Assembly: GCA_905178155.1 (NCBI GenBank)
Contig: CAJINV010000003.1
Coordinates: forward strand, 3,901,600 to 3,965,599
From: Amoebophrya sp. A120
Taxonomy: Eukaryota; Protista; Dinoflagellata
Reading direction: 5' to 3'
Length of the DNA stretch: 64,000 nt
The notes under the pieces are model-generated. The model saw only the letters and a program-made list of their open reading frames with translations. It had not been told where the DNA came from and made no database searches. A program made the position numbers and the translations under genes. This document shows positions 1 to 64,000 of this stretch, one piece after another. Positions within the stretch are counted from its first letter, which is position 1. Every line of letters starts with the position of its first letter.

Positions 1-1945
1 AGTAGAACCTGAAGCGGTGCAGCCCGCTCCAGCTGCGCCGGTTGAAAAGGAGTCGTCTCTAGAAAAAGAGGACGATAATTGCGTCGACGACGTTGATGAT
101 GATTTGACGGAACCTGAGAGGGATATTCCAGAAAGCACGAGCACGCCACGAGTTATCACCACAAAGCGGCTCGAGCCGGAATCCTTCGACAAAAACGCGG
201 CGGAAAGCCGGCAGGTACTCGTTCGATCGGAGAAGTACACGCTGTTGTTGATCTATTTTGATTTCCGCGCAAGGTCTATAAATATGAGTTTTCGTTCCCT
301 ATTAAGTTTCGGGTAGCACATAGTACAAATGTGCTATACAGCTGCACCTTTCTCAGGTTGTTGCCGACGAAGCCACCGAGGCCGCTCGCGGGGAGGAGAA
401 ACGCAAATGCGACGCACCCACGGGAGACGGTATTAGTTTGGTTTATTTTTTGATCGATTGTGATTTGCTCTTGTTGCCGCGATATAATATGTGATTCGTC
501 TGCTCGGTGAAGTTTTACTTCTTTCACTTTGACAAAAAAGGTGAAGAAGATAATGCGGACGAGACGACTGACTCAGCCACGAAGGTGGATGAGGATGCCC
601 CTAGTCAGGCCGCATCAGAAGCGAAAGAGGGTAAGTAATTGGACTTGCCGCGTTCATCTCTAAATCATGCGCATGCTCACTTTATACTAGTAGTATCATG
701 ACCACATTGACATTCATCGCTGAGAGATGGTAAGCTCCAATGTGGAGACTCGTGGAGAAATATGTGAGTTGAACTCAATCGAGAGCCGACTATTAGATAT
801 GATGAAACGGATCGAAATAAAACGGCAATCATGATAAAATCAGCCTCTAGCGCGCCGGCAACAAAGCCAGCGAGTAACAAGCCAACGAAGAAAAAATTGA
901 AGACGAAAACCGCAAGACAACAGGCAGCGGACGAGAAGGCTTTGGCGGAGGCACTGGTCTTGGCAGAAAAAGCGCGGAAGGATTTGGAAAAAGGTATCAA
1001 GTACTTAAACACATCATGTGCTATTGCAGCGCGGGAAATTCTTCCTAGTGCTGCGCTTCATTTTTTTCCACGACGGGGCGCGCGCTATATTCAATCCACA
1101 AGGATATGATTATGAAAACCTAGCAGTTACTATACTACTCCTTGCTATGCAAGTATAACCAATCACGCACGAAATACCGGTAGGGATAGCGTTCCGAAAA
1201 ATATAAACAGACCCTGCAGCGAGCAAAGTGCCGGCGAAGAAGGAGGAGACGAAAGCGGAACGACGCAAAAAGAAGGAAAACTACCAGGCCATAGCTCGCG
1301 AGAAACGACGAGCAGAGCGCGAAGCCGCGGAATCAGAAGCGCAGTATCGGTTTATTTTTGTATATGTTTTTCTTTTTTGTTGTATGTCAGCACAGTTGTG
1401 ATAGTAGCGACTTACTAGTTGTGATAGTTAATCTTCAGCACGCCGAGATGTAGCACACAGAGGTTTGTCACAGACAGCGTGATGCACAAGATTTCGAGTT
1501 GGCTCAAATTCTTGGTTCACTTTGTGATATGAAGAACCTGGCCGACGAAATGAAAGCTATGCATAGCGAGACACTTTCATCTGTGCCCCTGCGGCACAGC
1601 AGAACTCGAGTCGACACCGAAAGTGAAAACAACCGGGGCCGGGACTGCGACGGTCTCGTCGTCCAGAGGAGCATTTTATGGATTCAGATTCACTTTTAAA
1701 GCAATAATCGCCCTGTAACTTCTTGACTCCACAGCTTAAAGAAAGAGAAGACCCAGCAAAACGAGATCGTAAGGCTGTTCAAAGAGCATAATTATAGCGA
1801 GGGCAGCCCGCCAAGCTGGATGGGCGAGGACGATAACGAGGACAGCACACAGGCACTGATAGATTCCTTAACCAGCGGAGCAAACACAACGCACTCCTTC
1901 GGGCCGTATCAGCAGATGCAAAAACTTTTATGGAAGCAGAACTGA
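1..1945 (+). CDS. 3' part of a multi-exon hypothetical protein (Glu/Lys/Ala-rich); gene begins before the window
   Basis: GC-richer charged exons (ORFs 17..316 and 831..1109, plus exons at about 1211-1349 and 1735-1945) are separated by AT-rich GT-AG introns. The join tat cg|GT..AG|c tta aag gives YRLKKEK. TGA at 1943-1945. No recognisable domain. Confidence 0.5.
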
Positions 1946-2188
1946 TTCGATCGCTTCACTTCGATCAGCTGGTGCGTATCGCCCCGTCTTGGAAAATAAA
2001 CAGGCTATCCAACATAGTATAGCGAGATCTTGACTGGAAACGACGCACGCATGAAAAATTGAATGCATAGTCGTGAAGATGAATAAGAAGGAGCAATGAG
2101 TTCTTCATCTGGACAGTGTACGTTATTGGAATCGCAGAAGGCCTCGTTTGCAGCACACCATCTTCGGTTTCTGAAAGAGACGTTTTGA

Positions 2189-3058
2189 AGATGTTCGCTA
2201 GTGGAGCGACGAATCAGTTACCTTGGTGGATATCCCAACCGCGACGGCGAGCCAGCGAGCCGGATCTACGACTTTTCCAGTGAAACCTTGGTGCTGAGCA
2301 AGGTCACTGACAATTGGGAAAATGCAAACGGCATGATGATATCCTGTGCAAAAGTATCGCACTCGTAGTAGTTGCCTTTGTGCATAATTACCAAGGTAAA
2401 TCAGCATGCTGGGCTAGTTTGTAATGCAATTTATACTGATGCGATGGGATGGTTTTGCACTGTATAGATGAACGGGTCGTCCAGCTCCACGCCGTCTACT
2501 ACGACAACCCAGTCTTCGGCATTGTCGCGGGGTATGCAAACCTCCCTCCGGGATGCGCAGGGCGAGCCGTTCCACGGGTCCGCAGCGCAGTTCCACGGGT
2601 CCGCACCGCAGAAGCATCTGCATCAGCTGTTTTCGTCGTTGACCGATAGTACTAGCGTTGGAGGTGCGGGCACAACTACAAGCAACGACACGTCGTCGTT
2701 GCAGCAGGAGATGAACTACAACCCCACAAATAATACTTCTTCCTCGTTCAGCAGGCTCGACCGCGACCGGCGAATACAGGCGGGGCAGCCAGTCGTTGGA
2801 CCGTTGCCACCCCCTGGAGATAGTAGTATCTTTGGTGGATCCTCTTCACGCAAGAGCAGTAGAAGGCGGTCGAAGCCTAATATGGTAGTACCCGAACTGG
2901 TAGCTACCAGCAACACTTCGGGCACGAGCTCCGGCACGAGCCACCTCGTCTTCAAGAAGCGGGGCGACGATGGATCGGCAAAATTGCCCTCGAGGAGGAC
3001 CAGTGGCAGCGCAAAACGAAACTCTGGCGATCACAAGAGCAAGACCAAAGCGGATTAA
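2189..3058 (+). CDS. Ser/Thr-rich hypothetical protein segment interrupted by one TIR element
   Basis: ORF 2468..3058 extends about 50 codons upstream (..RIYDFSSETLVLSKVTDNWENANGMMNGSSS..) once element 2340-2466 and one GATGA copy are removed. True start and end are uncertain. Confidence 0.45.
2340..2466. mobile_element. Short degenerate TIR introner-like element (127 bp), DR GATGA
   Basis: Left end TATCCTGTGCAAAAGTATCGCA; reverse complement of right end TATACAGTGCAAAACCATCCCA. GATGA at 2335-2339 and 2467-2471. Contains an in-frame stop; excision rejoins the frame. Confidence 0.7.
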
Positions 3059-4542
3059 ATTTGTTCCAGTCCTCGGGCAAGCAACGCTGCACCCGACATC
3101 AGGACCTCGTCGCACCCTCCACAAGGAATCCGACCCGGCGAAGCAAAGCCAAACTTTCCGGTACACCTGGATCGCTGAGCTGCTTCACAATGAAAAGAGG
3201 CAACCGCGGGACGAGGAGAAATTAGTACGTAGGAAAAGTAAATAAACAGTACACAATTAGTTTAGAAGTTTGAGTACGTCGAGCGCTTAGAAGTGCCTCT
3301 TTTTTGCGGTAAAAAAGACCAAGAGACGATTTATTGAAAGTCAAATGAACATAGCAATGAATAAGATACTAGCTCGTCGCGACAAAAGCAATTCCGATGT
3401 GCTACTTAAGTTGATCTTAGATAAACGAATTCTGAAAAAAAATCCAGCGGCCACTCCAAACGCATCGCAACCCCGGTTGCAAATGCGATTGTGATGGTAG
3501 AAGAGTCCTGGCTCTGGCTGAATGACACTTCGTAAATAAAAAGCGACAATGCAAAAATGCAAAACTTGCGTAAAAACTTAATGAGCCACACAACCTGGTT
3601 GCGCTTTCTTATTTTTTATTCCTGCATCTCTAGTGTTTCATCTTTCACACAACATCGTCGCACTCTTAAAGTTCCGGTACGCCAATCCCCATACTATGCT
3701 ATGCCAAATCCTATCTAATGAAATAGTTGCTCATTGTGACAATTGTTTTGTCTTGCAATGTACCGAAAACGACCTGTGCCCTCCTCTATTTCATTTAAGT
3801 AGCTTCAAAATGTTTTTTCTACCACCACGAACGGTCGTGAATCCTTTCGCCAGAAAAGAAACCATCATAGTTTGAAAAAATATAAAAAGAATGTCAATCT
3901 CAATGCTCGAAAGTCTTGCTTTTCGAGGATATTTCTTCGATAATTGGCAGCTCCTGCTCTCTTAAGCTGAGTTAGTGATGGTCGCCACATCCTTCTTCAC
4001 TATCGAATGTCTAAGTCTTTTACAACTTTCAAATATTTCACTTTATCCATGAAAATGATAAAGGAGCGAGTCAAAAGATTGTCTAGCAGCATGGCGAATA
4101 TGTTTCGCGGCGTAGTTTTCTTTGTTTTCTTTACTTGTGCACTCTTCGTTTAGGTTTTTCCTCCTGAAGAAACGAAATCACACTTGAAAAACTTTTGTAA
4201 CGTAGTTTCTACTTAGAACTAGAGCGGTTGCGGTTCCCCGCGGTTCTTTCTTGTCAAAAGGTAGCAGTGTGCCCACTAAACCGTCTTGACAACTGAAGCA
4301 TTTGTGCTTCTGCATTTGTTTCAGCTTTGGTAGTTTTTGAGTTTCAATGTGTGCGTCCGTGTTGCCAATTCTTCGCCGACGACTCTGGCTCATCGTTTTG
4401 TCGGACCTCCGGCACTCCAGAAAAGCGAAAAGGAAAATTATACCAGATGTAGTTGTCCAAAATGTCATGCAGGACTAGATCGCTTTCCGATTCCGAAGCA
4501 GCGGCTGCAAAACTTCCATGATTAAAAAACACACACAAACAG

Positions 4543-4948
4543 ATCCCGGATGAAAAAGAATATGGCGAAGCAAGTATTACAGTGAAAAATGCCCCCACCC
4601 CAGAACTTGGCAGAGTCTGTGTTGCAAACTTTCCCAATAGAAACATTCCCCGTCTTGCATAATTCAGCATCACAAATTTCTAATGCGGAACAGCTAAAAT
4701 TTGTGTTGCGCGAGAGCCCAGCAGCAGCCGGGGCTGTCATGTACTTATATTTATAAGATGCCTTACTCGCCTAGGTTCCGCATCAGAAAGAGTCATAGTC
4801 CTTTCATGCAAGACAAAAAGTTTTCTTCTGGAAACTTTGCATCAGAAATTTTTGCAAAATCCGGGGTGGGGGCATTTTTTCTTTTGATAGCAAGTCCAGG
4901 AGGAGGATCCCGAATACGAGCGTCAGCGCCGCCTAACAAACGCTTTAG
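4543..4948 (+). CDS. Putative internal exon split by a TIR element (..MKKNMAKQ|VQEEDPEYERQRRLTNALG)
   Basis: Acceptor acacacaaacAG at 4542 and donor ttag|GTagtt at 4949. The frame is open only after removing 4575-4889 plus one GCAAG. Which gene it belongs to is unresolved. Confidence 0.45.
4575..4889. mobile_element. TIR introner-like element, family C (315 bp), DR GCAAG
   Basis: Left TATTACAGTGAAAAATGCCCCCACCCCAGA; right reverse complement TATCAAAAGAAAAAATGCCCCCACCCCGGA. GCAAG at 4570-4574 and 4890-4894. Internal GCATCACA/GCATCAGA motifs. TIR and length resemble 54187-54502. Confidence 0.85.
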
Positions 4949-5884
4949 GTAGTTTAACATATAATTCCTGTTGTTTCTTCGTTTTCTTGAATTGATGGCC
5001 TGTTTTCACTTCCAATAAACCACCGTGTAGCAGGTTGTCGTGAAGAAGTAAACGTATGTAGTCGTAGTAAGTACTTATTTTGAACCTGCGAAGCAGCTGG
5101 ATTACGATTATGGTATGAAATGATACAAGAACAAGATTTCTTGTCGCATCTGGTATTAATCTGCACCCCGGTGGTCTAGAGCTAGGCGGTTCTTGGCAAC
5201 ACCGAGACAAAGAACGCTCAATGAATGATAGGAAATTAGCAAAAAGATGTCCTCTCAGAGCAACTGCGGAACAGTTCGAGACGAGCCTCGTGTTGGATTC
5301 TGCTGCAGTAGGCGCCTGGCGGCGAAGACCATGACCTAGTGCGCGCGGCTTCGACATGCTGGAGAAGCTTGTTTCCGGTTCCCCTGGGGGCTTGCTCGTG
5401 AAGCATAATCGGAGCTGCCCGGATATGATTGTCGGACAGCAAAGGACAGCATTGACTTGATATTGGTTTTCTTGTGCCAGACGAAAAATGAACAATTGTC
5501 TACTTTCGAATTTCTGTAATTTTTCAAGACCAAGTTTTATGAATATGAATGTCTTCAAGAACAAGAGTTTCAGATTCAGAATGTCCTCTTTTGCGCATAA
5601 CGTTGCTTTTGATCACGATACTAGTGTCACAAGATTCATGAAAAATGGTAACAGTTGTCTCAAACCGAAAGGTCGTTCGTACCCTCTACAGAACGTGGCG
5701 TGTATCAATCTTCATTGAGTTGATTAATTTGTGGGTTTGAGATATAACCCTGTCACTGTCAGAGATTATTTTTGCTCCCTCTCATGGATGTAAATTCTAA
5801 TTTTATCTTGCCAACGGCAGCCCTACATTGGGTCATTACAACGACCTTTCACCCCGGCCCTGCAACACGTTCTTTCCTACTTCC

Positions 5885-8800
5885 ATGGAGTATGCGAAGA
5901 ATTCATTGCTCTTTTCTACCGCTGCAAGGGAGAGAGAGAGACGAGAAAGCAAGAGGAATACGAGAGGGAACATCAGATCAGAGCGCCACGCGGACGTGAC
6001 CACTGAACGCAGGGACGACCTTGAGGGTCAGGAGCCTCCCCTTTCTTCGGAGAGGCATGAGCGAGACCCACTTTTGAGTAGCGCAAAGTGTCAGCGTCAC
6101 TGGTGTGCCCGATGAGTGGAGTAAGAGAAGGACCTCATTCAAAGTTTCCAAAGAGTATGAGTGGCGAGTTTGCTCTTTTCTCTTGGAGAAATAACGTCGA
6201 CGCGAATATGTAGGTCAATGACGCGGGAAATATTAAAATCAGGTAACCCCACGACGCGCATCCACGGACTTGGGCCGGATAGTTGGCGCGACCAGGTGCA
6301 ATCCCACGCCGTTTTTCCCAATCACCATCCTCCCCAATTGTACCAGGGCTTGTTGCTACCGAAAGACAAAAACGAGGAGACGCTGAAGAGTCTGTACCAA
6401 GGGTCGTCGCGGCCGAGGGCCCAGCTGCTTCACCCTCACGCTGGCCACCACCATCTGTGGCACCAGATGCAGCAGGCACATCAAAACCAAGCCCGGGAAA
6501 GCAGCGGTGACGATGAAGACGTGGACGTCGGTAGCTTCGTGGCCCAAAAGTATGTAACTGGGACCAGCAGTATCGAATGCAAATATGTCTGGGTCTGGGA
6601 GATTCGATTGCAACTTGTCATGCGAAATTTGAATCATGCAAAAATCCGTGTTGCTTGAGTGCCAAAAGCAGTCCACTTTCGACGAAGCTGGGACGGAGTT
6701 TCTCATGCAGGAGAGGCATGACGATGACACAGAGACAGACATCACAGAGTCTGTCATGCTTGGTCCCGCATTCCAGACCTCATGGATCATGGAAGACCTG
6801 CATGACAAGTGTACACACTTCCAGACCCAGACATTTTTGCAATCCATAAGCAGCCGGTTGTACGGAGCTTCGGGCAGCACGAGCAGCAGGATCGTGGAAA
6901 ACCCGTCCTGGCAAAGTCGTTTTTCCACTACCTCACATATTCGGAAGCCGACGGCGGGCCGGGATTCGTCGGACTCGGAGGAGGAGCAGAGCGAAACAAA
7001 AATTATGAACAAGGCTTTGGTATCCTGTGCGAAAAATATTACCACCTCTGATCTGCCACATTCTGTGCATCGTTCGAAAGAAGCTACAATGTATGACAGG
7101 GCACGTGCTGACTGCCCAGGGCTGTCTGTCACCGCACAGTGACGAGAGCTGACCAGTCTGTGGACGAAGTAGCTTCCTCGGTAAAATTTGTCTTCTGTGC
7201 AGTCGTGAAGTTGCGGTGATGCGGTCATACATCGCTGACTACGTACATGATATTCGTCTTCGCGAGCTTTGTTTTTGCACAACGAATGCTGCCGCTGGCA
7301 GGGTGAGTCGTGTTTCTGCATTTGAGGATAGCTTGCTCAAAACCCAGGTGCCCTCCCTTGTCTGATGCGTCAAACCGCATATCATGACCGGCAGATGAAG
7401 CAGATGGGTCAGGCTATGTCAAAGAGGAACGAGAACGCAATCCACACTAATAATGAAGAAGAGGAAGAGGATATCACCCGCACAATCGACCGCATACGTG
7501 AAGTGGCAAGAAAGAACGGGAAGATCGACCCGACCCACATGCCGGACCATCCCATCAACATCGCCGAAGGTACGATGAGCGGTTTCCTCACGAGGACCAG
7601 CGATTCCTCGTCCTCGCCCGGGACGACCACGACCAGGACGGGTGCAACTACGTCCTCGCGGCAGCCGCGTCCACGGGTGCAGCACAAGCTTGAGCCCCTG
7701 GATCCCATTCAGCAAAACGTGGCCAAGCTTTTGATGGCAGAGACACAGAAGACGAGCATGGCCGCAGCAGAGACAGGGTTGCTGACCTCCAGCAGCGTGG
7801 ACGTGACGAAAATTAGCAAAAAGATGGCAGAAGAGGTTCCCCGCGATGAGCACGTGGTGGACGAGGAGTTGATGAAAATGCTGAGCTCCAGCAAAAGGGT
7901 ACGTTCGCATCTCAACATTGACGGAGACAGTGCCGCGGCAAAGAACATGATCGACAGCGACGCGGGCGAACGGCAGTACCGCGTAAACAAGGAGAACAAC
8001 AATTATGGCACCGCGGATGAGATCAACATGAACAAGCGGGACGAAACAAGCAAACCGATAGTACCGAAGTTCGCAACCCGGGCTGCTCAGCTGCAAAACA
8101 GTCGCGCTGGTGGTGGCAACCATTTCATGCCCACCACGAGAAACGCGAACCCCCTCCAGGCCGCATGCAGTGCGATCCAGCTGAAGCCGTCCAAAACGAC
8201 CGGTACACTCACGTTTTCCCGTCGGGAAGTGGAAGTGCTTAAGCACGAAAGCACCACCAGCGAAGAAGAGGAGGACATCATGGAAAACAAAGAAAAGCAT
8301 AACAAGGAGACAAATACTTCTAGTGAGAACAACTACAAGCAGAAGAATGACACCAGCACGCTGAACATGAAAAAGTCCTCGCTTGTTGACGAACCGACGA
8401 AGAACGATGAGGTGGAGGAGGTAAAAATAAATCAGAGAAAAAATGTCATCAAGTGTAGTACAACGGACCGTTCTATCAAATGTAAAAATGTCTGGGTCTG
8501 GAAGATTCTGAGACTTGTCATGCATGTTTTGCCTCGGCCATGATGTCTGTGATGCATGCCCTAGCATCACAGATTTTTTGAGGGCTTCGCGATGCCTCTT
8601 CCGCATGACAAATGCCCTCTCCGCGTAGCAAGAATTACACTCCCTTTGCTGCTCATGCAATACAGATTTTTTTGGAATCCAAATTCAGCATCACAAGTTG
8701 CATTCTTCCAGACCCAGACATTTTTACATTTGATACGTTCGGATGTTGAACAGCGGCAGGCGCGATCCGCACTGCGGATGGCGTATCAACTGCAAAAATG

Positions 8801-10349
8801 TCTGGGTCTGGAAGATTGCAACTTGTCATGCTGTTTTTGGACTCTAAAAAAATTTGCATTGCATGACCAGCAAGAGGGGCGCGCTTTGTGCTACACGGGC
8901 ATGGCATTTCTGATGCGGAAGGTGCATCAGGAAGCCCTCTAAAAGTCTGCGACGCTAGGTCATGCATTACAGGCATCATGGGTCATGAGAAATATGCATG
9001 ACAAATCTTGCATTCTTCCAGACCCAGACACTTTTGCATTTCATATGGCGAGTTACAAGCGACTCGGGGTAGTTCCCGCTGTGAACGATGGTCCCCCATA
9101 CGACCTCGATGAGCAGGCTCTGAAAAGAGAGAACGTGAAATACGCGCCCACGACCTCCGACCGCGCTTTGTGTCCCTTGAGCCAAGGGAATTATCTTTTT
9201 GAAAAAGATAAAGAAGCGAATGATGTTGAACAAGACAGCGTAAATTCCGCCGACGAAAGTGCCGTGATAGGTGCCAACGATCGCAATTGGCGACTTTACA
9301 TGGAAGAGGGTTTCAAGATCCGGCCGAAGGGCTCCTCCTCGTACCGCACTACAGGAGGCGCAGCTGCCCGCATTACGGGAGGTGCAGCTTCAAAGACGTC
9401 CACCTCATCTGCGGCCGTTTCTAGTATTCCATCGACGGCAGGACATGCACATCCTGCGGGAACAACGACCACGACGGCCGCAACCAGCAGCATCAAAACT
9501 CTGGGCGGGGGTGTTAAGTCCGTTCAGAGCTGGCGGGGCGAAATCAAGGCTGTCGCGCAGAGGAGGAGGCAGGCGGCTGCACAGGAGGTGGAACATCAAG
9601 CGCAGGCCGCGCAGGAGACTACGCAGTCGGTAGCGGAAAGCTCCGAGGAGTATGTGCAACAGCTGATTACGCGCGTCGTTGCCCAAGCTGCGTCCACCTC
9701 CGCCGCGGCGTGCAGTTCCTGCCCCAGTGATCATGATACAGCCGGAATAGTAGGTGTGGAGCATGGAGTGGACGCCGCGATTGTTAGTGGAGGAGCATCG
9801 TCCTGCGACATAATTTTCGACGAGGATCTCAAATCCCAATCCGGCGACGAGTCCGACCGTGGTCTGCACAACGGTTCTTGTAACGACAGCGACGCGAGCG
9901 GCCACACCATCGCAGAGGGGGACGATTTTTCCCCTTCCGGGGGTCCTCGGCTCGGAAGAACTACGTCTGTCGACTGCTTGTCGGAGAAGACACTCCCAGG
10001 AAAGAGGAATTTTTACACAGGACGAGCGCCGGTAGGCGTCGTGAGACCGCCGGTGACCTCCACGGCGCCCAAACTAGTACCCAGTGGAGCAGCTCGTGGG
10101 GACACCAGCGGCGAGGAGGAACAAGATGTCGGTCTTGTTCCTAGCAAGCAGAACGTAACTATTTCCTCGTCGGAATCGGAGTCTGAGGACAATACCTCCC
10201 AATCGGCGCAATATCTGCGTTTGCATCGTGTGCAAAAGAAGCTGAAAAAGAGGAGCAAAGAAGGCGCAGCCGCCAGGGAGCTGTCGAACTACAGCAACGC
10301 CGAGTCCGCATCTGGATCATCCGTCGACACCCCACCGGCGGGGGCGTGA
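5885..10349 (+). CDS. Large low-complexity hypothetical protein, interrupted by four TIR elements
   Basis: ORFs 6161, 6636, 7365, 8592 and 8985 join into one frame on element excision: ..YVTGTS|SRLYG.., ..TTDRS|DVEQRQARSALRMA|SYKRLG... The 5' end is uncertain. Confidence 0.65.
6571..6848. mobile_element. TIR introner-like element, family A (278 bp), DR AGCAG
   Basis: Left TATCGAATGCAAATATGTCTGGGTCTGG; right CCAGACCCAGACATTTTTGCAATCCATA. AGCAG at 6566-6570 and 6849-6853. Excision restores the frame. Confidence 0.92.
7021..7330. mobile_element. Degenerate TIR element (310 bp) that now fits an in-frame GT-AG intron (7020-7331)
   Basis: Ends are TATCCTGTGCG.. and ..GCATTTGAGGATA. DR is not conserved (TTTGG/GCTTG). 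Decayed internal motifs GTATGACA and GGTGATGC. G|TATCC..GGATA|G gives GT..AG in frame with ORF 7365. Confidence 0.5.
8474..8735. mobile_element. TIR introner-like element, family A (262 bp), DR CGTTC, reverse orientation relative to 8784
   Basis: Perfect 32-bp TIR TATCAAATGTAAAAATGTCTGGGTCTGGAAGA. CGTTC at 8469-8473 and 8736-8740. Confidence 0.95.
8784..9045. mobile_element. TIR introner-like element, family A (262 bp), DR TGGCG
   Basis: Left TATCAACTGCAAAAATGTCTGGGTCTGGAAGA; right TCTTCCAGACCCAGACACTTTTGCATTTCATA. TGGCG at 8779-8783 and 9046-9050. Confidence 0.95.
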
Positions 10350-12763
10350 AAACAAGATGCGACGTCGTGCAAGTGGCTCAGCAAAAGTCGTTGCATCGAG
10401 GTCGTCGATCTTTTGGTTGGCGCGCTCTGCTTTCACGATTTTTTTTTTTTTACGCAGGTCGCAGAATGAAAGAACCATAGATAACCAACGCAAACAATGA
10501 AATTCGTATTCATGATGTCCTCCCACCGCGCAGGAATTCGAGTACGTGGCTGCGCAGGCGCGCGCGCCGATGATATTTGCCGTTGAACATAAGCGAAATT
10601 TGTCAAAGTCAGAAAGTATGTTGTATATCACAGAGACATCAACGGTCTAAATTTTTATCGCGCACCTTTGATGAGATCCATGCCACTAACTTTTATTCTT
10701 TTGCAAACACTAGAATTTGGATTTGCTGTATTTGGATTCACTTGTACTTGCTCACGATGAAACCATCTGCGTTTCGTAGCGCTTATGGGTGGAACATGGG
10801 CTTTATGCTTTTGCATATCTTGCTCCTCTGTTTTGCAGGACTGTAGTCGTCTCGGATCCATGAATTCGGCACTACGCAGACGTTCGATTCAGTACGAGGA
10901 AGCATTTTAAAGTTTTTATTTGGAAATTAAGTATTCAAGTCGCGATGTTGAAGTTGAAGACTCCTTCTATGTGTAAGTATTCGATTCTAGTTTCCCTCTT
11001 TCTTTTTGGTTTTCCGATGAAAAATTGCGGGTTTTTGCTAGGGATGAACCTCGCTACAGATTTAGAAATTTATACGTTTTCAGCAGTTTATTCCTGACTT
11101 CATATTTCGTAACTTTTTGCCTTAGTGTTAACAGCAGCTTCGTTTCGGATTCCGCAACTATGATTGTGAGTCTTGCACCGAAATTTATCAGTACGATTTT
11201 GAAAACAACGAACTACAACATCATGGATTGTAGCCTTGTTTTAAATAATTTTGCGATTGAGTACGTTTTTATACTAATACAGGTCGTCGACGTCGACGAG
11301 GTTTCGTTCTATGCTTCTGTCAAAACAGATTGATATATTCAAGTCTTCGATAAAATTGTCAAGTTTTCAGCGTGTATCGGCAGACACAAACACTAACACA
11401 AAGACCCCAGAACATATCACTTCGAATTTCTTACAACGTTGTAATTTGGAAAAGTTGAAATCAACATAATCAAGGTCAACCACCCAGCACAGGAGAGTCA
11501 ACTTTTGTTGCCCAATTTGACCGGGACTGGCGACGTGACCGGGAAAGATGTATTGCTTTTCTCGATCATGGCACGACATGAAATATCCGGGGGCTGCTAT
11601 GTAGATGAGAATGACTCATAAAAACGAAAAGGAGCAGGACGCTTCCTAATCGGTCCAAGCGCACTTATCTATAGGACTTCTCGGTTTTTTTTTCTACTGG
11701 TCCAAATCGTGATCGGTCGTGGAACGTCTGTATTCGTTCAACAAAACTCAAACTGTATTGGTTCGGTATCGTTCGGCTTGATACTGCCCTGCGACTTCCA
11801 GTTTCAGGCTAACCCGGAAATCCACGAGAGGTCCACACACTATACACAACCAAAGCCAAGGCATCAATCTTTTATGACATGCTTTTTTCGTTTTCTTTAC
11901 ATTGCTTCAGCCTAATTTCACAGAACTCGTTTCTATGAAAGCTTCAGTTCGCAGTTTGTCAGTACAAGTGCTTACTCCTGTCCTCTAATAATCTATCATT
12001 TGATTTTTTTCTGTAATATGCAAGAACGAATACTACAATGGAAGCAACTCGCAAAGACGATGCACACGCACACGCAGCAAAGGTGACAGCTGGACACTTC
12101 GCGTTACACTAATTCGCGGTCCTGGCACGTGCATCGATATTTTTTCACATACAATTTTTCACATGGTCATTTGTTGAGTAATCATAATCACTTTCTTGAA
12201 TTGCGTTTGCGGTGTTCCGCTTGATGTTGATTGTCTGCCAGTGTATATGTAGAAGCTGCTGATTGAAGTGTATGCTGTCAAACACAAAGATCGAGACCCT
12301 CCACACAGCTCGCGGCTCTTGTCCCCAACATCGACCTTTCCGTTGCCAACTTGATCATCCGCACGCCTTTCGTTGATCCGTGACAGAAGTTCAAACTCTT
12401 GATCCCGTCGTGTCGATCACGATTTCTTTGCTGAACCAAAGCATGGCTTTCCTCCAAAAGCCGGATCTACTCACATGGCCTAGTCACGTGGCGATCCCGA
12501 TCGAATTTGCAAGAAGACTTCTTACATGTTATGGCACAATGCGTTCGAAGTCGTGTTAATGTTAAAAAAATCGAGTTCTTCTAGACTGCTACGCATCAGG
12601 GCGGAGCTGTAGCTGTTTACGAAGATTCTTACTGGTTGGTTGAGCTTTATTTGCGAACGTCTCTCAGGGCGGAGCACGCGAACTTTTTTCCTGGTTACTG
12701 TGTCGAAGTGATACGTACCTCTACCTACTCAGACTCCTCCACAAATTTGTGCACGTCCGAAAA

Positions 12764-15454
12764 ATGAAAGTTGTTCTTCTATTTTTCGGCGTGAACGCGG
12801 CTGCCTCGGTAGCTGCGGCCGTTTTAGGGTCGTCCGGCTCCACCTCAGCACCGGGTGCCGCGTCCTCCTCCTCCTCCACTGGAGGGGGCCTCGCGTGGAC
12901 CATTCCAGTGAGGTCCACGTTCCTGGGCAAGAACGATGAAAAGACGATCACAGCCTGGCCGTTTTGCGAGAACTACCCCGTGGAAAAAATTTCTCCGCTC
13001 GACGCCGCTCGCATCTTGGCGGCCTACGCAGCCTACGATCTGCCGTTGGTCGCGCCGCCGGTCGGTTCTTGTCCAGTGGAAGAGAAGCGCGATTTGTTCG
13101 AGTTGCGTTCTCTTCCCTTCACCTGCACCCAGGGCGCCCGGCGTGGCAGCTCCCCGGTCTGGCAGAGCCGCCCAGAGCGCTTGGACACGATTGAGAAGCT
13201 TTTGACCCGATTGGCCGGAGACAAAACGAGCACGCCGGACTCCGTGAATGACGTGAATTTGCGCCGGCTCTACGACGAGTGTTCTCCTTTGCGGCAGGCC
13301 ATGAGCCCGGATCAGGAGCCGTTTTTTTTGCATTGCCCGGGGAAAAACGAGCATGTAAAGGCAAAAAGGTTGCGAACCAGCCAGCTACAGCAGAAGCAGA
13401 AGCCCTACGTGCCTGAAATGTTCGAGTTCTTGTTGGATTTCATCCTGCAAAACGACAACGCCAAGGCGCACGCGGGAAACTTGTTCAAGTTGGAAAACTC
13501 GCGGTATTCGCTGCTGCTCCACGCCTTTGCGCAGGCGCTAGAGAACGAGGACCGAGAGGCGGTGAAAGCGCTACCCGCGGCCGCGCGGGCCGCGGCGACA
13601 GCCGCGTCGGAGGACGACGAGGAAGGTTCCGCGTCCGACAAGGAACAAAGGACTTCCGCAGGAGGCCCGCTGACGCGAGGACTTGTCGCGACGCCGCGGG
13701 TTGCAGCTTCTTCACAGGAAAAATGCAAGAACCTTCCGGACGAACAAGAAAACGGCGCTCAGAATCGCGAAAGTGGTGAGCGAAGTGACAATGATGCGGA
13801 TGGTGATCATGCGACCACCCCCCAAGAGAAGCCGAAAAAGAGCCAGGACTACATCAATGCAATGGAGTTTCTACTGAACAAGTACTACGCAACCAATGAG
13901 CACTTGCAATCCGACTCGCTTGGTGACGAGCTGGTTAACGTGAACGGCGAGGGCGAGTCCACCTTTTTGGAGTACGTGCTCAGCAAGTGCGCGGATCACA
14001 GCACGCAGATGGCCCAATTGAGGGGCGAATTCGAGGAGCAAGACGAGGACGATCTGGAAGAAGACGAGGAAGAATCGCAAAACGGCCTGTCCGACGCGGA
14101 AGCTGAGGCAGGGGCCTCCAAGAAGAACTCGCCAGAAGGAGCCGAGGGCGCCGGGGGCGGCACGAGCAGTACCGCGGATCGTAATCGGGGCGCAGCTGGT
14201 GCGGAAGACAAGAAGGAAGACGAGGAACAACATGGTTTAAACCAGGCGCTATTGGAAGAGAAACCACAGCAGGGGGTTTTGACGAGCAGTCCCACGTGCG
14301 CGTTCCTGATTCCGCAGCTCCTGGTTCGCGGCGCTCGCCTCGTGCCCGGACCGATTCAGCTTGCCGCTGAACAAACCGCGCTGCACGATGTCTTCCCCCT
14401 GTTGCTTCTGAAATTGCAAGGTACTTAAAGTTGCACCTACGGCCGTGTCGGGGATGTTTCTGACTTGCATAAAGAGCACTGCTATTGCTTAGTATCCTGC
14501 TACTGCTCCACCTCCATCAACGTATTGTATAACGATACACAGACGTCCAGGTGGTGGTCACTTTTGAATTTAAACGAAAAAAATTACAATGACAGAGACC
14601 CTTGGCGAAGAAGAGGCCAAAACCGCGATTGAAAAAGCGAATGCATTGCACATCGCAACGAAGAATGACAACCTCAGAGGTAAGTACTGGCTCCTGTGTC
14701 ATCCAACGTATTTCATCACAACTAATTTAGTATCTCACACGCTGATCACTCAAGAGAGTCACACAAGGCAAGCAAAATTTGTATATCGTAAAGTCGCCTT
14801 GCCCTTCCTTGCTTTGAAAAGAAAACCTCCGCTACAGGTATGGCGACCCTCGGCAGATTTGGCATTACTGTGCGCGGGAAAGACAAGGACCGCGAGGGCC
14901 GCACGGCTCTGGAGCTGGTGCAATCGTCGGCCGGTCTCGTGGCGTTGCTGAAGCCGTTGGCCAGTTCGAAAGACAAAAACGGTTCGGCCCAGGACTTTCT
15001 AAAAGATTTTCCACTCACGGTTTTGATGGACAAGAATCCGCAGTTGTTTCTCACCCGCGAGGACGACGGTCCGACGGGGCTGGGCGGTTTCGAGAAAGAC
15101 GACGTCGCGACCTTGTTGGATATCCTGTTGGATTACGTCGTCACGCCCGGCAAGGGAGACGCGCTGCAGGAGATCGAGAAAGTGGCGTACCTGAACCACC
15201 AGTCGCCCGACACGGGTCGCACGGCCGTCTTCAAGGCGGCGATGAATCTGCAATGGGAGCTGTATGACGCCTTGGTGGCGGCGGGCGCCGACGACACGGT
15301 CGCCGATAAGGAGGGCCGGGTGCCGAAAACCTTCATGGAGCAGTACTACAAGGCCAAGGGCTGGCCCTTGAAGTCGGATCCCGAAAAGGAACAGGAAGAC
15401 GAGGAGGAGTCGGAGCAGGAAGAGGAGGACAAGGACGGTACATACTGTAGCTAG
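12764..15454 (+). CDS. Ankyrin-repeat protein with a putative N-terminal signal peptide
   Basis: Hydrophobic start MKVVLLFFGVNAAASVAAAVLG. Ankyrin-like motifs ANALHIATKNDN, GRTALELV and TGRTAVFKAAMNLQWELYDALVAAGADDTVADKEGRVP. GT-AG introns near 14421-14551 and 14680-14837. Confidence 0.7.
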
Positions 15455-16526
15455 AGGCAAATATAATTATGCCGCCAGCTTCCGTGTTCGTTGTGGAAAA
15501 GCAAAAGATCGAAAATCAAAATGAAAAGTCCACGCACAAGTGTGTGAAGGGCAGCGGATGTTGCGCATGTTGTAACGGCGTATTTTTTCATGTTTATTTT
15601 TACATAACGAACAAGAATAAAATTCAAAAACTAAATCAGGCACCGACAGCAACGACAGCGGGGCGGCTGCCTCCAGCCATGGCGGTAGCGAGGAAAGCCG
15701 TGGTGCAGCCGAGCCGGCGCCGGAACGGCGGGGAAGCTTCTTGGGTTTAGGACGAGTGCTGTTTAGCAGCAGCAAGTGAACGCAGAACGGCGCGGGGTCG
15801 AAAAAAGAAGGCGCGCCTTCTATTCGACCCTGCAAAGGAGGTCCATGAGAAACCGCAGAACCGCTGGAACCGTGCTGTCACTACCACACATAAGGAATTG
15901 ATGATTGCATTTCTTCTAATTCGAGAATTAACGAATGAAAATATGATGAACAATGAACAACTTCTTGCTATGAACCTCAACCTATGAATGAAATCCGATG
16001 ACGCCATGCTATCCGATGGTGAACAACTACTGCTTTTCGACCACTTTCACGAAAATTTCGAGTCTGGACCACGACTGGTACATTAACATCCTGAACTCTC
16101 GTGCTTGTCCGAGAGTTGGACACGAATTTGCACTACTTTACCTTGCAGCTTCCGAAAAAAATTCACCTGGCTGTGGTGCAGCTCCAACTCTGAACGCGTG
16201 TGTGTAGTCCGTATGGATGCGTTCCTGCTTCTTTAGGACCCTGCCTCTGTTCGACCGCTCCTGTATTTTCGTCCCCGGCGGATCTTTCTTGTTGTAGACA
16301 CGGAATCGTTCGATGCACTTTTATTTCCGGTGGGCAACTACGAAGCTTCAGTTGGCACCACGCATGCCACAACAATTCCCAGTGTGCATGCATAGTATCA
16401 TAAAAACACGCAGTGTAGATGTAGTTGAGCTTCTAATAGCTTCGTTCAATATGATGCATTTCCATTTCCATTTTTAGCTGGAATCTTTACAGATTGTGCT
16501 TCGTTCATCTCGTTTCTTCAGCCACT

Positions 16527-19500
16527 ATGTCAGGTACCCTGATCATGAGCTCGGGCGCAGGTCCGCCGGCGCTACAGCATCAAGCCGGTCACCACCCCGC
16601 AGGAGCCGCCGACGTCAACAGTCATCACGAGAATCTGGATCATTTTGACGCTCTCGCGGCGGAAGATTTTGACCCTATCGCGTTCCTGAACAAGCAGTTC
16701 CCCTCGGAGAAGTCCCTGCAGCACGTGGACAAGGTGATGCAACAGCTGGACAAGATTGCGGCGACCATCGATACGGAGCTCCGGCACGCGGTACACGAGC
16801 AGGCACGCACGGGGTTCCGCGCCAAGGAGGACCTGGAGCAGGCTAAGACGGCGATGGGCGACCTGATCACGCGGGTGAAGAACGTGCAGTCCAAAGCCCA
16901 GCAGTCCGAGTCGCTGGTGTTGGAATTCTGTCGGAACATCAAGTTCCTCGACCTGGCGAAGAAGAACTTGACCAACACGGTGACCGGATTCAAGAGGTTT
17001 GTCATGCTCGTGTCCGCTCTCGAGCAGCTGCGCCGGCTTGCCGCGGAACGCGAGTACAAGAAAGCCGCCCAGTTGCTTCACGCTTGCGAGGAGCTTGCGC
17101 AGCACTTTCAGGGCTTGAGCAAGGTGGTGCAGAAAGTGCACGACCTCTTGCGACAAAAGGACTCACTACTGGCGGATCTGCGGGCGCAGATCTTTGAGGA
17201 CTACGACGCGCTACTGGACCCAACCGACGTGGATCTACGTCGCGAGGACATCAAAGCCGCAGCGCACTGTGTGAATGCCATGCCCACAAAGACTGTACGC
17301 CACGAGATTGTCACAAGATTTTGCCTGCGGATTTTGGAGGACTACAAAAAAATCTTCTCGCCCTCGCAGAGTCAGACGGCTCTTGGGGTTGGCGCGCCCG
17401 GTCAACCAGGGGGGGCCGGTGGACCGGGCGGTCAAGCCTCGCAGCAGGAGGAATACTCGGGCCTGGAGCACGTGGAGCGCCGCTATGCATGGCTCCGCCG
17501 CACACTGAAGGAATTCGACGACAAGTATCTCGAGTTCTTCCCTTCTTTCTGGGGCGTACCGTGCTCGCTGTGCGAGCATTTTTGCCACATCACAAGACAA
17601 CACTTGGTGGAGGTGCTCGGCGCTACGCACCACACAGCTGATCCGGAGCTCCTGGTGCGGGTGTTGCGAAAAAGCATAGAGTTTGAGAACGACCTTGCGA
17701 AAAAGTTTGCGGCGTCGGCAGATAAGGACGGTAATAACAGGGAGAGGCAGCTGCAAGCAAGAAGTCCGGGCGGAGAGGTAGGAATCGCATGTAATAGATA
17801 TTTCTGCTCTTATTTATTCAACAGGATGCCGGGCGGGTATCCCCGACAAATTGCGCCGAACATAAACAAAAGATACTGTACGGAAATATGTCAGAAAAAT
17901 CTTACAAACAGAAACCCGTGCGGCACATCTCGGAGTTCGTGACAGAATCCGACCCGGGAGCAGATGCGGATCGGGCCGATCCAAGCCGGGAGCTGCCGAT
18001 GGCCTTCGTGAAGTACGGATTCAGTCCGACGAAGAGGGCACAGCAGGCGTCACCAGAGGACAGTAGCCACCTCCCCCGCTTCCGCGGCATCGTGTCCGAG
18101 TGCTTCGAAGCGTACCTGGGCACGTGGGTAAACTACGAGGCCAGCAACTTGAAAGCCCTGATTCCAGAGCAGGAAGACATGCCCCAAGTCGAAACGGGAA
18201 CGACGGGACCCGCCAGCGCAGAAGAGGATGACGACCTCGGGGACGACGACTCACGCTACGTATCCATTGTTGCAATAGTGCCGCTGCTGATGATGATGTT
18301 GTTTGCGACGTTATTTTCCCCAACATGCCCTCCCCTGAATAACAATAAATCCATCAGGTTTTCCCCTCCGCGCCTGCCCTGTTCGACGCGATGCGGCGGG
18401 TGATGATGAAGTGTGTCTCCTTCAGTATCGACCAGACCTTGTTCGAGATTTTTCTGGTGTTTAAGCAGACCGCGAACCTGTACTGCTCGACAATTCACAA
18501 CCGCGTGAAGAGAATGACGGTGGGCTCGGGCTACGTGATCTCCGACGAGGACCTCAAGATTGCGTGCGCCTGCATTGGCACGTTGGAATACGTGGATCAG
18601 ATGCTGCCCCAACTGTCCGACATTGTCCGGCAACACCTCACCTCAGGAACAAGCACATCGAGCCAGTACCAGAATAAGATCGACTTCGATTCCGAACAAG
18701 AAACGCTGGGCGCGATCACCGCGTCCATTTACGCAGACGTGCTGGTGAACTACCCTCGGATGAGTACCCTGCTCGCCCGCCTCAGCGCCACCATGATGAG
18801 CCACTACGCTCAAAAGTTTTCAAAACGCGGGGCTGGTGGTGCAACAGCGCAGGGAGGATCAGGTGGGGACATTACGACCGCGTTGGGACAGCACCAGCAG
18901 CCACCGTCCGCTGTTGCGTCCTCCAGCGCTGCCTCGTCGTCCGCTGCAGCAGCTAATTCCAGTAGTTCCAGTGGCTCAGCATCAACATCTGCGCCGACCG
19001 TCTCGCCCTTTGTTGCGGAAATTGAGGACATTTTCACATCGCACTGCTCCCTGACCAGCGGGTACTTGTCCAAGTTACACTACAGGTTTTTCTGCGACAA
19101 GCACGCGCAGTGGTTCATTCCGCGCTTCACCCACGAGATTTACAAGTGCCGCGGGGTGTCGAAGCAGGTGGCGCGGCAATTTCTCATGGACGCGGTTGCC
19201 ATCAAGAACGTGCTGCTACAGGTACCCGCCGGAGCGCTGCGTGCGCGCTCCGGGGGTGCATCATCGCAAATCAGCATGCCTACGGCCTACAGCAATTTCG
19301 TTTTGCGGGAGTTTGGTCGCGTGGAGTTCATCTTCAAAGTGTTGTCCGAGGAGGAAGAGGCCGTGCATCGATTGAACCACGGCGTGGACGTAACACAAAA
19401 GGAAATCGACCAGATTCTGATGCTCAAAGAGGGCGCAGCCATGGACGATGAGATGTTCAATCCGGTAGATGGCGGCGATCTGTTGGGCGGGGGCAGTGTC

Positions 19501-19665
19501 GACCCCGCTGCGCGAAACAACCCGTTTAACTTTGTGCAGTCCACATTGCCAAACGTGAATCCCTCGATGAAACAGTTTGCCAGCGACGCACGAAAGCAAG
19601 CTGACACCATGAAGCAGCTCGCTGCCGACGCACGGAAAAAACTCTTCGGAAACATCAAGTTTTGA
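16527..19665 (+). CDS. VPS53: GARP/EARP complex subunit Vps53
   Basis: FDPIAFLNKQFPSEKSL, IKFLDLAKKNLTNTVT, LEHVERRYAWLRRTL, FCHITR, FRGIVSECFEAYL. Canonical introns at about 17778-17911 and 18260-18357. Confidence 0.92.
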
Positions 19666-20453
19666 TGAGAGCTTAGTTTTTGAATGAAACATTTTGCGGC
19701 ATGTTACTGCTTAAATTTGCCCTCCTGTGAAGCTGAAGGCAAGTCCTGCTTGCTTTCTACATTCGGAATGCGATGCACGCCAGATTGAATAGTTGTCTCT
19801 TCTATAAATACTTCTCTCTGATTCTGTCTCGTGGATCGGTTTCTGAAAAAGTTCGGGTTTCTCTGCGTCACGAGTTCCGCCGGCTTGCTCGATACTACAA
19901 TCGAAATCGGTTTTGTGCTTGTTTATTTTTCTCAGTTGATCTGGTTGTATTCAATTTCAAAGCGAAAGTGCAAAGTCCGTCGGTGTATTTTTATCATGAC
20001 GTATTCTACATACATCGGATGGCTTTATGTGCGAAGATAGGGGAGGACAAGACCAAGAGTCAGATATCTTTAGATAGAATCTTTCCCAGATGAAGATTCT
20101 GATTTCGTTATTGACAGCCCCTACCCCCATTCGCAAGTGGCTGTCCAAGTTTTAGCGAGACACACCCATTTATTGATCCCCTGACCACAACATGCTGGTC
20201 CTTGTTTATCACCGCCTCGTCTACTTTCAACAAGGAATCCTCGACACTAGATAGTAAATTTGGCACCTTGATGTTACAACTAAACGTCTGCGAGTACCCC
20301 TTCCCCTGCTTCATTTTGGAGCTCTTGCTATTCGAATCGAAAGGTAAAGGAGCAAGTGTCGTTCATGCGTACTAGGAGATAATAGATACAGTACAACTCC
20401 AAGTTGTACGAAGACGAAGAGCATTGGCGTCATCCCTTCCTCAGACCAAGTCG

Positions 20454-23400
20454 ATGACGGAGATCCTGGCAGCAGCAAATGGCGGCTCATCCTCTTCTCC
20501 GCCGCTGCCACCGCTCGGACCGGTCGAGAAGCAGCAGTCGGATCCGCCGAAGATTTTTTTTGCCGCGACGCGCCTGCACCGGACGGATGCGAGCGTGGAT
20601 GCAGGGCAGCTTTTGAACAAATTGCGGCGGGTGATCGAGTGCGCCGGCGGTGCGGGCTGCCATGGATTCCTGGTCGCCTACCCTCTGTGGGACGCCTTTC
20701 TCCGCCGGTCCATTGACCGCATTCTGAAGTCCAAGCAGCGGCGCTTTCCGCAGCTGCAACTGCTGGAGCCGGTCCCCGTGCCCTACTGGGGCGCGTTCAC
20801 GCCCGCACTTTCCAACCTGATCGCGGCGGCGCTGGCGAAGAAGGCGGACCTTTTGATGTTCCTCTCCCTGTATCAATTGCAAAAGTGTCTGGGTCTGGAA
20901 GGTTGAAACCTCTGATGCGCATTTCAGAACGCAGAAAAATCTCTCATGCATAGTCAGCAAAAGTTGCCCACTTTCTGTCACCAAAGTCAGGGAATTGTCA
21001 TGCGGGTTCGGCATTGCGAACGCTTGTCGAAGCCTGTGATGCTAGAGCTTCCATGCCAGACCTTCTGTGTCATGCAAAAGCAGCACGATTCTTCCAGACC
21101 CAGACGTTTTTATATTTGATACCCTGGAAATGATCGTTAACGGTTTTTCCGTGGACATTTTGCGCAGCTACCTTTCCGAGACCACGCTCGTGGTTGGGCC
21201 CGAGCTCAAAAACAGCCACTTGTTCGGGCTGGATCACAACCCCGTGTTCGAGCCACCCACAAACCAGAGGACCGAAGTTGTAGATGACAAAGCAGAGCGC
21301 CATAAAAAGAAGCCTTCATTGTCGTCTGCTCCTTCCGAAGATGCTGATGAACACGGCTCGAATAGTTGTACAAGCAAATGGTCGTTTGAGGTGAGCGGGG
21401 CCAACATTCCGTGGAACACCTGCGCAATCTGGGATTTGCAGAAGTTGTCACTCTTCGGCTTTCCCAGCATCGCAGACGGGCACATTCCGGGAGTAGAGAA
21501 GGGGATCGAGGAGGTCGTGGCGATCAACATTGCGCAGTCTTGCCTGACACCGGCGCAGGCCGAGGTGAAGCTGATTCGGCTGCCGGAGAAGGGGACCACG
21601 TTGTTCAACAACAGTCCTGGCACCAGCAACAGAACTGTAGCAGGCCCACCGCAATTGCAGCTCTCGGCGAATTTGTCCGGACAAAATAGACAGGTGTCCG
21701 GTCCTATGGGTCCCGCCACGACGAGTATGAAAACCAAAAGCCCCGTAGCTGGTGCAACTACTACGACACCTTCAAAGGGGCCAGCAAACCCACCAGTTCC
21801 ATCGCTTCCTCCGGGCGAGGAAGTCTTCGCCAGTGAAGAAGGCCGGGCGAGTAGTGCCGGCAATGTCGCAGGCCAGGAGGACGCGATCTGCATTTGGGAC
21901 GTGTTTGGCACCGCGTGGATTGAGCTCATGCGCACGGGAGCATCAAGGACATTGGCGCGGGAAGTGTCACACATGATCGACGAAGCGCAGCACGAGCACT
22001 TCCGCGTCACCGCGGATGATGAGTTTGGGCGGTTGAGTGAGGGGAAGGAGGAGGATTACTCCAATGCCGGCGCGGATGGGGCGGCGGCCAACGCCAACAT
22101 CGGTTTAGCAGCAGGAGTAGGAGAGCTACAACTAGTCGCGGCTACTTCTGCAGCTGATGGCAATAAGAGCTTTTTTGCCAACAGCTCTGCCACTGCGGAG
22201 GATGACAAAGTGATTTCAGCCAGCGGAAAAAACCTGCAGAACATCCCACTAGCGCCTGCTGCGATGGCGGAGATAAACCAGAACAAGACGCTCCTGTCGA
22301 ACAGCGGGATGAACACTTCTAAGTTGATACTAGACGTCAACCTTCGGGAGGGTGACGAGCTTTTACTCGCGCCGAACCTGAAGGTTCTAACCAGCGACGT
22401 GGATCTGGTTCCAGGCGAGAGTCCTACTCTGCAAGTTGCCCTCGGCAACCCCCGCGGCGAGAACAATCCTCGCGAGAGCCCGGCCTCGGACAAAATTAGC
22501 ATTCACACCATCCGCAGCGGATCTCAGGGGGCGCAATCCAAGAACTCGCGGTCTGCTGGTGGAAATATGAACCTGGCTTCATCTGCCGTCGCAAACCAAA
22601 AAATGCTGGGTGCTGCTGCGGAACCGAACAGAAACTCCAAATCGAAGATTCCACAGCACCCTCCAGACGAGCCTCTGGCGCTGGATGGTGCGAGCTTCGA
22701 TCCCGTCGGAATAAGACCGCAGCACGCCGCCGCGGCCGCGGAGTCGACAGAAAATAACTCGGAAGCAGATGAATTCTCTTTCCTGCCAAAGGCCCGTGCG
22801 GGCGGCAGCAAGCCGCATACAGGAATTCTCGCCGGCGGTGGTCCTCCCATGATCGGAGGAATCACGGCAGGCGAAGGGAGCGCTGACGACATGCAAGAAC
22901 AATCCGGCAGCGCCGTGTCTTCCACCGGAGAAGACGACTTCATGTCCTCCGGCGGTGGACAGCAGATCGGGGACCAACAGCCGCATCAATTACTGAACAC
23001 GAAATCGTCCCCACCAGTCGTAGCAGCGAATGGAGCATCTTCTTTCCGAGGTGGAGCAGCAGCGGAGCACCAGCTGCCGCAGCTGCTACAGAAGGTCGCC
23101 AGTAGCGACTCGATCCGCAGCATGGGAGTGGCTTCCAGCGATTCCGAGAGCAGCAGGATCGTTTTCGGTCCCACCACCCGCTCCGCCCATATTGGCGCGA
23201 AGACGAAGGACCGCTCTTTGATGGCACGGGGCGGTGGACCAAACCGCAAGATGCCCGGACCGCTGGTGCGAAGCGAGGGGAGTACGGCGTCCATCGGCTC
23301 CATTTTCACGAAGGAGGAACAGAAAAGCCTCACCAAAGAAGAAAAACACATAAGGAAATGCGCCACCAAAATCTCCCGCGCAAACAGCCAAATGAGACAC

Positions 23401-23460
23401 CTCCAAAACCTACGCCCCGGAATCGTGCAGCACATAGTGCACTCTGTAACAACCTCCTAG
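20454..23460 (+). CDS. Hypothetical protein: globular N-terminal domain (WGAFTPAL, PWNTCAIWD, GIEEV) and long disordered tail
   Basis: ORFs 20424 and 21067 join in frame (LMFLSL|EMIVNG) after removing 20871-21121 plus one CCCTG. Confidence 0.75.
20871..21121. mobile_element. TIR introner-like element, family A (251 bp), DR CCCTG
   Basis: Left TATCAATTGCAAAAGTGTCTGGGTCTGGAAG; right CTTCCAGACCCAGACGTTTTTATATTTGATA. CCCTG at 20866-20870 and 21122-21126. Confidence 0.93.
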
Positions 23461-24156
23461 ATATGACAATTCGAGGAACTGTGACACGATCTTGCCTCAC
23501 TGCTTGTTGACTCTTCTGCTCGACACAAAAACGCAGTGAGTTTTTTGGAAATAAACAAAGTTCCGTGTTCGCAAATCTTGGAAGAAAAGCTGTTATGATC
23601 TCGCTTCGAAGATCATTTCTTTTACCTAGAGTAAAAAACAATTGCCCACATCAGACGGCAGCGATGGCAATACTACCGTTTGGCAGCACGATATTGGGAT
23701 CGCAGTAGCGATCACAGCTCCGTTTGAGATCTTCTCCTTTCACTGGAACACTTTTACAACCGCACTCAGCATTTTGATTCTTTTTCTTTTCCAAAATCGC
23801 TGACGCTTTTCAGGACCCCACCGATCTTTGTTGGTTTCGAAGCGCATTTTTCACTTTTTGTTTTTTCTATAAGCAGCTACAGCATTTCCATTTTATTTCG
23901 TGTAGGAGTACTCATTTATTTTATCAGAAAGCCCCCCCAACCATACCATATTTTGTTTGTTTCCTTCCCTTGAGTTGAATAGAAGCGACCGCAGCATCGC
24001 TGCTTGTAGTTGACTCGTCTAATAGTAATAAATGCTCTTGTTTTTTTCATACATGAAGACTCACACGATCATTCGGCTCCTACTTCCACCTGACCAGGTT
24101 GTGATGTCATACTTGGCAACATATTAAGAAAACCCGACCTTGGCAACATATTAAGA

Positions 24157-27100
24157 GTGTCGTCGTCCTCTGTGTCATCTGGCAACATGTTCTTGCCCGG
24201 TTTTTCGACGGACGATGAGCAGTGGGCGGCAGCCGCAGCTGCGCAACAGGACCCTCGACTTCTTGAGTCCTCCGGATCAGATTCAGACTGGGACCCCGGG
24301 CTGCGAAGTGTGAGTGGTGTGTTGGATGTGTACGCGAAGATTGCGGATTTCGGGGTGGCAATCCTGGATGTCCTGGTCCTCCAGCACATTCCGAAAGACC
24401 ACCCGAAGCTAGCCCCCATCGACGACGAGGATGACAGTTCGGAGGACTCGTTCTCCACCTCTTCGTCGATGTTGGAGCGCCGAGCGTCCTTCGAGTTGGA
24501 CTCTCCGCCCGAAGACGTGTACGAAGAGGAGGATGCTGACGAGCTGCAGAACTTTTATCAGGACGCCGAGGCCCAACAAGAACAGCTAAAGCAAGTGCAG
24601 CAAGGTGGAGCTCTTGTTTTGCCACTCCCGAGCCCCTCAGCGCTACAGGACCAGGAAGTACTTCTAATGAACAAAGGTGGAAATAACTATTGCGAGGTGA
24701 ACGACGGTGTTAAGAAGTCGGTGCAGCATTCGCGCGACCGTGACGGATTGGAGGAGGAGGCGGTTAAAAATGGGCAAGAAAGCATTTTTTCCAAAAAATC
24801 ATCGCCGCGGGAAAGCCAGGCCGAGGCCGAGAACAATTCTGCTGTGCAGGAACTAGCGGACGTCGAGTCAGTCTCAGCCCTGCAAGAAGCGTCATTCCTC
24901 GTAGAAGATGAAGAGGGAGAAACCACTCCCCACAATGGCGTGGCAACCAGTAGTCTGGCCGCAAACGTGGATGAGACGGAAGAGTTGAGTCCCGTAACCA
25001 TCCGACAGTCTGTTCTTCAACAAGAAGAAGTCCTCGGAGAAGCTGAGCTGCAAGCATCTGCTCCTCGCGAGTCGCTGGAAAGAAACAACGAGATGAAGCC
25101 GAGTGATGAAAACGATGCCAGTCGCAACCAGATGCTGGCGGAAGAAGGAGCGCGGAAAAGCCGCGTTTTGACCGCAGGGGCGGTGTTTGCCCGGACGCTG
25201 CTTGAGAAGCGCGCCCGGTCGCGCTCCGCGGGAGGCTTCAGCCCGAAGTATGGATACATGACTTCTTACCCCCATGGGACGGATGAGCATCATCAATTGC
25301 GTGAATACAACTTCACTCTGAACGACACTGCACCGTCTGCGATTATAACACACCAAGCTGGTGGGAGAAGCCACCGGTCGCGTGCAGATTCGAACTCACA
25401 GGTACTCCGAACAAAAGGCAGAAGCTTGTCGCTCGATTTGTATAATGCGGCGGGGCCCTCGTCGAGAACGAAGGTAACCTGCAGGAGAGGGAATAAGGGA
25501 GCGGCACGCTCGAGTATGATTGCAGATAATCATGCTGGCAGCAAAACGACGAGCAACCACCAGCTGTCCAAAACTGAGAAGAGCAACCGGAGTTCGCCTC
25601 AACAGCCACCGGTCTTAGTACGGGAGAACCGAAATAGTCCGGCCGTAGGACAAAAATCCTCGTCTACTTCTCCGCTCCGAACCAAGAAGCCGCACGCGAA
25701 GAAGTCGTGGTGCCCTTATCTCCTGTGCTGCTGCTGTCCGTCCGTGATTTCGAGAGTGTGTGACTCGGTGGCGGCGGGCATCGGTAACCGGGTCGCTGCG
25801 ATGCGAGGAGCCGTGCTCGGCGGCGTCTGTGACTTCTTTCTGCCGTTGCGGCACCGCCCCCTGCGGGACCGAGCGCCGATATTCGTGTGCAGCAGCTTGT
25901 TGGGAATCATCCAGACTGCAGCCCAGATCGGACTTCTGGGTCCCATCGGATTACCCTTCCAGACTGTCTACACGCTGACCTGCATCAGCTACTACCAAGG
26001 TACAGTGATACATAAACAGATTATACCACTTTCATCAAACTGAATTTCTTGCTCGATTTCTTCTTTTTTTGATGTTTGTCGTCTGATGTCAAGTACAACT
26101 ACCTTGGCGATGTGTCGTGAGTCCTTAGATAGATTCCTGCCTTTCAAGAACTCCCAGCTCTGTAATGTCAAAAGGAAAAGCGCAGTGATAGATATAAACA
26201 TCAAAAACTCAACCACAGCCGTCGTAACGCCGCCTGGTTTCATTCCGGAGAGTTGGTGGATCGTGGGTCCCGGGGTGACGTTTGAGCGCAAGCGGAAGAA
26301 TGGGGACTACCGCTACTGCACGATGGAGCGCGTTTACAAGCCGGACCGAGCGCACTACTGTCGGACGCAGCAGCGCAACGTGTTGCGCATGGACCACTAC
26401 TGTGGTTTCCTGAACAACACCATCGGTATCCGCAACCACAAGCTGTTCATGCTGTTCCTGACCTATGCCAGCTCCCTGTCCGCGTGGACGGCCTATCAAC
26501 TGCTCACCCGGGGCCCGGGGTTGCTGGCCCTCGCCACGACTGGCGCTGCTGGAGCAACAACGAGCGCCGTTGTAATTTCGCCGGGGGGACTCCTATTCCA
26601 CGTCGGGACCACAGGTATCGCGACCATGGTGTCGTTTGGAGCGCTACCCTTCTGCGTGTTCACGATGTGTCTGGCGGTCCGAAATCAGACCACCATCGAG
26701 TTCGTGGAAGGCAGTCGCGTCCTCACTCGTCGCCTCGCGGTGTGGGAGGCCCCGCTCGAGGTTATCGCGCAAAGTAGCAAAAGTCCATTTGGTGCGGGTA
26801 GTATCGTCCAGAAAGAGTTTCTGCGGACCCAGCAAGTGCAGTTGAATACACCCGCCTCGAGCGCGCTGGCACTGGCTGCGACGCCTGCGTCGGCGGTATT
26901 GGTCCCGCCGATGCTGGTGAACAAGGGCGACGAAGCGGCCCAGTTCAGCGACTTTCTCACGCCGAAGCAGAAAATCAACGGAACTTCTGCTGCGTCGGAA
27001 CTACGACCAGACAATTGCAGTAACAGCCGCGTGGAGGTCGAAGAAGAGGACAGTTTGATGAACACAAGCCGCACCGTCTTTGAAGACAGCACCCCAGCAG

Positions 27101-28091
27101 TTACTAGCCAGTCGCTGTTAGACTTAGACAACACTACGGCACCTCTGCTGGCAGATATTACGTCAATTTCCCAGCAGCCGTGGGGCGGTTCGCCGGGCGC
27201 TAGCGGAGTAGAGAAGCAAGCTGCAGCTTCCAACATGTTGGCCAAGAGTAGCATGCCTTCTACCCAGGACGTGGTCGTGTTAACCGAGCCGACCGCGCCC
27301 GCTCCTTATATGGATTGTAAAAATGTCTGGGTCTGGAAGGTTGCACCTTGTGATGCTATGTTTCGACTCTAAAAAGATTTGTATTGCATGACCAGCAAGA
27401 GGAGTCCAGTTTTTGCTACGTCGGGAGGGCATTTGTCATGCGGAATAGGCATCAGGAGGCCTTCTAAAAATCTGTGATGCTAGGTCCCGCATTCCAGACC
27501 TCATGGGTCATGGGAAACCTGCATGACAAACATGCACTTTTCCAGACCCAGACATTTTTACATTTGATACCTTACGCTGTGCACCCACGTCGCGCCGCAC
27601 CTGGACGTCAGGCCACGTTTCTCTGCGATGCCCCCTATCCTGTGTAAAAACGTACCCACAGCCACACCAGAGTTGTAATGCAAATCTGCATGCTGAAAAT
27701 GTTTCTCATGCGGAGCCCCATGAGAAGCGTTTTCTAGTCGTGTTTTGCAATTTGTCATGCTCCAATCAGCATGGTGTGCTAGATCTGTGATGCTGCTGAG
27801 CTAGCTCAAACAGCACTACACTACGAATCCAAATTTGTCATGCAAAACAGCCAAAACTTGTGGATTTGTCTAGCCGATTCCCCATCTTGACTATGGTGTG
27901 GGTACGTTTTTACTCAGGATACCCCCTACGGAGGCTTCAGTGCTTTTCACAACCTAAAGCTACTTTTTGGCCCAAGCTACTGGGCGTGGTTGCTGCCTGT
28001 GGAACCCTATAACGGGGACATTGCGCCCTCTGCAGGAACCTACTTTCCTGTACATCCGTCGAAGGTGCAAAAACGTATTCGCGCTGAATAA
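24157..28091 (+). CDS. DHHC-type (DHYC) protein S-acyltransferase with a long N-terminal extension
   Basis: KPDRAHYC..NVLRMDHYCGFLNNTIGIRNHKLFMLFL and NQTTIE. After two excisions the C-terminal PaCCT-like motif PYGGFSAFHNLKLLFGPSYWAWLLP..FP appears, with stop at 28089-28091. GT-AG intron at about 25999-26218. Start uncertain. Confidence 0.9.
27309..27569. mobile_element. TIR introner-like element, family A (261 bp), DR CCTTA
   Basis: Left TATGGATTGTAAAAATGTCTGGGTCTGGAA; right TTCCAGACCCAGACATTTTTACATTTGATA. CCTTA at 27304-27308 and 27570-27574. Similar to 8784-9045 along its length. Confidence 0.95.
27636..27921. mobile_element. TIR introner-like element, family B (286 bp), DR CCCCC
   Basis: Left TATCCTGTGTAAAAACGTACCCACA; right reverse complement TATCCTGAGTAAAAACGTACCCACA. 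CCCCC at 27631-27635 and 27922-27926. Confidence 0.93.
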
Positions 28092-29169
28092 CGCACGAAG
28101 TATCTGTAGCAGCTACGTGGTTCTCGTTCTCGCCGTTGGTTTTTTATTCAAACGCATACCACAGAAACAGATGAAGATCGTTGTCATACATACGCATACT
28201 ATACAGACATCATACCCACAGCCACAGGCACAACTGCACAGAGACATTATTCAGGCATCGTCGCGCTTTTCTGTTGATCAGGAGAACCTTTTCTCAGCCA
28301 CTGTCAATGTTACAACGCCATTCATATTCTTGCCCCACTCTCAGCGAGTAGCAGTAGAGCGACCTGCTGTAATTTTCAAGTTTCCACTTTCTCTCTCGAG
28401 TGGAGCTCTTTATTCCTACCTTTCAACGTGAACAAAGCTGCCCCAACGCGGAATGGTGAATGTCGATATGTACGATGTTGAAATAAATGTTGAGTCTGGG
28501 AGGTACCACGACGCAGTTTCGATCGAAGCACGCAAAGCGTGGGGAGCAATGGAAATACCATGCATTCCACGTCACGTATTAATTGTTCAACTGTTGTGCG
28601 ATTTTGATGAAGATCAGAGCGTTTTCTAAAAGAAATTTTTCTGTAATTTACGCGTGCGTGAGCGCGCCGCAGCGGGTGTATTCATATCTTCTTTCTTCCG
28701 AACACACGATCACGAAGATGTTGCTGGTGGGCGTCATCAACAAGTGCAACTCAAGATCTAGCAGGCGACAAAAAAGATCCTCTGATTCTGCCAGGTCCTC
28801 ATGATTGTGGTCACGCGTGTCGCTGTCGCCGAGTCTTCAACTGTTAGATCTGCTGAGACTAAGTAGTTCTGCAGATGATGATGAGGATCTGGATCTGTGG
28901 TCCGCGATAGGGATGTGACTCGCTCGTGTCGTCGTACAGGAAAAGTTCTACGAAGTAGCCAATAATGCAAATTCCAACCGAACACCAACAGTCCCAATGT
29001 GATAGTAGTGTTGAGAAATAATTAGTTGGTTTATGGGAGATAATTTTTCGATAACATAGGAATAGCGCCGTTGCTGGCGCGAGAAGCGCCCCGCAACGGT
29101 CGCCGCATGGAGATACAAAACGTGAGGCCATCATCTACTTTAAGTGAAGCGTTAATTATGGTTGGAAGC

Positions 29170-29312
29170 GGAGTCACGTTTTCAAGTTGGAATCACGTTT
29201 GTGGAGTCACGTTTAGAGCTGAATCAAGTTGATGGAATCAGGTCAGCAGTGTTTGGGCTTGGGGCTTAGGGTCTAGGGTCAGCAGTGTTAGGGTCTAGGG
29301 TTTGGGGTTTCT
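29170..29312. repeat. GGARTCACGTTT x3 (plus 2 degenerate copies), followed by a degenerate telomere-like G-rich tract
   Basis: Copies at 29170, 29189 and 29203. Then tttgggc/ttggggc/ttagggt/ctagggt units with a duplicated ggtcagcagtgtt, about 130-270 bp upstream of the TatD ATG. Confidence 0.65.
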
Positions 29313-29437
29313 GGTCGTCGGCCAGGGCAGCCGCCGCCGGCCCAAGAAACACCAAAAAGAAACTCCAGGCGAAGCAGAAGTCGCGACAATTGAGAAACTG
29401 AATGAATTTTGCGCACTAGCACTAGGAGCAACCGGCC

Positions 29438-32400
29438 ATGGAGAGGGACATCGGGCAGGATAGGGATGGCGATAGGCCGTCGCGTCCCCGGCGACACTCG
29501 TTGACGCACGACGGAACAAGCGAGCGACTTTTGGATACCAACAGCACCAATCCAGTGGTGGTGCCCAAGTCTGTCGCCGCGGCTATGCCGGCAGCTTCCT
29601 CGAGTGAACTACATCAGAGCCCCACTCCGTTTGTCGACACGCACTGCCACGTCGAGCTGATTGCCGCGTGCGCGGAGCGCGAGAAGCGGCTGGACGGGCT
29701 CCTGCCCTGGGACGAGCTACCGATCGAGCGGATGGGGATGTGGCGCAGTCACGGGTGGACCCGGGAGAAGTTTCAGCGCACGATCGAGGGAAAAAAAATC
29801 TACGGCCCCTACAGGAACCCGCATTTTCCCGCGTTTTACAAGCCCTGGCGTGCCTTGACGAAAGACCAGCAGCTGGCCGCGCGGTTTCTGGGATGGGACG
29901 GCGCGCACTACAAAGGTTCCCCCGACAACTGGACGTTCAAGGATGAGTACGACGAGATGTATTCCACCTCAAAGGGCGGCCAGGGCCACCCCCACCAAGT
30001 CACTGTGAAGTGGGCGGACTTCAATAAGTACCACGACGGGTGGTATTCCAAGCTCTCCGGGAAAGAGCGCGTTGCCTTCGCGATGCTGGGCATAAAAGAC
30101 GCCTGGACCTTCTGCAACTTCGTCTGCGAGCCGTGGGAGGTGAGCCGCAACCTCTGGATGCGGCGCCAGGCGGTCTTGCACGACGTCGCGTACTACTACC
30201 CCGACGGTCACGAGTGGCATCAGAAGAAGGAAATTGAGGCAAAAAAAGAAATTGTACCTCCCACAAGAATTACTTCCCAGCCCGGGAGTCGTGGGCAGCT
30301 AGGCCAGACATCAGTGGAAGATGTTGCAGGAGAAGCTCGTCTCAACACCGAACAAGTAGGGGACCACAATGGAAATGTTGAGTCGGACGTTGACAGCGAG
30401 GTGGACCAATTGATGTTGCGCTCGCCGAAGAGAGAGTCCTGCAAGCGGTTTTTCAAGCGGGAGAGCCACCCAGAGGAAACCAGTGTGTTGGTCCGGGCAC
30501 TGCGGATTCCCTACGGTTGTTGTTCGCGAGGCTCGCCGTGGAGTAAAAACGAGTGGCGGAAGTGGAAACAAGAGCAGGAGAAACGCGGGGAGACCACCAT
30601 GTACTCGGAAAACGAGTGGGATAAGTTCTTCAACGAGTTGCCAGAAGGTGGTGGTGGTCGTTCTACAGCTGCGGCTTCATCTTCCGGTACAGGTGGTCGT
30701 GGCCATCTTCCGAGGGACACCGGTTCGTCGAGTTCTTCTATGACGACCAGTTTGTCACAATCATCATCATCCCAAACAGCCACAGGCACAGTACCTAGTA
30801 CCTCGGCTCGACGTGAGTTTTCGTCTTCGCCAACCACGACAAGCCCGTCGACCTGCAGTACCGAATCCCCGCAATCGTCGTGCGTTGCCACAACTTCTTC
30901 CGTAACGACGGACGACGACAGTTTATTTCTGGGGCCTACCAGTGACGAAGCAAACCTGCCGCGGCAAGAAGCAGCATGCGACCTGATGTCTTTTCTGAGG
31001 GAACGCATCCCGGAGAAGAGTCCTGAAAATAACGACACTGAGAATGCGAGTGCAGCAGCTGCGCCTGAAGATGTTGAGAAAGTGGCGATAGACGATGAAA
31101 TTAACTGGCAGTGCAGCGGAGTTACCGCTGGTGGACAGACGGTCATCGTCCGGCGAGAAGACATGCAGAACGGCAGCCGCGACCCAACGAGGTCCTACCA
31201 ATGGTTCGAAGTAAAGGCGCTCCGTCTGTGGGTGTTCTGCGAGGTCGTCGATGACCGGTATGGACCATTTCCGAACCACATACAATCGTTTCGCGACACG
31301 GACCAGACGAGGGAAAAGCGCGACAAGCCCCTTCATCCCGGGGGCACTTCCAGTGACCAAAGCGAACAAAAATCTACTTCTTGGCAGAGTAGAACTAAAA
31401 GGTCTACTGGCACGACGGATAAAGTAAAGTGCCACGCTTGGAATGACTTTTACAACGGCTACGAAGTTATCCAGAACTGCCCTGCGCTGTTGCGGTCTCC
31501 CAAGTTAAAACAGTACTACGACCGGATTGGCCGCTACGAGACGCTTCGGCACGAGGCGAAGAGCTCGGTGCACGACTATTCGGTGCGGAAAAACTTCTAC
31601 GACCCGGGCAAGAACGAGTTGCCGTGGCTGGACTGGTATGTCGAGCGGGGGCAGTGCAACGTCTCGGGACACGAGATGGAGCTGGTCTCCCGGCTCGGAA
31701 TCGTGTACAACTGCATCACGCAGTTCTGGCACGTACCGCCCGCCTACCGCAACCGCCCGTGGTGGTCCTTGGCACCGTGGGAACGAGAGATTTTTTTCGA
31801 GTTGGGCCTCAAAACCGAACCTGAGTACGACTACTGGCAGCAGTTCGTGGACGTCACCCATACGGACACCTTCCATCCTATGGAAGCGTCAGAATCGAAA
31901 TTCGCAATATCGAAAAACTTGTGATGCACAAAATCGATGCCAGTTGGGGTCTCAGTTTCCAAATGGCGCATGACAAATTGCGGGAGCACCCAAATCCAAT
32001 CTGTCATGCTGTTTGGGCAAAGAAGGCTGCTCCTGTCATGCTACTCTGACAGCACATTGCATAGGCCTAAACAGGCTTGCAATCGGTCTCATATGCCTGC
32101 TCCCCAATACAGGCCTTCAGTGCTCTACATTTTATGCATCACAAACTTTTCGATTTTGTCGATTTCGATCCTGACAGTTCCATACACCCCCGCCGGGCCG
32201 ATTACCACCCGCCAAACTTCGACTTCGCGACGAGAAGAAGCGGAAGTACTAGCGAAGAACTACCGGTAGTGGCGGCAGAAGGTGAACAACGGCCGCGTGG
32301 CGACGTCGATGAAGTACCACGACGGCCACGTGTCAGGGAACCTCCGAACGAGAGGCCACCTCCGCCACGGGAAGTAGCCGACGGTACTACTACGCCCGGA

Positions 32401-35400
32401 CTGCAGCGGCCATCGAACGACCGACACCGAAGAGCATCTCCGGTCGCTATCGAGCAGTACAACTCCCCGGAGGAACGTATTTTCACCGTGGAAGACTTGC
32501 TGATGATTATGCATTGCAAACTCCAACATGTCTGGACCTGGAAGATCGACTCGCGCATTTGCCATGCATCTCTTGGCTCACACTCACACAGAATGAGCAA
32601 AGAACCATATCAACAGATTGTGCAAGAGCGTCTTAAGAATGCCTATTCCACGTAAAGAAAAAGTTCGTCCTTCTCCTTGCTTTGCGTAGCAAGAAATGGC
32701 CGGCTTGTGGCTTTCATGCAATTCAGATGTTTGCACGATCCAGAATGGCTGGCATGTTGACATCAAGTTGCAACGTTCTTCCAGACCCAGACGTATTTGC
32801 GATGCATACGGATGCGCATGATTCAACTGAACGAACTGTTGATTCGACTGCTGCTCCCGACGCCCCCGAGGCCTTCGGAGAGGGTTGAAACCATCTTGCG
32901 GTTTTTCTACGACAACTTTAACTACACCCGAGACCTGGACGAGTTTTTTCCCCTTTACGTCGACGGGGGTATCTATCAACCGGAAAAAAGCTAGCACGCA
33001 ACAATAACGAAAAAGAAGTACTAGATAAATCTGTCTGTGTCTGAACTCCATGATGCTATGGGCAGCTCGCTCGCCGTTGACAGTTTATACTAAAAATTAT
33101 TGTGATGTTTTTGCGTTTACACAGCTTGATAGGTGATATGCTAGGTTTTTTCTGTAGGATGGCCTCGACCGGACCGAGCTCGCGGTGCGGCACGAGCGGG
33201 CGCGCGAGCGGGCGGACGAGGAACAGGACGAGGCCCGAGCGGAGTTTCCCAAGGGACACTACGCGTTAACGCGGGATAAGAACACTGGCAACGTGTATGC
33301 GCACTTTATTCCCCAAAAGAAGCACTACGACGATCGCACGGAGGACATTGCGAGGCAGGCTCGCGGAAAAAGAGGTCCCTCGAGCAAGAAAACTATGCGA
33401 GGATCCCTCGACCAAGATATAATTGAGACAACCGAGAAACAACAAGCTAACGCGCTCGCTCTATCTCCAACAAGGGAGCGGCAGCAGGAGCAGGAGGGGC
33501 ATCGCTTGGCGACAGCGAGCTGCTTCTCCAATCTGGAATTTTGGATCTCCACCGACGATGTGAGGTCCTGGATGTGGCGCTATCTCAGCGAAAAAATTTT
33601 GGGCTGCAAGCGACGCGCAAATCGGAAAACTATAACGGAGAGTGCGAATAAGGATAATACGTCTACTCCGAGTGCAGCAGCAGCAGTCAAGAGTTTGCAA
33701 GACCTGTACAAGCTTCGGCACGAGATAGACCTTCTTGGATTGTCGGGGGGTGAAGCAGGTACCCTTCTTGTAGTGGAAAATCTTTTTGTACCGTTCAATA
33801 ACAGAAAGAATAAAACGGACCGTTTGTTTCTTTCACAGTTTCTGTCCCCATCCAAAAAGAATACAGGTAGTTCAGGACTTTTTCTTTTGATTTTACATGA
33901 TAGGTGTATTGGGTCAGGGCGGGATCGGGAAGAAACCGAAGTCCAGCTCCGACGTCGACACGCCTCCAGTTTTACCCCTGCGCTCAACATTCACTGCCCC
34001 GACCTATTACTGCGACTACCTCGTGACGTCCATTTGTGACGAGCACGCCGTAGAGCCCGTTCTGGATATCCTCGCAACCGGTACCTACGCCGAGCGCGTC
34101 TGCCTCTCCTGCGGGATTCATCCGAAAAGCATCGGGTTCTGGGGTTCGGAGGGAAACTACCGGCAGCACCCGGATTACAAAGACTACATGCGCACCCTGG
34201 AAACCAAAGTTTTACCGCTCTGCGACGTGTCTGAGCACTGCATGAGAACGCTTAAGTGCAGCGTTCCCCGGTTGGACGGTGTTACGTTGCAAGAAAATAA
34301 ACATTTGAGGCTTCAAGAACCTTGTTACGATGCTCCTTCCTTTTCAGGTCCAGCCGCCACCGCCAGCTGTGCGCCGATGAAAGGTGGGCTTGGATACTGT
34401 GCTAAGATTTGTTTTTTCCGGCCGTGGCCGAAATTGAGGTGGATCGGAACCCTGCACGTTTCTGATCTAGAAGTAAGGTAAACGACATGTTAAAACGATT
34501 TTGTTTCGGTTTGAGATACTTTATGATACTGTCACCGGAAGATGATCATGCTTCCTCAAATAAACAAAACACAGGTGCTGGTACTGAAAGAAAACGGCTG
34601 AAGCTGGTGGCTTGGGGGGAGATTGGGCTTGATTTCTCCCATCGTGTTATGCAGACCAAGGTCGGGCCGAACATTCGTGTCGCACAAAAGGCTGCCTTCA
34701 CGGAACAGATTTTGCTCGGTATGTATCGACACAATAGAAAATTTTCCTTTTATACCCGGTCGGTTTTTTAGCTCCAGTGTCACCAGATAAATGTTTTGCG
34801 ACGTCCTTTCCTTCGTCGTTAAATAAAGGCCGGCAGCGAGAAGTCGGAAATCGTCGCTCAGTTGTTTAGATTTGCCTTCCTCCACTTCGACATTTTCTCC
34901 CAGGTGTGCACAAGTACCGGCTTCCCCTGCAGATTCACAGCCGGTCGGCGGAACCCGATACGGTTGAGATAATGTATGGCGCTTCAAACGTTACATTCTC
35001 AACTGTTACATGAATTTGTGATGCAAGAACAGCAACACTGAAAGGGGCAAGCTTGCACCTTTCGCATTACAAATTCGGCACAGATTTCAATGCTGTTTAG
35101 CCCTTCGAGAATTTGTCGTGCGGAGTAGCTTGGTTGTGGTGTGGCTGATGGCAATTTTGCATGACAAATCACGTAACAGTTGAGAGTGTAACGTTTGAGA
35201 ACTCCATATAATGTTGCGGTACGTGCCCCGCGACTGGCCGGTGCACATCCATGGGTGTTTCAACATATGACAGTGCACAACTCCCCCTCCCCCTCATTTG
35301 TCATGCAAAATACCCAGTCCACGTCGCGTCCACCCTTTGCCTCTTGGCACTGTTTGCATGACAGGTTCTGGTAGCCCGAATAGCACTACACTCCAGTGCA

Positions 35401-36135
35401 AATTTGTCATGTAAAACTTGCATTCTTTCTGACGCTTGTATTGCCGTGTATGCTATACAAATGAGGGGGAGGGGGAGTTGTGCGCTTTCATACAACAACG
35501 ACGACTTTCTGAAGAAGCTTCTCCGCACCTTCTCGCGATGCTACATTGGCGTCACCTGTGCGCTGGAGAACCCGAACGCGATGCTCTACTACACGAATGA
35601 CCCGAAGTTGAAATACGTCGACGACGACGTGACCGAATCGGCGGAGAATACTAGCGATGATTTTTGTTGTGAGCCAGTGATGGTACTTCCCAGTCCTTTT
35701 GCGAAAAAAGGCATTTTTTCTCGCGGCGGAACCGGAAGTGGTGGAATAAGTATCGAACAAGAGGAAGTCTCTGGAAACAAACGCTTGCTGCGGGGGGAAC
35801 ACGAAGACAAGAGTGCTGTTACCGGCACTTCTAATAGTACCCAACAGTTATCCCAAGCAAGAGCAGAACCCCCCACGCCGGAGAAAATAAAAAAGAATGT
35901 GCATGTATTCGAAACTCCGCTGATGCGACAGGTGCGGACCATCATTCCGCTAAGCCGGTTACTGGTGGAGACAGATGGCCCATACCTCTGCCCCGGAGAG
36001 GACTGGACGACAAATTTCAGTTACCCCGCACTTCTTCCGCGCGTAATACAGACGGTTGCGCGGCTGAAAGAGCGCCCAGAAGGTGAGGTCGCGAAAATAC
36101 TCCGGAAAAATTCTTTCGATGTGTACGGTATCTAA
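29438..36135 (+). CDS. TatD-family metal-dependent DNase with a very large insertion; five TIR elements plus other introns
   Basis: FVDTHCH, VAWGEIGLDF, QKAAFTEQI, LPLQIHSR, PRDWPVHIHGCF, YIGVT, PLSRLLVETDGPYL. The frame is restored at each TIR excision. One intron near 34230-34530 is unresolved. Confidence 0.88.
31879..32184. mobile_element. TIR introner-like element, family D (306 bp), DR CATCC/CACCC
   Basis: Imperfect TIR of about 50 bp: TATGGAAGCGTCAGAATCGAAAT..TTGTGATGCA versus reverse complement TATGGAACTGTCAGGATCGAAAT..TTGTGATGCA. The join gives TFHP|RRADY. Confidence 0.9.
32508..32808. mobile_element. Degenerate family A element (301 bp), DR ATGAT/CGGAT
   Basis: Left TATGCATTGCAAA..ATGTCTGGACCTGGAAGA; right TCTTCCAGACCCAGACGTATTTGCGATGCATA. 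Excision with 5 flanking nt joins ORFs 32077 and 32797 in frame. Confidence 0.85.
32974..33161. mobile_element. Degenerate TIR element (188 bp), DR GTATC/GCCTC
   Basis: Left TATCAACCGGAAAAAAGCTAGCA; right reverse complement CATCCTACAGAAAAAACCTAGCA. Excision with 5 nt joins ORFs 32797 and 33185 (GGI|DRTELAV). The nearby GT(32969)-AG(33157) pair would frameshift. Confidence 0.7.
34975..35208. mobile_element. TIR introner-like element, family E (234 bp), DR TAATG
   Basis: Left TATGGCGCTTCAAACGTTACATTCTCAACTGTTAC; right reverse complement TATGGAGTTCTCAAACGTTACACTCTCAACTGTTAC. TAATG at 34970-34974 and 35209-35213. Confidence 0.92.
35266..35492. mobile_element. TIR introner-like element, family F (227 bp), DR CAACA
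   Basis: Left TATGACAGTGCACAACTCCCCCTCCCCCTCATTTGT; right reverse complement TATGAAAGCGCACAACTCCCCCTCCCCCTCATTTGT. CAACA at 35261-35265 and 35493-35497. Confidence 0.93.
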
Positions 36136-37106
36136 AGAACAGAACTAAAATTTACCACGAAGATGAAAAATAGTGCTACATCGTTCTGCGCAGTAGATCA
36201 ACCTCCAAAACGCCACATAATTTCTACTTTTGGGTGGAAAAGTATTTTTACAAGAAAAGACTCTGCGTCTTTATGGATTACATTTGCTGCGACTTATGTT
36301 ATCGTCTGCATATAAATATTATCGTCTGCATTCTTTGATTTCTGCATGTGCATACCCTGGCTTTGAATGTTTCATCCCCTTTCTAGCCTTTATGGTTCAA
36401 CTTCAAGATTACGATGACTGCCACACTTTCGGGGAGTCGCGCTTTTCATGGCATTCATCGAGTCTTGGAAGCGCAACACAAAGTTGAACATTTTTTACAG
36501 AAAGTGCGAAGAAGTGCTCATCTGCTCGGCGATTGTCCACACAGTTTAATAATGACATGGCGCATAGTTTCCTGTTTGTGCAACAAGCACGGCCGTTGTG
36601 CTCAGTAGCGAGATAAATGTTTGTTCGACATGAAAATACCCCCTGGCACCTTCGTTTTGTTTCTTTTTGTACATGATTGCGTATGCGTTGTTCGTTTTTT
36701 CTTCGTGCGCATATAATCCTATCGTGCTCGTCATAATCGTCTTTGTCTCCGGCGATCATCGTTGTCGTGCCAGATGGCCAAAAAAGGCTCAGAAGTATTT
36801 TTTTTTCTGGTCGTTCGCGTGCTGTCACGGTCTGTAAAAGGAGGCGAAAAAAAGGCGATGAGTATTTTCGCCATCTTGTTTTTTAATGATTCTGATGCAA
36901 AGCCTCGAATAACGTCATTTCCAACAAAGTACGCAGTTACAAAATCCCAACCCACACCCAATTACACGCCTACCCACTTGTACATTATCGCTACACACTT
37001 TCGTGACCGTGTCGGTGACTCTACACCTTAAGAAGAAAGACGAACTTTTCAACCGAATCGGTCCCTGCAAACGAACCCATCCTATTTCTACACCGTTTGA
37101 TGCAAA

Positions 37107-38696
37107 ATGCCACCGAAGAACAAGGTAAGCACAACCACCAACTCCAAAAAGCAAGGCGGGAAGGCAGTTGCGGTTCCCGTCGCAGGGGAGCAAGGTCCGG
37201 CTTTTCGCAGCTTTCATTGGCGCAGTCACCGGATTGAGTTTTTCGTCTACAGCAAAGGAGGTCCACGAGCGAGCGTCAATACGACGGTATGCGCGCACGT
37301 GACGGAAAAAGGTACAACTGGAGCCAGCAAAAGTACCGGTATTAACAAGCGTGCCGCAGCAGCGAAGGCGACCCCCAACAAAGCTGACGTGATCCATGCA
37401 AAAGAGGAGAAAGAACTCAAGCGCCAGGTCGAGAAGCGGCTCGGACAACCGCCCGGCAGTCTCGACGACTATCTGAATGAGCTCGGAATATGGCGCAGTT
37501 CAGATGTGCCTGTGCCGGCCGGTGGTGGAACAACGACCAGCAGCAAGCCGTCGCCGTCGCTGGCACCTGCGAATAATTACGCCTTTGCTGAAAGCGCAAC
37601 CGGCTACGTGGGTACGAAAGAAGGGGAGCAAAACGAAATACGGAACACATTGCCAAAGCCCTCGCCGACTCGCGTGTTTTCTACTTCGCAGAGATCTTCA
37701 GACCTGACACCGCACGACCAGAGGGAAGATTCGTTCCTCTTCAAGAGTTCACTTTCGTTTGGGACTAGCGCAGCATCCAGCGCCGGGAGCTTTGGCTCCT
37801 CTGTGTTCGGAGCTCCCGGGGTCTCGTCCGGCCGCGGAGCAACAGTTTTTGGAGGTAGTACTACTAGTACAACCGCAGGCGGATCTACTACTACTTCAAG
37901 TGGTATCTTCCCAAAAAATACAATTCCGCAGCCAATACAGCACAACTCGGTATTTTTCGGCGCGGCGCCGTGCGGTGCCTCCAGTAGCAGTAGTAGTAGT
38001 GCATCACTCGCCGGCGGGAACATTTTCCTGGGATCAACTTCTGGACAAACACTTCTACCCGGTGGTGGTAAAGGTGGGAAGCCATACGCTGCCGGGGCTT
38101 CCGCTAGTCGAAGTACCTTCGTTCCTTTTACAAACGCAGGATCTCATCACGAGCCCGTAAACCGGTCACCCCGGCTAAGTCCGGTCGGCGTTGTTCCAGG
38201 TTCTCCTGGTGGAACATCTTTGAAGATGAACAGTGTGCCAGATGTAATCCCGCAACGCACGACGAAATTGAGTCCAGCGAGAAACGTATCAACTTCGAGT
38301 GTTGATGTAAAAACCCCGCCAGCGCCAACATCGTCCTCCAATGTGGGTACGGGAAGCGAGCAGGCGAGTGAGGACGATAATGCACTAAAGGCGAACGGGA
38401 TGACCACCGGGCCACCCACGAAAAGGCAGAAGACGTCGGGTAGAAGTAATTCCCCGTCCTCGCGCGCAGCACTTGCGAACCGCATAGGAGCCGTGCGAAT
38501 AGCCAGCGTCGACGAGGCATTGTCCATTCTTGGCCTCCCGAACATGCCCCGCGAAAAAAGTGCACTCACCACTGCCTGGCGCCGCAAGGCGCGCGAGTGC
38601 CACCCAGACAAGTCCTCGGTCAAAGAAACCGCCTCGGAGCACAACTTTCAGCGCGTGCAGAAGGCGTACTCCTTTCTGGAAAAGCGAGTGAAGTGA
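37107..38696 (+). CDS. Protein with a C-terminal J-domain (DnaJ type III) and Ser/Gly/Thr-rich middle
   Basis: ALSILGL..LTTAWRRKARECHPDK..FQRVQKAYSFL at the C-terminus of a 529-aa ORF. Confidence 0.8.
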   Translation: MPPKNKVSTTTNSKKQGGKAVAVPVAGEQGPAFRSFHWRSHRIEFFVYSKGGPRASVNTTVCAHVTEKGTTGASKSTGINKRAAAAKATPNKADVIHAKEEKELKRQVEKRLGQPPGSLDDYLNELGIWRSSDVPVPAGGGTTTSSKPSPSLAPANNYAFAESATGYVGTKEGEQNEIRNTLPKPSPTRVFSTSQRSSDLTPHDQREDSFLFKSSLSFGTSAASSAGSFGSSVFGAPGVSSGRGATVFGGSTTSTTAGGSTTTSSGIFPKNTIPQPIQHNSVFFGAAPCGASSSSSSSASLAGGNIFLGSTSGQTLLPGGGKGGKPYAAGASASRSTFVPFTNAGSHHEPVNRSPRLSPVGVVPGSPGGTSLKMNSVPDVIPQRTTKLSPARNVSTSSVDVKTPPAPTSSSNVGTGSEQASEDDNALKANGMTTGPPTKRQKTSGRSNSPSSRAALANRIGAVRIASVDEALSILGLPNMPREKSALTTAWRRKARECHPDKSSVKETASEHNFQRVQKAYSFLEKRVK

Positions 38697-40622
38697 GCAA
38701 GTGGGTAAATTCTACCTCGAGAGTTTGTTTACTAGCGCTTATTAATTCTTTTATTTGGTCTTATGATAGATTGATACTTACCTTACGTTTGTTTCAAGCT
38801 GTTTGTCGTTCTCTCTATCGTTTGGGTTTGTCGTTGTTTCTTGACACGTTCAAAAAAATATTCCAGTTGATCTGGAAAACAAAAAGATGCGGCAATATGA
38901 TCTCGAAGTACAGTAGAACTGCGCAGTCTCACGAGGCTTCTTCTTAAGTTCGATCTGGCGCCAGCCCTCCTGGAAGGAAAGAAACTTCAACTGCAGAATT
39001 TGCGTGGAGGAACCTGTTCGCGAAAATAAATTAGTCGTGCAATATTATACGTGAAGAGAACTCGTGATCATTCATCGTCACCCACTGCTGTTTGGGACGT
39101 ACGTTCGTGAAGAAAGTGTCGTGGTAAAATTTGTTTTTCTCTGTCGTATGACTTGGGTTTATCTTTATGTTTGATTCACCAAGCAAGGGCCAAAATCGTC
39201 CAAGGCACACAAACGTTCAGCACTTTTTCGTAGAGGACGTGGGCGTTCGTACTCGTACAGGATCCGCGAAACAAGTCTCTCATGGCAAGAAACGTCCACG
39301 GTAGCCGAGGTTGTTTCGTTCTTGGGTGGTACAGACCTGCGAGGGACTCTCGAATGAGCGTTTGCACATCGAGGTCGGTGTTGAGAGCAGGGGAATCCAC
39401 AATTCGATTTGTAGTGTCGATTTTTCAATTATGCAAGCTTCTCTGGCTGAATTCTGAATCACAGGAACAAAGAGGATTTCGTCCCATAACTGTACCAGCG
39501 TAGAAAACAAGGGCACCAAGATTTTTGGCGAACAAGTTTAGCCAGACGAGCCACAGTGAAGTAGTTGTCGTTTCGTGTACTAGTACTGCAGTTGATACAA
39601 CGCATACCGAGGATCTCCATTCGATCTAATTGGTTCGTTTTGTGTGAAAAGTATGCCTTTGATGTAAGAACAGTTCCAGTACCAGTACCCGTACCGAAGC
39701 AGCACGCAGCGCCAGTTCGACATTTCAACGTCACCCGCTCGCCCAGAACAGCTTTCCTCTTTTTCCAGGATATTCTCCAGTGGCATCAAGTCACAAACGC
39801 GGTAAAAATTCTCCCAAACAGTCTTTCATTCCACTTTTTGTTGCGGAACTTTAGTACCGAACTGCAGCAGCCTGACGGCCTTCAGTTGCGAATCGTGGTT
39901 TGATCTCTGCGCGTAGCAACTCCTCACGAACAACAAGAAGGAAGGGACTTTTCTCGACGAACGCTCAAATCGATAAAAAGGAGGGCAACGACGTCCAACA
40001 ACTAAAGGCCACCAACAGCCAACAGAGGGAGACAGCGACAGCGGCAATTTCGCCGCCTGTAGCTTTCATCTGCGACAACGAAAATAATCGGCACATTAAG
40101 AAGTGAGTGTGTGCCACTGCAGGCTGCCTGACTCTATTGCGGTACGCAACTAAGAAGCCACCGTCGAGGGAAGCTTCTCACGAGGAGCAGGAGCACAATC
40201 AAACTGCGACAGCTCCAGTAGCAGTGCACAGAAAGTGAAAGCGCCGATCAGGCGGTCAATTGGAAGACGCCTTCATCGTTCTCTCTCGACGCGGCCGCGG
40301 TAAGAAAGTAGAAGACCCGACTCGCTCGAACAGGCTGTTCGCCTTGCGGGACGACAATACAAGGAGCGCAAGCGAACCACAACAAGTAGTTCAAGATGAG
40401 GAAAGGGACGAACAAGAGAACAAATGTTTCCTACGGGAACCCAATAATAGCGGACATCGAGCATCAGAAAATGATGCTGAGGTACTATCCACCGTTTTTT
40501 GAAGATTTCTTTCTGTGCTGCATGCTAAGAGATGACTCCGCGGCCTTTGATGACCAAGGTGAATGATGAGGATGATTCAGGTTGTGTCTATATGTAGTGT
40601 AGAACCTCCGAGATGAACTAAG

Positions 40623-41919
40623 ATTTTTTATGGAGTGAAAACGACGCACGACAGGCACCGCGAGCAGCTGAAGAAGATGCAGTGCAGCATCGACAATAAT
40701 CCACCAGCACCACAACCACATCTTCAACTTTTCGGACGGGATTACTTCGCAAAGAAGCGCGCGACCACAGAAGCAGCGTTTCAGGATTTGAAAATGATCC
40801 AGTCAATAGCAAGAACCATGACCCGGCCAGTAGAAGCACCAAGGGGACTCCGTAATTCTATATGTTTATAAACTGTTTTTTTGCTTGTTTTCCCGGTCGG
40901 ATGCGAAAGACTGACCAACGTGCTGTCATGGACAAGTTACTTATGATTGATGAAGTTCAAGTTCTGTTTGTGCGAGATTTGATCTAGTAAACGTCGCACG
41001 ATAACAAATACAGCGTCCGGGCCCATCAAGAGCTTGAATCACTCTCACCGAAAGAAGGAGCTGTTTCGTATCACCATGGAGAATCATCTTCTCCTAGAGC
41101 GACTGGAGAAGACGCAGCCGGTACTTACTTACGTTTATTTGATTGTTTTCGCGCGAGTAGTAAGGATCGATCAACATGATGATGATGATGATGAAAGTGA
41201 ATCATGTGCATCTGCTTGTAGCACGCATTTTTTTAATGCTTCCGTGGCTGTATTTCTATTTTATGAGAGTGTGCACCACATAAGGCTAGCGCTTGAATGA
41301 CATCGACCGTGAAAAACAAAAATCCAAAACAGATGATGAACAACCAGAAGCTGGAAGAGGAAGCGGTTGCGCGAAGACTACACATGATAAACTGTAGTTA
41401 CAGTGCGCGGCGAAACGGGCTGTACGACGACCTATTGGGGAAACGTACACACAAACTGAAGTTGTCCAAGACCGGAGCAGAATGTATTTTTGCCACATTT
41501 GATACTTTGCAGGCCGCCGTTGACTCGAATGAATTGGAATTTGAAAAATAAATACGCTAAGAAGTTAGAGATGCTAGCTTTCGTCGATCTCTAGCTGAGT
41601 CACCATCTACCTTCAAAAATGCTAGTAGGTCCTCCTGAGATCATGTTGAATTTTACTAGAAACACAAAAAATTATATTACCACCAGCCGCTCCGACGTTG
41701 CCCGCTATCGAGAATCAGACGCATGCGACGGAGCTTCCGCCGAATGTCGTGCCAGACCCACCAGCTGAAGTCGCACCAGCAGCGCCTGTGGCTGCGCGGC
41801 GCGTCGCTACCGGAGGAGACGACGAGGTGGTGGCTACGGACGAGGAAGTCAAGGAGGAGTACGAAAATGAGGAGTTCGAGAAGGAATACGAGGAGGAATT
41901 CGAGCAGTCCGATGCTTAA
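40623..41919 (+). CDS. CFAP97/Hemingway-domain flagellar-associated protein (first exon not located)
   Basis: HREQLKKMQCSIDNNPPAPQPHL and KSLNHSHRKKELFRITMENHLLLERLEK match my recollection of the CFAP97D pattern. GT-AG introns and an acidic last exon ending at 41919. Confidence 0.6.
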
Positions 41920-43438
41920 TTGCGCACAAGAAGGTGGTCGCAATTCGAATTTTCATCGTACTTGCTTCGCGCTCCTTCAGACTGTTAAAATAACTCTGAG
42001 CTATCTTCTACCGCGCTAGTATCTATTCATCGTCGCTTTGATGCTTAATGGTTCCAGATGAGTGTTGCATTTTTGCACCAGCAGATTTATTGTCACAGAT
42101 ATATCAACAGCAAGAACAGAGGTAATCGCGCATTACTATCGCTGTTGCTACGCTAGAAAAACAAGGTTCAAACAGATTGTCAGTTCTCGTTCTACCCTGT
42201 TGTCGCGACAAGGCCGCCGCGCACTGTCGTATGCGTGCAGCCTCGTCCTTTTCCCCCGAGGTGGGAAGGGCACTAACCCCCCCAACACGGCATTTTGTCC
42301 CCTGTACTTTTTCGTCCCCCATGAACGAAGACAAAGCATCACCCTACGAGAGGACTCAAATTTCGCAGGTATCTGAATAAGTAAATTTTTCGCGCTCTGT
42401 GTGCTCACGAAGCAGTATTCTTTCACTCTTTTTAGCCGGAGAGGGAGACAGATGTCAGAAGACCGAGAGAAAAGGAGGTTTTGATTAGATGGACGAACGA
42501 GACTTCTAAAACGAATCTAGAGTCTGACACGTGTATACTTACAGCGCAGAAGTGAAGCCGCGTCTTGGACATGTATAAGTCCCGCGAGAGTTGAGAATCA
42601 ATAAGAGAGTGTGAGAAAATGGGAGTCGGTACCTACATGTATGTAAAGTTTCTCGGTGAAAGCAATGTCAAACGTAGCGTATGTCGAGTACACCTACACG
42701 AGCATTGTGCCTCTACCTTGCCAGGAAATGTCGGTACGTACATTTTTTCTGACGCCGGAAAATTGAGTCGTGAAACTACGTGCAACGGTAATATCGTGCA
42801 AGAGAGATTTTTTTGATTTCGTGCGATCGTGCAATTCGAATTCCCTCCTCGTACAAGAAGTGAAGTCGAAATAGTTTTCGTCTCCATTGTTGCATTCCCT
42901 CACATTTTCGCATGACCCCTGGTGCCCCTCCCTTGCCACTCCACCAATGCAATTTGAATCAAAAAAACTTTAGTCAAGCGTTTTTTTTGGGGATTAATAG
43001 ACTCCGGTTCGGGCAGCTGTACTAGTGTACAGCTTACTACTAGACGACCGCATAGTCTACAATTCTACATAAAAAAATTGCAAACGCTTATTTTCTCTCA
43101 CTAAGTTTTAATTTGCTTCACAATATATTAAACCTCATTACAACCCATACCTAATTCTTACTTGTTTTTTGCCGGGAGAACACAATATAACAGTAAGATT
43201 ACCAATCTTTACCCAACCAACCTCATCCAAAAACAACTGTTGGAAGTGGAGCCTTTGATATTTTCGGTGGAAAATCGATTCAAAACTCCTGCTTCGCCGA
43301 CGGAAAAATTTACCACCTGTCGTGATCGGGCGAATTCGACGGTGTGTACCATACTCTAACGATTACTTCTACTTTCAGAATAACCCGCACAAGAACTTCT
43401 ACCTAGTTTAGAAGAAATCGACCCCAGCGGAAATCGAA

Positions 43439-45328
43439 ATGCTTCACGCAGCGAGAAGGGGATTGGCAGCAGGCAGGACGACTTGCTCGTCCACCAAATT
43501 TTTTGGGGGGCGCAGCTTCCCTGCCGCTGGCGCAGCTCCGTTGAGCGGTGGAGCAAAACGGTTCTACACGAGTCACCCCAAGGAGGAGGACCCAACCCCC
43601 CTGGATGTTAAGTATTGGACGGGCAAGTCCGCAGTGCCGCTCGACAAGTTCAAAATCGACGCCAGCAAGTACGACTTGCAGAAGATTCTCTCCGCGCGGG
43701 ATGCCGAGGGAAAAGTTATCGCGGATCAGGCCCTGCGGGACACGCAGGTACAACTATGCTACACTTACGATGAAACATTTTCACTTTTTTGTTTGATAAG
43801 GTACACTTTTTCTGAATACAGCAATGCACAACGAGCACGAGGGTTGTTCTTGTGCTTGCGCGTCACAAAATCGTTCCAAGGTGGGGCACGAGATGAAAGA
43901 AATAAGTACTTCTTAGCTAGAAATAAAATCAAGAATCAAAGTGCTTTCGTCACTATACGGTTTCTACAACAAGGCCCACGATCATATCTCTATTGCACAC
44001 CACAAAATAAAACTGCAGCTCCTGCAGCAGCACATGGCTGAGATTTTCCAAAACGTCGGCGCGGTGCAGCTGGTGAAGACGGGACTGCACGAGTTCGAGA
44101 AGATGCAGGCCATTGTGAGCCTGTTGTTCCCGGAAAAGACCGACTACGAAGGCGGCGCGAACCTGCGCGTCGAGATCGAGCCGAATGTCTACGACACCGG
44201 GGCGCCGAAGGAGGCCGACTTGCAGTACCACCACGAGATGGCCTACATCGACGCATCCGTCAAGTGGCTCGCTTTCGGTGCGCTGCACGCCACCAACAAC
44301 CCTCTGAAGGTACTTGATTATACTACACATAGCAGCTGTTCATCAAATCATCAATTGGATCGTGTTTTGTTGAAAAACGAGGAGGTCTCAGTTTTTATCA
44401 ACTGCTGCATGAGCATGAAATGGATCATGGAAGGTGTAGAAATGTTTTTGTCTGCAACGACAATCAATAGGCATGTTGATACGATGATCACACAGGGTGC
44501 CACCTACATTTCCGAGAACATCGGCGCGACGGAGCGCATTTTGGAGACCTCGTTCGGGCAGAAGCTGAAGGACAAGGGCTGCTGCTACGTTCGCAAGCTG
44601 CCGGACCAGAAGTTCTTCACGGACAACAACCTGGACAGCTCGATCGTGTACAACTTCTGGCAGACCTCCACAGGTGTGGAGGACATGGACCAGGCGGCGG
44701 AAATCATGCGCGGCAAGGGCCTGGAGGTCGAGTGGGAAAATTCCCCGCTCTTCGGCCGCTACATGGTACTTAGAAACAATTTCGCAACATGTTTCATCGA
44801 GTTTTGATTGTCTTTCGTCCAGAAAAAGAGTGTACTAGGTCTAGTACCAGCTTCTAATTATGTGCTGGGACTTAACATCTTGTTAAGATGAGGTACTAGA
44901 AATAAATCATTTACTAGAATCCGATTTTCATTTTTGTCCGCGTCCAGGTGACCAAGTACTACGTGGACACGTTTGAGTACGATCCGTTCAACGACAAGAA
45001 CACGCTGTATGCGTCGGTTGCCGACGACTACGCGTGGTTCGATTCCTGGCCCGGGGTGAAGGAGTTGCCCCACTGGGAACGGCCGCTGAAGTTGACCTTC
45101 GGGGACGGCGAGGTGATGACCCGCGACGAGAAGCAGCTGTGGGTGGACTGCTACGACCAGAATGGGATCCCGCTCCTGTGGGAAAAGGGCGACATTGGCA
45201 TCATCTGCAACTACCGCACGGCGCACGGCCGCCCCCAGTACGCCTTGTCCAAGGGCGAGAAGCGGGAGCTCGGCGTCATGCTCGGGGAAACCTTCAAGCG
45301 TCAGGGGGAACTCGACGGAAAATGGTAA
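43439..45328 (+). CDS. TauD/TfdA-like Fe(II)/2-oxoglutarate dioxygenase with a probable mitochondrial presequence
   Basis: LQYHHEMAY (HxE) and WEKGDIGIICNYRTAHGRPQY. Arg-rich, acid-free N-terminus. GT-AG introns at about 43748-43973, 44310-44495 and 44765-44947. Confidence 0.8.
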
Positions 45329-47582
45329 CAACTTTCAGAACACAAACAAAAAAAAATCCAAAAAAAAATATCAGTATTGATCTGTTTATGCAGTTACAAC
45401 CATTTTACTTTTTACCTTTTATCAACAGTGGTTTCATAATATTTTAGGTTTACTATGCTATCAGAAATACGACTTTTTATCATTACTCTAGCTCAGCAGG
45501 AATACGAATAGGAATAGCGCTATTAAGGAGCGGAATATAATCTCGACTAAAAACAAATCTCGTGGAAGAACGAGTATTGAAGAACATCGTTAGACAATAG
45601 TTTCGTATTGAACTAGGAAGATTATGGTCATGAATACAAACACGAAGAGATATCGCAGAAAAGGGGCAGACTCGGGATCTTCTCGTCTCCGCTTCAGCTC
45701 CACCCTATGGACTCGCTCCCTTAGGAAAAAGTTTTTCGGGTACTGAAAATTGCACTGACTAGGGTCCGATGTCGCCCTTATTTTGCGGATCTTTGGATGA
45801 AAAAGAGCACTAGTTTTGGACCGGATATTGCATGGTATCGAAGATGCAACGATCTTATAGAGAACTTTGTCAACGACTATGATAAAAAACACAAAAAACC
45901 AAAAACACTAAATAATGGGACCGAACTTAATCACGTTTTTCGCCATATCGCAAGACGACTGTGTGCAGCACTTGATTCGAGTTTTAGATTTTGCAAAAAA
46001 TTTAGAAATCATTCATGTGCGAAATTTTATGTGTCAAAAGTTCTTCGGGTCTCATGCGGGCGGCCCTTCGCGAGATCGCCACAAGACCCCGGCGGGAAGT
46101 ATTGTCTCGGCACCGAAAGGAATATGAGAACAACATTTCTCGTCCCCAACGTATCCCTATAATTTTGTCGGAAATATTCTTTCTACCTATAGTTTCTACC
46201 TAGACGTCAGGGAATTAATCGTAATTCGAGTTTTTCCTTCATGTAAAATCTCTGCCGATTACAGTCACTACAGTCACTATCCGTGGCATTCTGCGTCACC
46301 TAACTATTGTATGGGAAGGAAGCACGCAAGTGACCACACACCTCATTTTTAGACCTTTGTTTCTTGCCTCATTAGTAAGTATGAAATTCCTCTACCTAGA
46401 TTCAGACCAAAAACGCAGCTATGTTGAGGTCTTTTGACAACACCTAAGTGCGACAAAGTAAACCTATGCTCTTTTCTGCTACACGACCACCCTGGAAAAT
46501 AAACGAAGCGAAGCCGTTTTTGTACGATTTTCCGAATGAATGTAAGATAATACGAAGGTAGCGTACTATCAAGTATGAAGTAAGACCAGAGGTAGAGATA
46601 GATGCATCCAGGATATTAGTAGACCTCTTTACCAAGCCAGTTGCCGCTGCACAGCAGAGGACTTTTTAGGAGAAGCGGTGCCATCGCTTCTGCAGAAATA
46701 ATAGTTGCGTGTCTGATTGAGAACTCATTCGATCAAATTTTTCAACTTCGGAGGCTGTCACTCGGGCAGGGGCGTTCTATGTAGCTAGGGCTATGTATGA
46801 AATGTAATCAAAACAATTACGTTCTTGTGACAAGCCTTCAAAGACTCTACCAGAACTCTCTCCGGGAAAAAGAACTCTAATATGTCGACTTTCAGGTGAG
46901 GAAAAAAAATCGTTTCTGCTTGCTGTAGCTGGGTCGAGAAGAGCAGTGTCAGTTGAAGACACTTCTTTGCGTGGGTCGTGTTCGTGAAGTAAGCTTGATT
47001 TTTGATCAGCTGCAAGTAGCTGTTTCTCACTACTCCTACTCTGTTGCAAATTTGGGCGCGAGCTCGTTGCCCTGAGCTCTCTGCAAGTTGGTCGGCCTGG
47101 AAACAAGTTGAGAAAAAAAACAAAAGTCTGTTGCAAGAAAAAAACTGAAAAAATCTGTGCTCCGGCGAATGAACTGCACCGCAAGTGGTTCTCCTTTTTT
47201 CTCATCAAGTACGCTCTGATAGATTGATCCTACTTGACGCAGTAAAGCGTTTGCACTTCTTTTACAGGTATGATCAAAGTTGCACAACAAAAACATGAAA
47301 GGCGCTTGCTTTGTGCGATGATCTCTTTTTTTTTGTTTGCGACAGTCCTCCTCTGTCCTTGCCACTGCCTACCTCCCAAAAGTAAAGATACTTGTTTTCC
47401 CCGGACGATCACCTCCCTAGCATTTTTAGCAACATAGATTGCAAAATTACGTATGCAGAAGTATCCACAGCAAAGTAACATATTTGATCTTCGTAAAAAC
47501 TTGTTGAAATGTGGGCAAAAACTTTTGAATTCACGAGTCTTTTTTCGTCAGTGTGTGTACTACCACACACGCGAGACGCAAA

Positions 47583-50500
47583 ATGGTCGAGTGTCCAGCA
47601 GCTCCAGCGAATTCCTCAACGCATCCCAGCATCGATGAACCTCCCACATCCAAATGCTGTACAACCGGTCCCAAACGAGAACCGTCTTCCAGAGTTAGCC
47701 ACTTGGAGCAGGTGGTGAGGCGGCGCTCCACGTCTCTTCCCGCACCGGTGAGACCTTGCATCGATTCTTTGAAGCGTTTCCTCTTGCGCCTCTTCTGCTG
47801 TCACGAAGTCGAAGACAGCACAACACGGGGGAACAAGGATAAAAAAAGCAAAAAGTGCTATCGGAGTTCCTGTTGGCCATTGATTGTCATGGGATCGCCC
47901 GAGTCCGAGCACGGCGCCGAACGGGACCAGTTCGGCACGGATGGCGCGAGCAGGCTGCGCAACAAGTTTCGCATTCTCTTGGAGAATCACAGCGGCATCC
48001 CGTTCATGCATGACGGCGATTATTTCCCGAGCGGGGCCACCGTCGCAGATGTGGGGAGGAATATCGGACAAAAGAACGTCGAAAAGACCCAGGTAATCCT
48101 CAGCTCGAACTACTGCCCGAGATCCGGGGTGGTTTGGTTGGTCGATCAGGAAGCTTTTGAAACCTACTGCGTCGTCACCTTCTATGGCAGCAAGAAAGTG
48201 CGCGTTTGGCTCGGAGAGTACGCGAAAAACAGTGATGGGACTTTGATCAACACTTCATCTACTGCCGATGGTGGTGCCTCTGTTCCGCCGGACAGCAGCG
48301 CATCAACCAATCCGGGGGCGGCCCCGCGATCCGACCAGGAGCAGCTTCCCTGGGAACTCAAGGACGAACTTGGCACCGGGGCGAAATCGGTCCCAGTGCT
48401 CGAGGCGGGCGGGCCGGCGGACGTCGCCAGTGGCGCCGTCAAGTTGTGGACCGTGAATCGCCAAGCGTGGTACGCGCTGAGCGAGGACGGTCGCACCCTG
48501 TACATCACGATTTTGCCGTCACTGCGACCCTACAAGATTGCCCAGCAAATAGACTACGATTTGCAGGAGGAAAACGGAGCAGGTGCATCTACTTCAAATA
48601 AAGTTCCTGCGCCGGATCATGCTGGTAGAAGTGCTTCATCGCTGGCCCTGATACCGCACGGGCAATCCAATGCGCGCGACGGGCTCAACTTTGGCCCGGG
48701 GTTTGCGGACAGCGCGCTGAGCAGCGCAATACCAAAGCCACCCGTGAAACCGAAGCAAAAGACGCAAACGGCGAAAATATCACGCAAACCCATGGGTAGT
48801 GCCGACCCCTCTACTGGGGACGAACAACAATTTTCGTACTGGAGACAACAACTCGACGACGTTAGTCATTATGCGCAAGGGGCTCCGACGGAGCTGGCAC
48901 TGCTCGAGATGGACGGAGTGCTGTACTTTGCCGAAAAAAGCGACAGCCAGAAACCACTCTGCTCCGAACAGGGAGATCTTGTCCCCTTGCACGCACTAGC
49001 GGCAGCGCCCGGGCAGGAGCTAATCGTCGTGTTGATGGTAGACATCACCGAAGTAGACCAGGAAGCGGAAGAGACCGCGAAAGAGATCTGGGCCAAGACC
49101 CGGCCAAAAGACGCCTGGACCGGACTAAAGCAGGGCGTGGGAAGCATTGTCGGTGGTGCAGCCACCGGCGTGGTAGCGCTCGGAGCGGCAACGGTCGGGG
49201 GCGTGCGTGGCGCCAAACCCGGCCTCGGAAACAAAGCGCTGGGCCTAGTGAAAGGACTCGGTGTCGGCCTCGTCGCCGGAGTTGGTACTTTGTTTTGCTG
49301 ATTGCTCAATGCAACTTTCATTTCCGTACATGTTAAGTTTTGATAAGGGTCGAACATTGTTTACCAGATTCGTCAACCTCTAGCTCTATGCACTTCGTAT
49401 ATAAAACAGCGATGCCCGTGGCGGGCGTTGTTGGTGGCGCCACGCAGATCGTGCGCGGCGTTAAGGCGGAGGCTACCGGGTTCACGGCGAAGCGACAGAA
49501 CAAGATCTGGGACCCGGAAACCGGGACGTGGGTCAACGTGAATCTCCAGCTGATGGACCAAAACGTGCAGACCGAAAACCGCCTCTTGAAGGACCAGAAA
49601 GACGGAACGAGTCCAGGGAACAAATCAAATAACCGGAAGAGCGGGACTGCGGGCAGCGGCGGCAGTGGAAATGCACCGGTTGAGGTAGTGGACACGGAAT
49701 ATTACGACTTGCTCGGCATCGATCCGTATAAAAAGGTGGACTCCGCGGAAATCAAGAAAGCCTACTACAAGATGGCCCGAACCTGCCACCCGGACAAGAA
49801 CCCCGACGACGAGAACGCAAAAGCGAAGTTCCAGCAGTTGAGCGACGCCTACTCGGTGTTGTCGGACGACCACCTCCGCGAGAAGTACAACAAGCAGGGA
49901 AAAGACGCGGTGCTGGAGTCAGAAAACATCCCGAAAATCGAGCCCACTGTGTTTTTCGCGCTCTTGTTTGGCTCCGAGAAGTTTGACGGCTACGTGGGCG
50001 ACATGAGCATCGCGACCCTGGCAGACTCCATGTTAAAAGGGTTCGAGCAGAAGGAGGGAAAAGACTCGAAGAGAACGCAGCAGAGAAAGAAAAACCTGAA
50101 AATGCTGGTGGACACCGTGCACGTGCCACCGACAACTGGTAGTAAAACAACCGCTGGGCAACGTGTGGAATTTTCAGAGGATCTTCCCACGACTGGTGGT
50201 GAGCAACAGCCTCCTGCCCCCACCGGAACAACGACCTCGGCGTCGCAAGAGGAAATAAATGGTGGACTGAAGAGCTGCAAAACGCGGGAGCAGACTCCCA
50301 ATCCGAGAAAGAGTAGATCCGGGATGTTTTCCGGTTTTGGTGGAAACACAACAACTGCTTCCACTAGTAATGGCGGAGCTACAAGCTCGGCGTCCGCTAC
50401 GAGCAGCGCGACGACATCTTCGACCTACGCTGGTACTTCTGCGACCGGTTCCTCCGCTTCCGCGGAAAAAATGGACGAGGACTTGGACGAAGATGGTGAG

Positions 50501-51741
50501 AAACTGGAGGACCCCTTCAGCAGCATGGGCGATGTGAAGTTCAAGCGGCAGCAGTGGCGGCGCCAGGTGCAGTGCGCCGTGTTTTTGCGGGAGCGAGTGG
50601 CGAAATACGTCGAACAGAGGGACGAGCCGGGGTTCCGCGCCTCGGTGGAGCAAGAGGCGAGAAATGAGCTGAGCAAGGCGTCCTTCGGCCGGGAGCTGCT
50701 TGGCGTACTCGGGGACCTCTACGTGCTCCGCGCCACCGTTTTCCTCGCGGACGAGGTCAAAGGCCGGTTCACGCTCGACGCCCTGTCCGCCAGCCACAGG
50801 TCCTGGCAGAAAAAGTGGTCGAACCGCGCGACCCTCATTGGCTCGGGATACACCGCGCTTAAACAGGTACTATACTACACATACAATTTATTTCCACCAG
50901 TGACTTGTACTACCATAAGTCGAGCGGAATTTGCTCTTGATAGAAGATCACAGCCTTTGCTCGCCGATACAGAACTCCACCTGTCGGTTTGTTTGTTCAA
51001 TTTACAACGTCTAGTTGTACCTGCTCCACACATACGATAATTAATTTATAATTCTCGTCACTTTGAGTGATGAAGCATAAATGGTTTTTTCAGGCACGCA
51101 AGGTGGAGAAGACCATGAAGAAGGTGGAGAAGGCGGAGAAGGATGAAACCAAGACGGACCAGGAGAAACACGAGATGAAGGCCATGGCGCACACGAAGAT
51201 TGAGGACGAGACGCTGCCGGCCTTTCTGCAGTTGGCGTGGGCGATCTGTGTGCGTGACTTGGAGGAAACGGTGAAAAACGTGGTGAAATTTTTGCTGAAG
51301 GACGTCAGCGTCCCCTGGGTCCTGCGCATCCGCCGCGCGCAGGCGCTCCTGATTCTCGGAGACATCTTTCTGCAGGTCGCCAACGAAGAGGACCAGCCCG
51401 AAGTGGACCATCACAAGTATCCTGTGCCGGAAGGAGAGCAGTATGTTGGCCCCGACTTTTACGCCAATACTACCGATGGTGCGCAACAGAGTCAGTACTA
51501 CGCGAGCGCCACCAGTGGTATGAGCTTTGGTGCTGGTGCGGGAGAGCAGCAAGAGTCCACCGCGACCGCTGGAACATCAAGTGGCAATCATGCTCCTGCC
51601 CCGGGCTCTCCGCCCGGCGGTGCATCCAGTAAGAAAGGCAAAAAAGCGGGGAGCAGGTCGCCCGGGGGCCGGGATAACAAAACCTCCGCCCGGGAACTGA
51701 TCGAGACTGCGATGATCGGAACAATCACCAAGGAACGGTAA
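47583..51741 (+). CDS. DnaJ protein with J-domain and C-terminal DnaJ-X domain
   Basis: VDTEYYDLLGI..EIKKAYYKMARTCHPDKNP..FQQLSDAYSVLSD, FFALLFGSEKFDGYVG, SFGRELLGVLG, RRAQALLILGDIF. Introns at about 49285-49409 and 50867-51093. Confidence 0.88.
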
Positions 51742-51941
51742 AGTTCTGGACAACCGCAAACACATCGTCACTGGCTGCGCCCACGGAAACAGAAGCAGAC
51801 CACTACGTACTCATCTGTGTCTTTTTCAGGGAGTAACAAATTAAATTTTCCCCTTGCCCCGTTCGGGCAAGGAGCGCGACCGCATCTTCGTTCCAGGGGA
51901 TCGACAAACTTTCCCAACGTCGCGACCTGCTAAAGGCGCGT

Positions 51942-52035
51942 TGCTTGAAGGCTTACTGTAGCGCATAGCACTACGACATGAAAATCCACCTGCTCGAAGG
52001 CTTACTGTAGAGCATAGCACTACGACATGAACATC
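51942..52035. repeat. Two-copy tandem repeat, period 49 bp, intergenic
   Basis: TGCT(T/C)GAAGGCTTACTGTAG(C/A)GCATAGCACTACGACATGAA(A/C)ATC at 51942 and 51991. Confidence 0.85.
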
Positions 52036-52673
52036 TTGCCATCATCGACACCACATCGAAACCTCAACGTGGTGATTCTTGATTTGGAACACAGTATTCG
52101 TCGTCAATAAAGTTAAAGTATCCATCGGTCGTCGCACTGGTTAATAACTGAAGCATCCATTCGTTTCGGTCACACTATCGATCTTCATTCTGTAGATATA
52201 GTCGGTCCACTGCTGTGCTGCATTTCCAGCAGATTGAGAAAATGAAAGTCGGTTTTTCCCTTTCCTCCCGAAACTGATTTTTCGGTGTGCTCGTCGCCCA
52301 TGCTCGGTTTTCGTTTTGCTTGGTTGTCATCTTACATCATGTTAGGACTATTTATAAGTACATGAATGAAACTGAAATAATCATAAGTACCCGAAGTAGG
52401 TCCCTCGCACGGATTCGTGCAAAGCGATTCCGCGTTTGAAATCGAAACACTTTCTCTGGAATATTAATTTCAAATGCGAAACACAGGTTTTGGTTTGTAT
52501 CAGACCTGAATCGTTCTTGAATCCCCACCTGTGAAAACAATATCAACTGAGCACACCGAGAAGAAATGATAAGCACAGCATACTTTTAGTTCACACTAGC
52601 ACTTGCCCTTTTATAATCAACCCCAGATACCGCTCCGCTTGCCGTTGCACCTGAGGCACAAAACCACGGCAAG

Positions 52674-55600
52674 ATGTTCGTGATTTCCCCGGAGGAAGCT
52701 GCAGAAGGCGTGGTAGACCAGGTTGTGAATGCGTCGCAGTCGTTTCTGCAACAGCAACATGCGCACCTGGACACCCCTGCCCAAAATCCTGTTTTCTTTT
52801 CTGGTGATGCAGCAGCCCTCACCCCGAATCGTATGGTGGAACCTCATCTGCTCGCAGAAGAATTTTCTTCAGCGTCGACAATGCAGCTGGAGTACCCGCT
52901 TCGCGACCCCTCCGACACGACGCCGGAGGCGATCTGCCTGCGCGTACTTTGGTTTCTGATCATCTTGACGCCACTCCTGTTCACCTGCTTCGTTTCCATT
53001 TTCGCGATCGGATGTCCGGCGTGCTGTTCGTGTTGCTGCTTCAAGGAGTACGTGTTGGAAGAAGACGAGGACTCAGACGAGGACGGGAACGGAAGTTTGG
53101 CCGCCAGCAACCGGCGGGGCGACGTCGCAAAGACGGGCGATACGCTGACGCCGTCGGCCTACTATCGGTTCGAAAACAACCCGAATGCAACGCGGATTCC
53201 GGTGGGCACGATGGCGACACCCCCCGAATCCCAGGCGCTGTTGTCCAAGCCCGCGGCCTCGTCCACGACCCGGGGCTCAAGCCTCGGCAGCACCGCGTCC
53301 AGTACTACAAGTAACCGCATCGTGGCGGGCCCCCAAAGCGGGCACCCAACCTCTGTGACGGCGACGGAAGCGGCGGCCGCGCAAGCGACCGCACGGTTGC
53401 TGCAGCAAACGGCCGGCTTCGAGGACGAGGAGGACGTGGAGGACGAAGCCGACGTGCCCGTCGCGCCCTTCAGCCTGGCCCCGACGATGAAGACCGGGGT
53501 GCGGTTCGAGGGCGAGGCCCGCAGCGAGTCGGCCTTCGTGGAGGAGGGTGGCCCCATCCGGGTCCTCTCGCGGCGGAAACCGGAGGGCGAAACGCTGGAG
53601 ACGAAAACCATGAACTATTCGCTGTTCCAACACACCCCGGCGGAGAACCAGTGCTGCCGGGTCCCGAAGCGGGCCTGTCCGGCGTGTTGCCTGCTCAACC
53701 TCGCCGTGTGGATGCTGGGCGGCTTTTTGGTGTTGTTCGGCGAGTTCATGTTCTGGAAGTGGTACGTGTACGACCCCCATTTTGAGTACAGCGAGGACAC
53801 GAAAATCGTGATCCTGTCTTCCAGCGGCGGGTCGGGCCACGTGGTCGCCGCAAACCGCCTGGTGCAGCTGCTGACCGAGCCGCCGAAGGCCGCCAACGCG
53901 ACGCACGTGGGTCCGGAGGCGGCCCGCGTGCTGCCGCACCTCGCGCCCGGCGCGGAGGAGGGCGGGTGGACCCCGTACAACGGTGGCAAGCGCTACAAGA
54001 ACCTGAAGAAGGAGGAGGTGGAGGTGATCTACGTGATGCCGCCCGAGTGCAAGAAGAACGAGACCACGGGCGAGGACATTGTCACCCCGGAGTGCGCGAA
54101 GCGGTCCTGGCTGCAGATGAACAGCGTGTTCGGGAACATGTACGAACTGATGGCCAACCACCTGATCAGCGACTTCGGGGTGCTGTTATCAAAATGAAAA
54201 ATCCCCCCTCCCATATCGAAACGAAGATTTCTGTTGCTGGATTTGTGTACACAAATCATTTTGCCATGCTAGAAGGCAAAAGAAGCGGACCGTAGTGCTG
54301 GGCGGCGCAAAAAAGCCTTGCATCTTCAGCATGAGAGGAGGCAGCTGGAAATGGGAAACGGCATGACAAATCGGCTCCAATTAAGGCCGCAACTGCGTCT
54401 CTTGGCCTTCTAGCAATACAAGTCGCTCTGTGTACTCACATACAGCATCACAAATACAAATTTCCTTTTCGATATGGGGAGGGGGGATTTTTACTTTTGA
54501 TAGCTGTTTGGCCGCGACGAGTGGGACCGGGCGCAGAAGGAGGGCGACATGGAGACGCTGTTATCAAATGCAAAAATGTCTGGGTCTGGAAGACTGCGAG
54601 ATTTGTCATGCTTGTCTGGGATGACCAAAAAGTTTGTGATGCGTGTCCAAGAAGAGACCCTTTTGCCTGTCATGCGAAAAACGCAACACTAAGAAGCGCA
54701 GATATTTCTCATGCTTGGCTGTGCATTACAGAGCATTCCCTATTCCCAACGCAGCATCACAAGTTTCCAGACCCAGACATTTTTGCATTTGATAGCTGTG
54801 GGCGTTGTACAACGACAAGCCGAAGGCGGACTTCATGTTCGGCTGGGCCTTCCGGTCCAACGCGCGGGCCTACCTGGACAAGCACCCGAACCTGGAGGTG
54901 ATGGTCACCGTGCAGTACCAGGGCACCTACCAGATGTGGGAGGCCGTGCGCGACTTCAACCAGGACCGGCGCGCCGCGGAGGAGGCGGACGTGCGGCGGC
55001 CGTACGACCGCGACGTGCACTTCGTGATCCAGATCTGCGACCCGGCCAACCCCGACAACTTCTTCCTCCCGGCCATCAAGCGGTTCCAGGACTACTCGCC
55101 CCCGTCGGAGCGCAGCTTCTACCACATGGACATGAGTTACGCGGGCGTGCCCTTTTTGGGGATCGCTAACTCCGCGGCCGAGGTGCAGCAGTTCGCGGAC
55201 GGAACGCGCCGCTACTACCATGAGGAGCTGGGCTTCACGGACGCCATCATCGACATGATGCGGTTCATATCAATTGCAGATTTTGATGTCTGGGTCTGGG
55301 AAAGGAAACTTGTGATGCAAGGAAGGGATGAATAGTGAAGTGAGCACACCGTAATGGTGCGCTTCACAGTATGACAAGTTTTTCCGTGGTTCAGAGTTGC
55401 GTACTTACTCCGCATGAAAAGCTGCGTTTTTTCATGACAGACAAGAGGACCTCCTCGCTGGCGCGCAATAGTTCAGAGTCATGCCAGCCTAGCATCACAA
55501 ATCTCGCAATCTCCCAGACCCCGACATATTTGCAGTTCATAGCTCACCGACGGCGTGATCCGCCCGGAGTTCCAGCAGATGGCCAACAAGATCTACCTGG

Positions 55601-57147
55601 GGCAGGTGGACCCGGCGGTCGAGCGGACGAAGGAGCTCCGGTATCAAATGTAAAAATGTCTGGGTCTGGAAACTTGTGATGCTGGGTGGCGTCTCATGAT
55701 GAGGCTACAAATGCTGGCTCAGCATGACAAGTTTCTGAGCTCCTAGGTGTTGCCTATTCTGCATGACAAACTGCGCTTCTGCATCACAGAAAAGCGGAGC
55801 GCTTGGGTAACGTGCATGACAGATTTAAGAATCATGCCAGACAAGCATGACAAACATGAATTCTTCCAGACCCAGACATATTTGCATTTGATATCCGGTT
55901 GAAAAAGCTGAAAAACGTGAATGGGAAGAACATGTTATCCTGTTTAAAAACGTCCCCACGACCTCCCCATAGTTTGTTAAGATCGGAACTCTGCTAGACA
56001 AATCAGCACGCTGTGAGACTGGCCCATGACAAGTTTGGGGACGCAGCATAAGTAGTTCTGCCTAGGTAGCCCAGACGCATCACAGATCCATTTTTCCCTT
56101 ATCCTGATTTGCGCATGACAAGTTACCGAAAACACGATCAAAAAATGCCCGTCATGTTGCGGAGCCGCATGACAGATTTTCTGGGCATGCAGATTTGCAT
56201 TACAACTAATCGGGTCGGAACGTTTTTACTCAGGATGCATGCAGGAAGATCTCGTCGTGCCGAAAGACCAGCACGTGGTGGCCATCATGCTCGGGGGCGT
56301 GGCCGCGATCGCCCCCACGTTGGAGTACGTGGAGCAGTCGGCCACCCGCACCGTGCGAAAAACGCCGGACGGCCAGTACCAGCTGGCGGACATGTGTGAA
56401 ACGAAGACGATCTTCGTCTTTTGCGGAGGGGACCCGGACCTCGTGAAGGCGGTGATGAAGAAGGAGGAGGAACTGAAGAACCGTGCCGGACCGGGACCCG
56501 CGGAGTTTCGCCAGAGCCTGCGCATTTTCGCGCTGGGTCGCCAGGGCGCCGACGTCATCGCCCCCGTCTTTGCCCGTGCCAACACCCTAATTGTTCGCGG
56601 AGGTAAGAAGTTGATGTAGTGTGCAAATTAAGTATTGTATCAGTGTGGATACATATCGATAAGTGTGAAACAAAAGTCAGTGGATGAAGCAGGAGGGCGC
56701 ACTGCTAAGATGGTGGAGGAGTTGCACAATTCTTCAATCAGAATCATATGAAAAGACATTGATCTTGATGTCGATGTGATGTTCATACTTCAACAATTCC
56801 CCACAGGCGGCGTCACTGCGTTCGAAGTGCGTGCGGTTGGGCCGGGGACGGACTTGGTGGTGCACTCCGAGCGGGCGATCAAGCCGCTGAACCACGAGCT
56901 CGGCGTTTGCACCAAGGGGATGCTGTCCCACGAGGCGGGAAATGCGGCGTGGGAGGGGGACGCCATGGGTGGCGTGGTGCTTTCCGACCTCAAGAAGCGG
57001 CTCCGGATTCTGCCCGACCCCAAAAAGGGGTTCATCACCCTCGGACGCGAGCGCAAGGGGTATCCCTGCCTCGCCCCGCAAGACGAACAGTACGTGCTGC
57101 CGTTCGCGAACGTCGGGTACACCAAGTCGCTTGGTTGCGGCCCCTAG
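52674..57147 (+). CDS. Membrane-anchored GT-B glycosyltransferase, GT28 / MGDG-synthase / UgtP-like; five TIR elements plus one GT-AG intron
   Basis: KIVILSSSGGSGHVVAANRL, DGVIRPEF, VAIMLGG, IFVFCGGDPDL, ANTLIVRGGGVTAFE. Continuous only after five excisions and intron 56603-56806. Two hydrophobic segments lie upstream. Confidence 0.75.
54187..54502. mobile_element. TIR introner-like element, family C (316 bp), DR GCTGT
   Basis: Left TATCAAAATGAAAAATCCCCCCTCCCATATCGAAA; right reverse complement TATCAAAAGTAAAAATCCCCCCTCCCCATATCGAAA. GCTGT at 54182-54186 and 54503-54507. Confidence 0.93.
54562..54794. mobile_element. TIR introner-like element, family A (233 bp), DR GCTGT
   Basis: Perfect 30-bp TIR TATCAAATGCAAAAATGTCTGGGTCTGGAA. 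GCTGT at 54557-54561 and 54795-54799. Confidence 0.95.
55268..55541. mobile_element. TIR introner-like element, family A variant (274 bp), DR GTTCA/GCTCA
   Basis: Left TATCAATTGCAGATTTTGATGTCTGGGTCTGGGA; right TCCCAGACCCCGACATATTTGCAGTTCATA. The join gives MR(F/L)TDGVIRPEF. Confidence 0.9.
55642..55893. mobile_element. TIR introner-like element, family A (252 bp), DR TCCGG
   Basis: Left TATCAAATGTAAAAATGTCTGGGTCTGGAA; right TTCCAGACCCAGACATATTTGCATTTGATA. TCCGG at 55637-55641 and 55894-55898. Confidence 0.94.
55936..56237. mobile_element. TIR introner-like element, family B (302 bp), DR CATGT/CATGC
   Basis: Left TATCCTGTTTAAAAACGTCCCCAC; right reverse complement CATCCTGAGTAAAAACGTTCCGAC. 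The join gives GKNM|QEDLVVPK. Confidence 0.88.
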
Positions 57148-58281
57148 TGGATTTTCATCTTCACGTCGTGGTGTTATTATGTCTGAATTGATTCTCTTTC
57201 TGTTTCGGTTTTTTATTTTTACACATCTAAGTACTCAGTTCAACATTCAGATACATGATGTCAGCTTCTGATTTTTTAAGCTTCAAGTTTACACATTGCA
57301 TTTTCTTGTTAATTTTTGCATACAACCATCCAACACTACAGTTTGTTTTTACCACAATGATTCATGGTCCACTCCATCCTTACAGTAGAACTACAAGATC
57401 GCACGTCTGAGGACATGAAGATGCAGTTTACGTCTGTGACCGCATGGATCGATTGCATCCTCATAAACCATGTCTAAACATAATGTTGATCGCAATTATT
57501 GAAATGAGAGTTATATTTCACTCTCCTCGAAAAAGAGCCAGCCAGGGTACGAATTCCCACTTCGTACTAGTACATCTGTCAATGGAATAAAGTGCTTCCG
57601 ATTCGAGTGGATAACGTATTCACACGAGGTAGACAAAATGCAGAAAGGCCAGCGTGTTGCGCTGCACCGAAGGGATAGCCTGCTACCGGCTTCCGCCACT
57701 TATAGTCAGCATTTTTTACATGCGCTGTTCGTTCGATGACATTTGCATTGATTTCTGTAAGAGGATCATTTGATTATGACTTCCACCGATCATCGACTAC
57801 ATCACTAGATTATGGAAAATGTATCGATCTGCAAGTACAGTGATGGAACGAAGACGGAGTCATCATGGGCCTCCGAAACGTTGCCTTGTAAAACAAAACT
57901 TTGCAGGCCTACAGCATCATTTTCTGTAGCTGGTATTCTTTTTTAAGTACTTCTATGAGGAACTTTGTGTCCTTGAGAAATACCATACCGATAATGTCAT
58001 GATTTTGATGTCCGTGTCTCATGTCATAGGTCACATTGTGGTCCTTGCAGCGGTGTGCATCGCGCACACGCGGCTGCAAGCGTAATCGGTTAGTACTAGA
58101 CGGATTGGAAGTCTTTTTTAGTGGCGACGATCTCTTTCCTCATTTTTACACTCCCAGAACATATCAAGTGCCCTTACGTAAGTACTTATTTCTTTTGAGC
58201 CGAACAATTGGAATATCAACAATACGGCAACCTTTTTAACAAGTTATTCGGGGAGGTGACTCGTCAAAGTAATTCGCCAAA

Positions 58282-61200
58282 ATGCCGTTGCGGTTGGACA
58301 TCAAGAAGCGACTCTCTGCCCACAGCGACCGGGTGAAATGCGTGGACTTTCACCCGACCGAGCCGTGGGTGCTCGGCGCTCTGTACAGCGGAAACGTCTA
58401 CATCTGGGACTATTCCACGCAGACTTTGATAAAACAATTCGAGGTGTGCAACAACCTTCCCGTGCGCTGTGCTCGTTTCGTCGCCAGGAAGCAATGGATT
58501 GTATCTAAGATTGCTTTTGTTTTCATTCTTCACGTGGTCCTCTCTATGTTTATGCAGCGAAACGGTCCTCGATGAATCATGGCAGAAGCATGAGGAGCTT
58601 CAGTTGCATGATAGTTTTCATTTTCACTAAAAGCAGCGGCGCTAGACCGAATTCATGCAATTTGTGGCCTCTTCCAGGCTGTAATAGATATAGAAGTGAT
58701 CGTCGTGCGTTTCTTGATGTGATCAAACAACTTTTCACCAGATAACGGCTTCCGACGAAATGATGATCGGAGTGTATAATTACAACTCGTTGGAACGGCT
58801 CAAGAACGTCGAGGCCCACTCCGATTATATCCGGTACATTGCGGTGCACCCGACGTCGCCGTACGTTCTGTCGTGCAGTGATGACATGACGATCAAGCTC
58901 TGGGACTGGGACAGGAAGTGGGACTGTGTCTCTATTTTCGAGGGCCACGCACACTACGTCATGATGGTAAGTAGTACCTAAAGAAAATGTACTTGGGCCT
59001 TGAAACAGCTTTGGAATCCAAAAATGTCATGTGTTGCAGTAGCAAACTTTTCGACATTGATGATAATAATATGCACTTTTTGATGATGAAAATAGGATTC
59101 ATCTTAGTGTCCTTCATTCGTTTTCGTTCACAGAGCTTTCGCTACTTTCAACGATGCAGACACAAAGTAAGGTTGTAAAATTGTGCTAATTTTCAGGTCC
59201 AGTGGAATCCAAAGGATGGGCACATTTTCGCAAGCGCATCGTTGGATCGCACCATCAAAGTTTGGGGGACCACAGGGGGCACGGCGCCACACTTTACCCT
59301 CAGTGGGCACACAAAAGGCATCAATTGCCTGGATTACAGTCCAACGGGAGATAAGCCATACCTCGTCTCTGGGGCTGACGACAAAACTGTCAGGTACTTG
59401 ATGTAGCGCAGCGGCGTATGCTTCTCTGATTACTACTATACATTTGTTATTTTTATGTTTATCTGCGAAGGAACCCACGTCCAGAAGCAGAACAGTTCAA
59501 ACTTGTCCCGGAAACAAACAAACCCGTCAATGGTCTATCTGCAATTGATGCTTTCTCGCAACCCAAAAAAACAGGGTGTGGGACTACCAGACGAAGCAGT
59601 GTGTGCAGGTTTTGAGCGGTCACCAGCACAACGTGGGCACAGTGATGTTCCACCCTACTTTTCCTATCATCTTTAGTGGCTCCGAGGACGGCACGGTCCG
59701 GCTCTGGCACAGCAGCACCTACCGCCTCGAGGCGACGTTAAATTACCTTTTGGAGCGGGCCTGGTCGCTGAACTCGCTGAAGGGCAGTAACAACGTCGCC
59801 ATTGGGTACGACTTGGGCACCATCGTGATCAAGCTCGGCAGCGACCAGCCCGTCGTGTCCATGACCAGCAACGGGAAGATTGTCTGGGCCAAGGGGCACG
59901 AGATCCAGACCGCGAACGTGAAGCTCGCTCAGCAGGAGGATACCAGCGACGGGGAGCGGCTGAATCTCGCCGTGAAAGACATGGGTGCGGCGGAGATCTT
60001 CCCGCAATCCCTGGTGCATAACCCGAACAGCCGGCTGCTTGTCATCGTCGGTGACGGAGAGTACGTCGTCTACACGGCCCAGGCCCTGCGAAACAAGGCT
60101 TTCGGGGCCTGCACGGAGTTCGTCTGGAGTTGGGACGGCAACGCGTACGCGACCAACGACGCGATTGGCAAAATCACCGTCTTCCACGACTTCGTGGAGA
60201 AGTTTTCCTTCAAGCCTCCTTTCCAAGTGGAGGAAATATTCGGCGGCAGGCTACTCGGTATCTATGCAGGAGCTCCTCACTGATTTTCTTTTTCACTGGA
60301 AACAAGTTCAAATGTTGCGCGTCTGTCGGCCTTGCGTAGCGTGGGTTGTTCACACAGACATTGATGCTGGCTCCTCCTCACCGGGGGCAGGGATTTGAGG
60401 ACAAGTGAAATAAATGTGTAAAACTACAAACCGCTCTAGGTATCAAGTCGTCGGAGTACATCTGTTTCTACGACTGGCAGCAATTCAAGTTGATTCGCCG
60501 AATCGACATAGGACCTAAGTTCGTGTACTGGAACGAAGCCGGCACGTACGTCGCCCTGGTCTGCAACGATTCCTCTTTCGTCCTATCCCACAGCAACGAA
60601 GCCATAGCGACGGGCACCGCGGACGAGGATGGTACAGAAACATACAGTCTTCGTCTATAATTAAAAAAACAAGTTCAGATCTTCAGTTTTGCTTCACGCG
60701 GTTGTTGCGGAGAGCCTTTTGTTTTCTTTGAGTTCCGGCCGCAGGAGTGATCGAAATTGAAATGTTGCACAGGTATCGAGGCCGCCTTTGACTTTCACAG
60801 CGAGATCGGTGACAAGATCACGAGCGGCCTCTGGATAGGAGAGACGTTTGTCTACGTAAACGCGGGGCAGCGGCTGCAGATGGTGGTCAGTGGAAGGCAG
60901 GAAAACATCGCGCATTTGGATAAGTCCTACTTCATGCTTGGCTACCTAGCCGAAAACAGTCGGGTGTATTTGCTGGACCGAGACAGAAACGTGATCTCCT
61001 ACAGCATCCCGGCCGCTCTCATCGCGTACCAGAGTTGCATCATCAATAAGGACTTCGACGGCAGCCAGAAATACTTCCTGCAGCTTCCCGAAAGCTACCA
61101 CACCAAGGTCGCAAGGTTTCTGCAGCACCAGGGTTATCCTGAGGAGGCACTGAAGGTAATATCTCTTTGCGGCCATGTTTTTCGATGATAATTAAGTAAG

Positions 61201-63047
61201 CTAATTCGCGACGCCGAACTAGTTGCTGCACCACATGGGAAGGAGCTATTGCTACTCGCCACTTCGTTATTTTTTTCCTGGTTCATCTGAATGATTCGTT
61301 GCAAAGAGAGACGGACGATAGGCATACCTTAAAACAAGACGACCCCGGCCGCTGGATCTTCTTCAGGTTTCCAAAGACCGAGACCACCAGTTGGATTTGG
61401 CCCTGGAACTTGGCAAATTGCACTTCGCCCGCGACGTGATTGCAGCGTCCCAGTTGGAATCCACCAGTACGGAGACCGCCATTAAGGGTAAGTGGAAGTC
61501 ACTCGGGGACACCGCTCTAGAAAACGGCGACTTCGAACTGGCGACCGAATGCTTCCAGAAGAGCAAAGACCTCTCTGCGTTGCTCCTCATCCAGAGTTCC
61601 AGTGGTAAGACATGCTTTTGCTATACTTTTACTTAATTTTTTTCATCAACTTTCGACGCTTTTTTTAGCGTTTCAACTTGATTGATAGAAAGATCACTGT
61701 CACTGTGTCCATTGTAGCTAGAAATTTTCAACTGTCTGTACAATATGTTCATGTTGTAGTTGCCGAAGCGATTTGCGACTCTTTTCGCAAAAGTCGGAAA
61801 GTACGCGCTCCGTTTTCTGTTCTACTTTTTTCTGTAATGTTTTTCTTGATACTACCCTAGGCGACGCGGCTGGGTTGAGAGCAACTGCAGCGGAGGCTCG
61901 GGCAACAGGAAAGGCAAACATTGCCTTTCTTGCCAACATGCTCTTGCAGGATATCGACGCCTGCCTCGAGATTTTCCTGGAGACCAACCGCCTGCCTGAC
62001 GCAGCCTTCTTCGCGCGCACGTACTGCCCCTCGAAAATACCCGAAGTCGTGTCACTCTGGAAAGAAGGTAAAATCTAGTGGTTCCTGGAGGTGTTGACGT
62101 TGAGCCATTGATACTCCTCGCACAGCATTGGTTAATACCCGTCTTTGTGATGCTCTTCTTTTGAATTTAGTTTAGTACATGCCAAAATCAAAATATATCA
62201 TAGCTGCATGCAAGAATCAAATGGATGCAGGTGAAGCTGAGTAAAAAATTCAGGGATCGCAACATGATAGATTGATTCTTGATTTGAAACAACAGACCTG
62301 CGCACGGTAAACGAGAAGCTTTCCGCCTCCATTGCGCACCCGGAGGAGTTTCCCGATCTGTTTCCAGAGTATGCGCACCAGAAAACGGCGGAGCAAATAT
62401 TGCGGAAAGTCCCGTTTTCCACGCTGCCAGCCAGCCAATACACGAGCGTAAAGGAGAAAACGAAAGACATAAACGTCCTGGACCAGATTGCCAAGCAGGG
62501 CGGTGCCACCTTCGCCAAAGCCTGGTCTGAAGACATACTCGGGTTAAAACCCACAACGCCCTCAGCAGCAGCAGCGAAACCGGCTCCGATAACGACGAAC
62601 GGAACGTCCTCCTCTTCATCCACAGCGACAAAGGCAGCTCCCACACCCAAGGCCTCAAAAGATGGAGCTGCACCTACTACAGGAGCACCCGCACCTTCCG
62701 GTACAACTGCAGCGACGCCCACGGCAGCGGCGGCGCGAGTATCCTCCTCAAGCACGACACCTACGGCCGGCGCGGCAACCTCCTCGTCCAAAAACAGCAC
62801 ATCTGGTGGAACAACCGGCGTACTACCGCCAACAACCGCGACGCCGACAAGCGCAGGAGGTGGAACCGCAAGCGCTACCGTCAGTACTACACCGGCACCA
62901 GTAGTTCTAGCAGACACGACGAAACAAGATTTCAAACCGCCTACGCGGGCATCCGGGGATAAGAAGTCGGAATCCCCGAGTACCGACTCAAAGGAGGGGA
63001 GCTACGAGATCATACAAGACAGCGGTGACATGCCAAACGAGCCCTAG
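58282..63047 (+). CDS. COPB2: Coatomer subunit beta' (WD40), multi-exon
   Basis: [73 protein letters not shown]. About nine GT-AG introns. Confidence 0.96.
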
Positions 63048-64000
63048 CGCTTCGACAATCCTTCTCGTCAGTTGTCCGGTTCGAAGCGCACTTGATTTTT
63101 CTCGAGATCGAGTACTAGCAGCTCACCACGCTGATGAAGAAAGATTGGAAAGTAGTTATTTTTGTCGCTCGCGAATTTTATTTCTGCGATTTCCTAGAAA
63201 GAAAATTGGCTCGTGGGCTAATGACGTGTGACGAGTGTCATTTTTCCGAAGCGAGAAACCCTCGTGTCAAAAAAAACACTATACATGAACATGGGTTCTT
63301 GGAAAAAAACGTATTCCTTACGACCCACCCGGAAAAGTGAGAACTAGAAGAAGCATGAACATTCCCCTCTTCATAGGGTTTGTGTAATGTAGCAAAACTG
63401 TGAGAAAACAAAAGCGACATCAAAAACAGAAAAACGACCGTGCCGTCGTGCCGCCTCGCTGTGGCAGAGACTGACTCTTCTACCCGAGCCTTGTTAACAT
63501 GCATTCTTTTTTGTGTAGTCAACCTCTCGCCGAAGATCTGTTTTATGTGCCTCAGTTGATTCACTATGCTACGAATTGAAAGAATAAGAAGCGATCATCC
63601 CACATTCCGTGCTCCGTGCGTGGTCGGAAAAATCATAAGTGCAGCATAAGAGCTTCAATCGAAGGTCCGCGCGATGACAAGTATCTAGGATTTGATCTCA
63701 TTCCTGCTAGGGATCCTCGACATTGTCAACTTGGACGCCACAAAAGAGATCTCAAGTTGTGACGCATCGCTGGGAGAGGTTTCGTCGTGTGAGTGCTTGT
63801 AGTCAATGGTGGTAGGACTAGGATCTTGAACCTAGTAGTTCCTTCAATCGCAGACCGATCTGCAGACTCTTATTTTGTTTATCCCCGCCGTGAAAGGGCG
63901 TTTTATGAGGTCGCTTCTCTTTCGTTTTCGGGGGTTTCATATCCTTTTTTTTGGGTCTTTGACGGCGCGCACGGCTGCGGCAAAAGCTCCGTTAGAAATG

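Follow-up and report, generated by a model that had tools for sequence, protein, structure and literature searches.

More than 60% of introns in Amoebophrya lack GT-AG. Farhat et al. 2021 (PMC7789003) described introner elements among the non-canonical introns of Amoebophrya sp. A120, the same strain that we study here. In the available text of that paper, these introners have inverted repeats at both ends that begin with TAT, seven nucleotides and AAA. They measure about 240 nt, fall into many families and are supported by RNA-seq. Their direct repeats (DRs) are 3-5 nt long, with a 5-bp example in the legend of Fig. S19, and the same text reports no transposase inside A120 introners and none found in A120. 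It leaves the intron border unknown or variable: with a DR at the border, reads can be aligned in more than one way, a problem that diverged DRs resolve. Amoebophrya introners are also treated by Gozashti et al. 2025 (PMC12130899), and the accessible portion of that work describes an integrase-like ORF in a TIR family. For Euglena, the available text of Nomura et al. 2025 (PMC12501133) describes nonconventional introns in which a paired motif is set off by fixed spacers, and suggests non-spliceosomal factors.

We analysed a 64,000-nucleotide stretch of the genome of A120, which we call the window. Amoebophrya A120 is a plankton parasite.

TIR elements of the window and their host genes

The window contains 19 TIR elements of 127-316 bp each, all confirmed. 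Every element begins with TAT (19/19), and 17 end in ATA and two in ATG. The 5-bp DR is perfect in 13 of the 19 and has one to three mismatches in the other six. Number, sizes, ends and DRs are as the original prediction gave them. A strict scan of the window, requiring at least 14/20 ungapped TIR matches and a perfect DR, returned 12 matches. Applied to 30 block-wise dinucleotide shuffles, it gave none (mean and maximum 0). The element at 34975 was missed because its TIR pairing needs a gap. Ungapped, the element ends pair at 10-20 of 20 positions, and pairing is longer with gaps. In the TIR, TAT is followed by seven variable bases and a run of A, with A at positions 11, 12 and 13 in 15, 17 and 18 of the 19 elements, respectively.

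The elements show the features of MITEs: they are short, non-coding and multi-copy, with TIRs and a TSD of constant length. They are repeated in families, and one TIR family has nine members with internal identity of up to 80%. Family pairs occur in reversed orientation within + strand genes (54562/55642, 27636/55936 and 8474/8784). Summed depth from the DNA-like run X1 is 11,276-200,887 in bins with elements against about 44 elsewhere, values that do not represent a copy count. A TIR 20-mer had 0 matches in viral_contigs.

Removing an element together with 5 nt leaves an open + strand frame in 18 of the 19 cases; if the element is kept, 18/18 frames are shifted or meet an in-frame stop. These data agree with the expectation that retention breaks most hosts. 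The claim that removal opens a frame in every case is weak for the element at 4575, which sits only in a putative 86-nt exon. Most elements had also been predicted to lack an in-frame GT-AG pair at their ends; this was true of 12 of the 19, and the other seven have such a pair within 12 nt.

All features located below are on the + strand. The element at 2340-2466 (127 bp; perfect DR GATGA) leaves an open frame if removed and a stop if kept. The element at 4575-4889 (315 bp; perfect DR GCAAG) has as its host the putative exon (4543-4948), 86 nt between AG and GT in a putative coding context. A member of the GTCTGGGTCTGG family lies at 6571-6848 (278 bp; perfect DR AGCAG). The degenerate element at 7021-7330 (310 bp) has DRs TTTGG/GCTTG, differing at positions 1, 2 and 4. 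Its frame is open solely with an end at 7330; an end at 7288 opened no frame and was dropped. The exon at 7335-8468 matched none of the proteins of 663-2000 aa in a weak search. The element at 8474-8735 (262 bp; perfect DR CGTTC) is reversed relative to those at 8784-9045 (262 bp; perfect DR TGGCG) and 27309, with internal identity of 77-78%. The element at 20871-21121 (251 bp; perfect DR CCCTG) has a host gene outside the X3 contigs described below.

The DHHC palmitoyltransferase gene (24187-28091; 1042-aa model; Pfam PF01529, E 7e-25 for a single exon) has one GT-AG intron and two elements. These are at 27309-27569 (261 bp; perfect DR CCTTA; strong predicted hairpin, z -6.5) and 27636-27921 (TATCCTG family; 286 bp; perfect DR CCCCC). 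The TatD-related DNase gene (29438-36135; 1631-aa model; PF01026, E 1e-11 for the last exon) has three GT-AG introns and five elements, at 31879-32184 (306 bp; DR CATCC/CACCC), 32508-32808 (aged; 301 bp; DR ATGAT/CGGAT), 32974-33161 (aged; 188 bp; ATG end; DR GTATC/GCCTC), 34975-35208 (234 bp; perfect DR TAATG) and 35266-35492 (227 bp; perfect DR CAACA). The fold of the element at 32974 is no better than shuffles (z -0.9), with a terminal stem still predicted.

A third host gene (52674-57147) encodes the NCBI Amoebophrya sp. A120 protein P0001 (955 aa) and has five elements and one GT-AG intron. A 502-aa exon of the window is 100% identical to P0001, and the public protein already lacks the five elements. 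All 955 residues are rebuilt by removing the five elements, each with 5 nt, and the GT-AG intron, and the rebuild works solely when two to four left-DR bases are kept. The elements are at 54187-54502 (316 bp; perfect DR GCTGT; inner TAT..ATA inverted repeat at 54214-54474), 54562-54794 (233 bp; perfect DR GCTGT), 55268-55541 (274 bp; DR GTTCA/GCTCA), 55642-55893 (252 bp; perfect DR TCCGG) and 55936-56237 (TATCCTG family; 302 bp; ATG end; DR CATGT/CATGC). Left DR base 2 of the element at 55268 is kept, because P0001 has F678. At 55936, right DR base 5 is kept, because P0001 has Q723 and left base 5 gives a stop. The latter element also has an alternative in-frame GT-AG pair of exactly the same net length. 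P0001 had no match in Pfam or PDB sequences. Removal had been said to rebuild conserved motifs in three genes, and this rebuilding across the junctions was judged by eye only. Pfam identifies the TatD and DHHC hosts from single exons and gives nothing for the third gene, P0001.

Removal of the elements from RNA

Two X3 transcript contigs cover the DHHC gene (contig 11) and the TatD gene (contig 12). All seven elements covered by these contigs are absent, and at 7/7 covered junctions the element is gone together with 5 nt more, one DR length. The same two contigs also lack four GT-AG introns. Gap lengths are exactly as predicted: 557 (266+291) in contig 11, and 810 (311+306+193) and 992 (521+239+232) in contig 12. 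For three of the seven elements (32508, 34975 and, at its right joint, 27309), the support consists of these sums. In contig 12, one piece stops at 31876, with 0 other letters at the joint, and pieces resume at 33165 and at 35493. The left-aligned joints at 31876 and 33165 keep left DR bases 1-3, so that left DR base 3 of the element at 31879 and bases 1-3 of the element at 32974 stay in the RNA. The aged elements at 32508 and 32974, with DR identity of 3/5, are still removed at +5. In all, five elements are gone from one 5.5-kb contig, and a 1631-codon frame results.

X3 consists of assembled contigs, from which minor forms are dropped, and was taken as RNA from its behaviour, not from its record. 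It is not DNA-like, because depth is zero in 4 of 30 bins. X1 covers 30/30 bins at about 44. X1 contig 5 (32157-35012; depth 44.1) holds the elements at 32508 and 32974 intact between single-copy flanks of the same depth, and X1 contigs extend from unique flanks into element ends. Reads of the raw-read runs X9 and X10 matched element ends only in part, 78/78 and 119/121 of them lying only partly on the stretch, and these runs did not cover unique sequence, so they carry no information on the host genes. Because the X3 contigs lack the elements while X1 keeps two of them at single-copy depth, these data indicate that removal occurs at the RNA level.

Support from the X3 contigs covers 7 of the 19 elements, and the public annotation of P0001 covers five more. 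For these elements, the predicted precise removal of Amoebophrya introners with inverted and direct repeats, without GT-AG, has held, including in the RNA-junction check. We are highly confident that the elements are Amoebophrya introner elements and that they are removed from RNA.

Position of the cut and candidate machinery

A related assembly contains 163 further elements, of which 129 have a perfect 5-bp DR. When we searched for empty sites with one DR copy, 0 of 151 related loci matched the window flanks. For junction analysis, 131 of the 163 were scored, 73 had a confident strand and window element 4575 was left out. Relative to the predicted host strand, family copies were in the same orientation in 19 cases and reversed in 18. 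GT-AG occurred at no more than 3 of 91 elements at any of six registers, and G[TCA]-AG at no more than 5 of 91 at any register; the elements do not have the ends of canonical U2 introns (GT or GC at the start, AG at the end). All 16 pairs of first and last bases are present at registers 3 and 4, and G at DR base 5 (31/91) is about as frequent as at other DR positions.

The terminal TAT is conserved at 97-98% across 276 ends that were anchored without requiring TAT. TIR positions 6, 9 and 11-13 are as conserved as TAT, and therefore constraint from splicing is inseparable from constraint by a transposase. In window TIRs, G-U exceeds A-C (24 versus 11, p 0.04), but this excess did not replicate in 70 related elements (44 versus 54), and we do not take it as evidence that an RNA stem is under selection. 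Nor is there support for the T-run of the 3' TIR acting as a polypyrimidine tract, host acceptors being A/C-rich.

Diverged DRs likely narrow the cut to after DR base 3 or 4. This placement draws on few sites: the RNA joints of two elements, annotated residues at two others, and a single site with a conservative K/R difference in another organism. From the RNA joints, the cut falls after DR base 3, 4 or 5. Annotation of the element at 55936 places it before DR base 5, an upper bound that depends on the annotation because a GT-AG alternative of the same length exists. At locus L149 of the related assembly, the orthologue from A120 carries K, a residue that requires right DR base 4. We therefore favour a cut after base 3, giving an intron of the form NN-TAT..ATA-NNN; at other related loci with base-4 DR mismatches, the exons were too short for an orthologue search. 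The register is probably fixed for all elements, and a fixed distance from the hairpin to the cut would be a clue to the splicing machinery.

We propose the following mechanism. A transposase encoded elsewhere would insert the element by cut-and-paste in either orientation, duplicating 5 bp of exon. In the pre-mRNA the TIRs are predicted to pair, bringing both ends together whatever the orientation. The element and 5 nt would then be removed and the frame restored, as seen for seven elements and annotated for five more. With a cut after DR base 3 and a single register assumed for all elements, the intron would be NN-TAT..ATR-NNN. The enzyme may be of a type that combines endonuclease and ligase activity, which has been proposed for the nonconventional introns of Euglena. 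Taken whole, the explanation that introners leave the RNA through a structure-guided cut, placed at a set distance from the terminal hairpin and not by reading GT-AG, seems to us evenly poised. By analogy with Euglena the enzyme may be non-spliceosomal, a view we hold a shade less readily. The hairpin-guided RNA pathway of the original prediction is upheld for RNA-level removal, and a role for the hairpin fits the unbiased orientation and sequence-free junctions.

The leading alternative is a modified U2 spliceosome, with U1 missing or divergent, that measures the cut from the hairpin, as in Fritillaria borealis. If DR base 4 were the last base before the cut, TAT would lie at +2 to +4, matching host GTA(C/T) donors with +1 free. 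Of 24 hand-picked host GT-AG introns, 23 have GTA donors, and the +5 base is not fixed. According to the available text of PMC7789003, A120 has U2, U4, U5 and U6 along with 83 of 89 proteins, and U1 is not among the snRNAs detected. The accessible portion of PMC13326754 likewise has TIR-derived non-canonical introns of Fritillaria requiring the U2 spliceosome. However, the L149 site points to base 3 as the position of the cut, G at DR base 5 is not enriched, every pair of first and last bases occurs and both orientations are used equally. Donor mimicry through a cut after base 4 is weakened. Of 73 oriented elements, 54 carry a GCATnACA-type motif at 36-68 nt from the 3' end. We take its core to resemble the branch-point consensus, but the motif is part of the inverted repeat (in 56/73 it is present close to the 5' end as well) and may be a transposase site. 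Four window elements begin with TATCCT, presumably resembling a minor-spliceosome donor, although minor snRNAs are reported absent. We regard a modified spliceosome as a serious possibility that we incline against.

The structure-guided cut could extend to a second, non-spliceosomal nuclear pathway in A120 that reads the terminal hairpin only, with the code NN-TAT..ATA-NNN, a tentative and rather doubtful proposal. If true, this pathway would accept any junction bases in either orientation and render tens of thousands of insertions harmless, and it would be an independent origin of Euglena-like splicing, in an alveolate. Excision blind to sequence and orientation, if true, would explain how a transposon fills the genes of a compact genome, and such a system could serve scarless RNA editing.

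Seamless junctions might also be reverse-transcriptase template switches across hairpins with short flanking repeats, in genes that are interrupted or dead. A hairpin with a short direct repeat is a known artefact substrate in the available text of PMC8240250 and PMC10275267, and the RNA evidence is in assembled contigs. Against this, the available text of PMC7789003 reports tens of thousands of such introns genome-wide. Removal is exact at 32508 and 32974 despite DR identity of 3/5 and a weak fold, five elements are missing from one contig with a long frame as the result, and retention disrupts 18/18 frames. Template switching is very improbable.

In ciliates, IESs are removed from DNA and leave one TA behind. 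Such removal in an expressing life stage, the other option in the original prediction, is more improbable still: the ends are transposon-like, elements begin and end with TA, and the single DNA-like run is of unrecorded stage with 15 of 200 joints listed, but X1 contig 5 retains two elements at single-copy depth, X1 contigs pass from unique flanks into element ends, the joined form has one 5-bp DR and no TA, and the contigs without elements also lack GT-AG introns.

Comparison with described introns

The introner-like elements of Symbiodinium and Polarella (bioRxiv 10.1101/2020.10.14.339549) are dinoflagellate elements with TIRs and TSDs, some of which make introns either way round. They recruit GT, GC or GA and AG from the TSD or the element, whereas the window and related elements rarely offer such borders at any register. 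The introns of Fritillaria borealis are similar in being MITE-derived, non-GT-AG and flanked by TIRs and TSDs, beside conserved GT-AG introns (PMC13326754; PMC11282704, available text). In the accessible portion of PMC13326754, however, AG-AC/AG-AT is preferred, U1 is kept and the U2 spliceosome is needed. Here we found no dinucleotide preference, whatever the register, and the available text of PMC7789003 reports no U1 for A120.

Euglena nonconventional introns resemble the window elements in their TIR/TSD-like ends, lack of GT-AG and presence beside GT-AG introns in the same genes (PMC12501133; review PMC11282704, available text). In both, the ends carry a paired motif, set at a fixed spacing from the junctions in Euglena and probably so here. 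The Euglena code is given in the available text of PMC12501133 as N3CDG / CH'G N5-6 and then an exonic purine, while the window elements have TAT/ATR, spaced 1-2 and 3-4 nt from the junctions; we saw no exonic purine rule. Excised circles are a feature reported for Euglena introns. From their sequence, the window elements appear to work like Euglena-type nonconventional introns but are not members of that class, since they do not follow its code. By this analogy, our data fit a hairpin-measured cut.

The window elements share strain, inverted repeats, DRs, TAT motif, families and non-GT-AG removal with the published A120 introners. Compared with the DRs of 3-5 nt in the available text of PMC7789003, those here are 5 bp long (13/19 perfect in the window, and most in the related assembly). 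A cut narrowed to DR base 3/4 and unbiased orientation were not found in that part of the description. The intron class is already published for A120, and the window adds further examples and a modest new clue to it, not a new class.

Elements, host genes and published class

We scanned the window for paired termini of the TAT..ATR type, ran an inverted-repeat finder on it and read the sequence directly. Nineteen elements of 127-316 bp lie between 2340 and 56237, all starting with TAT and ending in ATA (17) or ATG (2), and 13 have a perfect 5-bp direct repeat (DR) at their borders, as originally observed. A strict scan (a perfect DR and no fewer than 14/20 ungapped matches) returned 12 window elements compared to 0 in 30 shuffles. 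Excision of the element plus 5 nt leaves an open + strand frame at 18 of 19, while retention gives a stop or frameshift. The open frame originally described for every case is weak at element 4575 (named, like the others, by its start), whose host is only a putative 86-nt exon. The elements are grouped in 7 loci, many 42-100 nt apart; element 7021 ends at 7330.

Nine window elements share a GTCTGGGTCTGG-type TIR and others form further families. The elements make up 4,985 nt and contain TGTnATGC or its complement 53 times; the remaining 59,015 nt of the window contain it 3 times. This motif (TGTnATGC / GCATnACA) could be a transposase site or act as a branch-like signal. It is common to the TIR families and lies roughly 34-46 nt inside the 5' end of the elements and 41-58 nt inside the 3' end. 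Element 54187-54502 has an inner TAT..ATA inverted repeat (54214-54474) within its outer TIR, without its own DR, and element 31879 has a comparable inner TAT at about 31908. These inner repeats suggest that new families may form when older elements acquire outer ends.

This element class is already known for strain A120. In the text of Farhat et al. 2021 (PMC7789003), the inverted repeats of A120 introners start with TAT, 7 nt and AAA, with DRs of 3-5 nt; over 60% of A120 introns are non-canonical, U1 was not detected and the intron border is left undefined, positions being termed variable in the Fig. 3 legend. Strain A25 inverted repeats start with TTA and two purines, and the DR overlaps the 5' end (PMC7789003). 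Among 22 of the 58 A120 rows in one dataset of Gozashti et al. 2025 (PMC12130899), most entries are TIR DNA elements of unassigned superfamily with mixed splice-site calls.

The link originally drawn to reported Amoebophrya introners holds for the same strain. Exon 52674-54179 matches P0001, a 955-aa NCBI A120 protein, at 100% identity. All 955 residues are recovered once one GT-AG intron and five elements, each with 5 nt more, are taken out of the P0001 locus (52674-57147, +), so these five are already introns in the public annotation. They are packed into 2 kb of high-GC coding part. P0001 had no Pfam match and no PDB sequence match; we take two short motifs to resemble a GT-B glycosyltransferase.

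All gene models examined in the window are on the + strand. They include a DHHC gene (24187-28091, +, 1042-aa model; elements 27309 and 27636) and a TatD gene (29438-36135, +, 1631-aa model; five elements), in which long insertions spread the TatD domain and the Pfam match falls in the last exon only. Conserved-looking genes at 16.5-19.7, 43.4-45.3, 47.6-51.7 and 58.3-63.0 kb have GT-AG introns only. Among 24 hand-picked host GT-AG introns (14421-62295), the donor is GTA in 23 with no fixed +5 base, and acceptors are YAG, A/C-rich upstream with no pyrimidine tract, consistent with the reported absence of U1.

Seven covered elements are absent from transcript contigs with five extra bases

Four of the 11 listed sequencing runs were compared with 16600-36500. 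X1 behaves like DNA: all 30 bins are covered at about 44. X3, presumed to be RNA, drops to zero depth in 4 bins, and GT-AG introns are absent from its long contigs. Neither X9 nor X10 covered unique sequence on this interval.

In the DHHC gene, X3 contig 11 lacks 557 nt around the two elements (predicted 266+291) as well as a GT-AG intron of 219 nt. In the TatD gene, the gaps in contig 12 measure 810 nt (311+306+193) and 992 nt (521 for three GT-AG introns, plus 239+232). All seven elements covered by X3 contigs are absent with 5 extra bases, some joints being read from gap sums alone. Taken with the junction and orientation counts below, the evidence shows that element plus 5 nt is removed from transcripts at non-GT-AG junctions and in both orientations, bearing out the precise excision originally proposed.

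The alternative raised with it, DNA-level excision, is unlikely because X1 keeps two elements that X3 contigs lack, as judged from one DNA-like run of unspecified life stage and the 15 of 200 joints listed. At depth 44.1, X1 contig 5 runs uninterrupted from 32157 to 35012 and retains elements 32508 and 32974 along with three GT-AG introns. Summed X1 depth in element bins is 11,276-200,887, and 443 in a bin with two aged elements; these values are not copy numbers. Directly upstream of the TatD gene, 29170-29320 holds short tandem repeats, then telomere-like TTAGGG-type repeats; X1 depth is elevated there (87-206) and an X3 contig begins at 29174.

Position of the cut

Joints were placed at the leftmost position allowed by the letters, as checked on GT-AG introns and perfect DRs. 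An X3 contig piece ends at 31876 at element 31879 (CATCC/CACCC) and another resumes at 33165 at element 32974 (GTATC/GCCTC). With leftmost placement, these joints indicate that left DR bases 1-3 are kept at both. P0001 requires left DR base 2 at 55268 and right DR base 5 at 55936, the latter resting on annotation with a same-length GT-AG alternative present. If one register holds, the cut would fall after DR base 3 or 4.

Scanning metagenome contigs for the pattern yielded 151 related loci with a single assembly prefix; of the 163 elements they carry, 129 have a perfect 5-bp DR. The same TIR family occurs at many loci of this public assembly; none of the 151 matches the window flanks. At one of these loci, L149, DR base 4 is not the same in the two copies, and the two flanking sides are 82% and 95% identical to P0002, the A120 orthologue. 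Because K in P0002 needs the right copy at base 4, this one conservative site in another organism favours a cut after base 3; the intron would then be NN-TAT..ATA-NNN. The 82-95% protein identity indicates that the source is a close A120 relative, of use for presence/absence comparison. A stated splice register was not found in the literature text searched; Figs. 3 and S19-S23 of Farhat et al., as well as Roy 2023 and Henriet 2019, may also bear on it.

Excision mechanism and known systems

We oriented 91 elements (18 window, 73 related). No register gives GT-AG in more than 3 of 91, every one of the 16 first/last base pairs is seen, and DRs are G-rich overall but otherwise unbiased by position. 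Family copies lie in both orientations to the predicted host strand (19 vs 18), and reversed family pairs are present inside window genes. Since both orientations are used, the signal has to be symmetric, pointing to the TIR. On folding, a young element forms a long stem (z -6.5); an aged element has a predicted terminal stem only (z -0.9), and its removal is still exact. Window TIRs have an excess of G-U that was not reproduced in related elements.

The elements would be of transposon origin, with a hairpin measuring the cut at a fixed register. Because neither junction bases nor orientation are constrained and the stem locks both ends in place, we tentatively place a structure-guided endonuclease plus ligase slightly ahead of a modified spliceosome. 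Spliceosomal removal is still a serious possibility, with a counter-precedent in Fritillaria, where TIR-derived introns are removed by the U2 spliceosome (PMC13326754; review PMC11282704). That template-switch artefacts produce the junctions is, like DNA excision, a minor possibility.

This analysis adds a candidate code, the orientation result and a route from diverged DRs to the splice register; together they make the mechanism question testable on existing data. Other dinoflagellate introners recruit G-start and AG signals (bioRxiv 10.1101/2020.10.14.339549), whereas A120 elements do not. The closest working analogue is the nonconventional introns of Euglena, which have a paired motif with fixed spacers and a suggested non-spliceosomal machinery (PMC12501133).

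Follow-up and report, generated by a model that had tools for sequence, protein, structure and literature searches.

The window, the whole 64,000-nt stretch of DNA that was analysed, contains a COPB2 exon 100% identical to an Amoebophrya sp. A120 protein. A gene on its forward strand carries four introners, two of which (E1 and E2) lie in opposite orientations on either side of a short spacer. The following features were distinguished:

6241 to 10349, forward strand: host gene, at least 991 codons once the four introners are removed
6571 to 6848, forward strand: third family member of the host gene, in the orientation of E2, skipped in X1 and X4
7021 to 7330, no strand assigned: degenerate introner of the host gene, TSD matching at 2/5 positions, TIRs paired over a short length, internal motifs without an exact match
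8469 to 8473, forward strand: left TSD of E1, 5 bp (right copy at 8736-8740)
8474 to 8735, reverse strand: introner E1, 262 bp, with a perfect 30-bp TIR (TAT..ATA) and an interior opposite to that of E2
8779 to 8783, forward strand: left TSD of E2, 5 bp (right copy at 9046-9050)
8784 to 9045, forward strand: introner E2, 262 bp, TIR 27/30

The host frame is open from 6241 or further upstream, across introners 6571-6848 and 7021-7330. The two long exons of the gene had no match in Pfam, no longer homolog was found for the first of them, and Rfam gave no match in the 64-kb window.

Aligned as reverse complements, E1 and E2 are identical at 210/262 positions without gaps, which bears out the claim of the earlier note that the interior of 8784-9045 is the reverse complement of 8474-8735 and that both are 262 bp long. 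With the TIRs left out, the interiors match at 148/192 positions as reverse complements versus 55/192 on the same strand. Pairwise local alignment also made the opposite orientation clear, with a score of 147 versus 21 in like orientation and 23 as the highest in shuffled controls (n=300). The interior orientation of E2 is that of elements 6571, 20871 and 27309. Each of the two elements is flanked by a perfect 5-mer TSD, so that its removal takes out 267 nt and is in frame; the 48-nt spacer between E1 and E2, minus one TSD copy, gives a 43-nt exon. In the host frame E1 contains three stops and E2 one.

E1 and E2 are removed from transcripts, and the 43-nt exon between them is kept, without GT-AG or another dinucleotide pair shared by the two introns at their ends:

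8473 to 8739, forward strand: intron 1, 267 nt as observed; putative ends (CT..TT) from the common -1 register described below
8740 to 8782, forward strand: micro-exon, 43 nt, kept in transcript contigs of X1 and X4, slidable inside the TSDs
8783 to 9049, forward strand: intron 2, 267 nt as observed; putative ends (GT..GC) from the same register

Both 267-nt skips and the micro-exon are present in contigs from two samples, one of 4147 nt from X1 and another of 1712 nt from X4, the skips being among the joints listed and the contigs reporting the major form only. These contigs do not show E1 and E2 leaving as one intron without the micro-exon, and neither orientation is retained, both elements being skipped. 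The longest stop-free frame is 991 aa with both elements out, 567 aa with E1 kept, 611 aa with E2 kept, and 551 aa if the two leave as a single 577-nt intron; the 991-codon frame is obtained only with both elements out and the 43-nt exon kept. As to the proposed joining of ORF 7365 to ORF 8985 through this exon, the skips and the exon were found as described, but the gene starts upstream of 7365.

In the two stretches examined, 12/12 introners were absent from transcript contigs, seven as listed joints and five as worked out from the pieces of a single X4 contig. The contigs are mRNA-like: they skip GT-AG introns, and the loose 5' end of one X4 contig finishes like the spliced leader. No letters differing from the window were listed for X1 and X4 over positions 2001-22000. 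Among raw RNA reads, 13 from X8 and 7 from X9 fitted, each only in part, and X1 and X3 hardly covered the gene at 52.5-57.6 kb except in repeats. The DNA-like run X5 was continuous through element 55936 at flank depth, in a comparison that did not cover E1 and E2.

The distribution of related elements was analysed in a related assembly. The subfamily showed 27:26 sense:antisense copies (n=53), i.e., no strong bias, as oriented by a host-strand caller that was trained on window exons and miscalled 1/18 window elements. This tally and the skipping of both copies in the contigs agree with the claim that removal is strand-independent. If retained, 52/53 of the oriented copies would disrupt the frame. 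With 92 oriented relatives in that assembly and further copies in the window, this is a repeated family, and it displays the traits of MITEs: short length, TIRs, TSDs of constant length, many copies and random orientation.

The ends of the elements follow no conventional splice site pattern. In the related assembly, G occupies +1 in 39/129 elements and AG the acceptor in 12/129, the latter as expected from base composition; TSD bases do not lean towards GT or AG, and TSD position 5 is unbiased. AG stands at the putative acceptor in 0/18 window elements, and an AG end is absent from every slidable position of E1 and E2. A frame control over 30 codons discriminated weakly (162/178 for element+5 nt versus 153-155/178 for the controls), while one over 50 codons discriminated better (114/167 versus 84-87 of 167-168).

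The position of the cut was narrowed by element 7021, which is skipped as element+5 nt and confines the cut to -1 or 0, and by two further introners with imperfect TSDs:

55268 to 55541, no strand assigned: introner whose TSD copies differ at position 2, confining the cut to -3..0
55936 to 56237, no strand assigned: introner whose TSD copies differ at position 5, with the downstream base in the transcript, confining the cut to -5..-1; intact in X5

The register common to 10 junctions is {-1}; 3/10 are informative, and the register rests on these three elements, all of them in contigs. Assuming a single register, the three imperfect TSDs indicate that the RNA is likely to be cut 1 nt ahead of TAT on the 5' side and 4 nt past ATA on the 3' side. 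The junction of 7021 removes 315 nt, in frame, with 1 nt of homology, and homologies of 3 nt and 4 nt at 316 and 317 are not used. In the -1 register the intron would start with N-U-A, resembling the GTA donors of this genome (8/8 canonical donors checked start with GTA), and a U+2/A+3 donor core would be present; only one of the six possible registers gives this match. Table S4 of Farhat et al. lists predominant A120 sites with T at +2 (9/9) and A25 sites starting with TT (9/9), the A25 repeats starting with TTA, although these sites may carry an aligner bias; the legend of their Fig. 3 describes the site position as variable relative to the hairpin (PMC7789003).

The earlier note regarded directional signals as excluded, which is not supported. 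Read on the sense strand, the two elements E1 and E2 are alike at 32/34 of the first and 31/34 of the last nucleotides, so a directional machine meets the same ends in either orientation, and the probable cut is itself asymmetric (-1/+4). The symmetric signal proposed instead, in the TIR hairpin and/or the internal motifs, survives in part: the signal is at the TIR ends, but elements 2340 and 7021 and the fold of E1 and E2 speak against a long hairpin and the motifs.

Several candidate signals were rejected. The internal motifs are missing as exact copies from elements 2340 and 7021, which are skipped all the same. A long equilibrium TIR hairpin is absent from 7021, which is paired at its terminal bases only and still skipped. 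Moreover, the predicted minimum-energy fold joins E1 to E2 in a duplex that would loop out the exon, and the contigs show no such skip. Matching TSDs are not required, since 7021 (TSD 2/5) is removed. Finally, the window showed a sense-strand excess of G.U (16:7, p=0.09) that was not replicated in the related assembly (G.U versus A.C, 98:112, p=0.37). A terminal stem is predicted on both strands for 16/18 window elements.

G at +1 and an AG acceptor are central to known spliceosomes, and both are free in these introners. We nevertheless judge it slightly better than an even bet that the TIR gives both strands the same appearance for a directional machine, which is likely a relaxed spliceosome working locally as the RNA is transcribed. 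E1 and E2 would then be MITE-like introners inserted oppositely, each removed as the element plus one TSD copy. The relaxed spliceosome would read the element ends only, and the TIR would give equal ends on both strands. The intron would begin with N-U-A-U, the TIR providing +2/+3 of a GTA donor, while neither +1 nor the acceptor dinucleotide would be constrained. The 3' site may be set by distance from ATA, neither by AG nor by TSD matching, and an invariant A at -7 or -5 is a candidate branch point. Each element would be committed locally, probably co-transcriptionally, before E2 zips onto E1.

U2, U4, U5 and U6 and 83/89 spliceosomal proteins are reported from A120, whereas U1 is reported as not detected, which counts against a spliceosome (PMC7789003). 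N-TAT..ATA-NNNN is also too information-poor alone and implies an extra cue (an A-run, a short stem or a bound protein). The predicted terminal stems on both strands (16/18) would suit a structure-guided nuclease equally well. More tentatively, and at somewhat under even confidence, the machine may be one that needs no G+1, AG, matching repeats or long stem, cuts 1 nt before U-A-U and 4 nt after A-U-A, and commits during transcription, be it a relaxed spliceosome or a new enzyme. If so, elements can insert at any 5-mer and in either direction, leaving mRNA codons unchanged, through a sequence-blind, seamless splicing mode that erases transposons.

A non-spliceosomal endonuclease and ligase might instead recognise the base of the TIR stem, cut at a constant stagger (overhangs of 1 nt on the 5' side and 4 nt on the 3' side) and join the exons. 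This would explain the unconstrained G+1 and AG, the stems predicted at the termini of both strands and the undetected U1 (PMC7789003), and in Euglena a similar offset inverted-repeat code goes with circular products and factors suggested to be non-spliceosomal (PMC12501133, PMC11282704). We consider it unlikely, as 7021 is cut precisely despite little in-register pairing beyond the terminal bases, the sense strand has no G.U excess (98:112), TIR positions 4, 5 and 7 lack a pairing partner in 48, 49 and 63, respectively, of 127 elements, exon skipping would result from the equilibrium fold, and the register agrees with the GTA donor, as one of six possible registers does.

Less probable still is a TIR-binding protein, such as a domesticated transposase, that would mark the ends on DNA or nascent RNA and pass them to cutting machinery of either chemistry. 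Against it, Farhat et al. report no transposase in A120 (PMC7789003), the TIR interiors vary between families although every one of these is removed, and removal can do without the internal motifs, but such a protein would fit the almost identical profiles of the 5' and 3' arms on the sense strand, the lack of a wobble signal there, and the prevalence of local end pairing over the more stable E1-E2 duplex. That the joins are artefactual or arise at the DNA level (reverse-transcriptase template switching at hairpins, DNA excision or a strain without the insertions) is very improbable: direct repeats flanking a hairpin, the classic template-switch signature, are present, the RNA label of the runs is a guess and the X5 reading rests on joints among those listed, but 7021 uses 1-nt homology (315 nt) over the 3-nt and 4-nt homologies at 316/317, 12/12 elements are removed with frames restored (991 and 974 aa), X1 and X4 have no other letters listed against the window over 2001-22000, and element 55936 is unbroken in X5 at flank depth.

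Non-canonical introns make up about two thirds of those in A120, and the genome holds about 30,000 introners (PMC7789003). We did not find in print the 27:26 orientation, the TSDs without GT/AG pull, the single cut register, the dispensability of internal motifs, long stem and matching TSD, or the contradiction between the E1-E2 fold and the contigs. Insensitivity to orientation, together with a cut position that is likely fixed, offers a handle on the removal mechanism, and a fixed register turns the vague model of a hairpin joining the ends into exact predictions of the branch point or circle junction and of the mutable bases. Freedom from orientation and target sequence would explain the harmless spread of ∼30,000 introners through coding DNA, and the E1/E2 pair, as a natural experiment, tells equilibrium RNA folding apart from local, co-transcriptional recognition.

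E1 and E2 are published non-canonical introners of the marine parasite Amoebophrya sp. A120, and their kind is already known. They do not differ in kind from the A120 introners of Farhat et al. 2021 (PMC7789003) and Gozashti et al. 2025 (PMC12130899), sharing the TAT, seven variable nucleotides and at least three A in the inverted repeats, the direct repeats of 3-5 nt, the non-canonical ends and the length of ∼240-260 nt (PMC7789003). Where Farhat et al. describe introners, orientation is not addressed and the border position is given as unknown or variable (PMC7789003), whereas here the orientation is 27:26 and a single register fits. E1 and E2 do not combine a GT/GC donor with an AG acceptor as U2 introns do. 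Introners that create introns in either orientation via the spliceosome have already been reported: ILE classes 2, 3, 6, 7, 8 and 10 of Polarella glacialis occur in either orientation, like E1/E2, but with a bias to one (bioRxiv 10.1101/2020.10.14.339549), whereas the A120-type subfamily is unbiased in 53 copies. In Polarella ILEs, GT/GC/GA and AG sites are either carried along or recruited, with the element or TSD as their source, while the E1/E2 family favours neither G+1 nor AG. Introners of Aureococcus anophagefferens are also said to occur in either orientation, with recruited splice sites.

The nonconventional introns of euglenids are likewise MITE-like, with TIRs, slidable direct repeats, no GT-AG and an asymmetric cut offset. 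However, their code is N3CDG..CH'GN5-6|R, compared to N-TAT..ATA-N4 here, and does not describe the ends of E1/E2; they have no donor-like U+2/A+3 and belong to a lineage unrelated to Amoebophrya (PMC12501133, PMC11282704). Their requirement for a purine as the next exon base has no counterpart here, TSD position 5 being unbiased. The non-canonical introns of Fritillaria are also MITE-derived, escape GT-AG and are reportedly removed by an altered U2 spliceosome, but they retain specific ends (AG-AC, AG-AT) (PMC11282704, PMC7789003), whereas here the terminal dinucleotides vary except for U at +2.

The features that carry the analysis are listed below; other introners are named by their start coordinate in the window.

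6241-10349, + strand: host gene
8474-8735, - strand: introner E1
8784-9045, + strand: introner E2
between E1 and E2: micro-exon of 43 nt, slidable within the target duplications (TSDs)

The earlier note described E1 and E2 as equal-length reverse-complement copies, and pairwise alignment bore this out: each is 262 bp long, with ungapped reverse-complement identity at 210/262 positions. The likeness reaches beyond the terminal inverted repeats (TIRs) into the interiors, where 148/192 positions are equal as reverse complements and 55/192 on the same strand. The local score was 147 for opposite strands versus 21 for the same strand (top shuffled score in 300 trials, 23). Both elements have TAT..ATA termini and ~30-bp TIRs, and each is flanked by a perfect 5-bp TSD; an element with one TSD copy thus measures 267 nt. 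Host-frame stops number three in E1 and one in E2.

A protein labelled Amoebophrya sp. A120 matches a coatomer beta' exon of the window (59549-60256) with 100% identity. Eighteen TAT..ATA elements were catalogued in the window from scans, one transcript joint and reading, and their ends match the A120 introner signature in the accessible text of Farhat et al. 2021 (PMC7789003), namely TAT, then seven variable bases and an A-run, with direct repeats of 3-5 nt. Elements of the E1/E2 type are already published A120 introners. Those long frames for which Pfam, GT-AG introns or element removal provided a check are on the + strand. Most of the window's genes with introners lack a Pfam match, an exception being the one for DHHC at 26044; no introner was catalogued in the coatomer beta' gene (58283-63047), which is conserved and whose three introns seen as skipped are all GT-AG. 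An 8-nt motif recurs inside elements across the window, in both directions and ~41-46 nt from the ends (e.g. 8516, 8548, 8564, 8603, 8688), and its inner spacings are alike in unrelated families; the motif is a possible mobilisation site. A pair of 45-nt copies, 93% alike and spaced 49 nt, lies at 51942-52035.

Sequencing runs X1-X5 were compared with the window. X1-X4 were called RNA by the tool's guess only, and their contigs behave as mRNA. GT-AG introns are also skipped in these runs, and the 5' end of an X4 contig at 52476-52486 consists of nine non-genomic letters followed by a genomic AG (52485-52486), together ending in five bases that match the dinoflagellate spliced-leader end given by Farhat et al.; judged from its sequence, this is likely a trans-splice site. 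X5 behaves as DNA, as seen at element 55936: a single contig (55869-59700) spans the entire element and four GT-AG introns at flank-level depth. At 54353-56060, bins containing this TIR have a summed X5 contig depth ~four orders of magnitude higher than the flanks. The excess, which is not a copy number, fits a repeat of very high abundance.

A 4147-nt contig from X1 matches the window at 6241-6565, 6849-7019, 7335-8468, a 42-nt piece and 9045-11491. Its joints around the micro-exon, 8468>8736 and 8777>9045, recur in an X4 contig from a different sample; E1 and E2 are thus both removed and the micro-exon is kept, as had been proposed. The opposing form, joint removal of E1 and E2 with the micro-exon skipped, was absent among the 15 of 20 joints listed from transcript contigs at 2001-22000. 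The longest frame is 991 aa for the form with both elements out and the exon kept, versus 567, 611 and 551 aa for the alternatives. Removal was checked for 12 of the 18 window elements, six at 27309-35492 lying outside the check: all seven catalogued at 2001-22000 were seen as skips in transcript contigs, and all five at 52401-59700 are absent from one X4 contig (frame 974 aa), in which two unlisted pieces, 54 nt and 130 nt long, have exactly the sizes of the small exons. At 54187-54794, adjacent introners of different families have an identical 5-bp TSD flanking the 54-nt exon; its loss would be in frame, but a 54-nt stretch is present at this place in the X4 contig. Alternative splicing is seen in the stretch before the host gene (4946-6241), where X1 contigs join one GT donor near 4949 to either of two acceptors, 5257 and 6241.

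Elements are removed in either orientation. Of the host-gene introners, 6571 and E2 run in the same direction and E1 is reversed, and all three are removed; both members of a second, weaker opposed pair, 54562 and 55642 (41 vs 21), are also removed. Metagenome contigs scanned with one TIR variant (24/64 parts) yielded at least 136 loci, the 80 listed being JACKZZ01 contigs, and 224 distinct elements. An orientation relative to the E1/E2 subfamily could be assigned to 92 of these; 39 were dropped, and the 53 with a confident host strand divided into 27 sense and 26 antisense, from sequence alone rather than RNA. This is close to the even split that, together with equal splicing efficiency, would support the idea of the earlier note, in metagenome loci rather than genome-wide in A120. 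The split was 12:14 and 5:12 in two other element groups. Of the 53 elements of the E1/E2 subfamily, 52 would disrupt the frame if retained, and copies were opposed in three of the five loci with two members of the subfamily.

Symmetric recognition, which had been deduced from the two orientations, does not follow. Read along the sense strand, the two elements are identical at 32/34 of the first and 31/34 of the last nucleotides, so both orientations display any signal that lies in the TIR, whether or not it is directional. The inverted internal motifs, suggested as the signal, are dispensable, since an exact copy is lacking in elements 2340 and 7021. A long TIR hairpin is not supported in that role either: 7021 does without a long stem, and among the TIR mismatches of 127 elements G.U is not in excess on the sense strand (98:112). 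In the metagenome loci, the two arms of an element often differ at TIR positions 4, 5, 7 and 10 and agree for the most part at 11-13 and 16-28; ends are of TATC and TATG types, positions 1-3 being fixed by the scan. The commonest 3' end, at 8729-8735, resembles a branch-point motif whose A would lie 7 nt before the inferred acceptor (-7); this likeness fails for ends of the TATCC type.

The minimum-energy fold predicted for E1+E2 is a 222-bp E1-E2 duplex (-356 kcal/mol; separate folds, -259) that would pair the outer TIRs and loop out the micro-exon. E1's own stem is predicted to be optimal only until the transcript end lies between 8820 and 8850. Retention of the micro-exon despite the duplex fold makes it likely that recognition is local and early; alternatively, it could result from a kinetic trap, or skipped products could be lost by NMD.

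Perfect TSDs leave the cut slidable, and the Fig. 3 legend of Farhat et al. (PMC7789003) leaves the intron border unknown. Three imperfect TSDs allow registers -1 or 0 (7021), -3 to 0 (55268) and -5 to -1 (55936). Register -1, with the 5' cut 1 nt before TAT, is the only one common to all 10 junctions examined, and these three elements point to an intron of the form N-TAT..ATA-NNNN. All eight canonical donors checked start with GTA; with such an intron, the TIR would thus supply donor positions +2 and +3. The sites in Table S4 of Farhat et al. (PMC7789003), as far as accessible, agree with this: T is second in 9/9 listed A120 sites, and 9/9 A25 sites begin with TT, A25 repeats beginning with TTA, aligner bias being possible in both. 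In the metagenome loci, the bases of 129 perfect-TSD elements (among 147 with a confident strand) favour neither G+1 (39/129) nor an AG acceptor (12/129); the latter occurs in 0/18 window elements.

A relaxed spliceosome, which would take N-UAU as donor and place the acceptor by distance from AUA, is the candidate chemistry that we favour, as slightly more likely than not. U2, U4, U5, U6 and the majority of spliceosomal proteins are reported for A120 in the accessible text, but not U1, which went undetected (PMC7789003). The 7021 junction removes 315 nt and passes over better homologies that lie at 316 nt and 317 nt, which argues, for one element, that cuts are measured from element ends. Removal by a euglenid-like nuclease and ligase is possible but doubtful, and marking of TIR ends by a protein is unlikely. 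An artefact or DNA-level loss is very improbable, and template switching is at odds with the homologies ignored in 7021, again a single element.

E1/E2 are genuine and their kind is already known; their analysis places useful new constraints on the unsolved splicing mechanism. In the literature searched we found no published statement on A120 introner orientation or fixed register, part of which the Fig. 3 logos and Figs S19-S25 of Farhat et al. may show. In the accessible text and supplement of that paper (PMC7789003) 'orientation' passages concern genes, and the word is absent from 12 of the 14 supplementary files of Gozashti 2025 (PMC12130899), the other two of which may show part. The method of Gozashti 2022, as accessible, permits opposite-orientation matches. 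Intron creation in either orientation is described for several Polarella classes and, by citation, for Aureococcus in the available portion of 10.1101/2020.10.14.339549; in those systems, splice sites are recruited and an orientation bias is reported.

Follow-up and report, generated by a model that had tools for sequence, protein, structure and literature searches.

Within a 64,000-nucleotide stretch of the Amoebophrya sp. A120 genome (the window), short elements that begin with TAT and belong to families with different terminal inverted repeat (TIR) cores share a sequence box, TTGT(C/G)ATGC. Taken together, our results make it probable that these elements are moved by cut-and-paste and apparently spliced from transcripts, with the boxes binding a protein on double-stranded DNA in transposition and TA at the 5′ end of the transcribed element acting as a splice signal. 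The original prediction of one sequence-specific cis-element common to families with differing TIR cores is supported, for a site that acts at the DNA level in transposition. Its further proposal, that TAT and the box form one code for one factor, is not, given that the 5′ TA is conserved in a strand-asymmetric manner and the box is not.

Element families and their shared box

The window holds 18 TAT...ATA elements summing to 4,675 nt (7% of the window). All 18 begin with TAT, as originally noted; 16 end in ATA and 2 in ATG. Family A elements lie at 6571..6848, 8474..8735 (inverted relative to those at 8784-9045 and 27309-27569), 8784..9045, 20871..21121, 27309..27569, 54562..54794, 55268..55541, and 55642..55893, together with a decayed copy at 32508..32808 that has no exact box, one interior PWM match, and a target duplication with two mismatches. 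Family C is found at 4575..4889 and 54187..54502, and family B at 27636..27921 (three exact boxes, all in the same orientation) and 55936..56237 (left TAT intact, right end ATG). A decayed family G element without an exact box occupies 2340..2466, and another decayed element (32974..33161) retains its 5′ TAT, ends in ATG, and has no box match. The family D element at 31879..32184 is 306 nt long (TAT...ATA, duplication CATCC/CACCC). Its first boxes from the left (31919..31927, +) and right (32136..32144, −) ends each lie 41 nt in, and between them are an inner box in reverse orientation (31968..31976, −) and a direct box pair 32 bp apart (32002..32041, +; boxes at 32002-32009 and 32034-32041). 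The family E element (34975..35208, duplication TAATG) has boxes at 35016 (+) and 35159 (−). The family F element (35266..35492, duplication CAACA) has a box at 35298 (+) and a degenerate direct box pair, also 32 bp apart (35405..35444, +).

The elements are repeated, with hundreds of relatives found, and are sited in genes. For statistics, 396 elements in nine families (A-I) were drawn from the window and a related assembly; family A makes up half of this sample because its pattern was used to fetch loci. Elements have a median length of 259 nt (range 109-320 bp), inverted ends, and no coding sequence. Among 376 pairs of ends located without using the duplication, the target duplication is exactly 5 bp in 289, 4 bp in 2, and 6 bp in none. 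The elements thus combine the features of MITEs, being short and non-coding with TIRs and a fixed target duplication, and their direct border repeats fall within the 3-5 nt of A120-type Amoebophrya introners. The terminal consensus is TAT(C/G)-N6-AAA; the core that comes next differs by family and is often a tandem hexamer. In a count blind to TAT, its bases were matched at each of positions 1-3 in 704-712 of 728 ends, and in a set of 792 ends for which TAT was required, positions 11-13 are A at frequencies of 0.86-0.93. The TIR cores do differ among families. The families had been called unrelated, which is true of their interiors (40 clusters, with single linkage joining D and G, and no alignment from one family to another) but not of their ends, given the common TAT(C/G)-N6-AAA and 5-bp duplication.

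The box is strongly enriched. The window contains 34 exact matches against 1.47 ± 1.24 expected, a count reached by 0 of 100 shuffles, and we reject chance or a tandem-repeat artefact as the source. Exact copies occur at 6615, 8515, 31919, 35016, 35298, 54603, and 55674 (+) and, inverted, at 8688 (−), all as originally listed. The motif is also rare outside elements, as had been suspected: 32 of the 34 exact boxes lie inside the 18 elements, the exceptions being at 16999 and 62145. Box density reaches 9.70/kb in element-like DNA, compared with 0.072/kb in long ORFs and 0.30/kb in the remaining non-coding DNA. Elements carry about one to three exact boxes, or two to six by PWM; the wider consensus is (T/C)(T/C)TGT(C/G/A)(A/T)TGC, and the top de novo 8-mer, TGTCATGC, is present in at least 25% of elements in all nine families. 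The statement that most elements carry the box 30-45 nt inside the end barely holds for the exact 9-mer, which starts 28-50 nt in at the left end of 10 of the 18 elements, at the right end of 10, at both ends of 9, and at either end of 11; three elements lack it throughout. Likewise, the inverted arrangement of terminal boxes is correct at 8688 but not universal, with families B, G, H, and I often flipping the box at one end.

A search for a transposase, an autonomous element, or a binding protein returned none; in about 0.6 Mb there were two long elements, both non-coding, and the nine ORFs of these two (L024, 505-1608; L034, 632-1465) gave no Pfam match. Rfam had no match in the window or in L034, and the family A end pattern matched no stretch among viral contigs.

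Constraint, spacing, and pairing of the boxes

Across 19 subfamilies, substitutions per 100 copy-sites on internal and terminal branches, respectively, were 0.43 and 3.12 for the box, 3.04 and 7.12 for its free fourth base, 2.33 and 6.95 for other interior DNA, and 0.52 and 4.01 for the TIR core. On internal branches, seven of eight box positions are therefore constrained about fivefold, the fourth base and adjoining DNA being free, and inner boxes are constrained like terminal ones (0.45 vs 0.41). This constraint largely refutes the reading of the boxes as functionless relics of one ancestral element and its internal duplications, which we consider very improbable. The terminal design and duplication length common to all families would suit such relics, as would spacers between paired boxes whose similarity across families slightly exceeds that of shuffles (0.325 vs 0.289 ± 0.004) and spacing indels that are not measurably suppressed (indels of at least 2 nt in 7.5% of 31-32 spacers vs 9.8% of controls, p = 0.16). 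However, the interiors do not align across families and the location of the box pair differs by family.

The box rate relative to the interior is 0.18 on internal branches and 0.45 on terminal branches, and the TIR core follows a similar pattern. A two-term model of the branch rates gives about 2.3% post-insertion change in boxes, and the independent free rates are 2.4% for the 3′ T1-A2, 6/246 for the 5′ T3, and about 2% per copy for the duplications. Old copies lose boxes. Neutral decay in old copies is expected of a signal that serves transposition alone. It refutes just the splicing half of the original prediction, which had offered either subterminal transposase binding or an RNA-binding splicing factor as the shared recognition. 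These rates also bear on whether a host DNA-binding protein acts at inserted copies, in chromatin packing or transcription through them, such that boxes are selected in place and linked only indirectly to transposition. Strand symmetry and helical spacing (below) fit that scheme equally well, and two observations hint at post-insertion selection: box divergence is flat across raw age classes defined by duplication mismatches (5.0, 5.3, and 5.2%) while the core rises from 4.9 to 9.1%, and box position G7 is changed in 1.1-2.2% of copies, slightly below the free rate. After stratification by subfamily, the age difference between box and core is borderline when every copy is counted (P about 0.05-0.09) and disappears among copies of at least 80% identity. 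With internal-branch constraint far exceeding terminal constraint, as in the TIR core, an implied post-insertion rate equal to the free rate, and boxes lost in old copies, selection in place appears unlikely.

The boxes have a defined geometry. A direct pair 31-32 bp apart occurs in 286 of 396 elements and in eight of nine families, at a location within the element that differs between families; no spacing away from this peak is common to more than three families. The position of the first forward box is bimodal (37-38 and 46-49). Measured from the end, forward boxes recur across families with a period of 10.5-10.75 nt (p about 0.009), although the phasing and spacing tests were devised after the pattern was seen and the families may share ancestry. 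Phasing of reverse boxes is not significant (p 0.09-0.10), and family G does not follow the phase.

Elements fold as long hairpins (z −8.9 and −11.5), which raises the alternative that boxes are inverted arms pairing with each other in a hairpin of RNA or single-stranded DNA. In predicted folds, in-register pairing with a second box is seen for 438 of 1,195 boxes, and the fourth base matches in 128 of 219 in-register pairs against 40% expected, a figure biased by the folding itself. The other 757 boxes pair with no box, and box-box pairing falls to 6/71 in family B and 0/10 in family I. When folding is left aside, only 43 of 144 elements have two terminal boxes with matching fourth bases, below the 40% expected. 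Moreover, families share box sequence rather than complementarity, and the conserved module, being a direct repeat, cannot pair. We reject box-box pairing as a general mechanism and give this alternative hardly any credence. As for the TIR stem, the proposal that its sequence need only pair is consistent with the count of compensatory double changes (21, with 6.6 expected). The evidence leans against that proposal, given that positions 4-7 pair poorly, most cores are a tandem hexamer, and the core is constrained as much as the box.

Strand tests and apparent splicing

The host gene (29426..36135, +), with a TatD-like domain at its end, reads as a single open frame of ~1,635 codons once three GT-AG introns and five elements, each together with one copy of its duplication, are taken out. 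None of these canonical introns contains a box; one of them (33759..33903, +), used as a control, is skipped by an RNA-like contig. Relative to genomic DNA, this contig has two gaps, lacking 810 and 847 nt, which match 311 + 306 + 193 and 239 + 232 + 376 by exact length arithmetic; the split is not unique, with other frame-keeping splits available and the 376-nt remainder fitting five intron pairs. The lengths apparently removed from the mRNA are 311 nt for the element at 31879, 306 nt for that at 32508, and 193 nt for that at 32974. The five elements of the host gene are apparently spliced out as introns, as judged by length arithmetic on one RNA-like contig rather than from junction reads; of the listed runs that contain the stretch, none is recorded as RNA. 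Two RNA raw-read runs (X7 and X8) cover element fragments only and no exons, and a codon test on 51 single-mismatch duplications did not place the splice cut.

Strand was called for 283 of 396 elements. Boxes number 361 on the sense and 332 on the antisense strand (108 vs 99 by element, p = 0.58; 105 vs 91 among elements with both orientations), and box decay is 4.30% vs 4.87% by strand. The same asymmetry test picked up a signal at the element ends, where T1-A2 is changed once at the transcript 5′ end and 12 times at the 3′ end, of 492 sites each (p = 0.0034); this strict count leaves out 18 of 264 copies because of misplaced ends. The first A of the terminal ATA differs in the same type of comparison by 1 vs 6 copies (p = 0.125). 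Since the 5′ TA is strand-asymmetric and the box symmetric, two codes are likely rather than one factor, with transposition served by a box on double-stranded DNA and splicing by UA at the 5′ end.

These data weigh against the box being the site of an RNA-binding splicing factor, as the original prediction had allowed. In its fullest form, that account would have the box read in pre-mRNA by a factor that replaces U1 and marks introns, with only box-keeping elements tolerated. U1 was not detected in Amoebophrya genomes (PMC7789003), a point in its favor along with the flat box divergence in raw age classes, the tilt of families H (14 vs 6) and I (4 vs 1) toward the sense strand, and a box density in non-coding DNA outside recognisable elements about 4× that of ORFs. 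Yet there is no overall strand bias, decay is equal on both strands, the elements at 32508 and 32974 are apparently removed without an exact box, the three canonical introns have none, and the 10.5-nt phase and the constant spacing of 31-32 nt are as expected for B-DNA. We therefore view a splicing role for the box as improbable.

In the favored two-code model, a protein common to all families would bind the box pair on one helix face and help bring the element ends together; a conserved transposase domain and a host DNA-bending cofactor are about equally likely candidates for this protein. The family-specific core would be read by cognate transposases or would have to match between both ends, and the enzyme may be integrase-like (Ginger/IS3/IS481 clade). 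Once inserted, boxes would be freed from selection. The splice cuts would lie 0-2 nt ahead of TAT and 3-5 nt beyond ATA, and exactly one duplication copy would therefore be lost, with the hairpin drawing the ends together. A more detailed version is speculative and, taken whole, doubtful: an undescribed integrase-like transposon superfamily with TAT ends and a 5-bp duplication would use one host factor on box pairs three helical turns apart and a tandem-hexamer barcode per family, while a U1-less spliceosome would read only UA near the 5′ end (+2/+3 of the donor, first base free) and set the 3′ cut at a measured distance, 5-7 nt past the first A of the terminal ATA (a possible branch point), with no AG.

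The box offers a bait for catching the protein of the likely transposition machine, and the 5′-specific UA is a first sequence handle on the Amoebophrya splicing mechanism. Strand asymmetry as a separator of transposition and splicing signals is applicable to any introner set.

Relation to known mobile elements

Subterminal or internal protein-binding arrays occur in Ac (hAT), En/Spm (CACTA), the Sleeping Beauty IR/DR, Tn7 ends, and the Mu enhancer. Their sites are short, occur in both orientations, are required for transposition, and can decay freely once a copy is dead. In those systems, motifs are family-specific along with the TIR, whereas here one box and one spacing span differing cores; unlike them, the present elements also act as introns.

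Judged by their signature and family lengths, the window elements very likely are the published A120-type Amoebophrya introners; a Vps53 search returned eukaryotic hits without informative names. These likewise have inverted repeats starting from TAT with seven variable bases and at least three A, and are non-canonical introns of ~240 nt with hairpins and direct repeats of 3-5 nt (PMC7789003, PMC12130899). Family lengths in Dataset sd07 of Gozashti et al. (2025) (107, 149, 208, 222-234, 256-261, 278, 305, and 313-322 nt) match the present families (PMC12130899). Published duplications are 3-5 nt, or 2-6 nt by automation (PMC7789003, PMC12130899), and here exactly 5. The TAT end is thus already published; the box is absent from the available text of both introner papers, which also reports no 31-32 bp module, phasing, tandem-hexamer cores, or 5′-specific TA (PMC7789003, PMC12130899). 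In A120, Farhat et al. (2021) found no transposase and ruled out general mobilization by one, and listed as open questions the spread of tens of thousands of non-canonical introns and their splicing where U1 goes undetected (PMC7789003). Contrary to that report, a machine for DNA transposition is again indicated by the fixed 5-bp duplication and by a box that is helically spaced and constrained along lineages.

Several integrase-like groups were compared and rejected as a match. Ginger1 and Ginger2/TDD require TGTNR termini (PMC2836005), whereas 712 of 728 ends here have A at position 2; the 4-5 bp duplication does agree, and TDD-4/5 also duplicate 5 bp (PMC2836005). IS3EU/GingerRoot shares TA..TA ends but has a 6-bp duplication (PMC2836005, PMC10045372), seen in 0 of 376 pairs. 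IS481EU ends likewise in TNT..AYA, but its duplications are about 4, 15, or 25 bp (PMC2836005, PMC10045372); of these lengths the scan covered 4 bp, which occurs in 2 of 376 pairs vs 5 bp in 289. TAT ends and a 5-bp duplication are combined in none of these three groups (PMC2836005, PMC10045372). The A120 introner family 38 ("Ginger, 5-bp TSD, TA/TA termini"), compared by description only, shares the 5-bp duplication and TA...TA ends, has a TIR of ~50 bp, and differs in its length of ~810 bp with retro-like ORF fragments (PMC12130899). Its reported similarity to Copia/Gypsy integrase regions points to the likely enzyme class (PMC12130899).

Box enrichment in elements of the window and a larger sample

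The window contains 34 copies of the 9-mer TTGT(C/G)ATGC, counted in either orientation, where 1.47 would be expected; every position cited for it in the original prediction has one (6615, 8515, 8688, 31919, 35016, 35298, 54603 and 55674). It is rare outside elements, as had been claimed: 32 of the 34 copies lie within 18 elements (4,675 nt in total) that start with TAT, have inverted ends, and are flanked by 5-nt repeats. The proposed placement some 30–45 nt inside most ends held in part: of the 18 elements, 10 have an exact box starting 28–50 nt from the left end, and 10 have one at that distance from the right end. In the two elements that have one damaged end, the left TAT is intact and the other end reads ATG. 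Around the elements, the ORFs belong to eukaryotic genes of the + strand; 8 of 17 have a Pfam match (two of them weak), including Vps53 (16455–19662), a DHHC palmitoyltransferase (26044–27306), two DnaJ proteins (37101–38693 and 49337–51037), a COP-type beta-propeller (59549–60280), and a TatD-like domain.

When the collection was scanned with the family A end pattern, 10 of its 64 parts gave matches, 184 stretches in all, from which 169 loci were kept (546,369 nt non-redundant; JACKZZ01 contigs except L032). A motif-blind search of these loci and the window identified 396 elements, 15 of them in the window; the same search of 481,279 shuffled nt found none. Among 376 pairs detected without using the duplication, the flanking repeat was exactly 5 bp in 289, 4 bp in 2, and 6 bp in 0. 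Element interiors formed 40 clusters, and the family-specific core inside the ends defined nine families plus a remainder. Letters A–F follow the original prediction's scheme as matched here, and G–I were added; the 198 elements of family A reflect selection, loci having been fetched with a family A end.

Across the 396 elements, the top shared 8-mer was TGTCATGC. The exact 8-mer box, TGT(C/G/A)ATGC, was present in 195/198 elements of family A, 24/24 of B, 15/19 of C, 10/10 of D, 12/12 of E, 16/16 of F, 34/61 of G, 9/11 of H, 8/8 of I, and 30/37 others, at 0.84–3.16 per element by family versus 0.01–0.07 in shuffles. Element-like DNA carries 9.70 boxes per kb, long ORFs 0.072, and the remaining DNA 0.30. 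In the 297 kb of loci DNA that is neither element nor ORF there are 88 boxes, often clustered, at roughly fourfold the density seen in ORFs; many of these are likely to mark decayed elements turned ordinary-looking introns or spacers. Positions 3–12, the segment at the terminus, score in families A and G as a reverse box centered at 7–8, so a box-like site may be part of the element end itself. The likeness of the extended box to the Sox-Oct composite site of animals is presumably coincidental; even so, one candidate box binder is a minor-groove bender of the HMG type.

Constraint and geometry of the box

Across 19 subfamily trees, internal/terminal branches carried, per 100 copy-sites, 0.43/3.12 substitutions in the box, 3.04/7.12 at its fourth base, 2.33/6.95 in the interior, and 0.52/4.01 in the core, with similar constraint in inner and terminal boxes. 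When terminal branches were modeled as unsampled lineage plus post-insertion change, the latter came to ~2.3% in boxes, in agreement with the free rates of 2.0–2.4% at 3′ T1-A2 (bases of the terminal TAT), 5′ T3, and the duplications. Raw age classes run against post-insertion box decay at the free rate, as box divergence is flat and core divergence rises; stratified by subfamily, the age test was borderline when every copy was used and null for copies of ≥80% identity.

Two same-strand boxes lie 31–32 bp, or three helical turns, apart in 286 of 396 elements, and in at least half the members of eight of nine families (the exception being E, 1/12), a post hoc result among families that may share kinship. 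The next unrelated spacing was seen in three families. Location of the pair varies by family, and spacer likeness between families is slight (0.325 versus 0.289). First forward boxes peak at 37–38 and 46–49 nt from the end. Forward boxes are phased at 10.5–10.75 nt across families, G excepted (p ~0.009 with random family shifts; likewise post hoc and subject to kinship), and phasing of reverse boxes was not significant (p 0.09–0.10). Suppression of spacer indels within subfamilies was not measurable (p=0.16).

At element positions 15–30, a lag of 6 gave the best self-match in five of nine families and tied in one more, as in the twice-repeated hexamer cores at 8490–8501 and 35281–35292. Such a core could act as a barcode for modular DNA-binding domains. 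Core changes between ends were one-sided in 299 cases and two-sided in 25, of which 21 were compensatory versus 6.6 expected; complementarity of the two ends at positions 4–7 was 0.39–0.74. The compensatory changes are compatible with a stem that need only pair, as in the original prediction, and the poor pairing at positions 4–7 leans against it.

Probable separate DNA-level and RNA-level signals

Transcript strand was assigned for 283 of 396 elements (within-locus agreement, 225/232). A box read in RNA by a splicing factor, one branch of the original prediction, finds no support in strand bias: 361 boxes lie on the sense strand and 332 on the antisense, elements are inserted in either orientation (105 versus 91), and box decay is 4.30% versus 4.87%, sense versus antisense. 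Boxes of families H and I do lean to the sense strand. Elements fold into strong hairpins; box-with-box pairing involves only 438 of 1,195 boxes, and in 43 of 144 elements the terminal boxes have matching free bases.

The termini behave asymmetrically. In a strict, TAT-blind test retaining 246 of 264 copies, altered copies at the 5′ versus the 3′ end numbered 0 versus 8 for T1 and 1 versus 4 for A2 (joint p=0.0034), and 6 versus 1 for T3 (p=0.125). A looser count, misplaced ends included, gave 2 versus 25, alike in family A and non-A elements. The single code once proposed for TAT and boxes therefore probably splits in two: the box would be a DNA-level signal, as one branch had held, and 5′ UA a separate RNA-level signal. 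The first A of the 3′ ATA was altered in 1 copy versus 6 at the matching 5′ base (p=0.125) and is a candidate branch adenosine, 5–7 nt before the 3′ cut. The duplication lacks base bias and its mismatches are even over five positions (13–17 each); the sequence at the 3′ cut is therefore whatever the target happened to supply.

One RNA-like contig, from run X1, aligns to 30241–31876, 33165–33756, 33902–34381, and 35493–36496; it skips a GT-AG intron and thus represents spliced RNA. Its two gaps are 810 and 847 nt short. The former equals three elements, each with one 5-nt repeat (311+306+193), and the latter two elements together with GT-AG intron sequence of 376 nt; after these removals the frame is open for ~1,635 codons. 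We infer element removal from lengths, as the splits are not unique. At two elements whose repeats differ, the base 3 retained in the transcript is that of the left copy, which places the 5′ cut 0–2 nt before TAT. The exact box is absent from the decayed elements 32508 and 32974 and from three canonical introns.

Proposed mechanism and relation to known elements

Integrase-like transposition combined with a box-binding protein and 5′ UA splicing is the most likely scheme, its binding, enzyme, and cut sites being inferred. A cut-and-paste, integrase-like transposase would cut at the TAT ends, and a shared protein on the phased boxes would help synapse short elements. The core may supply family identity or matching of the two ends, and boxes would decay once an element is inserted. 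Host splicing would then rely on 5′ UA and the hairpin, in a fixed register that removes one duplication copy.

Introner repeats of A120 are described in text passages of Farhat et al. (PMC7789003) as TAT followed by seven variable positions and then three or more A, a pattern to which element ends of the window and loci conform. Family lengths agree with the A120 rows of dataset sd07 of Gozashti et al. (PMC12130899), which labels family 38 as 'Ginger, 5-bp TSD, TA/TA termini'. From this agreement, an A120-type Amoebophrya is very likely the host. A term search for the box had no matches in 13 of 14 supplements of PMC12130899, and the box was not found in text passages of PMC7789003 or by a term search of its supplement; figures there, such as S25, could show it. 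Likened by length alone, an 834-bp element with family A ends and an exact 5-bp duplication (L034, 632–1465) is near family 38; its interior is long and foreign, closes in a CAT-repeat run, and has no Pfam match. A 1,104-bp family D element (L024, 505–1608) has a GC-rich interior with GAGAGG/CCTCTC-type repeats and no recognizable ORF. Secondary insertions with short tandem-repeat tails inside elements (L036, 10304–10760; L068, 291–771) look like SINE or non-LTR inserts.

The box, the paired-box module, and the 5′ TA asymmetry are undescribed in the open-access papers searched. The elements are very likely already known; their internal grammar is real and apparently unreported. Analogous systems include Ac, En/Spm, Sleeping Beauty, Tn7, and Mu.
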